From an uncultured virus (IMG/VR IMGVR_UViG_3300027869_000007) (taxonomy: Duplodnaviria; Heunggongvirae; Uroviricota; Caudoviricetes), in the IMG/VR virus record IMGVR_UViG_3300027869_000007: 20,000 bases of DNA; one strand, given 5' to 3'. The translations under genes were made by a program, and so were the position numbers. The notes under the pieces were generated by a model. It was not told where the DNA came from, searched no databases, and saw nothing but the letters and a program-made list of their open reading frames with translations. How positions within the stretch are numbered: position 1 is the stretch's first letter; each line of letters starts with the position of its first letter. This document shows positions 1 to 20,000 of the stretch, one piece after another.

Positions 1-7
1 AGCTAGA

Positions 8-1186
8 ATGAAGATTCAGCAAGGTACACTCCGTGACGCCGGAAACGGAAATGTCTACGACAAGGAAGGTGCGGATTCTGGTTTTATTCTTAGACATATG
101 ACTGAAGTCGAGAAGGCTGCGTTCGCAGCGGAAATTCCTAAGACTCGCGAGGAGTTCCTCAAGTTCGCACGCGAGGCAGGCGGATTTCCTACAGGCGCAC
201 TTGCCACCACGGAGGTACCTACAGTACCTCTTTCTATTGCAGCTATCAACCCAGCCGACGCACCGCCGGTTGATATGGTCGCTGCGGCGGCACCGCTGCC
301 ACCTGAAGTTATTGCAACCATCGAGGACGCTGAGATCAAGCAGCGAGCCGAAACTCATGCACAAATGTCTGCAGCGCGAGCAGCGGTAGATCCTAAGGAA
401 AAGAAGGGTAAGTGTTCGTTTGTAGGTACAGTTGTTCCTGTAACACAAAAGGAAGCAACAACTAGAAAGAAGAAGTGTCCTGTGTGTAATGCCGATTTTA
501 AGTTAAAGGACAAGGATTTTACAGAGGATTTTTCGAGCATTGTCGTGCCTAAGCATAAAAAGCCCGATCTAGAAGCGCATAGCGACGAGACATTGAAGGA
601 GTTTGAGGAGAAGGACTTGGGAGACGATATTAAAGCGTCTGGTACTGCTGTGGTGATTACTCCTCAGGTACCACTTACTCCTCAGGTACCACCGCCGTTG
701 CCTGCTGCAATGTATACGTGCCTGCCGCTAATAACGTCTAGTGATTCTACTATAATGCCTAGTGTTCCGTTCACGATTAGTGTACCAGAAGCAGCTTCTA
801 GTCCGCCTATTATCAATCCTCCTGTTTTTACTGATGTTTTAGTAGAAAAATCACCACCGATTGTTACTACTTCACCCGAAGAGAAGATTACACTTTATAT
901 TGACGTAGTCGTCGAGCGTGGCGAGACACCAACCAATCTAGACGACTATATTAACGATATGGTTAAGACTCTTGAGACCAGCGCTAAGCTATCTGATTTG
1001 AGATACGCACCTAGTAATCATGAACTGGGATTTGGACGCTGGCGTGGAAGTCTAGCAGCTTGTGTTAGATACGATCCGCCTAAGCCAGGCAAGTATCTGG
1101 TCTACGGTGTGAAGGAAAGCGAGATTAAGCAGGTGGTGGTAGAGGCGTTGGTGCCTTTGTGTGAGACTGTTTATAGGTCTAGGTAA
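8..1186 (+). CDS. Hypothetical phage protein with a Pro/Thr-rich linker and a CPVC Zn-ribbon-like motif; may begin upstream of the window
   Basis: 392-aa ORF whose frame is open back to the window edge. Contains KCSF...KKCPVC, an 18-bp tandem duplication (TPQVPL TPQVPP, about 658-693) and a globular-looking C-terminus. Confidence 0.7.
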   Translation: MKIQQGTLRDAGNGNVYDKEGADSGFILRHMTEVEKAAFAAEIPKTREEFLKFAREAGGFPTGALATTEVPTVPLSIAAINPADAPPVDMVAAAAPLPPEVIATIEDAEIKQRAETHAQMSAARAAVDPKEKKGKCSFVGTVVPVTQKEATTRKKKCPVCNADFKLKDKDFTEDFSSIVVPKHKKPDLEAHSDETLKEFEEKDLGDDIKASGTAVVITPQVPLTPQVPPPLPAAMYTCLPLITSSDSTIMPSVPFTISVPEAASSPPIINPPVFTDVLVEKSPPIVTTSPEEKITLYIDVVVERGETPTNLDDYINDMVKTLETSAKLSDLRYAPSNHELGFGRWRGSLAACVRYDPPKPGKYLVYGVKESEIKQVVVEALVPLCETVYRSR

Positions 1187-1194
1187 ACGTTATC

Positions 1195-1389
1195 TTGGAG
1201 CCCGCACCTCCAGTCTGTTGTGAAGACTCGACAGGAGAGTCTATGGTCTCCGACGATGACGGAGGCTGGGTATGTGTGTGGTGCGATAGGAGAATTTCGG
1301 ACGAAGAAGCTATGGACGAACGGCATGAACGGTATCTCAGGGGAGAAATAAACTACGATCAGCTCCATGGATTTAAACCTCTAAGTTAA
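1195..1389 (+). CDS. Small Cys-containing hypothetical protein (CC...CxxC)
   Basis: 64-aa ORF with a TTG start that fills the gap between neighbouring genes; VCC...CVWC could bind zinc. Confidence 0.5.
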   Translation: MEPAPPVCCEDSTGESMVSDDDGGWVCVWCDRRISDEEAMDERHERYLRGEINYDQLHGFKPLS

Positions 1390-1396
1390 GTAAAAA

Positions 1397-3430
1397 ATGA
1401 TACCTCTCCCTGATAACGAGCTTTCTCGTATTCTATCGCTTTCTCAGCGACCTCCGCTAAATTGCGAACGCGGTAAGGATAGAAAGTGGGCTCCTGAGGC
1501 ACAAGCTCTAATCAATGAAATGACAGCGAAGTTTACACGCGGTAAGAGAATATCTTGCGCGTGTAGAAATAGAGTAGTTAAAGCTATAGGAGGGGGTAGG
1601 CTATTAGTTTTTACTGAAGAAGGAAGGCCAGATAGACCTAGCCCTCCACCACTTCCGTTTGAAGTGTCAATGGAAGATTTTTGTCATGACGACTGGGAAT
1701 CTGCAGAGGAAGTAGGGAATCTAGCTGCAGGCCAAAGTATAAAGTTGCCTGGTCTTGGATATTCGTTTTGCATGACAGAACTTAACCCGGTGCAAGCGTG
1801 GGTGCTTAAAGAACTACCGTTGGCTGGTGGTATATTTGGTATGATTTCAGTCGGATCTGGTAAGAGCTTGTGCTCTATACTTGCACCTTTGGCTGTTGAT
1901 TGTCGTACTGCTGTATTGCTTGCTAAACCTACGCAAAGAATACACTATAAACGACACTACCTTCGCGCTCGTGAACATTTTAAAGTACCTTCTATGGTAT
2001 TCGATGATGATGGAGGTACTTCTTCTTATATAATTGGAGGCGTTCCTATATTGCACTTTATTCCTTATTCGCTGTTGTCTAATCCAAAATCTACTTTGCT
2101 TCTTGAGCAACTAAAGCCTGGTATGGTTGTTGCGGACGAGTGGCATCTTCTTGCAAATAGAGCAAGCAGCCGAACGCTCAGATTTTTGCGTTTTATGGCA
2201 AAGAACGGTGATGTAAAGCTGGCTGGGTGGTCTGGATCTACGATAAAAAAGACTATTCGTGATTGTAGTCATCTAGCCGCACATTCACTCGGACTTAAAT
2301 CCCCCTATCCTATTAAGCCTGACGACGTCGAGGCGTGGGCTTCGGTAATCGATCCGTCTCCGATACCTGACAGGAAGTCTACTACCGCTAGAGCGTTGCT
2401 CAAAGCGTTTGGGACGAATCAAAAGCTAAGCCCTCTATTTGAAGTAGGTCTTGGTGGTGATGCAGGTATTCGTGAAGGCCATAGAAATCGTGTAATTTCT
2501 ACCGTAGGAGTTGTATCTACGGTATCATCGTCAGTTACATGTTCAATTTCTATTCGTGAACGAAAAGCTCCTCCAATACCAGATGCTGTGAAGAAAGCTC
2601 TTGCAGGAATCCGCCAAGATGCGGTAAGACCAGACGGTGAAGAGCTTGTAGAAGCAGTTGAAATTATTACCTGTGCTAGGAATGCTGCAGCAGGATTTTA
2701 TGAACTATGGGTCTATCCGAGAGGAGAACCTGAAGAGCTGATCGAAAGATGGTTTGCTGCACGTAAAGCTTGGAATAAAGAGCTTAGAGTAAAGCTTAGG
2801 AACGGAGAACCGCATCTAGACTCGCCGTCATTGTGTGAAAAGGCTGCTGAAAGAGCTTGGCAGACGCCTAGATATGACGGTACGTTGCCTGTTTGGCCGG
2901 CTGAAAGTTGGATAGCGTGGCGAAATGTTAAGGATTTGGTAAAACCTGAGCCTAAGGTTAGATGGATTGATGACTATCTTGCACGCGATGCAGCACAGTG
3001 GGCTCTAGAGAACCAAGGCGGCATAGTTTGGTGTCAGTCTAGAGCGTTTGGATTAAAGGTTGCGCAACTGTCTAAGTTGCCCTATCATGCTGGAGGTCCG
3101 AACGCTGAGGCAAATATTTTGGCTGAGGACGGGTCTCGATCGATCGTTGCAAGTCTAGACGCGCATGGAGAGTCAAGAGACGGTCTTCAGTTTAGATTTT
3201 CGAAGCAGCTGATTGCCGAGCCACCGTCGTCTGGAGATAGATGGGAGCAAGCATTAGGACGACTAGCTCGTGAAGGACAAGAGGCTGAGACGATAGATAC
3301 AGATATCTACATTCATGTGGCAGAAAATAGGGATGCCTTTAGGAAGGCGTTGTCACTTGCTGAATTCATTGAAGCGACGACACCGAATAGGCAGTTGCTT
3401 TTAGCGGCAGATATAGAATTTTCGGTATAA
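1397..3430 (+). CDS. Superfamily 2 (DExH, SNF2-like) helicase
   Basis: Q-motif-like LNPVQ, Walker A ISVGSGKS, Walker B VVADEWH, motif III-like SGS and motif VI QALGRLAREGQ. Confidence 0.85.
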   Translation: MIPLPDNELSRILSLSQRPPLNCERGKDRKWAPEAQALINEMTAKFTRGKRISCACRNRVVKAIGGGRLLVFTEEGRPDRPSPPPLPFEVSMEDFCHDDWESAEEVGNLAAGQSIKLPGLGYSFCMTELNPVQAWVLKELPLAGGIFGMISVGSGKSLCSILAPLAVDCRTAVLLAKPTQRIHYKRHYLRAREHFKVPSMVFDDDGGTSSYIIGGVPILHFIPYSLLSNPKSTLLLEQLKPGMVVADEWHLLANRASSRTLRFLRFMAKNGDVKLAGWSGSTIKKTIRDCSHLAAHSLGLKSPYPIKPDDVEAWASVIDPSPIPDRKSTTARALLKAFGTNQKLSPLFEVGLGGDAGIREGHRNRVISTVGVVSTVSSSVTCSISIRERKAPPIPDAVKKALAGIRQDAVRPDGEELVEAVEIITCARNAAAGFYELWVYPRGEPEELIERWFAARKAWNKELRVKLRNGEPHLDSPSLCEKAAERAWQTPRYDGTLPVWPAESWIAWRNVKDLVKPEPKVRWIDDYLARDAAQWALENQGGIVWCQSRAFGLKVAQLSKLPYHAGGPNAEANILAEDGSRSIVASLDAHGESRDGLQFRFSKQLIAEPPSSGDRWEQALGRLAREGQEAETIDTDIYIHVAENRDAFRKALSLAEFIEATTPNRQLLLAADIEFSV

Positions 3431-3459
3431 GATGCGAAAAAGACTAGAGGATTGGAGCA

Positions 3460-3945
3460 ATGAAAAAGAAAAACCAAACAAAAAGACAAATCTTCAGCCA
3501 AAAGATGAAGGATTATAGAGAGTTCCTAGTCGAAGATTATGATTTTGACTGGGTATATATTCTTAAGTTGTTGATATTTAAGCTTTCTCGTACGCGTAAA
3601 CATATTGTTGGCCATAGTATAATCACAGACGCAAAGAAAGTTGGTAATCAAATCAAGCAAGTAGAAGATTTGCTTGACAGGGTTGTAAAGAACAAGTATT
3701 ACGAGGTCATCTCCAAGGATCACAAGAAAAAGTACGGGGAAATAAATTTACTGTGCGGAAAAGACGAATCTAAAAATTCAGGTACGATTGATTTTTCATA
3801 TCCTAAAGTTAAGACAGAAAAGGATAACGATAAGGCTATAAAGGAAAGCGAGTACCTCTTTATAAAAGCATATAAAATGCAAAGAGAAGACCTGAAGAAG
3901 GCTTTGGATTTGATGTACGAGAATTTGTTCGGATGGTGGGATTAG
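3460..3945 (+). CDS. Hypothetical Lys-rich protein
   Basis: 161-aa AT-rich ORF with GAGG/GGAG upstream, ending in WWD. Confidence 0.75.
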   Translation: MKKKNQTKRQIFSQKMKDYREFLVEDYDFDWVYILKLLIFKLSRTRKHIVGHSIITDAKKVGNQIKQVEDLLDRVVKNKYYEVISKDHKKKYGEINLLCGKDESKNSGTIDFSYPKVKTEKDNDKAIKESEYLFIKAYKMQREDLKKALDLMYENLFGWWD

Positions 3946-4163
3946 CCATAGACATCTGCAGCGTGGCCAGATGACACGCATGATCGCGAGCATGGTCAAG
4001 AATCAAACCCCGGACAGCTAGTAATAGCTGGATCTAAGTAAGAGGGGACTGTGAGAAAAAGGGCTCGCATACAGTAGGTAGCAGGTTCTCGCGACAGCAG
4101 GCGTCCCGGTTACAGCCTGCATGTACAGACCAAGCCGGGGCAGGACCGGCCAGGTGTCTTTGG
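3946..4163 (+). ncRNA. Candidate structured non-coding RNA upstream of rtcB
   Basis: The ends pair (3946-3958 with 4151-4163). Internal hairpins include CAGCTA-GTAA-TAGCTG and GCAGGC/GCCTGC, with several pseudoknot-type complementarities. No convincing + strand ORF is present. Confidence 0.6.
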
Positions 4164-4181
4164 TGTTAATTAGGAGGGACC

Positions 4182-5426
4182 ATGAGTATCGATACGTTAA
4201 GGGGGCAATCAGTCCCCATAAAACTGTGGACTCCTGTCGAGGAAGTCGAATCAAGTGCGCTTGATCAGCTAAAGAACGTCGCATCACTTCCATGGGTTTT
4301 TCATCACGTCGCTGCAATGAGCGATGTCCATTACGGAATAGGCGCAACAGTAGGCTCTGTAATTGCCATGAAAGGAGCGTTAGCTCCGGCAGCCGTTGGA
4401 GTTGATATTGGATGTGGTATGGCAGCTGTTCGTACTAATCTAACTGCCAGCGATCTTCCAGATAACCTAAAACCTATTAGACTCGAACTTGAGCGACGTA
4501 TTCCAGTAGGGCCAAATTCTCATGAAGAGTCTTTAGTCAAGCGTTCAAACCAGCTTTTCAAAGAGTTTGTCACTCTTCATCCTAAGGTCCAAGACCTAGA
4601 AGGGCGTGCGCGAAAGCAATGCGGCACGCTTGGTGGTGGAAACCATTTTATCGAGCTATGTCTAGACGATGGAAAGTGTTATGCGTGTTACGGCAGAGGG
4701 TGGGAACCTGATAATTTTCAATGTTCAGTGTGTCATGGTGAGAAAAAGCTAGAACCTCGGGTCTGGATGATGCTTCACTCAGGTTCTAGGAACATTGGTA
4801 AAGTTCTGGCCGAAATTCATATTGGTGTAGCACGAAAACTTATTCATAATACTATGTTGCCAGATCGTGATCTAGCTGTATTTCTATCTGGTACTCCAGA
4901 AATGGAAGCATATCGACGTGACTTATACTGGGCGCAGCAATATGCGTTTGAAAACAGAAAGATGATGCTTTCTATTTATGAAGACATCATGATCAAGTTC
5001 TTCCCTAAGGCGAAGTTTGACAGAGCCATTTCTTGTCACCACAACTACGTCTCAGAGGAAAATCACTTCGGCGAAGACGTCATTGTGACTCGCAAGGGAG
5101 CAATTAGTGCTAAGACAGGCGAGTTTGGGATAATTCCTGGGTCTATGGGGACAAAGTCTTATATTGTTCAAGGACTGGGGAACGACGAGTCTTTTAGATC
5201 TGCTTCACACGGAGCGGGGAGAAAGATGTCCCGAGGGAAGGCGAAGAATACTTTTTCGCTTGACGATTTTCTTGATCAGACGCAAGGTGTGGAGTGCAGG
5301 AAAAGCCAAGAATTCATAGACGAAATTCCAGGCGCGTACAAAGATATAGACAAGGTTATGGAATATCAAAGTGATTTGGTTAAGGTTAAAGCGGTGCTGA
5401 AGCAAGTTTTGTGTGTGAAGGGATAG
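4182..5426 (+). CDS. rtcB: RtcB family 3'-phosphate/5'-OH RNA ligase
   Basis: Motifs SDVHYGIGATVG, VGVDIGCGM, GTLGGGNHFIE, LHSGSR, CHHNY, RKGA, PGSMG, SASHGAGR and DEIPGAYK; RBS AGGAGG. Confidence 0.97.
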   Translation: MSIDTLRGQSVPIKLWTPVEEVESSALDQLKNVASLPWVFHHVAAMSDVHYGIGATVGSVIAMKGALAPAAVGVDIGCGMAAVRTNLTASDLPDNLKPIRLELERRIPVGPNSHEESLVKRSNQLFKEFVTLHPKVQDLEGRARKQCGTLGGGNHFIELCLDDGKCYACYGRGWEPDNFQCSVCHGEKKLEPRVWMMLHSGSRNIGKVLAEIHIGVARKLIHNTMLPDRDLAVFLSGTPEMEAYRRDLYWAQQYAFENRKMMLSIYEDIMIKFFPKAKFDRAISCHHNYVSEENHFGEDVIVTRKGAISAKTGEFGIIPGSMGTKSYIVQGLGNDESFRSASHGAGRKMSRGKAKNTFSLDDFLDQTQGVECRKSQEFIDEIPGAYKDIDKVMEYQSDLVKVKAVLKQVLCVKG

Positions 5427-5454
5427 AAAGATGCGAAAGCAGTAAGGAGGTTTT

Positions 5455-5934
5455 ATGTTGGAATTAAACGAAAAGGAATCTAAGCTTTTAAGCACGATGA
5501 AGGCTTCGAACGGACCTGTGACTATCGCCGACGCTGCAAACGAATGCTGGGGAGACAAGAGCAAGGAACAGGCACAATCGTGGGTAAGAAACTGTCTTAG
5601 GAAGCTTGTAACGCTAAAACTGGTAAATCAAGTAGGTCGTGGTACTTATGAAGTGTCAAGGCTTGTTAAGGTTCTATCTGAGGATAAGGACGTAGATAAA
5701 AAGGTAGACAAGAAAGCACGAAAAGAGCTGATAGCTAAGCGTGCCGAGGCGGTCAATAAAAGAGAAGAGGAAGTCGTGTATGAAGCGGAGGATACATTAT
5801 CGTTAGCAGATGACGAAGACGAGGATATGGACGAAGACGGGTGTCCTAATGACGATGACGAAGTGTACGATGATGATGATGAAGACGAAAATGAAGATGA
5901 AGACGACGACGAAGACGAACAAGAAGAGGATTGA
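5455..5934 (+). CDS. Winged-helix-like protein with a long Asp/Glu-rich C-terminal tail
   Basis: RBS AAGGAGG. The N-terminus has a wHTH pattern (VTIADAANECW...WVRNCLRKLVTLKLVNQVGRGTYEV) and the last ~45 aa are mostly D/E. Confidence 0.8.
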   Translation: MLELNEKESKLLSTMKASNGPVTIADAANECWGDKSKEQAQSWVRNCLRKLVTLKLVNQVGRGTYEVSRLVKVLSEDKDVDKKVDKKARKELIAKRAEAVNKREEEVVYEAEDTLSLADDEDEDMDEDGCPNDDDEVYDDDDEDENEDEDDDEDEQEED

Positions 5935-6110
5935 AACACAAGTTCACAGGAGCGCGACGCCGAGCGCAGGCGGAAGTAGTACCTTCATCTACAGCTCTTG
6001 ATAATAACAAAAACAGCAGGAGGTTCCTCGGATGTGATATAAACGAAAACGATTGCAACAAACAGGTTAACAAAAACCATGACAAAAGCACAAACTGGCA
6101 TGAAGTCTGA
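5931..6110 (+). pseudogene. Probable decayed N4/N6 DNA methyltransferase fragment
   Basis: PSAGGSSTFI in one frame and KNSRRFLGCDINEN in another resemble the split SAM-binding motif I region (DPFAGSGST...RRFIGCDI). Confidence 0.45.
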
Positions 6111-6139
6111 AAACGCAAACGTAGGAGAAATCTAAGAAA

Positions 6140-6985
6140 ATGGCAAATCTACCCCCTGAGCTAGCACAAGAAGTCGGTCGTTCTCGTTCCGCCGGAGGTG
6201 GGACCAACATCCAGCATGGAGATTACATCTTCATGATCAGGAAGTGTTTCTTCCAGAAGATTCAGCATGCGTGCGTTATCACCGAGCTTATGACTATCGA
6301 GGCTAAGGCTAAGCGAGTTTTCGAAGGCACCAAGGCCGTCGATCATGAGCCCAACCCGGTCGGTCAGGACTGTTCTAGCGTCATCGATTTCGACGGCAAG
6401 GGAGCAGCCTCGGCTAAGAACAATGTTCGTGACCTGGTTGTCGGACTCTTCGGTCTCGATAACAACGTAGCCGACGACATCGTCACTAAGACCTCAGCAG
6501 AGATGGTCTGCGACAACTCCCCGGCGATTGGTATGCTAATCTCCTGCTCCACCCACGCCAAGCCGATTAGGTCTAGGCCCGGCGATTTCATGACCGCCCT
6601 TCATTGGTCGTGCGTCGCTAAGCCTTTCACCGGCCTTAACGACGTAGCGTCGGTAAGGGCCCGCCTTGACGCTTTTGCACGAGGTGGTGCGGAGGCGTGT
6701 GTCAAGGTTGCTCTTGAGCAACTCCAGGCTGCTCGTAAGGCTGGAGCGACGATTGTGCCGCAGCAGGCACCGACTGAGTCTAGTTTCACGGCTCCGTCTT
6801 TGGTTTCTACGCCTGCTGTTCCTTCGGCTCCTTCGTTCCCTCCTGTTCTACAGGCAGATCCGGTAGCTGCAGCTCTTTCAGCAGGATGGCTACCGCATCC
6901 ACAAAACTCGGAATATCTCTATCATCCATCGTTGCCGCAAGGGCAGAATGTAAAGAAGAAGACCGAGTTTAACGGCGTTCAGTAG
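6140..6985 (+). CDS. Hypothetical protein, possibly a single-stranded DNA-binding protein
   Basis: RBS AGGAG, C-ending codon bias suggesting high expression, beta-rich N-terminus, Pro/Ala linker and a small C-terminal GWLPHPQNSEYLY module. Lies in the replication cluster; the function is inferred from context only. Confidence 0.6.
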   Translation: MANLPPELAQEVGRSRSAGGGTNIQHGDYIFMIRKCFFQKIQHACVITELMTIEAKAKRVFEGTKAVDHEPNPVGQDCSSVIDFDGKGAASAKNNVRDLVVGLFGLDNNVADDIVTKTSAEMVCDNSPAIGMLISCSTHAKPIRSRPGDFMTALHWSCVAKPFTGLNDVASVRARLDAFARGGAEACVKVALEQLQAARKAGATIVPQQAPTESSFTAPSLVSTPAVPSAPSFPPVLQADPVAAALSAGWLPHPQNSEYLYHPSLPQGQNVKKKTEFNGVQ

Positions 6986-6992
6986 CAGGTTT

Positions 6993-7055
6993 CCAGGGCG
7001 CGCTATCTTCAGGGTCCTCCTCCTTCCCTGTCGGTGGCGCGCCCTGGTCTTTTTT
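6993..7055 (+). terminator. Intrinsic terminator-like long hairpin
   Basis: CCAGGGCGCGC...GCGCGCCCTGG stem followed by TCTTTTTT. Confidence 0.75.
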
Positions 7056-8274
7056 GGAGGGAGCCTTGTTTCACTGGACCGACGAGCAGAACTACGCTCT
7101 AGACGCTATTGACAAGTGGTCATGCAGCGGAGAACCGTTTTTCTCTCTTACAGGTCCAGCAGGAACGGGAAAAAGTACACTACTTCGCGAGGTAGCTGCC
7201 AGGTTTACAGGAGCACATTTAGCAGCTATGACTGGAAAAGCTGCGCTTAGGCTTTCTCAATGTACTGGTCAGACGGCTACAACGCTTCATTCGGTTTTGT
7301 ATTATCCTCCTAAGCCTGGTGAGTCGGTTAAATTTACTCGTACCAGGGAGCCAGAATCGTCGATCTATACGGTAGATGAAAGCTCTATGCTAACACCTGT
7401 TATATTTAACGACATGAAAAAGTGGGCGAGACAGGGTGTTAAGTTTCTTCTTGTAGGTGATTCGTTTCAGCTTCCTCCCGTAATTACAGCCGAAGAAGCA
7501 CGTGAACACGGACAAGACTACAGCGTTTTCTGTTTCGTAAAAGGTGTCGAATTAAAGACTGTGTTGAGAAACGCTGGCGGTGTTCTTCGCGCCGCGACTA
7601 AGGTACGCGAAACAGGTCAAATTTGTCGTGAATCGGACGAAGGGTATGAGTATTTAGAGTGCAACTCGTCGATGGAAAAAGCTGTAGACGACTATTGCAA
7701 TGACATGCATGACCACTTGTTGATTACTTGGAGAAATGCCGTTCGAATGGCTGCTAATCGTATGGTGAGACAGCGACTTGGACATGAAGGAGAACTTCCA
7801 GATGAAGGAGAGCCGGTTCTAATTCGTAGAAACGGCGGTGGGTATCTAAACGGAGAAATTGTAATTTGTGGCGGATTTGAAGTAGGTCCTAAGCTTGGGT
7901 CGATGAACACTCTTTGGATGACGGTTAAAGGAAATTATAACAAGCTATTAGTATCTTATGAAGGCAAGGAAGAGTTTTTCGACGGACAAACGCCATGGAT
8001 TGAGAACTGGAAGAAATATCATATAGATTTGAATAAGGCATGCTTGAATGAGCCGGTACCAATCAGTTGGGGTTATGTTCTTACAGGCCATCAATGCCAG
8101 GGGTCACAAGCTAGAAGAACTACCGTTTTTCTACAAAACGGCGATGAGAGAAGTTCTAACTTTTTAAGGATGACTACACTGCCGTCAGGCGAAAAGGCAA
8201 GTACCATGTCCAGATGGTGCTATACCGCTCAGACGCGCTCAGTTGAGCGAACCACCATGATCGTGGGCAGATGA
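7054..8274 (+). CDS. RecD/Dda-like SF1B helicase (true start may be TTG 7066)
   Basis: Motifs TGPAGTGKST, VDESSM, LLVGDSFQLPPV, GYVLTGHQCQGSQ and YTAQTR. Confidence 0.9.
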   Translation: MEGALFHWTDEQNYALDAIDKWSCSGEPFFSLTGPAGTGKSTLLREVAARFTGAHLAAMTGKAALRLSQCTGQTATTLHSVLYYPPKPGESVKFTRTREPESSIYTVDESSMLTPVIFNDMKKWARQGVKFLLVGDSFQLPPVITAEEAREHGQDYSVFCFVKGVELKTVLRNAGGVLRAATKVRETGQICRESDEGYEYLECNSSMEKAVDDYCNDMHDHLLITWRNAVRMAANRMVRQRLGHEGELPDEGEPVLIRRNGGGYLNGEIVICGGFEVGPKLGSMNTLWMTVKGNYNKLLVSYEGKEEFFDGQTPWIENWKKYHIDLNKACLNEPVPISWGYVLTGHQCQGSQARRTTVFLQNGDERSSNFLRMTTLPSGEKASTMSRWCYTAQTRSVERTTMIVGR

Positions 8275-10748
8275 TCGACAAATCAAAAATTTTCGCCTTC
8301 GACACCGAAACTTATAGGTTTTCGCCAGGAAACCTAGCACCGAAAATCGTATGTGCATCGATATCTGAAATCGTCAATGGAAAACCGAAAGGAAAACTTC
8401 TAGTAGTAACAGACAACATTATTCAACGTTTTGAACAGCTCATAGAAGCTGACAGTCTTATTGCGTTTGCTAACGCTCCTTATGACTTGGCAGTTATAGC
8501 ACAAGCATCCCAAGAGCTGCTACCACTTATATTTCGTGCTATAGAAAAAGGTCAAATTCACGACATACTTACAGCAAGAGCGCTTAACGATATTTACGGA
8601 GGTCATTTATTTCTAAATCCGAATATGACCGAATTGAGAAATCCGTCTACTGGTAAAATCACACACCGATATAGCCTTGCTCTTGTTACTCAACTAGTTC
8701 TAGGTAGGACAGACGCTAAGAAGAACGATGCATGGAGAGAGTCTTATGCGCTTCTAGACAATATACCACCTGAAAGATGGTCTGAAGAAGCGAGAGTCTA
8801 TCCTGTAGACGATACCGACAACACACTTGAAGTCGCAATCGCGCAAATTGAAGGAATAGGAAAGCACGATTGGATAGTAGTTCCCGCCTCATCGACAATT
8901 TGCAGGCATTGCGGAGAGACATATAGCTTTGATATCGACGGTTTAGCATGCCTAAAAGCACCCAAGGAACCGCATAAAAATCTCAACAATTTACCGGCGC
9001 AGGTTGAAGCCGATTTTGCAGCGCATCTTGGAGCTTGTCATGGTCTACGAACCGACCCCAAAAGTGTGGAGAAGCTTTCTGCTCTAGTAGAAGAGAAGCA
9101 TGCAATAGCTGTAAAAAGATTCAAGGCAAAGGGCTGGATAAGAGAAGACGGTACCGAAGACCAGTGCGCCGTAAAGAGAGCTGTAGCTATTGCTTATGGC
9201 GCTACAGGCAATTGCTCAAAGTGCGGCGGCAGCGGTAAGGTACAAAAGTCTAAACTGGAAGATTGTCGAGGCATAAAAGAGAAAAACCGATTTAAGGGAT
9301 GCCTTGGTGTCGATTGTGAAGTGTGTTTTGGAAGTCTAAAAGTCGAAAAAATACAAAAGAAACCAGTTACTTGTAAGAATATTTTTGACAAAAATACCGG
9401 TGACATGATCGAGGGAGGATGTGACGGAACAGGGTTAGATTTATCGACAGCTCCGATGCTACCAAGGACTGAAAAGCAAGGTGTTAAAACCGATAGAGAC
9501 GCTTCTATGGAGAGCGGCGATGAAGACATCTCAGATTACGGTGAAAATGAATTTGAAAAATCATTGTCTACCTACGTACCATACCTTCGTAGTGGTATCG
9601 ACAAACCTTTATCCTATAGCCCAAACGTCCTCGTCGCTACCGGTCGCTATTCGTATGAAGGTTCTCCAATGCACCAAATGCCTCGCGACGGTCTTGAGCG
9701 AGAGTGTATAAGAGCACGAGGAGCGTGGTGCGGCTATCCTGAGGAGATGATTTTAGGAGCAACTGATTATCAAGCCGGAGAACTTTGTACGTTAGCACAA
9801 TATTGCTACTGGGTGTTCGGTTACTCGCAGATGAGAGAGATTATCAATCATACCGGGGAACCAGGAATACTACACTCAGATCTAGCAGCTGAGGTTCTCG
9901 GACTATCTCTTCCTGAATTTCTCTCAAGACTTAAAGCTAAAGATAAACAGGCAAAGGATTTTCGATACGCTTCAAAGTCTATCAATTTCGGTCGACCAGG
10001 AGGCATGGGAACTCCTAAGCTTATAATTACAAATAGAAAGAAGAACGCAGGATTTACTTTATGTGAAAACGGTCCTGCAACTAATAAAAAGGGTGAGACG
10101 GGCTATTGGGGAATTCGTTACTGCATTCTAGTAGGAGGAGCTAAGCAGTGTGGGACGGAGAAGATTTTGACATGGAAAGACAGAGCCTGCGCCCCGGTTT
10201 GTGCTACTTGTGCCGAAGTAGTTGAGAATATCCTTACCCCTGCCTATTTTCGCCGCTACCCGGAAGTGAAAGACCTTCACAGGTGGGTTGCCGACAAGAT
10301 AGATCGGGGAGAGCCTTCACCTTGTGCTGTTTGGGACCCAGAAGTCGGTGCGCCGAAGATTGTTCGCCTGAGAGGAGGGTGTGACTTCCCCTCGTTTGCA
10401 AACAACGTCTTTCAGTCCATGCTGTCAGATGTTATCAAGCATGCATACGTAGCGATGACCAAAGAGTGCTATCTTGGCGTAAAGTCTGACGGTTCGCCGT
10501 CGCCGTTGGCAGGATGTAGAATACCTATTGTTATGCATGATGAGCCTTTGTCGGAGCTGATCTTGAGGACAGCACACTTGTCGGCTCCTAGAATTGCAGA
10601 AATCATGATGACTTCTGGACAAACACTAGCTCCTCATGTTAAATGGAAGGCTGAAAGTGCGATAGCTTTTAGGTGGTCAAAAAACATGGAACCCGTTTAC
10701 AATGACGGAATGCTTGTGCCGTGGGAGTCGGAGAAGGTGGCAGCATGA
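8271..10748 (+). CDS. polA: Family A DNA polymerase with a 3'-5' exonuclease domain and Cys-rich insertions
   Basis: ExoI FDTET, ExoII NAPYD, ExoIII YPVDD, TGRYS, motif A DYQAGEL, motif B RYASKSINFG, NNVFQS and motif C MHDE. Confidence 0.92.
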   Translation: MIDKSKIFAFDTETYRFSPGNLAPKIVCASISEIVNGKPKGKLLVVTDNIIQRFEQLIEADSLIAFANAPYDLAVIAQASQELLPLIFRAIEKGQIHDILTARALNDIYGGHLFLNPNMTELRNPSTGKITHRYSLALVTQLVLGRTDAKKNDAWRESYALLDNIPPERWSEEARVYPVDDTDNTLEVAIAQIEGIGKHDWIVVPASSTICRHCGETYSFDIDGLACLKAPKEPHKNLNNLPAQVEADFAAHLGACHGLRTDPKSVEKLSALVEEKHAIAVKRFKAKGWIREDGTEDQCAVKRAVAIAYGATGNCSKCGGSGKVQKSKLEDCRGIKEKNRFKGCLGVDCEVCFGSLKVEKIQKKPVTCKNIFDKNTGDMIEGGCDGTGLDLSTAPMLPRTEKQGVKTDRDASMESGDEDISDYGENEFEKSLSTYVPYLRSGIDKPLSYSPNVLVATGRYSYEGSPMHQMPRDGLERECIRARGAWCGYPEEMILGATDYQAGELCTLAQYCYWVFGYSQMREIINHTGEPGILHSDLAAEVLGLSLPEFLSRLKAKDKQAKDFRYASKSINFGRPGGMGTPKLIITNRKKNAGFTLCENGPATNKKGETGYWGIRYCILVGGAKQCGTEKILTWKDRACAPVCATCAEVVENILTPAYFRRYPEVKDLHRWVADKIDRGEPSPCAVWDPEVGAPKIVRLRGGCDFPSFANNVFQSMLSDVIKHAYVAMTKECYLGVKSDGSPSPLAGCRIPIVMHDEPLSELILRTAHLSAPRIAEIMMTSGQTLAPHVKWKAESAIAFRWSKNMEPVYNDGMLVPWESEKVAA

Positions 10749-10930
10749 TCGAAGTCGATGTCTCAGACTGGAGGCCATGTCCTTTTTGTGAAGGCAGATA
10801 TGGCAAGGACGATACTGGAAAAGCCCTGTGCCATACTATTCCACCTTGTAACGAGTACGTCGACTTTGAGGCGAGAGACTTCTTGGTTTTAGCTAACAGG
10901 GCTGAGGAAAAGGCCAGGAAGATGAATTGA
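10745..10930 (+). CDS. Small Zn-finger-like protein
   Basis: The ATG overlaps the polymerase stop (ATGA); contains CPFC...CH...C. Confidence 0.6.
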   Translation: MIEVDVSDWRPCPFCEGRYGKDDTGKALCHTIPPCNEYVDFEARDFLVLANRAEEKARKMN

Positions 10931-11151
10931 TGTTACGAGAATGGAAAGATCTTACCGACAGAGAGCAAAAAACTGCTCTTGATGTTCTTCACGAAGCGCG
11001 CCAGATGTGGAGCAAGCTGCGTGCTTTTGAGGTCGATCGTGAAGAACTGTTAGAAGTTGCTATTCAGTTCGTGGATAACTCTAGGAGAAAATTTGAAAAA
11101 GGTATCAAAGATAACAGCAAGAAAAACGGCCACAAAAACGGGAAAAAATAA
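10927..11151 (+). CDS. Hypothetical protein
   Basis: 74-aa ORF coupled to the upstream stop codon. Confidence 0.6.
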   Translation: MMLREWKDLTDREQKTALDVLHEARQMWSKLRAFEVDREELLEVAIQFVDNSRRKFEKGIKDNSKKNGHKNGKK

Positions 11152-11362
11152 GGCAGCCAAGCCAGCATGGTACGAACTCTCTCCTAGTTGTAGAGGAGGT
11201 CTTTATAGATTTATGAGGCAGGAGAAAGACAGGCTTTTTTATTTTGATTCAGATGTGGAAGACACCTATCGTGCAGCTTTGGAGGTGTTGAGGTTGGCAG
11301 TGAGCGATGAAAACGTTAAGAACGCTATTGCTAGAGCTGTATTTAACAGGCGTTGGGGTTAA
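11093..11362 (+). CDS. Hypothetical basic protein
   Basis: AGGAG RBS before TTG 11093, in frame with the listed ORF 11057-11362. Confidence 0.55.
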   Translation: MKKVSKITARKTATKTGKNKAAKPAWYELSPSCRGGLYRFMRQEKDRLFYFDSDVEDTYRAALEVLRLAVSDENVKNAIARAVFNRRWG

Positions 11363-11367
11363 AGATA

Positions 11368-11685
11368 ATGTATTGCAACTACTGTGCAAAGCAGACTAAT
11401 AAAACTTGCCGATGCGACAGGTTAATTCGTGGCGAAGATAAAAGTAATCTTGTAACTGAGCAGACTAAGCCTATGGAAGAAAGATCTTTTTTGCCAGTAG
11501 TATGGAACCTAGTACTTGAAGATATGAAACTACGCGATCAAATAGGCAGGCAACGCTACGGTACGCCGTTGCAACCTTTCAACGGACGTGACGCTCTTGT
11601 AGACGCCTATCAGGAAGCACTCGATTTAGTTGTCTATCTGAGACAGGCCATCTGGGAGCGTGATAACAAAAAGGAAACACCGTGA
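11368..11685 (+). CDS. Small all-alpha NTP-pyrophosphatase-like phage protein with an N-terminal Cys motif
   Basis: RDQIGRQRYGTPL...DAYQEALDLVVYL pattern and N-terminal CNYC...CRC. Confidence 0.55.
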   Translation: MYCNYCAKQTNKTCRCDRLIRGEDKSNLVTEQTKPMEERSFLPVVWNLVLEDMKLRDQIGRQRYGTPLQPFNGRDALVDAYQEALDLVVYLRQAIWERDNKKETP

Positions 11686-12194
11686 CAAAAGCACAACTTC
11701 AGGTTCAAGAGTTTCACAGAGAAGTCGTAGGCAGTCCTACTTCGCCAGCAACTCCACAACTACGCGACTCGGAGTTGAGAGCAAGGCTCATTCTTGAAGA
11801 ATCTTTTGAGACAGTCGTAGCCCTGGTAGGAGCCAAAAAAGCGATTTCGCTTATTAAACACGAACTAGATTCGTTACCTAGAACGAGCAGCAAACCGAGT
11901 TTGATTGAGACGATAGACGGTCTGTGTGATTTGTGGTATGTGTTACTTGGAACCGCAGAGACTATAGGAATCGATCTTGAGCCGTTCATGGACGAGGTTC
12001 ACCGATCGAACATGCTAAAGAAAGGTGCCGGTGTAGACAAGTACGGAAAGCAGTTGAAACCAAAGGGATGGAAGCCGCCTGATATTGCCGGGGTGCTTTG
12101 TGCTTATCTTGCAGGTATCGGACCTCTGATGGGCCAATGGCCAGGAGAGGAGAGCGACGACGAAGTTTTCGACGCTCTTGAGAATGATGACTGA
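11682..12194 (+). CDS. MazG-like / PRA-PH (DR2231-like) nucleoside triphosphate pyrophosphohydrolase
   Basis: Motifs VQEFH, LRARLILEESFE, ETIDGLCDLWYVLLG, EVHRSNMLK and GKQLKPKGWKPPDI. Confidence 0.85.
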   Translation: MTKAQLQVQEFHREVVGSPTSPATPQLRDSELRARLILEESFETVVALVGAKKAISLIKHELDSLPRTSSKPSLIETIDGLCDLWYVLLGTAETIGIDLEPFMDEVHRSNMLKKGAGVDKYGKQLKPKGWKPPDIAGVLCAYLAGIGPLMGQWPGEESDDEVFDALENDD

Positions 12195-12714
12195 CACTCT
12201 AGCGGTAGACCCAGGAATCCGTGGATGCGGAGTAGCTCTATTTATAGAGGGCAAACTTTTAGAAGCAACTTATATAAAAAACCCTGTTAAAAAAGGCAAT
12301 GACCCCGAAGTAAGCGCAAATATGGCTTACGAAGTTTTTGCCTGGTATTGCACTCAGATAGAAAAGTTTCCGGTTATCGATATAGAGCTGTTGTTAGAAA
12401 AACAGCAGACATATGGAGGTAAGGCAGCCAGAGGCGATGCTAATGATTTATTTCCTTTAGCTGCAATAAACGGAGCGTTGGTTGCTTATATTAAGTCGCG
12501 TCGAACGATTTCTTATTTCCCTCGTGAGTGGAAGGGGAATGTAAACGCTGATATTATGATAGAGCGAATTAAAAGCAGGCTTACTACTGAAGAAATGTCG
12601 ACGGTGATGTTGACGTCCGCGAAAAGCCTGCATCACAATATTTGGGATGCTGTTGGTATAGGTCTATATCATTTATGTCGGTTAGAGAAGACGAGAATAA
12701 TCCATAGGGAGTAA
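12184..12714 (+). CDS. RuvC-like Holliday junction resolvase (RNase H fold)
   Basis: Motifs LAVDPGIRGCGVA, LLEKQ, PREWKG and HNIWDAVGIG. Confidence 0.8.
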   Translation: MMTDTLAVDPGIRGCGVALFIEGKLLEATYIKNPVKKGNDPEVSANMAYEVFAWYCTQIEKFPVIDIELLLEKQQTYGGKAARGDANDLFPLAAINGALVAYIKSRRTISYFPREWKGNVNADIMIERIKSRLTTEEMSTVMLTSAKSLHHNIWDAVGIGLYHLCRLEKTRIIHRE

Positions 12715-12718
12715 GATC

Positions 12719-12895
12719 TTGTCCAATAAGGAAAAGGCTGGGTATATTTTTTGGATATTTATTTCTTTATTGGCAGGACTACTTAATATAGCAGGTGAAG
12801 GAACATTTTCTAAAGTTGTAGCCGCATTAGGCTTTTTTCAAACAGGAACATGGGTCATGTTAGCGGCCGTAACTTACCGCGACTCTAAAAAATAA
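12719..12895 (+). CDS. Small membrane protein (58 aa, two hydrophobic segments); not in the ORF track
   Basis: AGGGAG RBS and TTG start; translates to MSNKEKAGYIFWIFISLLAGLLNIAGEGTFSKVVAALGFFQTGTWVMLAAVTYRDSKK. Confidence 0.6.
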   Translation: MSNKEKAGYIFWIFISLLAGLLNIAGEGTFSKVVAALGFFQTGTWVMLAAVTYRDSKK

Positions 12896-12897
12896 AT

Positions 12898-12926
12898 TTG
12901 ACATTAAAATGCTTGTTAGGCATACT
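12898..12926 (+). promoter_or_regulatory. Sigma70-type promoter of the tRNA array
   Basis: TTGACA (12898-12903), a 17-bp spacer and CATACT (12921-12926); expected start site near G12933. Confidence 0.8.
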
Positions 12927-12929
12927 AAT

Positions 12930-13046
12930 ATGGTGACGATCAGAACGAAAAAGGCACAGCCGAGACACTTGGACGCGTCGCGCGTCATATGGGGATATAG
13001 CGGCCACCCCTTGATCAAGTTTAATTGGGAGGCTGCCAGACCCTAG
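12930..13046 (+). CDS. Putative attenuator leader peptide (38 aa from ATG 12930, or 37 aa leaderless from GTG 12933)
   Basis: MVTIRTKKAQPRHLDASRVIWGYSGHPLIKFNWEAARP followed by tandem TAG TAG. The ORF starts at the predicted transcription start and ends inside the antiterminator arm. Confidence 0.6.
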   Translation: MVTIRTKKAQPRHLDASRVIWGYSGHPLIKFNWEAARP

Positions 13047-13106
13047 TAGAACCTAAATAGGGAAAACTAGAGGTCGGGCGAGACGAAAGTTCTCCCGGCC
13101 TTTTTT
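13000..13106 (+). terminator. Attenuator: alternative hairpins ending in an intrinsic terminator
   Basis: Terminator AGGTCGGG...GAAA...CCCGGCCT plus a T run (13071-13106). A competing helix pairs 13035-13047 with 13066-13079, and an upstream hairpin spans 13000-13036. Confidence 0.7.
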
Positions 13107-13112
13107 GTTTTC

Positions 13113-13182
13113 GGGTCGTCCTCTGGGAGGACGTTGGTTTCCAAAACCGACTAGCAGGGTTCGATTCCTTGACGACCCGCCA
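13113..13182 (+). tRNA. tRNA-Trp(CCA), short atypical D arm
   Basis: Acceptor GGGTCGT/ACGACCC, G73, encoded CCA, loop TT-CCA-AA, T loop TTCGATT. Confidence 0.8.
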
Positions 13183-13234
13183 TAACAGTGTGAAAAAATA
13201 GGTGTTTTACGAATTTTGTTGACTGATAAGTGAC

Positions 13235-13319
13235 GGGGTGATAGACCACTAGAGAGGTGGGGCTAGCTGTAAACTAGTCGTTCTTTTGAGCCAACCGAGT
13301 GCGACTCTCGGGCACCCCA
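13235..13319 (+). tRNA. tRNA-Tyr(GTA)
   Basis: GGGGTG/CACCCC acceptor, GCTAG-CT-GTA-AA-CTAGT, long variable arm, T loop TGCGACT. Confidence 0.8.
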
Positions 13320-13375
13320 CCTAGCTTGGCGAGTCTTAGTAGCGAAACGCGAACGGCCGTGTAGCCAAGAAGTAG

Positions 13376-13396
13376 TTGATTTTGAAAACAAAATAG
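13376..13396 (+). promoter_or_regulatory. boxA-like antitermination element
   Basis: TTGATTTTGAAAACAAAATAG resembles the rrn leader/spacer boxA (TCTTTGAAAAC). Confidence 0.5.
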
Positions 13397-13437
13397 TCGA
13401 CGACGAAAACAGACCTTGGTCTATATCAAGGTCTTAT

Positions 13438-13510
13438 GCGTGTGTGATGTTTAACGGTAGCATGACGGTCTTCCAAGCCGCCTGTAGGAGTTCGAATCTC
13501 CTCACACGCT
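13438..13510 (+). tRNA. tRNA-Gly(TCC)
   Basis: GCGTGTG/CACACGC acceptor, U73, loop CT-TCC-AA. Confidence 0.88.
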
Positions 13511-13514
13511 CTAT

Positions 13515-13585
13515 TCCGGTGTCGTCTAATGGTAAGGCGCAGGTCTTTGAATCCTGCTATAGTGGTTCGATCCCACTCGCCGGAA
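13515..13585 (+). tRNA. tRNA-Gln(TTG)
   Basis: TCCGGTG/CGCCGGA acceptor, loop CT-TTG-AA. Confidence 0.88.
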
Positions 13586-13594
13586 CTTTGTTTC

Positions 13595-13668
13595 TCGGGG
13601 ATCGTCTAACGGTAGGACGATAGATTCTGAATCTATCTATCAAGGTTCGAATCCTTGTCCCCGAACCA
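13595..13668 (+). tRNA. tRNA-Gln(CTG)
   Basis: TCGGGGA/TCCCCGA acceptor, ATAGA-TT-CTG-AA-TCTAT, encoded CCA. Confidence 0.92.
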
Positions 13669-13669
13669 C

Positions 13670-13744
13670 GCCTGTGTAGCACAATGGTAGTGCAGCGGTT
13701 TTGTAAACCGAAGGTTGGAGGTTCAAATCCTCTCGCAGGCTCCA
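13670..13744 (+). tRNA. tRNA-Thr(TGT)
   Basis: GCCTGTG/CGCAGGC acceptor, loop TT-TGT-AA, encoded CCA. Confidence 0.92.
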
Positions 13745-13755
13745 ACTCGCTTTAT

Positions 13756-13830
13756 TCCAGCGTATCATAATGGAAATGAACCCGACTGTTAATCGGGGAT
13801 ATGTACGTTCGAGTCGTGCCGCTGGAGCCA
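13756..13830 (+). tRNA. tRNA-Asn(GTT)
   Basis: TCCAGCG/CGCTGGA acceptor, G73, CCCGA-CT-GTT-AA-TCGGG, encoded CCA. Confidence 0.92.
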
Positions 13831-13831
13831 T

Positions 13832-13905
13832 GGCGCCATCGTACAATGGCAGTACCACGGTTTTTCACACCGTTTACGAGAGTTCGATTCTCTCTGGCGT
13901 CACCA
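13832..13905 (+). tRNA. tRNA-Glu(TTC)
   Basis: GGCGCCA/TGGCGTC acceptor, ACGGT-TT-TTC-AC-ACCGT, encoded CCA. Confidence 0.9.
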
Positions 13906-13908
13906 TTT

Positions 13909-13983
13909 CCGAGTGTAAGTCAGCAGCAGACGGCATGCTTTGGGAGCATGCAGCCGGGGGTGCAAGTCCCTCCACTCGGACCA
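13909..13983 (+). tRNA. tRNA-Pro(TGG)
   Basis: CCGAGTG/CACTCGG acceptor, CATGC-TT-TGG-GA-GCATG, A73, encoded CCA. Confidence 0.88.
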
Positions 13984-13992
13984 ATTTAAAAT

Positions 13993-14067
13993 CCGCCGTT
14001 AGTTCAATGGGAGAACGCTTTCCTGATTAGAGAGAGGTTGAAAGTTCGACTCTTTCACGGCGGACCA
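13993..14067 (+). tRNA. tRNA-Ile(GAT), unusual U37
   Basis: CCGCCGT/ACGGCGG acceptor, loop CT-GAT-TA, encoded CCA. Confidence 0.85.
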
Positions 14068-14082
14068 AGATAGGAGAACGTC

Positions 14083-14559
14083 ATGGCTAGGAGAAGCATC
14101 GCAAAGACCGCGATTGAGGGCGGTCGTCACGGTACCTGTCGTTCTGCAGAAGATGAAGCAGACCGTCGCGAGCGACGTGCCTGGAGGGACTACTGCCGCC
14201 GCGCCTCCTATGATTTTGATGTCGAGGACCCTGCCGGAGTGTCTTTTGCTGCACCGTACGAGACTGGTCGGCAATACCGCGAGTTTGATGACAAACTGAA
14301 GCCTGTCAAACGCTGGCTCGAATCTCAGGTAGGGAGACCTTGGGACCACATTAAAAGTGATGTGGTAGCGCTATTCGATAATCGTACTACGGCCGGGCGA
14401 CACATTATTGAACACGTGAAGTGTTTTGTGTCGCTTCCTACAGATCAGCATAGATACAACCCATATCCACCCTACCCAGGTAAGTTGTATGTTGATGAGC
14501 ACGGCGTGTTGCGACAGGCACCTTGGATGTCACGTAAGAAATGGTATGCATCTAGGTGA
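14083..14559 (+). CDS. Basic hypothetical protein embedded in the tRNA array
   Basis: AGGAG RBS; 158 aa with AIEGGR, DKLKPVKRWLESQVGRPW, RTTAGRHI and LYVDEHGVLR motifs. Confidence 0.8.
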   Translation: MARRSIAKTAIEGGRHGTCRSAEDEADRRERRAWRDYCRRASYDFDVEDPAGVSFAAPYETGRQYREFDDKLKPVKRWLESQVGRPWDHIKSDVVALFDNRTTAGRHIIEHVKCFVSLPTDQHRYNPYPPYPGKLYVDEHGVLRQAPWMSRKKWYASR

Positions 14560-14562
14560 TAT

Positions 14563-14639
14563 GGTGACGTTGGTGTAGCGGCACTGCACGTTTGCCTGTG
14601 GAGCAAAAGGTATGGGATCGACACCCATACGTCACCCCA
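14563..14639 (+). tRNA. tRNA-His(GTG)
   Basis: G-1:C73 pair, GTGACGT/ACGTCAC acceptor, TTTGC-CT-GTG-GA-GCAAA, encoded CCA. Confidence 0.9.
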
Positions 14640-14641
14640 AC

Positions 14642-14717
14642 GCACGCGAGGTTCCCTGGAGGGAACGCCGTCCTGTCACGACGGAGTGGACGGGTTCGAT
14701 TCCCGTCGCGTGCGCCA
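14642..14717 (+). tRNA. tRNA-Asp(GTC)
   Basis: GCACGCG/CGCGTGC acceptor, G73, CCGTC-CT-GTC-AC-GACGG, encoded CCA. Confidence 0.9.
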
Positions 14718-14718
14718 C

Positions 14719-14789
14719 GCCCCGGCAGCTCGAAGGTCGAGCGTCCCGCTGAAAATGGGAAGGTGAAGGTCCAATTCCTTCCTGGGGCA
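14719..14789 (+). tRNA. tRNA-Phe(GAA)
   Basis: GCCCCGG/CTGGGGC acceptor, loop CT-GAA-AA, T loop TCCAATT. Confidence 0.85.
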
Positions 14790-14794
14790 CAAAC

Positions 14795-14866
14795 GGGAAG
14801 CCCGCTGAAGCGGAAGACTGGTTTGCAACCAGACTGTGAAGGGTTTGATTCCCTTGCTTTCCACCA
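14795..14866 (+). tRNA. tRNA-Ala(TGC), atypical D arm
   Basis: GGGAAGC/GCTTTCC acceptor gives the G3:U70 Ala determinant; A73, loop TT-TGC-AA, encoded CCA. Confidence 0.8.
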
Positions 14867-14869
14867 TAT

Positions 14870-14942
14870 ACGCGTATAGCTCAATTGGAAGAGCACTCGG
14901 CTACGAACCGAGAGGCTGTGGGTCCGAGTCCCTCTACGCGTA
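14870..14942 (+). tRNA. tRNA-Arg(ACG)
   Basis: ACGCGTA/TACGCGT acceptor, CTCGG-CT-ACG-AA-CCGAG. Confidence 0.88.
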
Positions 14943-14947
14943 CTATT

Positions 14948-15023
14948 GTCCTCGTAGCTCAACTGGAAGAGCAAGCGCGTCCTAAGCGCGAGGTTGCGGG
15001 TTCAAATCCCGCCGAGGATACCA
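14948..15023 (+). tRNA. tRNA-Arg(CCT)
   Basis: GTCCTCG/CGAGGAT acceptor, loop GT-CCT-AA, encoded CCA. Confidence 0.88.
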
Positions 15024-15048
15024 TGCGACAGGCACTTGAGCCGAGTCC

Positions 15049-15122
15049 GGCGCCATAGTACAATGGTAGTACCACGGTTTTACACACCGTTTACGCGAGT
15101 TCGATTCTCGCTGGCGTCACCA
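15049..15122 (+). tRNA. tRNA-Val(TAC), near-identical paralogue of tRNA-Glu(TTC)
   Basis: ACGGT-TT-TAC-AC-ACCGT, A73, encoded CCA; differs from 13832-13905 at five positions. Confidence 0.85.
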
Positions 15123-15125
15123 TTT

Positions 15126-15147
15126 CCGAGTGTAAGCCATCGGACCA
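15126..15147 (+). pseudogene. Internally deleted copy of tRNA-Pro
   Basis: CCGAGTGTAAG (5' end of tRNA-Pro) is joined to TCGGACCA (its 3' end), with the same TTT spacer after the upstream tRNA. Confidence 0.75.
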
Positions 15148-15152
15148 ATCGG

Positions 15153-15212
15153 CATTGACAAACGACTTTGACAAACAACATTGACAAACAACAACGATAA
15201 ACAACAATGATA
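15153..15212. repeat. 13-bp degenerate tandem repeat (about 4.5 copies)
   Basis: CATTGACAAACGA / CTTTGACAAACAA / CATTGACAAACAA / CAACGATAAACAA / CAATGATA. Confidence 0.85.
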
Positions 15213-15373
15213 CTGACCTATAAATATCGTCTAAAAGGTAAGCGTACTATTAGGCAGCTAAAGCAATTTGCTTTCGCGTTGAGGACAAGCTACTAGCTCC
15301 TGACGTAGCCGTAGGCATAGACTTAGGTCTAAAGAGCCTTGCAACTCTCAGCAACGGCGAAAAAATCGACAAT
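15207..15373 (+). pseudogene. tnpB: IS200/IS605 TnpB relic with a large internal deletion
   Basis: N-terminus MILTYKYRLKGKRTIRQL, then in another frame the RuvC-I motif AVGIDLGLKSLATLSNGEKIDN. Confidence 0.8.
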
Positions 15374-15430
15374 ATAACAGCCTATAGACTGGCACTATAT
15401 TTGGTGTGATAGAATAGAAGGGAGGTTAAA

Positions 15431-15973
15431 GTGCAAACGCTAGTCTTAGACGTAGGATACCAACCACTTAGTCGAGTTCCTTGGGAAACTGCAATTGTAT
15501 GGGTTTTGGAACGCGTTGTAGAGGTTGTCGAATCTTATCCAGACAGATATATCAATACTGTCAGTTGGCGTGTAAATATGCCTTCTATAGTTCGATTTGT
15601 AAAGCCTATTGTAAAGAAGCGAGCAATCAAGTTTAGTCGACACAGCGTCTACGCACGTGATAAAGGACGATGTCAGTATTGCTCTAAGTTTGTTTCTCGT
15701 AATGAGTTTACATATGATCACGTAATCCCTAGATCACAAGGCGGCATTACATGTTTTGAAAACGTAGTTGTAGCTTGCGTTCCTTGTAATCAAAGAAAAG
15801 CCGGTAGGACACCTGGTCAAGCCGGAATGCGTCTTTTATCTATTCCTGTTAGACCTAAGAAACTTCCAGACGTGCCTTATAGAATTCGTTTTACAAATGA
15901 CATGCCTTCTTCGTGGAAAGAGTGGATCAGATCGGCAGTTTATTGGGATTCTGAATTGGACGACGGAGGGTGA
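15431..15973 (+). CDS. HNH endonuclease (McrA-like HNH family)
   Basis: Motifs LVLDVGYQPL, PSIVRF, FSRHSVYARDKGRCQYC, TYDHVIPRSQGG and NVVVACVPCNQRK; RBS GGAGG. Confidence 0.93.
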   Translation: MQTLVLDVGYQPLSRVPWETAIVWVLERVVEVVESYPDRYINTVSWRVNMPSIVRFVKPIVKKRAIKFSRHSVYARDKGRCQYCSKFVSRNEFTYDHVIPRSQGGITCFENVVVACVPCNQRKAGRTPGQAGMRLLSIPVRPKKLPDVPYRIRFTNDMPSSWKEWIRSAVYWDSELDDGG

Positions 15974-16050
15974 ACCGGGATGGTCTCGGCACTGTCTTGA
16001 AAACAGAGGGTGCTTAACGGCATGGCGTTCGATTCGTCCGCCCTCCTCCA
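15965..16050 (+). tRNA. tRNA-Ser(TGA), overlapping the HNH stop codon
   Basis: GGAGGGT/GCCCTCC acceptor, loop CT-TGA-AA, long variable arm, U73, encoded CCA. Confidence 0.88.
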
Positions 16051-16086
16051 CCTCCCCCGAGCCGCAGCGGTCTCTGCGGCGCTCCT

Positions 16087-16170
16087 GGAAGGTAAACCAC
16101 ACCGGGTGTGGGCTTGTTTCGAAAACAATGCGAGCTAAAGCTTGGAGTTCGACTCTTCTGCCTTCCTCCA
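16087..16170 (+). tRNA. tRNA-Ser(CGA)
   Basis: GGAAGGT/GCCTTCC acceptor, loop TT-CGA-AA, long variable arm, encoded CCA. Confidence 0.88.
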
Positions 16171-16172
16171 AT

Positions 16173-16259
16173 GGAAGATTAACCGGCAAGGTAGCCGGCG
16201 CCGATTGCTAATCGGTAGGAGCCAAAAGGCTTGGGGATCGTGCCCTCAGTCTTCCGCCA
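16173..16259 (+). tRNA. tRNA-Ser(GCT)
   Basis: GGAAGAT/GTCTTCC acceptor, GCCGA-TT-GCT-AA-TCGGT, long variable arm, G73, encoded CCA. Confidence 0.9.
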
Positions 16260-16278
16260 AATTTCGTCGTCGACTAAC

Positions 16279-16352
16279 GCTCTGCGGGCTGGACGCCCAG
16301 CGAAGCCTTCTAAGCTTTGCGTCGATAGGTTCGATTCCTATGCAGAGCACCA
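16279..16352 (+). tRNA. tRNA-Arg(TCT), atypical D arm
   Basis: GCTCTGC/GCAGAGC acceptor, GAAGC-CT-TCT-AA-GCTTT, encoded CCA. Confidence 0.85.
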
Positions 16353-16353
16353 T

Positions 16354-16426
16354 CGACCAATAGCTTAATGGTTTAAAGCACTTGCCTTATAAGCGAGAGA
16401 TGATGGTTCGATCCCATCTTGGTCGA
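16354..16426 (+). tRNA. tRNA-Ile(TAT)
   Basis: CGACCAA/TTGGTCG acceptor, A73, CTTGC-CT-TAT-AA-GCGAG. Confidence 0.87.
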
Positions 16427-16452
16427 CTACTTGATAGGGTAGAGGCACTATA

Positions 16453-16569
16453 ATGTTACTGACCTATAAATATCGTCTTAAAGGTAAGCGTACCATTAGG
16501 CAGCTAAACACACAAAAGCATCTAGATACTGATTTAGACTGGTTTGCAGAAATAGTGTTAGACACTTGA
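16453..16569 (+). pseudogene. tnpB: Second TnpB 5' relic
   Basis: MLLTYKYRLKGKRTIRQL; about 55 nt are nearly identical to 15207-15262. Confidence 0.7.
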
Positions 16570-16594
16570 CCTCTCCCTAAAGCTATGCTATCTT
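16566..16594 (+). promoter_or_regulatory. Sigma70-type promoter with an extended -10
   Basis: TTGACC, a 17-bp spacer, then TGc-TATCTT. Confidence 0.6.
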
Positions 16595-16600
16595 TAGTAT

Positions 16601-16698
16601 CAGGTGACTGACGTCCCTCGTCGGACCTCGACGAAAAATCAAGCCGGTATATCCGGTCTAGCCCCAGGTAGTTAAACTCCCTGGGGTTTTTCTTTTTT
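16601..16698 (+). ncRNA. Candidate small RNA (or 23-codon mini-ORF) between a promoter and a terminator
   Basis: Hairpins TCGTCG/CGACGA and CCGG/CCGG followed by the terminator; GTG 16604 opens a 23-aa ORF. Confidence 0.45.
16660..16698 (+). terminator. Intrinsic terminator
   Basis: GCCCCAGG...CCTGGGGT stem followed by TTTTCTTTTTT. Confidence 0.85.
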
Positions 16699-16708
16699 AC
16701 CTTTTTGG

Positions 16709-16737
16709 TTGACGATAACTAAGTATTTCGCTAGGCT
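16709..16737 (+). promoter_or_regulatory. Sigma70-type promoter for the downstream accessory genes
   Basis: TTGACG, a 17-bp spacer and TAGGCT, followed by a GGAGG RBS. Confidence 0.6.
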
Positions 16738-16760
16738 TGTTGACGTAGGGGGAGGACGTC

Positions 16761-17219
16761 TTGATCGACAATAGCGACAAGCCGATGAGGCACGAAAATT
16801 ATTTGGCAATGGCATCCGAATGTCAAAAACTTACTGCCGAAAATTTAAAATTGAAAGAAAAGTTTAGTCGTAAGCCTTCGATTACTAAGAACGAATTGAC
16901 AGCAATAACAACCGGTATTGGCATCACTACTACTATATTTACTAGCGGTTTTATTACGTATATGAGCGCTGCAAGGGTTGAAAACACAACTCCTATAGAC
17001 GCAAGTGCGTCTGAAGTAAGAACCACTCCTTGTTATTTCGTTCGTCATAAGTTGGACGAAGGTATCGATAAGAATTTAGAGCCATGGGACGACTGGTACA
17101 TTTTTAAGTCCATGTGCGAAGGTTGTGAAAATAGAGTCGTTTATAGTTCTCCCAAATTTAAAACCAAAGACGAAGCCTGGAATTTTGCTAAGAGCTGGCA
17201 TTTAGAGATGTGCAAATGA
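16761..17219 (+). CDS. Hypothetical protein with a coiled coil and one hydrophobic segment
   Basis: Strong RBS GGGGGAGG and TTG start. Confidence 0.7.
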   Translation: MIDNSDKPMRHENYLAMASECQKLTAENLKLKEKFSRKPSITKNELTAITTGIGITTTIFTSGFITYMSAARVENTTPIDASASEVRTTPCYFVRHKLDEGIDKNLEPWDDWYIFKSMCEGCENRVVYSSPKFKTKDEAWNFAKSWHLEMCK

Positions 17220-17232
17220 GGGAGAGACATAA

Positions 17233-17433
17233 GTGCTTCACTTATTGATAATTGGTATCTTTTTGTCTCAGGCGCCAAAATCGTCTCAGGAACCAAAGAT
17301 AGTCTTCTATCACTGCGTCAGCGAAGACGACGAATGCCTTATCGAAGAAGAGCTTGACGAGTACAAGGGATTGGATTGCTATATCGATAACACGATTCCG
17401 GTGCAGGCGTGTTTCGAGAAGAAATCGAAGTAA
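17233..17433 (+). CDS. Small protein with a signal-peptide-like N-terminus and four Cys
   Basis: RBS GGAG; begins MLHLLIIGIFLSQA. Confidence 0.6.
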   Translation: MLHLLIIGIFLSQAPKSSQEPKIVFYHCVSEDDECLIEEELDEYKGLDCYIDNTIPVQACFEKKSK

Positions 17434-17928
17434 ATGCGCGTTTTGTTTCTAGATATGGACGGTGTCGTAAACTCTTCAGACTTTTTTGAAGTGTTTAGCA
17501 AGACGCAGTATCGTAAAGCAAGAGGTATAGCTAAAGCCAAGGGAAGATTAAATAACACGTTTGTCGATATGATAGATCCGAAAGTCGTAACTCTTCTAAA
17601 TCAGATAATCGAAAGTTGCAATTGTAGCGTCGTTAGTAGCTCTTCGTGGAGAACTATTTTTACGCCTAAAGAGATAACTTTGATGCTGAAGGAAAAAGGC
17701 TTTAAAGGAGAGATAATAGACAGGACTCCTGATCTAATGTGTGAACGTGGAGACGAGATTCTAGAGTGGTTGAACAAGCATCCTGAAGTAAAGTCTTTTG
17801 TAATTCTAGATGATGGTGATGACATGGGAAAGCTACTACCTAGGCTAGTCCAGACTACCTTTCAAAAAGGGCTTCAACTTGAGCACGTTAGAAAGGTGTT
17901 TGATCTTTTTGATGGAGATGTTAAGTGA
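17434..17928 (+). CDS. HAD phosphatase, Swiss Army Knife RNA-repair type (HAD_SAK_2-like)
   Basis: Motifs VLFLDMDGVVNS, VVSSSSWR, TPD, RGDEILEWL, FVILDD and VQT...GL. Confidence 0.88.
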   Translation: MRVLFLDMDGVVNSSDFFEVFSKTQYRKARGIAKAKGRLNNTFVDMIDPKVVTLLNQIIESCNCSVVSSSSWRTIFTPKEITLMLKEKGFKGEIIDRTPDLMCERGDEILEWLNKHPEVKSFVILDDGDDMGKLLPRLVQTTFQKGLQLEHVRKVFDLFDGDVK

Positions 17929-18119
17929 AGTGGGAGGATTCCGCCGTCAACTTTGGTTTCGTCTTCAAGAAAGAAGTAGACGTTCTAACGCTAGAGTATC
18001 TAGCGCTTGGATGCGATTTAATGAGAGCGTCTCATATGGCTTGTATGGAAGTTTTAAGTAGCTACGAGGAGCACGACAAGAAGGAAGACGAAAAGAGGAA
18101 GAATAAGGAGAGGAGATAG
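17925..18119 (+). CDS. Hypothetical protein
   Basis: The GTG start overlaps the upstream stop; GGAG lies upstream. Confidence 0.55.
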   Translation: MKWEDSAVNFGFVFKKEVDVLTLEYLALGCDLMRASHMACMEVLSSYEEHDKKEDEKRKNKERR

Positions 18120-18194
18120 CAATGGGCCATGCTTATCGGAATTGTTGAAGGTAAGCGTACCATTAGGCAATCAGGTCATTAGGGGAGAAGCAAA

Positions 18195-18446
18195 GTGAAA
18201 CTTATCACAAGTAACCTCAAAGTCGGCGGCTGGCGTGGCGTCTTTGGCTGGCTGTTATGGCTATTTCTAGGATACGAAAGAAAGCCAAGATGCGCAGCTT
18301 TTTATAGCCACGCTTGGGACAGCAGGTGTGTAGGTCTTGCAGACCCTAGATGTCTGGGTGGAAATTGTACCAAGTGCTGTAACGAACTTTGCAAGGACAG
18401 GTGTAGGCACAGAGGCTGGACGGTTATGAAGGGAGGTGTGTCGTGA
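18195..18446 (+). CDS. Small Cys-rich protein with a hydrophobic segment
   Basis: RBS GGGGAG; eight Cys in the C-terminal half. Confidence 0.6.
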   Translation: MKLITSNLKVGGWRGVFGWLLWLFLGYERKPRCAAFYSHAWDSRCVGLADPRCLGGNCTKCCNELCKDRCRHRGWTVMKGGVS

Positions 18447-18955
18447 CGGACGACGGCAATGAAGATGATCCTATTATCTTACGTTTTGCTATATTTTTTG
18501 CTAAAACGAAGCACGAAGGACAATATTACAGGTACGGTGATCACAACACACCTTATACATTTCATCTAAACGCTGTTGAAAAGGTTCTTAGACGGTTTAA
18601 TGTTATTGATAAACACTTACTAGCAGCCGCTTGGCTTCATGACGTCTTAGAGGATACAGACACCACACGCGACGAATTGGAGTCGTCTTTTGGTTCTATA
18701 GTTTCTTCTCTTGTACGGGCTGTAACAACCGAACCGGGACCTAGTCGTAAGAGTCGTGTAAAAGCGACTTATCCTAAGATTGTATCGTGCCCTTCCGCTA
18801 TTGTTTTGAAGTTAGCTGATAGAATTGCTAACGTAGAGGCTAGTTTAGAAACAAAAAGCAAGAAGTTCTTTGATATGTATAAGAACGAATACGACGAGTT
18901 TAAGAGGGCTCTTTACAGCAAAAACTGTTGCTGTAGAAATGTGGGCACATCTTGA
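18443..18955 (+). CDS. HD-domain small alarmone hydrolase-like protein (RelA/SpoT hydrolase, Mesh1-like)
   Basis: Motifs AKTKHEGQ, PYTFHL, AAWLHDVLEDT, VRAVT and LKLADRIAN; RBS GGAGG. Confidence 0.87.
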   Translation: MTDDGNEDDPIILRFAIFFAKTKHEGQYYRYGDHNTPYTFHLNAVEKVLRRFNVIDKHLLAAAWLHDVLEDTDTTRDELESSFGSIVSSLVRAVTTEPGPSRKSRVKATYPKIVSCPSAIVLKLADRIANVEASLETKSKKFFDMYKNEYDEFKRALYSKNCCCRNVGTS

Positions 18956-19008
18956 TCGCTTATTTGAGACAAAGTCATGATCGAATGGGTTAGCTTTAGG
19001 AGAAAATC

Positions 19009-19110
19009 GTGATCGAACTTGAAGCCTTCGGCTGGGGCATGATCGGCTCAGCAATTTATTTAAGCAGTTTAGTAGTTATAGAGGCTTTAGCAGACTGGTT
19101 GATCAAATGA
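19009..19110 (+). CDS. 33-aa hydrophobic peptide; not in the ORF track
   Basis: AGGAG RBS and GTG start; MIELEAFGWGMIGSAIYLSSLVVIEALADWLIK; the stop overlaps the next ATG (ATGA). Confidence 0.5.
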   Translation: MIELEAFGWGMIGSAIYLSSLVVIEALADWLIK

Positions 19111-19283
19111 ATGAAAAACGTCAAAAAATGATATCTTTTCGTGTTGACGAAGAGGTATTAAGGGCGTTACAAGAAATAGAAGACGACGTAGGAAGCGACG
19201 TAATCTCTAAGCGGAAGCGTTCTGTAGCGATACGACGAGCTATTTTAGAGACAAGAGATAGGCTTCCTAGGACAAAAATATAA
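19107..19283 (+). CDS. Ribbon-helix-helix (CopG/Arc-like) DNA-binding protein; not in the ORF track
   Basis: MNEKRQKMISFRVDEEVLRALQEIE...KRSVAIRRAILE shows an alternating beta strand followed by two helices. Confidence 0.7.
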   Translation: MNEKRQKMISFRVDEEVLRALQEIEDDVGSDVISKRKRSVAIRRAILETRDRLPRTKI

Positions 19284-19295
19284 AGGAGGCCCCCC

Positions 19296-20000
19296 ATGCT
19301 CTACGAAATCAAGCACCGCCACACCGACAAGGTCCTATACTCCGCCGAAGGAGACTCCCTCGCCGAGGTACTAACCAAGGCCGTCCGCGAGGGCGCGGAC
19401 CTGAAGGGCGCGGACCTGAAGGACGCGGACCTGACGGACGCGGACCTGTGGGGCGCGAACCTGGAGGGCGCGAACCTGAAGGACGCGAACCTGTATCGCG
19501 CGGACCTGTGGGGCGCGAACCTGAAGGACGCGGACCTGTACGGCGCGAACCTGACGGGCGCGTACCTGAAGGACGCGAACCTGACGTACGCGTACCTGGC
19601 GGGCGCGAACCTGACGGGCGCGAACCTGAAGGGCGCGAACCTGACGTACGCGGACCTGTACGGCGCGAACCTGAAGGGCACGATCCTGTCTAAGGCGAAT
19701 CTCGACGCTATCCAGGTCGACTATTACGACGTCCTCTCTAGGGCGCCGGACGAGGTCCCGGCGCTCCTCCAGGCGCTTCGCGACGGTAAGATCGACGGTA
19801 GTACGTACGAGGGAGAGTGTGCGTGCTTGGTGGGGACGATTGCCAAGGTGAGGAAGGTTAGTTATACGGACATGGAGACCTTGAAGCCGGATTCGTCGCG
19901 ACTGGCGGAACGGTGGTTCCTGGCTATTAAGAAAGGGGACACGCCGAAGACGAATCCGGTCGCGGCTTTGGTGGAAACGTGGACGGAGGAGTGGGTGAGG
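19296..20000 (+). CDS. Pentapeptide-repeat protein (3' end truncated by the window); not in the ORF track
   Basis: [25 protein letters not shown]..., then A(D/N/Y)LxX repeats and a C-terminal [20 protein letters not shown] domain. Confidence 0.92.
19395..19679 (+). repeat. 19 copies of a 15-bp coding tandem repeat
   Basis: Unit GCG(G/A/T)ACCTG-NNN-NNC, spanning 285 bp. Confidence 0.95.

Follow-up and report, generated by a model that had tools for sequence, protein, structure and literature searches.

A phage tRNA operon behind a predicted leader-peptide switch, and its translation-related neighbours

Genes and features of the window

The window that we analyzed, a stretch of 20,000 nucleotides of DNA from an uncultured virus, had been described in an earlier note as carrying an RtcB ligase, 22 tRNA genes with an HNH gene among them, a HAD phosphatase, an HD alarmone-hydrolase-like protein and a MazG-like enzyme. 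All of these parts proved to be real, and they lie on the + strand where the note had placed them, as is seen in the following list.

4182..5426, + strand: RtcB RNA ligase, 414 aa (Pfam RtcB E 4.6e-120, 402 bits)
11682..12194, + strand: PRA-PH/MazG-like all-alpha NTP pyrophosphohydrolase, DR2231 type (Pfam E 1.5e-11)
12898..12926, + strand: candidate sigma70-type promoter 5' of the leader, TTGACA-17-CATACT (10/12 consensus matches)
12930..13046, + strand: leader ORF, 38 codons from ATG 12930 (37 from GTG 12933), using 19 of the 20 amino acids
13035..13079, + strand: predicted antiterminator hairpin, 13035-13047 paired with 13066-13079 (fold of 13025-13108)
13070..13111, + strand: predicted intrinsic terminator, stem to 13100, U tract 13101-13111 (-18.7 kcal/mol)
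13113..16427, + strand: tRNA array; 19 genes found by ARAGORN and three further ones (1 by Rfam, 2 by eye and folding) bring the total to 22
14083..14559, + strand: ORF of 158 aa inside the array, without family match
near 14795-14866, + strand: tRNA Cys(GCA), read by eye and folded
15431..15973, + strand: HNH endonuclease, all8564-like, of the family of long tRNA arrays (by homology)
near 15964-16050, + strand: tRNA Ser(TGA), Rfam tRNA-Sec model, E 3.6e-7
near 16086-16170, + strand: tRNA Ser(CGA), read by eye and folded
16660..16698, + strand: strong predicted intrinsic terminator at the 3' end of the tRNA operon, before the HAD and HD genes (-17.9 kcal/mol, z -3.4, then a U run)
17434..17928, + strand: putative stand-alone HAD_SAK_2 phosphatase (Pfam E 3.1e-29)
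18443..18980, + strand: Mesh1/small-alarmone-hydrolase-like HD protein (HD_4 E 3.8e-10; MESH1 E 5.6e-14)

The array encodes tRNAs for Trp, Tyr, Gly, Gln (two), Thr, Asn, Glu, Pro, Ile (two), His, Asp, Phe, Cys, Arg (three), Val and Ser (three); none for Lys, Leu, Ala or Met was found within the window, and tRNA was the sole known RNA family matched in the Rfam scan. The possibility that the Val(TAC) tRNA is a mis-assembled copy of the Glu tRNA was rejected. Having many co-oriented tRNA genes together with an all8564-like HNH gene, the array is a long tRNA array of the HNH-containing type (L-array). The HNH protein shares 34.6% identity with that of the Nostoc PCC 7120 delta plasmid, which is encoded upstream of a 24-tRNA array, and its residues C81, C84, D96, H97, N111, C116, C119 and N120 are unchanged in six of six sequences. 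Family searches and the Atlas gave no family for ORF 14083, homologues of which are present on Myxococcus phage Mx1 and at four viral loci, at two of these among tRNAs.

The RtcB protein can be aligned with RtcB of solved structure and has the metal-binding D/C/H residues and the guanylylated His of these ligases; D75, C78, H155, H199, H287 and H343 are unchanged in all 22 aligned sequences, and a CxxC..CxxC insertion is present. Its gene is located in a replication block, with an SF2 helicase on one side and a Dda-like helicase and PolA on the other, and in nine of nine related loci spanning this block the interval between the SF2 helicase and PolA is devoid of RtcB.

In the HAD protein, residues D7, D9, S69, D126 and D127 are shared by 90% or more of 54 sequences. 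Its structural model (pLDDT 92.8) has MDP-1 as the best fold match (TM 0.56), the phosphatase of T4 Pnkp ranking 19th. The term "RNA-repair" is a family name, and the activity is putative. The T4 Pnk/Rnl1 pathway repairs anticodon breaks by healing and sealing, and the earlier note had assigned such a role to the present genes. However, no kinase or Rnl was found among the 27 ORFs of the window that were scanned, and a partnership of the HAD protein with Rnl1 received little support, as a search for Rnl1 detected it in three of 49 HAD-bearing records. Unlike the T4 enzymes, which likewise act on anticodon breaks, RtcB ligates ends without prior healing; its substrates are 3'-phosphate or cyclic-phosphate ends, whereas HAD phosphatases partner ATP-grasp ligases (PMC7824862). 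The "healing and sealing" label thus does not suit this pair.

The HD protein has the motifs of stand-alone RSH hydrolases (PY..H, HD..ED and KLADR..N). At the HD1 arginine (H-x-x-Q-x-R) it has a Tyr when compared with Rel, and an Arg one residue further on matches MESH1 only with a gap. The main frame stops at 18955, and a tail resembling the C-terminus of homologues continues, in frame +1, as far as 18980, as identified by a three-frame read and a Nodularia phage homologue; hence the C-terminal helix is not intact in frame. An assembly error was rejected as the cause of this break, because contigs of four runs from three studies match the sequence without indel and all four cover the 3' end of the gene; one of the runs, X2, may be the source of the sequence.

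The MazG-like protein, finally, has DR2231 as its best PDB matches (E 2e-14, residues 7-139), DR2231 being of the dUTPase family. It is a single all-alpha domain with the EExxE..D metal site, in which E40, E43 and D83 are unchanged in 26 of 26 sequences and a Gly replaces the third Glu of DR2231. Among the best 80 of several hundred MazG-anchored loci, none lies near an array or RtcB; four contigs with MazG homologues are equal in size to contigs with PolA homologues and none to contigs with RtcB homologues, which is a crude proxy for linkage. This context points to replication; alarmone-degrading MazG proteins of the Atd1 type are placed among anti-defence genes. The protein, which the earlier note had counted as part of a translation kit, is probably a dUTP/dNTP house-cleaning enzyme that travels with replication genes, and probably falls outside such a kit.

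A predicted attenuator ahead of the tRNA array

The intrinsic terminator at 13070..13111 is located directly 5' of the first tRNA gene, and its 5' arm overlaps the antiterminator, so that the two folds are mutually exclusive. The 5' strand of the antiterminator is made up of the last codons of the leader and its stop codon. In a ribosome-walk simulation, based on equilibrium folding, the probability of the terminator did not exceed 0.05 when the ribosome stood at codons 20-29, which include codons for Ile, Trp, Gly, Tyr, Ser and His, and it was 1.0 for codons 33-39. Such a folding switch was reached by 2 of 300 shuffled sequences, the real leader beating the other 298. The promoter candidate was recognized by its consensus, for which the window has 31 such sites versus 22.9 expected. 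Thus, in silico, the region has a promoter, a short ORF, exclusive hairpins and a switch that depends on ribosome position. Translation from GTG 12933 would probably use a leaderless mRNA; both here and at locus L321, the leader ATG follows closely behind the -10 box, resembling a leaderless mRNA.

Similar leaders were found at six other arrays, which all have a strong terminator at most 100 nt from the first tRNA and an ATG leader of 33-50 codons with 17-20 amino-acid types, the distance from stop codon to U tract being 46-64 nt. The combined p value of this recurrence is about 1e-4 (background terminators 22/304, none with 19 types), with cut-offs that were chosen after an earlier look at these arrays; three of the six leaders are retained under a strict closed-frame rule (p 0.008). 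A blastn search of the leader against the collected loci, including the six array leaders, gave no similarity. The presence of 19 amino-acid types is by itself a weak signal, since 4.7% of gene windows reach that number. We rejected the idea that the leader is tuned to the anticodons of the array: codons read by the array account for 24 of its 37 codons, versus 59% in phage genes. This lack of enrichment suggests that the leader would read general ribosome speed.

In the trp, his, thr and ilv attenuators, translation of a short ORF chooses between antiterminator and terminator. The predicted switch resembles them in that a short ORF decides between hairpins, and differs in that its leader has no run of a single codon and uses nearly all amino acids, and in that the gated genes are phage tRNAs instead of a biosynthetic operon. 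Transcription from the promoter would produce a short leader whose codons are highly varied. A ribosome that reaches the leader stop would cover the antiterminator strand, and the terminator would shut the operon; a ribosome that stalls at about codons 20-29, when charged, intact tRNA is missing, would allow the antiterminator to form and the 22 tRNAs, ORF 14083 and HNH to be transcribed.

Alternatively, the terminator may be real and be switched by an antitermination factor of phage or host, or simply be read through in part, the leader ORF being incidental. The leader indeed has no Shine-Dalgarno sequence, the ribosome-free leader forms the terminator with a probability of 0.69, and two of the six other array leaders do not switch in the simulation. 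However, the stop codon of the leader falls within the antiterminator strand, leaders alike in length, diversity and stop-to-U distance recur at six arrays without blastn similarity, and the -10 box of L321 is similarly placed; we therefore regard this explanation as unlikely. The leader-peptide attenuator looks real as a predicted switch, and we consider it credible.

The earlier note had taken the attenuator for the sensor of the whole gene set. This part of the claim does not stand, since its transcription unit includes just one of the five enzyme genes: RtcB and MazG are upstream, and HAD and HD are past the terminator at 16660..16698, so that only the tRNAs, ORF 14083 and HNH would be gated. 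Neither the gene order nor the positions of the predicted promoter and terminators place the genes in a single unit. The attenuator thus probably turns on the tRNA block only, and the true unit is probably the tRNA operon, 12930-16698.

Co-occurrence of the genes across phages

For each gene, several hundred matches were reached in the viral scans, of which the best 80 were used, and whole-record searches covered the longer contigs among them (50 of 80 RtcB, 50 of 80 HAD and 36 of 80 MazG loci). We counted 49 of the 50 RtcB and 49 of the 50 HAD records, G005 being common to both sets; many of the records are fragments. For PolA, whose clade numbers about 100 homologues, neither viral nor genome contigs yielded relatives that could be used; 45 metagenome loci with 10-kb flanks were obtained, in which relatives were viewed within 10 kb of PolA.

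The 49 RtcB-bearing records contain HAD once, HD_4 11 times, PRA-PH six times, at least 10 tRNAs 16 times, and all four never. Among the 49 HAD-bearing records, seven have RtcB and five HD_4 (all at least 300 kb), while the 36 MazG-bearing records include none with RtcB and one with HD_4. The frequency of arrays tracks record size and is not different in the RtcB and MazG sets (RtcB 16/49 versus MazG 8/36, p 0.34). At least five tRNAs are found within 10 kb of HNH at 25 of its best 80 loci (14 of the 20 closest), of RtcB at 14/80, of HAD at 11/80 and of MazG at 0/80, again among the best 80 of each, and of PolA at 0/45. HAD is near RtcB at none of 80 loci and RtcB near HAD at two of 80 (best 80 of several hundred each). 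In array-bearing records, RtcB is near the array in 8/16 and HAD in 7/21, about 3.6-4.8 being expected (p 0.01-0.06 and 0.05-0.17, respectively). Hence, the tRNA array holds up as a hub to which HNH is strongly, and RtcB and HAD are weakly, linked.

HD_4 occurs in 7 of 42 RtcB records below 200 kb versus 1 of 74 others (p 0.003). The RtcB-HD distance is at most 7 kb in 5 of 11 cases, but a single RtcB clade accounts for three of the five, which leaves about three lineages. Array, RtcB, HD and HAD come together in three records, all of at least 446 kb, so that the same set is unusual for a phage of much smaller size and hints at shared selection; the longest recorded contig with RtcB of this phage is 85,788 bp. 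Overall, in these records derived from the best 80 matches, the co-occurrence expected of the genes that the earlier note had named largely fails.

A tRNA operon among genes probably gathered separately

For jumbo phages, MazG-like enzymes, an HD alarmone phosphoesterase, stand-alone Swiss-army-knife HAD, RtcB and tRNA arrays have all been described (Iyer et al. 2021, PMC7824862), and the 92-kb Pseudomonas phage Adele (PMC12846349) encodes two ligases and a kinase besides 17 tRNAs, MazG and a small alarmone hydrolase. These are the same kinds of genes as in our window, and the repertoire, already known from large phages, adds little. In those phages, the phosphatases go with ATP-grasp ligases, whereas RtcB is the ligase of this window, in which kinase and Rnl are both missing; the passages on those phages describe no attenuator such as the one predicted here. 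The trn L-operon and rtcB of Anabaena PCC 7120 are induced together by translation stress (PMC8421152; TrcR, PMC10272220). Like the operon described here, the Anabaena one is long and is associated with an HNH gene of the same family. The earlier note had this gene contained in the operon; however, it lies upstream with its own promoter and not inside the operon, rtcB is distant, the operon is on a plasmid and not on a phage, and the operon is controlled by promoter repeats and a repressor instead of a predicted leader peptide.

That all genes form one coordinated anti-defence module, replacing tRNAs, healing and sealing ends and removing alarmone under one sensor, appears very unlikely to us. 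The parts do lie on one strand within 15 kb, RtcB is partly linked to HD, and RtcB and HAD are near arrays more often than expected; moreover, tRNA pyrophosphorylation is reversed by MESH1 and ATfaRel, Atd1, a phage MazG, depletes ppGpp, and tRNA operon, HNH and rtcB are co-induced in Anabaena. Against this stand the records just counted, in which the full set never occurs, the RtcB-free replication block of the relatives, the position of the leader promoter 3' of RtcB and MazG and of the terminator 5' of HAD and HD, and the consideration that a 3'-phosphatase would strip the end that RtcB requires. The comparison with T5, whose tRNAs defeat tRNA-cleaving defences (PMC11555353, PMC11464382), holds as far as tRNA rescue is concerned. 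It does not extend to PARIS, where a tRNA-Lys, absent from the window, is needed, and where AriB leaves 3'-OH ends, which are not RtcB substrates. T5 also relies either on a promoter of great strength or on a tRNA-Lys that is resistant.

It is likewise improbable, though less so, that there is no specific defence role, the tRNAs supplementing translation in the course of takeover or under starvation, the HNH being selfish and the enzymes general stress or house-keeping cargo. The absence of enrichment for array-read codons, the response of the Anabaena operon to general translation stress, its HNH being a proposed homing endonuclease, and the action of one cyanophage MazG on dNTPs instead of ppGpp agree with this. 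On the other hand, phage tRNAs have been shown to beat retron-Eco7, PrrC and PARIS, and T-even SegB amplifies tRNA genes, defeating Septu (PMC13096335). The T-even phages resemble this one in that their tRNA block, too, is associated with a nuclease gene. SegB belongs to the GIY-YIG enzymes, whereas the nuclease here is of the HNH type.

We consider it fairly probable that the window is part of an uncultured soil phage which has separately gathered several common accessory genes with effects on translation, the tRNA operon with its leader switch being the real unit. By analogy with T5, the array plausibly substitutes for damaged host tRNA, and the HNH protein most likely spreads or amplifies it. 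RtcB, HD and HAD, in other transcription units, would each probably meet a different attack or stress on translation: RtcB would join cyclic-phosphate and 5'-OH breaks directly, and HD would take 3'-pyrophosphate off alarmones or tRNA. The MazG-like protein would do replication house-cleaning. The activities of all the genes, the operation of the switch in vivo and the anti-defence role are inferred. A closed-loop counter-defence seems possible: a leader with nearly all amino acids would report tRNA loss through cleavage, 3'-pyrophosphorylation or starvation by stalling, and would turn on the 22-tRNA operon together with an HNH that possibly amplifies the array, a design that recurs in unrelated phages, with RtcB and HD as independent back-ups.

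The unusual part of this locus is the small translation-sensing switch, and the counts speak against taking repair genes for a module when they lie close together. The subject bears on the reasons for which phages have tRNA arrays and on the timing of these. If the attenuator is real, the phage would sense the shut-off of host translation and answer with tRNA.

Co-occurrence of the kit genes in viral records

All the genes listed in the earlier note, with its count of 22 tRNAs, are present in the window: RtcB, a HAD phosphatase, a MESH1-like HD protein, a MazG-like enzyme and an HNH gene inside the tRNA array. That note proposed that these genes form one coordinated module against tRNA-targeting defences, and named co-occurrence as its own check, which was run by anchoring on each gene. 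The anchors RtcB, HAD, MazG and HNH gave 80 viral-contig loci each, the best 80 of several hundred matches, and the whole-record searches covered the longer contigs among the best 80 for RtcB, HAD and MazG. The 49 RtcB records so obtained contained HAD in 1, HD_4 (the Pfam family of the HD gene) in 11, PRA-PH (that of the MazG-like gene) in 6 and at least 10 tRNAs in 16, and none (0/49) combined HAD, HD_4, PRA-PH and an array. RtcB was found in 7 of the 49 HAD records (HD_4 in 5, Rnl1 in 3, arrays in 21) and in none of the 36 MazG records (HD_4 in 1, arrays in 8). One coordinated module is thus not supported, and we consider it quite improbable that all the kit genes belong to one.

Array frequency tracks record size, and array, RtcB, HD and HAD occurred together in three of the records searched, each of at least 446 kb. 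Corrected for record length, the lean toward arrays among these records from the best 80 loci was modest for RtcB (p 0.01-0.06) and HAD (p 0.05-0.17), and MazG avoided arrays (0/8 array-bearing MazG records). Within 10 kb, at least 5 tRNAs were present at 25/80 HNH loci, including 14 of the 20 closest, and at 14/80 RtcB, 11/80 HAD and 0/80 MazG loci (best 80 in each case). Below 200 kb, HD was commoner with RtcB (7/42 versus 1/74 records from the best 80 loci), but three of the five close RtcB-HD pairs are one clade. Loci L055, L057, L058, L061, L063, L065 and L076 belong to a single clade of RtcB (65-92% identity) in which an HD gene lies about 5 kb away, frequently along with a tRNA array; as an example of a conserved RtcB-HD-tRNA block, this clade is stronger than the window. 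Arrays elsewhere carry different partners (TROVE/Ro in L292 and L321, for example), and the overall picture is that of a tRNA-array hub with variable cargo.

In metagenomes, 45 loci with a related polymerase were examined, most of them short; over the flanks covered (10 kb) none had an array, RtcB, HAD, HD or the MazG-like gene, and RtcB was absent between helicase and polymerase in all 9 related loci spanning that interval. A comparison with cultured phages matched the window's RtcB to 682 records, Mycobacterium, Bacillus and Listeria phages foremost among them, and its HAD to 64, most of which are Vibrio and Aeromonas phages.

The tRNA operon and its candidate attenuator

The following features precede tRNA arrays in the window and in six comparison loci from viral contigs:

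12898-12926, + strand: promoter candidate ahead of the 38-codon leader ORF
L047 17145, L291 7523, L292 1914, L321 4507, L342 6641 and L349 5316: six further candidate attenuators

The 38 codons of the window's leader specify 19 amino-acid types; a terminator ending just before tRNA-Trp has a 5' arm that base-pairs with the last of these codons and the stop. In a ribosome-walk simulation, terminator probability was at most 0.05 at codons 20-29, a low value reached by 2/300 shuffles, and 1.0 at codons 33-39; it was high also at codons 6-19. Codons read by the array are not overrepresented in the leader. Since this switch stands before the array and a second terminator (16660-16698) closes the operon, its control would be limited to the tRNAs, ORF 14083 (158 aa, within the array) and HNH. 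The attenuator, proposed earlier as the sensor of the whole module, could therefore have this role for these genes but not for RtcB, MazG, HAD or HD.

Among the 32 array starts in the loci of this analysis, a terminator-like site lies within 250 nt in 8 and a strong one within 100 nt in 6. At each of the six strong-terminator arrays, an ATG leader 33-50 codons long uses 17-20 types of amino acid and stops 46-64 nt short of the U tract. Such a leader occurs at 22 of 304 background terminators, none with 19 amino-acid types, by thresholds chosen after, not before, the other arrays' leaders had been simulated; the background's closed-frame rule keeps 3/6, and 2/6 show no switch in simulation. Met-Thr starts four or five of the six leaders, and likewise the window's when read from GTG 12933.

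Several other observations concern the array. A tRNA-Ile whose anticodon is TAT, rarely seen in bacteria, lies at 16354-16427, and the leader has an ATA codon where the sensing stretch begins. tRNA-Glu(TTC) (13832-13905) and tRNA-Val(TAC) (15049-15122) are copies differing at 5 positions, including the central base of the anticodon and a compensatory base pair in the T stem, with the start of tRNA-Pro copied along; their sequences indicate an anticodon shift after duplication. The stretch 16566-16700 packs a candidate promoter, a terminator and three hairpins into 130 nt (z -3.6) and may encode a small RNA. Three TTGACAAAC repeats with a 13-nt spacing lie, together with a candidate promoter, ahead of the HNH gene (15146-15208) and could be that gene's own promoter or operator. 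In Nostoc PCC 7120, a homologue of HNH lies upstream of the tRNA operon. The Anabaena tRNA operon (PMC8421152) is described as co-induced with its HNH gene and rtcB via promoter repeats, and its HNH is proposed to spread the array.

Proteins, repair chemistry and genome setting

RtcB keeps its catalytic residues (alignment of 22). Around residues 165-190 (window 4670-4750) it carries a variable CxxC..CxxC insertion, found in about half of the 22 homologues, and PolA (8271-10748) has many conserved cysteines; both are likely zinc fingers added onto core enzymes. The 236-nt gap 5' of RtcB (3945-4181) holds two short ORFs and hairpins; its folding is no stronger than that of shuffles (z -0.7), and by eye it is not common to the closest RtcB loci. 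The HAD model is a confident small HAD fold, with MDP-1 nearest and T4 Pnkp phosphatase at rank 19.

The earlier note described RNA "healing and sealing". According to Iyer et al. (PMC7824862), phosphatases, including the Swiss-army-knife HAD, ready ends for ATP-grasp ligases, and RtcB needs no such step to ligate ends bearing a 3'-phosphate or cyclic phosphate; it follows that a 3'-phosphatase would be in competition with RtcB. The analogy drawn with T5 and PARIS is not supported either: AriB leaves 3'-OH ends, not an RtcB substrate, and T5 evades PARIS by means of tRNA-Lys, which our tRNA search of the 20 kb did not find. What counts for the earlier reading is that MESH1 and ATfaRel reverse tRNA pyrophosphorylation and that Atd1, one phage MazG, depletes ppGpp; a cyanophage MazG does not. 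The HD protein is nearest to MESH1, with the HD1 arginine shifted or replaced. Its last helix seems encoded in the +1 frame; the change, near a run of five A (18920-18980) and seen in all four runs, may be truncation or recoding. The MazG-like protein is nearest to DR2231.

The window is tailed-phage-like, on one strand, with an SF2 helicase, a Dda-like helicase and a family A polymerase alongside small accessory genes, and agrees with contigs of four runs from three studies. Its RtcB comes from soil and mine metagenomes, the longest contig on record being 85,788 bp. The sole cultured-phage match of ORF 14083, in Myxococcus phage Mx1, is a weak hint of a myxobacterial host. A small ORF (11353-11685) matches several PHROGs over their C-terminal part, among them one annotated as deoxynucleoside monophosphate kinase, and from its motif is presumably a second all-alpha nucleotide enzyme. 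A pentapeptide-repeat protein (19296-20000) has a conserved C-terminal part. Three remnants (15201-15390, 16447-16508 and 18145-18169; repeats D5 and D9) are of a TnpB-like gene start, to which we take the GIDLG motif to point; a further copy lies on a 64.8-kb window-carrying contig of metagenome run X2, where it continues into sequence of a different kind.

Relation to known systems

The most likely reading, and a probable one, is an attenuator-gated tRNA operon with independent helpers. Related precedents are SegB, which amplifies tRNA genes and thereby defeats Septu (PMC13096335), and the tRNA-rich region of T5 (PMC11555353, PMC11464382), whose tRNAs defeat retron-Eco7. The window's gene repertoire is already described for jumbo phages (Iyer et al., PMC7824862) and Pseudomonas phage Adele (PMC12846349). 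No report of a leader-peptide attenuator ahead of phage tRNA genes was found among the matches listed, most subscription journals lying outside the search. The kit is known biology, and the attenuator is the part that deserves experiment.

Follow-up and report, generated by a model that had tools for sequence, protein, structure and literature searches.

The trp, his, leu, thr and ilv leaders of enterobacteria are transcription attenuators that work through a leader peptide (textbook systems, which PMC10274678 also sums up). T-boxes sense uncharged tRNA by direct binding, and the genes under their control are aminoacyl-tRNA synthetase and amino-acid genes. In the PR'-6S RNA-tR' unit of phage lambda, a strong terminator lies within about 175-195 nt of the promoter and is read through only with Q; control of this type depends on the Q protein, on an element in the promoter to which Q binds, and on a sigma-dependent pause close to the promoter, and needs neither overlapping helices nor a reading frame. 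For decades there has been debate over why tRNA genes occur in phages, and the control of tRNA array expression in phages has, to our knowledge, barely been studied. Phage tRNAs are mainly explained by codon compensation and, of late, as a means of escaping defences that cleave tRNAs (as outlined in PMC10264068 and PMC11555353). In the uORF attenuator of whiB7, efficient uORF translation leads to termination and stalling to read-through, and the uORF of M. smegmatis contains every amino acid but Cys (both according to the account in PMC10274678). The leaderless short-ORF attenuators of mycobacteria are described as poly-Cys and Cys-responsive (as far as the account in bioRxiv 10.1101/834739 goes). 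No paper describing an attenuator or a leader peptide before phage tRNA genes was found in the literature.

Here, a stretch of 20 kb from an uncultured soil phage (47% G+C, henceforth called the window) was analysed, in which positions 12898-13112 are probably a ribosome-mediated (leader-peptide) transcription attenuator placed before the phage tRNA array; on the evidence of modelled folds, tRNA output probably rises when ribosomes stall. The case is built on one sequence and on equilibrium folding, and is offered as a hypothesis and not as a result. The genes and signals on which it draws are as follows.

12719-12895: 58-codon ORF preceding the leader, with its stop at 12893-12895.
12898-12926, + strand: sigma-70-type promoter-like site, TTGACA-17 nt-CATACT, with 10/12 consensus matches.
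12933-13049, + strand: leader frame of GTG plus 36 codons (37 sense codons), ending AGA CCC TAG TAG.
13044-13046: TAG stop of the leader frame, followed by a second in-frame TAG at 13047-13049.
13113-16427, + strand: tRNA array of 19 genes, presumed to be regulated.
14083-14559: 158-codon ORF interrupting the tRNA array.
15431-15973: HNH endonuclease gene interrupting the tRNA array.

The genes upstream of the array form a replication-gene operon, all on the same strand as the array, and the first tRNA (tRNA-Trp) starts at 13113. RtcB, an HAD_SAK_2 RNA-repair domain, and an HD protein are encoded within the same 20 kb, a context which suggests that the phage invests in tRNA upkeep.

The preliminary description of this DNA had proposed a near-consensus promoter with its start on GTG 12933 and a 37-codon ORF running from there to AGA CCC TAG TAG, and both are present. 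The predicted transcript start is G12933, 7 nt past the -10 hexamer, which is also where the GTG of the leader frame starts. The two strands of the 20 kb together contained 31 promoter-like sites, of which five scored at least 10/12, the site at 12898-12926 included; on the + strand there were two such sites, both intergenic, of which this is one. It sits exactly in the 37-nt gap between the stop of the 58-codon ORF and the leader frame, and is presumed to fire. Since the scan returned no other + strand promoter-like site of at least 9/12 between 12898 and 15036, at least 15 tRNAs would depend on read-through of the terminator. The best internal + strand candidate picked out by eye was TTGGGA-16 nt-TAGAAC (8/12).

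Apart from the GTG, the frame contains in-frame upstream ATGs at 12909 and 12930, and no Shine-Dalgarno sequence was found before any of the three starts (12909, 12930, 12933), whereas GGAGG-type sites precede about half of 20 phage genes. Because of this, the leader frame could be translated only from a leaderless GUG or by reinitiation, the latter 13 nt downstream of where the preceding ORF stops. Leaderless GUG starts function in certain hosts only. Third-position G+C was 0.70 in the leader frame vs 0.43 in the phage genes, and in its codon score it ranked below 97% of in-frame gene windows. Among 20000 shuffles, 402 contained a frame with its start at 12930-12936 and its stop at 13029-13066. 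The peptide has no run of one amino acid. No relatives of it were found in Pfam or PHROGs, and two HMMER matches among 1.84 billion representatives were rejected as repeat-protein artefacts.

Downstream of the start, the RNA can be divided into overlapping elements, several of which exclude one another.

12942-12955, + strand: A-rich stretch that, when the full terminated RNA is folded, pairs with the terminator U-run (13099-13112).
13000-13036, + strand: hairpin A, the predicted anti-antiterminator (segments 1:2), -16.3 kcal/mol, which sequesters GGGAGGCUGCC of the antiterminator strand.
13027-13047, + strand: segment 2, the antiterminator strand, which holds the last codons and the stop and pairs with both terminator arms.
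13035-13079, + strand: antiterminator hairpin (segments 2:3), 13035-13047 paired with 13066-13079, -19.4 kcal/mol, also present when the whole leader is folded to its MFE structure.
13041-13062, + strand: small hairpin B, seen alongside the terminator when 13000-13102 is folded unmasked (-40.5 kcal/mol).
13070-13111, + strand: intrinsic terminator, a bulged G+C-rich stem-loop (13070-13102) followed by a U-run (13101-13111), -17.6 kcal/mol.
16660-16698, + strand: second strong terminator, which closes the tRNA transcription unit and does not behave as a switch, -17.2 kcal/mol, switch score (see below) 0.031.

The claim of an intrinsic terminator about 6 nt before the first tRNA was borne out, with a strong stem at 13070-13102; a simple terminator scan missed this stem owing to the bulge in it. 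The T-run at 13101-13106, 6 nt short of tRNA-Trp, is followed by G and then TTTT. The 20 kb contain just two strong + strand terminators, one on either side of the tRNA array. As hairpins, antiterminator and terminator are close in energy (-19.4 vs -18.7 kcal/mol). The three interactions proposed earlier, i.e., 13035-13047 with 13066-13079, GGGAGG at 13027-13032 with the TCTCCC arm, and the hairpin at 13000-13036, all appeared in folds. In the fold of the stalled state, UCUCCC of the 3' arm was taken up by 13027-13032, and there was further pairing between 13034-13037 and 13076-13079 and between 13039-13047 and 13066-13075. The frame stop at 13044 falls inside the antiterminator strand 13035-13047.

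Footprint-constrained folding, which the preliminary description had named as a check, was performed on 12933-13102 with a 28-nt ribosome mask stepped by P-site codon, and describes equilibrium folding, not kinetics. It gave a trp-like three-state switch in which the hairpin at 13000-13036 acts as anti-antiterminator. The terminator probability was 0.87 in the unmasked RNA and 0.94-0.96 with the mask at codons 5-15; it fell to 0.00-0.43 with the mask at P-site codons 18-31, and was 0.88-0.97 with the mask at codons 32-37 or the stop. Masking the 5' half of hairpin A flipped the fold to the antiterminator. This pattern was kept with three footprint sizes, at 25-37 C, and with a transcript beginning at 12700. 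In the full-length RNA the equilibrium terminator probability was low because 12942-12955 pairs with the U-run, a pairing which presumably cannot form before the termination decision is taken. As for the behaviour predicted beforehand, read-through on stalling and termination at the stop both stood up in the folds; the untranslated leader, in turn, is predicted to terminate (P 0.87) and not to be read through.

How unusual this behaviour is was assessed with a switch score, which was defined after the native profile had been seen and which was 0.857 for the leader. Among dinucleotide shuffles, 2/335 reached this value; among 75 further natural terminator-like sites, taken from the compared loci, none did, and three reached 0.5 (median 0.011). 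The compound layout (a frame, a paired arm, and masking by a terminating ribosome) occurred in 17/3000 shuffles. A stop masked by the terminating ribosome was found, with free choice of frame, for 8/52 short ORFs upstream of terminators (the window's own included) and for 0/23 ORFs of at least 60 codons. The antiterminator helix taken alone was no more frequent than chance, as 51-116 of 500 shuffles sequestered the 5' arm equally, and the 5' arm was paired upstream in 2084/3000 shuffles. Overall, the attenuator layout is supported more fully than had been claimed, the switch being rare among both shuffles (2/335) and terminators (0/75).

Under the proposed mechanism, transcripts would either start at the promoter at 12898-12926 or run in from the replication-gene operon further upstream, and the 37-codon frame would overlie four overlapping RNA segments. 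With the leader free of ribosomes, or with a ribosome at the stop or on one of the last six codons, 13027-13047 would be occupied by hairpin A or by the ribosome itself; with this strand unavailable, the terminator at 13070-13102 would form and transcription would end 6 nt before tRNA-Trp. A ribosome stalled at P-site codons ~18-31 (hungry A-site codons 19-32, IWGYSGHPLIKFNW) would melt hairpin A, and the freed strand would pair with both terminator arms, so that RNA polymerase could read into the 19 tRNA genes. Slow decoding would thus lead to more synthesis of phage tRNA, and read-through would respond to stalling. The preliminary description had gone further and proposed a sensor for the loss of any host tRNA, for example through anticodon nucleases, a claim which nothing beyond the genomic context was found to support. 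Nineteen of the 20 amino acids (all but Cys) are used only if the initiator is read as Met, with a simulated P of 0.039 for at least 19. The stall-sensitive codons encode 11 distinct residues in 14 (P 0.28), a diversity that is not significant. Nor is a match between leader codons and array anticodons significant: 22/36 leader codons (P 0.26) and 10/14 stall-sensitive codons (P 0.15) are readable by array tRNAs.

Relatives of the leader were searched for at several levels. Megablast and blastn against GenBank phages returned nothing useful, the sole match there (30 nt, E=2) lying inside a reductase gene, and the exact terminator pattern had no match in IMG/VR. With the RuvC-like neighbour as anchor, IMG/VR, metagenome contigs and GTDB genomes gave a 99%-identical copy and distant relatives without tRNAs, and no diverged relative of the leader; in the other copies seen the leader was identical, as it was in DNA contigs from four runs, which are therefore uninformative on this point. 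Among sequencing runs, none of RNA was found to contain the stretch. PolA as anchor gave nothing, and the 158-codon ORF as anchor led to a locus with a tmRNA and no tRNA array. In MW202816.1 the same gene order of helicase, PolA and RuvC is present without tRNAs. An analogous layout was found in L007 (identical in L008), an unrelated jumbo-phage contig, in which a frame of 51 codons is preceded by a Shine-Dalgarno sequence and its UAG falls within a helix in competition with a terminator; this terminator ends 7-10 nt before the first tRNA. L007 switches weakly (score 0.31; 1/51 shuffles as high). Homology between the two leaders was rejected, as the nucleotide alignment was no better than 459/1000 shuffles and BLASTP of the peptides gave nothing. 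Both peptides have W-[DE]-x-A-R-[PS] near the C-terminus, a motif too short to count.

Among 55 tRNA blocks from IMG/VR and metagenome loci, a set that includes duplicate loci, three were directly preceded by a terminator (two of these cases unique) vs 0.67 expected from terminator density. None of the 24 blocks in three cultured RtcB phages had a convincing terminator before it; under relaxed scan settings, two blocks of phage Big4 showed three weak candidates between them. A terminator before tRNA blocks as a general rule was rejected on these counts (3/55; 0/24 in cultured phages). An Rfam search returned only tRNAs at gathering score; the best non-tRNA match, an L20 leader, reached 17 bits vs a cut-off of 58.7 and was dismissed as chance, as was a weak H19 match. 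The T-box covariance model gave no match in 12700-13500 at gathering score or at E up to 10. Among the 21 window ORFs, searches of Pfam and PHROGs (20 kb of genome covered) returned no match to an antiterminator family.

Other explanations can be given for the same observations. Same-strand genes upstream of the array need a terminator somewhere, and the two strong ones bracket it, so an ordinary leaky terminator might end the replication-gene operon and insulate the array, with tRNAs made by constitutive read-through or from unrecognised promoters, and with the promoter-like site, the frame and the helices all due to chance. The antiterminator helix alone is not unusual, and very many windows were inspected, so that some chance look-alikes are expected. 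We nevertheless consider this somewhat unlikely, given the rarity of the switch score (2/335 shuffles, 0/75 natural terminators), the placement of the frame (402/20000 shuffles), and a promoter-like site exactly in the gap; if these are independent, all of them would be expected together by chance at a frequency on the order of 1 in 10000, before multiple looks are taken into account. Alternatively, the RNA switch may be real and be flipped by a factor other than the ribosome, e.g., a Q/N-like or BglG/PyrR/TRAP-like protein, an RNA, or a small ligand acting near hairpin A, with the frame incidental. The three-helix architecture is statistically supported with or without the frame, which itself lacks a Shine-Dalgarno sequence and is atypical in third-position G+C, and tRNA expression timed by antitermination would be a natural strategy for a phage. 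We regard such a switch as unlikely: no Rfam family was found at gathering score, no antiterminator family was found among the 21 window ORFs (20 kb only), and it leaves unexplained a frame that runs from the start site to a terminator-restoring stop (402/20000 shuffles).

A free-standing small gene unrelated to tRNA control, either a structured RNA of ~174 nt (12933-13106) or a protein of 37-45 residues, would account for the stability of the full-length RNA (MFE -65.4 kcal/mol, z -3.67; 2/200 shuffles as stable), and pairing of the 5' A-run with the 3' U-run might suit a stable terminated RNA. Without the terminator, however, the fold is unremarkable (z -1.39, 21/200 shuffles), no RNA family matched, and no protein relatives were found among 1.84 billion representatives, Pfam and PHROGs. 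Moreover, a promoter would not fit into the 6 nt from U-run to tRNA-Trp, which means that tRNA-Trp, if it is expressed, has to come from read-through transcripts, and a small gene of this kind seems very unlikely to us.

Should the leader-peptide attenuator be true, the supply of phage tRNAs would be demand-controlled by the ribosome itself, the replacement of depleted host tRNAs by phage tRNAs would become directly testable, and the leader would be a compact, portable sensor of decoding stress. A broader idea is put forward only tentatively. Phages with large arrays may run a translation-sensing feedback loop in which a mixed-codon leader serves as a test strip for decoding capacity; depletion of host tRNAs (through anticodon-nuclease defences, host shut-off, or phage codon demand) would then cause stalls, bypass of the terminator, and more tRNA, and non-homologous versions such as L007 would represent a widespread undescribed class of element.

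Compared with known systems, the leader resembles T-box leaders in that a terminator/antiterminator decision would be tied to tRNA status, and differs from them in that the phage window has no Rfam T-box match. With lambda PR'-tR' it shares a promoter, an RNA of ~174 nt, and a strong terminator before downstream genes; unlike in lambda, no Q protein, Q-binding element or pause was identified in the phage window, although elements of the latter two kinds are not recognisable by sequence alone. The mycobacterial leaderless attenuators likewise have an ORF at the 5' end of the transcript that starts with AUG or GUG and has no Shine-Dalgarno sequence (as set out in bioRxiv 10.1101/834739), whereas they are poly-Cys, and the 47% G+C of the phage does not suggest a mycobacterial host. 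Closer still is the actinobacterial whiB7/wblC system, for which a longer uORF of mixed composition combined with a rho-independent terminator/antiterminator is described (PMC10274678). According to the same source, stalls at many different codons give read-through there, as is predicted here, and the M. smegmatis uORF uses all amino acids but Cys, as does the phage frame (PMC10274678). In contrast to the phage leader, whiB7/wblC is presented as acting on a cellular transcription-factor gene through an Ala-enriched uORF conserved across species (PMC10274678); for the phage leader no relatives were found, and the diversity of its peptide is marginally above chance (P 0.039). From trp-type leaders, finally, the phage leader differs in having neither a codon run for a single amino acid nor a Shine-Dalgarno sequence, and in preceding tRNA genes instead of biosynthetic targets. 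What it has in common with these leaders is a short frame behind a promoter, with four segments that overlap and give rise to anti-antiterminator, antiterminator and terminator; the predicted outcome is also the same, i.e., termination if no ribosome translates the leader or if one translates it to the end, and read-through if a ribosome stalls in a defined window of codons.

The window derives from a novel tailed phage detected only in soil and mine metagenomes, with no close relative found among GenBank phages, and all of its genes lie on the + strand. The gene order and the elements of the leader (12898–13112) are as follows:

4182–5426, +, RtcB RNA ligase (Pfam E 4.6e-120)
between RtcB and the PolA-like polymerase, +, SF1 helicase
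8271–10748, +, PolA-like polymerase
between the PolA-like polymerase and the RuvC-like resolvase, +, MazG-like protein
12178–12714, +, RuvC-like resolvase
12719–12895, +, 58-codon membrane-type ORF
between the 58-codon ORF and the tRNA array, 217-nt leader stretch
12898–12926, +, promoter-like site TTGACA-17-CATACT (10/12 matches)
13070–13102, +, terminator stem (−17.6 kcal/mol; T6-G-T4; ends 6 nt before tRNA-Trp)
13113–16427, +, array of 19 tRNA genes, broken up by the next two entries
14083–14559, +, 158-codon ORF within the array
15431–15973, +, HNH endonuclease gene within the array (HNH_5, E 1.3e-13)
17434–17928, +, HAD_SAK_2 'Swiss Army Knife RNA repair' domain protein (E 3.1e-29)
18443–18955, +, HD-domain protein
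after the HD-domain protein, +, pentapeptide-repeat protein

RtcB, the HAD_SAK_2 protein and the HD-domain protein, which flank the tRNA array, may together form a module that repairs or replaces tRNAs. The HNH gene is placed inside the array in the way that homing endonucleases are in tRNA regions of other phages. No family match was obtained for the 158-codon ORF; a 50% identical relative was located on a 210-kb IMG/VR contig (L006, 5204–6444), directly 3′ of a phage-encoded tmRNA gene. The first tRNA after the terminator (tRNA-Trp, 13113–13182) scored 28.9 bits with Rfam, slightly below the cut-off of 29, and was called by ARAGORN; the last one (16354–16427) carries the unusual anticodon UAU (Ile).

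All elements named in the preliminary description, which had proposed a leader-peptide attenuator ahead of the array, are present in the sequence. The whole window contains 31 promoter-like sites (shuffles: 22.9 ± 4.8). Five score at least 10/12, and the two + strand sites in this group, at 12898 and 15181, fall between genes. G12933 of the GTG lies 7 bases past the −10 hexamer, and this GTG opens 37 sense codons ending in TAG TAG (12933–13046), with further in-frame ATGs at 12909 and 12930. When both strands were scanned, just one other + strand terminator of like strength was detected (16660–16688), directly past the array. Since no + strand promoter-like site of at least 9/12 was found between 12898 and 15036, the first 15 tRNAs appear to depend on transcripts passing the leader terminator. 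After the last tRNA, a second promoter-then-terminator pair was observed (16566–16698), in which the site TTGACC-17-TATCTT (9/12, with an upstream TG) is followed ~65 nt beyond by the second terminator (−17.2 kcal/mol, long T-run).

For folding under ribosome footprints, the region 12933–13102 was used, excluding the U-run because it is located in the polymerase, and a 28-nt unpaired mask was placed at each P-site codon. The terminator probability was 0.87 unmasked, 0.94–0.96 with the mask at codons 5–15, 0.00–0.43 (mostly ≤ 0.1) at codons 18–31, and 0.88–0.97 at codons 32–37, including a ribosome at the stop. In the predicted structures, GGGAGGCUGCC is normally locked up in hairpin A (13000–13036); when the 5′ half of this hairpin is masked, the strand 13027–13047 is predicted to pair with both terminator arms (6 + 4 + 9 pairs), and this competition accounts for the mask-dependent profile. 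The profile was unchanged in kind with shorter or longer footprints, at 25–37 °C, and with a transcript start at 12700 in the upstream operon. The footprint check had been proposed in the preliminary description and agrees with it in that masks of stalled ribosomes are predicted to weaken the terminator and a mask at the stop codon to restore it; for the untranslated leader the result differs from its model, folding predicting termination (the unmasked value).

A switch score was obtained by subtracting the lowest mean across three consecutive masks from the terminator probability without a mask; it was set post hoc, with the native profile already seen, and describes equilibrium folding, not kinetics. 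The native leader scored 0.857, a value reached or exceeded in 2 of 335 dinucleotide shuffles (median 0.019, 99th percentile 0.79). For comparison, 75 further natural terminator-like sites were scored (dG −12 or lower, non-redundant loci, comparison loci L028–L030 left out); none reached 0.8 and three reached 0.5 (median 0.011); the window's other terminator scored 0.031.

On its own, the alternative helix is no more than chance. The hairpin 13035–13079 (−19.4 kcal/mol) differs little in stability from the terminator (−18.7 kcal/mol). When the sequence upstream was dinucleotide-shuffled, the terminator 5′ arm was sequestered at least as well in 51–116 of 500 cases, and most of this arm was paired upstream in 2084/3000 shuffles. 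In the full-length RNA, the terminator had an equilibrium probability of 0.22 (lower in 15/300 shuffles), low because an A-run (12942–12955) pairs with the U-run, which cannot occur at the moment of termination; with 13000–13106 alone, the terminator wins (0.93). In the full terminated RNA (174 nt), pairing of 12942–12955 with 13099–13112 closes a multi-branch fold (−65.4 kcal/mol, z −3.67), which might stabilise this RNA. An ATG or GTG start at 12930–12936 combined with a stop at 13029–13066 occurred in 402 of 20,000 shuffles, and the compound layout (frame, paired arm and masking by the terminating ribosome) in 17/3000, or in 124/2000 with the start codon fixed. Among real sequences, such masking was seen at 0 of 23 terminators following ORFs of at least 60 codons and, with the longest available short ORF upstream, at 8 of 52, the leader's own included; masking is therefore fairly easy to obtain under free frame choice. 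As an explanation of the leader, chance features or a plain leaky terminator are regarded as unlikely.

No diverged copy of the leader was found in GenBank phages, IMG/VR, metagenome contigs or GTDB genomes; the copies in metagenome contigs were all identical across the leader. Of 24 IMG/VR loci picked through RtcB, a single jumbo-phage contig (L007; L008 is identical here) shows a comparable arrangement:

16933–17088, Shine-Dalgarno-led 51-codon frame
17113–17138, terminator, ending 7–10 nt before the first tRNA

The UAG of this frame lies within a 14-bp helix, the opposite strand of which is the terminator 5′ arm. The L007 leader was not alignable with that of the window, its switch score was just 0.31 (as high in 1/51 shuffles), and its compound-layout test gave 74/2000. 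The contig is otherwise unrelated to the window phage, and the order at 16824–17240 and beyond is divergent intergenic region, frame, competing helix, terminator, tRNA-Gln, an RNase H-like ORF (PF04308, E 1.4e-33) and more tRNAs. A terminator directly ahead of a tRNA block is not a general feature: it was found at 3 of 55 blocks (duplicates counted), and three cultured RtcB phages had a convincing one at 0 of 24 blocks. On a further IMG/VR phage contig (L011), whose RtcB is 61% identical, a single region (1840–13138) holds 37 tRNA genes together with a tmRNA gene (7180–7553); no intrinsic terminator was detected in the 400 nt preceding its first tRNA. In Microbacterium phage Big4 (L037), a 275-nt divergent region precedes a large array (43 + strand tRNAs in the 41 kb examined), and by eye a G+C-rich hairpin with TTGACA in its loop, then TTTTCTGCTT, was seen ~100 nt before the first tRNA (7030–7130).

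The leader had also been proposed to sense loss of any host tRNA, its peptide using 19 of 20 amino acids. The count is true with the initiator as Met, and the composition is marginal (P(19 or more) = 0.039 in a simulation using phage amino-acid usage; 0.043 under a random-sequence null). The 14 hungry codons predicted to flip the switch, those in the A site of the stalled ribosome (19–32, IWGYSGHPLIKFNW), encode 11 distinct residues (P = 0.28) and 10 of them are readable by array tRNAs (P = 0.15), as are 22/36 codons of the whole frame vs 54% genome-wide (P = 0.26). Given these weak values, peptide composition adds little to the sensor idea. Phage tRNAs versus tRNA-cleaving defences are a published subject (excerpts of PMC10264068 and PMC11555353); this literature and the nearby RNA-repair genes are context for such a sensor, not evidence.

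Translation of the frame is disfavoured by the lack of a Shine-Dalgarno sequence before the starts at 12909, 12930 and 12933 (GGAGG-type sites precede about half of 20 phage genes), by a third-position G+C of 0.70 vs 0.43 in genes, and by a codon score intermediate between coding and non-coding windows. It would require a leaderless GUG start, or reinitiation at ATG 12909, 13 nt past the stop of the 58-codon ORF; regulatory ORFs of mycobacteria are known to use such leaderless starts (excerpt of bioRxiv 10.1101/834739). A switch flipped by another factor, a lambda Q-like arrangement included, is considered somewhat less probable than chance or leakiness, and a free-standing small gene improbable. 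The leader matched neither the T-box nor any other Rfam family.

Four defining structural features of a leader-peptide attenuator were found in the leader in silico, and on balance the element would seem to work like one, attenuation being its best explanation. No account of attenuator-type control of phage tRNA genes was found in the literature searched, and the leader would be of interest if borne out experimentally. The predicted 1:2 / 2:3 / 3:4 topology is common to the trp leader, termination of the untranslated leader included. The closest characterised system is the whiB7 uORF attenuator, in which, according to an excerpt of PMC10274678, efficient uORF translation leads to termination and stalling at many kinds of codon to read-through, the M. 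smegmatis uORF containing all amino acids except Cys.

What the first reader, a model, noticed from the sequence alone, without database searches (positions are those of the whole stretch)
15049..15147. tRNA remodelling caught in the act: a tRNA-Glu(UUC) duplicate turned into tRNA-Val(UAC)
Seen: 15049-15147 duplicates the Glu-TTT-Pro block at 13832-13983. The Glu copy differs at only five sites: C9>A, one D-loop C>T, anticodon TTC>TAC, and a compensatory T-stem pair change (GAGAG/CTCTC to GCGAG/CTCGC). The co-duplicated tRNA-Pro has collapsed to its two ends. The new gene is the only Val-anticodon tRNA in the array. Established: A35, C36 and A73 are the main ValRS determinants, and all are present. 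Inference: selection kept an alloacceptor switch. The direction Glu to Val is inferred from the intact Glu-Pro block, and residual GluRS charging would cause Glu-for-Val mistranslation.
Basis: partly seen in the sequence, partly recalled or inferred. Interest (0 to 1): 0.7.

Follow-up and report, generated by a model that had tools for sequence, protein, structure and literature searches.

The report
Phage glutamate tRNA copy recoded to valine
In the tRNA gene cluster of an uncultured soil phage, a recent copy of the glutamate tRNA gene sits where related phages keep their valine tRNA gene and differs from its parent by a single anticodon base that now reads a valine codon, a clean viral example of a known way in which tRNA genes change identity.

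Summary
tRNA-Glu(UUC) at 13832-13905 and tRNA-Val(UAC) at 15049-15122 are identical at 69 of 74 bases. The TTT spacer and both ends of tRNA-Pro follow the Val gene, out to 15149. Independent metagenome assemblies reproduce both copies.

The window is a phage. Related metagenomic phages share a syntenic tRNA array with the same HNH gene embedded in it. In 15 of 17 relatives the slot after Arg(CCU) holds Met and then an ordinary Val gene. The window lacks these, and the Glu-Pro copy occupies the slot. The Val gene has a Glu-family acceptor stem and a four-base variable loop.

This is therefore alloacceptor tRNA remolding: duplication, anticodon change and loss of the old gene. At the gene level I put it near 0.9.

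Two corrections apply. Three of the four body differences probably arose in the Glu copy, not the Val copy. Formal tree tests were not significant.

Valine charging is untested. A35, C36 and A73 are present, but G20, G45 and the C2-G71 pair typical of the clade's Val genes are not.

Remolding is well known in mitochondria, eukaryotes and bacteria. Seven literature searches found no phage case. This scan earlier noted a similar-looking Glu duplicate on other DNA and judged it a relic.

The parts
13832..13905 (+). Parental tRNA-Glu(UUC) gene in the ancestral Glu slot (Asn-Glu-Pro-Ile). It encodes its own CCA and has a 4-base variable loop.
   Evidence: ARAGORN. Rfam tRNA model 60.1 bits. Best match in the window to the clade Glu model, 69.5 bits. 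Cloverleaf minimum-energy fold. Synteny.
13906..13908 (+). TTT spacer between Glu and Pro.
   Evidence: Sequence.
13909..13983 (+). Intact tRNA-Pro(UGG) gene, the source of the remnant at 15126-15149.
   Evidence: ARAGORN. Rfam 51.2 bits.
14948..15023 (+). tRNA-Arg(CCU), the left landmark of the slot. In relatives it is followed by one to three Met(CAU) genes and then a Val gene.
15024..15048 (+). 25-base leader between Arg(CCU) and the Val gene. It begins with TGCG, as do the Met(CAU) genes that follow Arg(CCU) in relatives. Bases 15032-15044 match the 3' end of the Asn gene that precedes Glu at 9 of 13 positions. Either reading is weak.
   Evidence: The counts are my own reading of the sequence.
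15049..15122 (+). Remolded gene with a Glu-type body and anticodon UAC (Val). It has A73 and encodes CCA.
   Evidence: ARAGORN. Rfam 67.1 bits. Second-best match to the Glu model, 64.5 bits, against 60.1 bits on the Val model. Cloverleaf fold. Present in independent assemblies.
15082..15082 (+). The base that changes the identity: A at anticodon position 35, where the Glu copy has T at 13865.
15123..15136 (+). Co-duplicated TTT spacer and the first 11 bases of tRNA-Pro, identical to 13906-13919.
15137..15149 (+). Remnant of the 3' end of tRNA-Pro and its trailer. It matches 13972-13985 with one base missing. About 50 internal bases of Pro are deleted.
15150..15430 (+). Non-tRNA spacer with three TTGACAAAC repeats and a promoter-like site. 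It occupies the place where relatives have Leu genes about 30-45 bases before the HNH start codon.
15431..15973 (+). HNH endonuclease gene, the right landmark of the slot. It is conserved inside the tRNA array of relatives at 47-70% identity.
   Evidence: PHROGs..

Best explanation
This is alloacceptor tRNA remolding in a phage tRNA array. The ancestor of this phage carried a large ordered tRNA array of about 40 genes. In it Asn-Glu-Pro-Ile lay upstream, and Arg(CCU)-Met-Val(UAC or CAC)-Leu-HNH lay downstream. In the window's lineage a copy of the Glu-Pro block came to lie directly after Arg(CCU), and the Met, Val and Leu genes of that slot were lost. The order of these events is not known. 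A tandem duplication followed by deletions, or repair from an ectopic template near the HNH gene, would both fit. The Pro copy then lost its interior. The Glu copy stayed intact, and one substitution at the middle anticodon base (U35 to A35) turned UUC into UAC. The Glu lineage involved already had A73. In bacteria ValRS reads mainly A35, C36 and A73, and GluRS needs U35. The most likely outcome is therefore that the transcript is processed like its neighbours, charged with valine and used to read GUA, which is 32% of this AT-rich phage's valine codons. On that view it replaces the lost Val(UAC). What is shown: the duplication, the direction of block transfer, the Glu-type body, the single anticodon change, and the absence of an ordinary Val gene in the window. 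What is inferred: expression, valylation, selective retention and the DNA-level mechanism.
For: The pair matches at 69 of 74 bases, and the spacer and both Pro ends are co-duplicated. It is the most alike of 7,167 different-isotype pairs within loci, at 0.93 against a next-best 0.80. Direction: a full Pro gene cannot be rebuilt from a remnant, and Glu-Pro adjacency is ancestral (12 of 13 relatives' loci), so sequence moved from 13832-13985 to 15049-15149. Slot: 15 of 17 distinct relatives with Arg(CCU) have one to three Met genes and then Val (8 tac, 7 cac). The closest relative by HNH identity, L068 at 70%, has Val(tac) of the ordinary type. Glu-type body: the acceptor stem and discriminator are identical to the Glu(ctc) of L081. 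A 4-base variable loop occurs in 12 of 17 Glu genes but only 1 of 32 Val genes in relatives. On a Glu-versus-Val profile log-odds score without the anticodon, the Val gene scores +15.4 and its parent +17.4, while all 32 Val genes lie between -74.5 and -17.0. On the Glu covariance model it scores 64.5 bits, second only to the parent at 69.5, with the next tRNA at 52.1. On the Val model it scores 60.1. The maximum-likelihood tree without anticodon columns puts the pair together at 99/99, inside a set of 9 Glu genes plus the pair at 98/98. Integrity: perfect cloverleaf, and the Val end branch is 0 apart from the anticodon, while the adjacent Pro copy was destroyed. Identity rules: a review names A35 and A73, with C36 in the transplant set, as valine determinants, and names U35 among the strong glutamate determinants (passages of PMC9976931). 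A35, C36 and A73 are the only isotype-specific invariant columns of the clade's 32 Val genes. Demand: GTA is 108 of 335 Val codons in 17 window ORFs, and the window's GC is 46.7%. The window is the most AT-rich member of the clade, and Val(tac) occupies the slot in its lower-GC members. Assembly: both copies stand in contigs of four runs from four studies with no variant at the ten sites.
Against: No expression or charging data exist, and no RNA run holding the stretch was listed. The Val copy lacks the minor ValRS elements G20 and G45, having U at both. It has a G-U pair at 2:71 where at least 90% of the clade's Val genes have C2-G71, and a 4-base variable loop where 31 of 32 have 5. The review reports that G-U pairs at acceptor positions 3 or 4 impair E. 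coli tRNA-Val. The effect at position 2 is unknown, and so is the host. The body keeps GluRS determinants: U34, C36, A37, U11-A24, A46 and no residue 47 (against the sequence). The compensatory T-stem change probably lies in the Glu copy, so it says nothing about constraint on the Val copy. The co-duplicated neutral flank shows 0 substitutions in 24 aligned bases, so the duplication may be too young for decay to show. Approximately unbiased (AU) tests did not reject alternative topologies: p=0.2 for the Val copy held with the Val genes, and p=0.505 and 0.187 for two other constraints. With 70 columns and an unrooted test, power is low. Both window genes score below the lowest true Glu on the profile (17.4 and 15.4 against 25.2). 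Their D arm and anticodon stem are uninformative. Leu genes lost from the same slot were not replaced, although CTA and TTA are common codons. Only the 20-kb window was searched for other Val genes.
Confidence: 0.6

Rival explanations
1. Neutral relic. The Glu-Pro copy is a by-product of array rearrangement. The Glu copy is a young pseudogene or an uncharged transcript whose first substitution happened to hit the anticodon, and it will decay as the Pro copy did.
For: The duplication looks young, with 0 substitutions in 24 aligned flank bases, so intactness alone proves little. No change that adapts the body to ValRS can be assigned to the Val copy. The minor ValRS elements and the clade-typical C2-G71 pair are missing. 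Decayed tRNA gene remnants are common in these arrays, for example a collapsed Met gene after Arg(CCU) in L083. I did not test that note.
Against: If the copy carries one random substitution, only 1 of the 222 possible single-base changes gives UAC, and only 9 of 222 touch the anticodon (my arithmetic on 74 bases). UAC is exactly the anticodon held at this slot by 8 of 17 relatives, and it reads the phage's frequent GUA codon. In the same interval the neighbouring Pro copy lost about 50 bases and the constrained parental Glu gene took three or four substitutions, yet the Val copy took none outside the anticodon.
Confidence: 0.25
2. Dual or retained glutamate identity. The UAC tRNA is still charged, wholly or partly, by GluRS and inserts glutamate at GUA codons. 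That would be costly mistranslation or tolerated ambiguity.
For: The body keeps U34, C36, A37, U11-A24, A46 and the missing residue 47, which the review lists as GluRS determinants. It is still the second-best match to the clade's Glu model.
Against: The same review lists U35 among the strong GluRS determinants. The copy has A35, which together with A73 is a ValRS determinant. From memory, and not checked here, anticodon substitutions in E. coli tRNA-Glu cost two to three orders of magnitude in kcat/Km. Systematic Glu-for-Val substitution at a third of the phage's own valine codons should be strongly deleterious.
Confidence: 0.1
3. Opposite direction or patchy conversion. The gene at 15049 descends from the ancestral Val gene of that slot. 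Either it overwrote the Glu slot (Val to Glu), or the old Val gene was converted by the Glu gene except at base 35.
For: Each copy sits in the slot that matches its own anticodon. The AU test does not reject the Val copy being on the Val side of a split (p=0.2). The D arm and anticodon stem are not diagnostic.
Against: The spacer and both ends of Pro lie next to the Val copy, so sequence did move from the Glu-Pro locus to the Val locus. The acceptor stem and 4-base variable loop are Glu-family characters that are absent or rare in the 32 Val genes. Conversion sparing one base is far less parsimonious than one point mutation. The loop base 38 is C as in the Glu copy, not the A of the tac-type Val genes of L068, L075 and L081. 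Even under patchy conversion the product is a Glu-bodied Val-anticodon gene.
Confidence: 0.04
4. Assembly artefact. The two copies are one gene, or the anticodon difference is a consensus error.
For: Repeats in tRNA arrays can confuse assemblers. In X5 the contigs break inside the Val gene, at 15092/15093.
Against: Contigs from four runs in four studies reproduce both loci with their different flanks and no variant at the ten sites. Single contigs in X1 and X2 span both loci.
Confidence: 0.01

Closest known systems
Alloacceptor tRNA remolding in metazoan mitochondrial genomes (PMC4783518; abstract seen in the listings)
   Same: [quoted passage not shown] The result is a tRNA closer to another alloacceptor family than to same-anticodon tRNAs of related species. 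All four elements are seen here at the sequence level.
   Different: The setting is the accessory tRNA array of a double-stranded DNA phage. Its tRNAs supplement a host set and are charged by host synthetases with bacterial identity rules. They are not a minimal organellar set with relaxed recognition. Here the parent, the product and a scar of the co-duplicated neighbour are all still visible.
tRNA anticodon shifts, also called tRNA gene recruitment, in nuclear and enterobacterial genomes (PMC3923123, passages), and phylogenetic evidence of anticodon switching in bacteria (PMC7661048, passages)
   Same: An orthologous or paralogous tRNA gene changes identity by a single anticodon substitution. 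That study found middle-base (position 35) changes to be the commonest kind among alloacceptor shifts, and proposed that redundancy of tRNA genes makes shifts easier.
   Different: Those authors found few shifts in 61 Enterobacteriaceae. Their cases were detected by synteny between species. Here the evidence is a near-identical paralogue inside one array. No phage case was reported in what I read.
Anticodon-driven identity of the Val, Ile and Met tRNAs (review PMC9976931, passages). The experimental anticodon swaps by Schulman and Pelka and the anticodon-mutation rescue by Saks, Sampson and Abelson are recalled. Only the latter's citation was seen, in the reference list.
   Same: Valine identity rests on A35 and A73, with C36 in the transplant set. 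This explains why one base change in an A73 tRNA can plausibly create a ValRS substrate.
   Different: Those are engineered E. coli tRNAs assayed in vitro or in vivo. Here the change is natural, nothing has been assayed, and the body carries GluRS determinants and lacks G20 and G45.
Turnover of tRNA genes in viral tRNA clusters, with HNH endonucleases implicated (chlorovirus clusters, PMC7589089, passages, which cites work on Cluster M mycobacteriophages)
   Same: These are ordered, one-strand tRNA clusters with duplications and losses within a clade. An HNH gene lies 308 bases from the rearranged slot here.
   Different: The passages I read describe duplications of the same isoacceptor and losses, not a change of amino-acid identity. 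The word 'remolding' occurs there only in a cited title.

Membership tests
Alloacceptor tRNA remolding (definition in the abstract of PMC4783518) | Duplication of a tRNA gene | tested here: met
   69 of 74 identical bases, with co-duplicated spacer and Pro ends. The pair is an outlier among 7,167 pairs.
Alloacceptor tRNA remolding (definition in the abstract of PMC4783518) | An anticodon mutation that moves the gene to another amino acid's codons | tested here: met
   TTC at 13864-13866 against TAC at 15081-15083. All 17 Glu genes of relatives have T at position 35.
Alloacceptor tRNA remolding (definition in the abstract of PMC4783518) | Loss of the ancestral gene of the new identity | tested here: met
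   15 of 17 relatives have an ordinary Val gene after Arg(CCU)-Met. The window has none at that slot or anywhere in its 20 kb. The genome outside the window was not seen.
Alloacceptor tRNA remolding (definition in the abstract of PMC4783518) | The product is closer to another alloacceptor family than to same-anticodon tRNAs of related species | tested here: met
   93% identical to the window's Glu gene against at most 70% to any relative's Val gene. Glu-side profile score of +15.4 against -17.0 or lower for the Val genes. Glu model 64.5 bits against Val model 60.1 bits. Tree support 99/99 and 98/98. AU tests were not significant.
Alloacceptor tRNA remolding (definition in the abstract of PMC4783518) | The product is a functional tRNA of the new identity | not testable with these tools
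   No RNA run was listed and no charging data exist. There is only a cloverleaf fold and a comparison of identity elements.
Bacterial tRNA-Val as a ValRS substrate (determinants as listed in PMC9976931) | A35, C36 and discriminator A73 | tested here: met
   Read from the sequence. These are also the isotype-specific invariant columns of the clade's 32 Val genes.
Bacterial tRNA-Val as a ValRS substrate (determinants as listed in PMC9976931) | Minor elements G20 and G45 | tested here: not met
   Both are U in the gene: the D-loop reads GG-T-A and the variable loop reads TTAC.
Bacterial tRNA-Val as a ValRS substrate (determinants as listed in PMC9976931) | A regular acceptor helix, since G-U at pair 3 or 4 impairs E. 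coli tRNA-Val. In this phage clade, C2-G71 in at least 90% of Val genes. | tested here: inconclusive
   Pairs 3:70 and 4:69 are Watson-Crick, but 2:71 is G-U and not the clade's C-G. The effect on the unknown host's ValRS is not known.
Bacterial tRNA-Glu as a GluRS substrate (determinants as listed in PMC9976931) | [quoted passage not shown] | tested here: not met
   The 15049 copy has A35. U34, C36 and A37 are kept. The 13832 copy meets all four.
Bacterial tRNA-Glu as a GluRS substrate (determinants as listed in PMC9976931) | U11-A24, the 13-22:46 triple, and absence of residue 47 | tested here: met
   Both copies have U11-A24, A46 and a 4-base variable loop. Pair 13-22 is C-G, not the U-G of E. 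coli.

The most novel reading that the evidence does not exclude
Phage tRNA arrays evolve by the same duplication, remolding and loss cycle as mitochondrial genomes, and here the cycle was adaptive. After a rearrangement removed the Met-Val-Leu block, the one lost identity that a single anticodon change can recreate (Val, on an A73 body) was recreated from a Glu copy. The parental Glu gene then changed at three or four body sites, including a change to the Glu-typical C9, to sharpen discrimination between two near-identical tRNAs of different identity. If so, this is a natural in vivo experiment showing that A35 on a Glu body is enough to switch a tRNA between a class Ib and a class Ia synthetase in a bacterial host.
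Probability: 0.2. Interest if true: 0.7.

Novelty: new member of a known kind. Interest (0 to 1): 0.5.

Why it matters
Phage tRNA arrays are usually discussed in terms of gene gain from hosts, codon matching and evasion of anticodon nucleases. This locus shows, at the sequence level, a further route by which a viral tRNA set can change: recruitment of a paralogue to a new amino-acid identity by one base. All three steps of remolding can still be read here, namely the parent, the product with the scar of its co-duplicated neighbour, and the emptied ancestral slot. It also offers a ready-made substrate pair differing at five bases for testing how far the anticodon alone sets Val against Glu identity. 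For annotation, it is a reminder that anticodon-based naming of phage tRNAs can hide their ancestry and possible ambiguity in charging.

Tried and rejected
Megablast of 13000-16500 against INPHARED phages gave no match. A distant blastn of 13800-15200 found only generic Arg, Ile and Thr tRNA similarities and none to the Glu or Val genes.

A tblastn with the DNA polymerase found one record at 28.9% identity. Exact-pattern scans for the Glu/Val gene or the Val-Pro junction gave 0 matches in IMG/VR and 0 in genome contigs.

The search for related loci with the polymerase kept no locus. With the ORF at 12178-12714 it gave one weak locus without tRNAs. With the ORF at 14083-14559 it found the 210-kb phage G001, but that gene lies far from the array there. 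No whole genome is held for the window.

RNA evidence: no RNA holder was listed.

Tree-topology tests: the AU test was not significant for three constraints. Because the test is unrooted, the whole Val clade can be re-attached next to the window pair, so these tests have little bearing on the question. I report them as not decisive.

I considered that the window's Asp(GUC) might be a second remolded gene, because it is the top hit of the Val model at 68.9 bits. I rejected this: it resembles the Asp genes of L033 and L068 and sits in the Asp slot.

I considered a chimeric origin by recombination inside the anticodon loop with the old Val gene. I rejected this because both halves of the gene match the Glu copy.

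The possible remnant of the Asn 3' end upstream of the Val gene (9 of 13 bases) is too weak to use.

Earlier notes of this scan gave nothing on this DNA. One loosely similar case on other DNA came up.
Full report
**What is in the sequence**

ARAGORN finds 19 tRNA genes on the + strand between 13113 and 16427. They include Glu(ttc) at 13832-13905, Pro(tgg) at 13909-13983 and Val(tac) at 15049-15122. Rfam's tRNA model accepts the Val gene at 67.1 bits and the Glu gene at 60.1 bits.

The Glu and Val genes are identical at 69 of 74 bases. The differences are position 9 (C in Glu, A in Val), D-loop position 20 (C, T), the middle anticodon base (T, A) and the two sides of T-stem pair 50:64 (A-U, C-G).

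After the Val gene come the same TTT spacer and the first 11 bases of Pro. These are followed by 13 bases that match the 3' end of Pro and its trailer, with one base missing. About 50 internal bases of Pro are absent. Both genes fold into a perfect cloverleaf as their minimum-energy structure.

**Is it real and more than chance?**

I collected 688 tRNA genes from the window and 84 related loci. One record with a negative coordinate was skipped. Among the 7,167 within-locus pairs of different isotype, this pair is the most alike at 0.93, and the next is 0.80. It also exceeds every same-isotype pair, the highest of which is 0.86.

Logan contigs of four sequencing runs from four studies (soil and mine metagenomes) carry the region. 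In X1 and X2 one contig each spans 13686-16500 with no difference. In X4 and X5 separate contigs cover the two genes with 0-2 differences. No variant is reported at any of the ten sites that distinguish the copies.

X1 and X2 may be the sample of origin. Contigs cannot exclude rare variants.

**Context**

The window is phage DNA. It holds an RtcB-type tRNA ligase (4182-5426), a Dda-like helicase, a DNA polymerase, a MazG-like pyrophosphatase and an HNH endonuclease (15431-15973) inside the tRNA array. Nothing close is in INPHARED or IMG/VR.

The HNH gene proved a good anchor. Homologues at 47-70% identity lie inside tRNA arrays of many uncultured phages. One is a complete 210-kb genome, G001, with 43 ARAGORN tRNA calls in 10 kb.

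These arrays are collinear with the window's. A typical order is Trp ... Tyr ... Gly(tcc), Gln, Thr(tgt), Asn, (Cys), Glu, (Glu), Pro ... Ile(gat), His, Asp, Phe ... Arg(acg), (Arg ccg), Arg(cct), Met, (Met), Val, Leu x2-5, HNH, Ser ... Ser(gct), Arg(tct), (Ile tat). The window holds a reduced version of this order.

**The two slots**

In 12 of 13 relatives' loci where a gene follows the last Glu, that gene is Pro. The block at 13832-13983 is therefore in its ancestral place.

Of 17 distinct relatives' loci that contain Arg(cct), 15 continue with one to three Met(cat) genes and then a Val gene (8 tac, 7 cac). One continues with Leu, and one ends at the contig end. Four further rows were dropped as duplicates of the same sequence.

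In the window Arg(cct) is followed after 25 bases by the Glu-like Val(tac) gene and the Pro remnant. Then comes a 281-base stretch without tRNA genes, and then HNH. The Met, ordinary Val and Leu genes are absent. In most of the relatives shown a Leu gene ends about 30-45 bases before the HNH start codon.

The copy therefore sits exactly where an ordinary Val gene used to be, and it carries the anticodon found there in 8 of the 17 relatives.

**Which way did the change go?**

Three kinds of evidence agree that a Glu gene became a Val-anticodon gene.

- **The Pro scar.** The spacer and both ends of Pro lie beside the Val gene, while the intact Pro lies beside the Glu gene in the ancestral Glu-Pro arrangement. 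Sequence therefore moved from 13832-13985 to 15049-15149.
- **Discrete characters of the body.**
  - The acceptor stem (G1-C72, G2-U71, C3-G70, G4-C69, C5-G68, C6-G67, A7-U66) and A73 are identical to those of the Glu(ctc) gene of L081. They follow the pattern of one of the two Glu lineages of the clade.
  - At least 90% of the 32 Val genes have C2-G71.
  - A 4-base variable loop occurs in 12 of 17 Glu genes and only 1 of 32 Val genes.
- **Quantitative scores.**
  - A position-specific log-odds score of Glu family against Val family, with the anticodon and 3' tail left out, gives +17.4 for the Glu copy and +15.4 for the Val copy. Leave-one-out scores are 25.2 to 63.1 for the 17 Glu genes and -74.5 to -17.0 for the 32 Val genes. 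The signal lies in both acceptor strands and the variable loop. The D arm and anticodon stem are uninformative.
  - A covariance model of the relatives' Glu genes scores the two window genes first and second, at 69.5 and 64.5 bits, with the next tRNA at 52.1.
  - A model of the relatives' Val genes scores the Val copy 60.1 and the Glu copy 49.7. It ranks the window's Asp and Ile(gat) genes higher, at 68.9 and 61.5, so it discriminates poorly.
  - A maximum-likelihood tree of 51 Glu and Val genes (70 columns, anticodon removed) joins the window pair at 99/99. It places the pair in a set with 9 Glu genes at 98/98, with L081 Glu(ctc) as sister at 88/76. All 32 Val genes lie on the other side at 99/94.

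**Results that weaken the tree argument**

AU tests did not reject the tree with the Val copy held with the Val genes (log-likelihood 10.86 lower, p=0.2). They did not reject the tree with both window genes held with the Val genes (0.07 lower, p=0.505). They did not reject the tree with the nine Glu relatives held apart from the pair (7.20 lower, p=0.187).

The test is unrooted, so the whole Val clade can be re-attached beside the pair at little cost. With only 70 columns the power is also low. I therefore rest the direction on the Pro scar, the synteny and the discrete characters, not on the tree.

**Polarity of the four body differences**

The tree assigns all four to the Glu copy, with end branch 0.053 against 0 for the Val copy.

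By inspection of the alignment, the nearest Glu relatives (L081, L033) have C50-G64, and most of that lineage have T at position 20, as the Val copy does. Position 9 is equivocal: 15 of 17 Glu genes have C, L081 has A, and 24 of 32 Val genes have A.

The Val copy thus looks like the unaltered ancestral body with one anticodon change. The compensatory T-stem change belongs to the parental Glu gene and is no evidence of constraint on the Val copy.

**Would it work as a valine tRNA?**

According to the identity review (passages of PMC9976931), valine identity shares A73 and A35 with Ile and Met. The set A35, C36, A73, G20 and G45 was used to transplant valine identity into E. coli tRNA-Phe. G20 and G45 are minor elements. 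G-U pairs at acceptor positions 3 or 4 impair E. coli tRNA-Val.

The Val copy has A35, C36 and A73. These are also the only isotype-specific invariant columns among the clade's 32 Val genes. It lacks G20 and G45 and has G-U at 2:71. It has lost U35 but keeps every other glutamate element listed, with C13-G22 in place of U13-G22.

The Glu lineage from which it came already had A73, so one substitution sufficed to assemble the three major valine elements. Charging by ValRS is plausible, some residual recognition by GluRS cannot be excluded, and neither has been tested. The host is unknown.

**Is there a reason to keep it?**

In 17 ORFs of the window (4,813 codons) GTA is 108 of 335 valine codons, and overall GC is 46.7%. 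The window is the most AT-rich member of the clade: 0.46 outside tRNA genes against 0.54-0.68 in the relatives. Among relatives, Val(tac) occupies the slot at GC 0.54-0.61 and Val(cac) at 0.57-0.68.

The window's array is enriched in U34 anticodons that read A-ending codons. This fits a demand for tRNA-Val(UAC).

Against a simple demand argument, the Leu genes lost from the same slot were not replaced, although CTA and TTA are common. It is established knowledge, not tested here, that leucine identity does not reside in the anticodon, so it could not be recreated by an anticodon change.

If the Val copy has taken a single random substitution, 1 of the 222 possible changes yields UAC. In the same interval the adjacent Pro copy was gutted and the parental Glu gene changed at three or four sites. 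These points favour retention by selection. They are not proof, because the co-duplicated flank shows no substitution in 24 bases and the event may simply be young.

**How it arose at the DNA level (inference only)**

One possibility is a tandem duplication by unequal exchange between similar T-arm sequences of two tRNA genes, followed by deletions. This is the classical duplication and random loss route.

Another is repair of a break near the resident HNH endonuclease gene from an ectopic template. The chlorovirus paper notes that HNH endonucleases have been implicated in tRNA gene turnover in mycobacteriophages (passages of PMC7589089).

The 25 bases before the Val gene start with TGCG, as the Met genes do that follow Arg(cct) in relatives. 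They also contain a 9-of-13 match to the 3' end of Asn. Both hints are too weak to choose between routes.

**Comparison with what is known**

The locus meets the published definition of alloacceptor tRNA remolding. That definition comprises duplication, anticodon mutation and loss of the ancestral gene, with a product closer to another alloacceptor family (abstract of PMC4783518).

Anticodon shifts are documented in eukaryotic nuclear genomes and, rarely, in Enterobacteriaceae. Position-35 changes are the commonest alloacceptor kind (passages of PMC3923123). Phylogenetic evidence for anticodon switching in bacteria is cited in PMC7661048 (passages). Arrays of tRNA genes were predicted to favour such shifts (passage of PMC4758250).

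Seven full-text searches returned no description of an alloacceptor shift in a phage tRNA array. The library lacks most subscription journals, so this is not proof that no such description exists.

I class the locus as a new member of a known kind. It is unusually legible, and it sits in a setting where the phenomenon has apparently not been described.

**Verdict**

- Observation: confirmed.
- Gene-level remolding from Glu to a Val anticodon: about 0.9.
- The full explanation, including use as a valine tRNA: 0.6.
- Neutral relic: 0.25.
- Dual or retained glutamate charging: 0.1.
- Interest: 0.5.

Noticed in passing
window 14795-14864 (+): A tRNA-like gene with anticodon GCA (Cys) lies between Phe and Arg(acg). 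ARAGORN and Rfam do not call it. It folds as a cloverleaf with a 4-base D-loop and no bases between the acceptor and D stems (z = -2.77), and it ends in CCA. It matches my clade models at 21.8 and 31.1 bits. In relatives Cys(gca) sits between Asn and Glu, so it is also out of place here.
   Followed up: partly
window 15965-16048 and 16087-16168 (+): Two long-arm tRNA genes missed by ARAGORN lie between HNH and Ser(gct), where relatives have Ser(tga) and Ser(cga). I read their anticodon loops as UGA and CGA (Ser). The first overlaps the last bases of the HNH ORF and scores 45.7 bits on Rfam's tRNA-Sec model, just under its cut-off of 47.
   Followed up: partly
window 15154-15274 (+): Three copies of TTGACAAAC sit in about 40 bases, with a promoter-like site (TTGACA, 16-base spacer, AACAAT). 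Next comes a 69-base stretch (15206-15274) that recurs with 9 differences about 40 kb away on the same long contigs of runs X1 and X2. This is probably a repeated phage promoter or leader element inserted where relatives have Leu genes.
   Followed up: no
window 4182-5426 (+): An RtcB-type tRNA ligase gene (PHROG 1075, E = 2e-131) lies 8 kb upstream of the tRNA array. This suggests the phage repairs tRNAs cut by host anticodon nucleases.
   Followed up: no
L033, L040, L043, L068, L074, L081 and other loci: A large clade of uncultured soil and sediment phages shares one ordered array of up to about 40 tRNA genes, with the same HNH endonuclease gene always between the Leu and Ser groups. Array order is conserved while the tRNA sequences are only about 70% alike, and many members show stepwise reduction of the array.
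   Followed up: partly
L068:1234-1385 against L040:3689-3842: The two Glu lineages of the clade, which have distinct acceptor stems, carry swapped anticodons in different phages. The GGC...GTC type is ctc in L033, L040, L074 and L081 but ttc in L068, and the reverse holds for the GTC...GAC type. These are isoacceptor anticodon shifts at position 34.
   Followed up: no
L083 bases just after its Arg(cct) gene; L039:5668-5714: Collapsed remnants of tRNA genes, with 5' end, T arm and 3' end retained, lie after Arg(cct) in other members of the clade. They resemble the Pro remnant in the window. Internal deletion seems a common way for these array genes to die.
   Followed up: no
window 14642-14715 (+): The window's tRNA-Asp(GUC) is the best match in the window to the model built from the relatives' Val genes (68.9 bits). 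It shares an acceptor-stem pattern and an unusual 8-10 region with the Val(cac) type. It also resembles the Asp genes of L033 and L068 and sits in the Asp slot, so I take this as an old family likeness and not a second remolding.
   Followed up: partly
L001:3204-3564: The 210-kb relative G001 encodes a tmRNA with tag peptide ANDNVRVQSNLSAPLQAAA, far from its tRNA array.
   Followed up: no
window 13113-13182 (+): tRNA-Trp(CCA) has a much reduced D arm, with a 4-bp stem and a 3-base loop by my reading. It scores only 28.9 bits on Rfam's tRNA model, just under the cut-off of 29.
   Followed up: no
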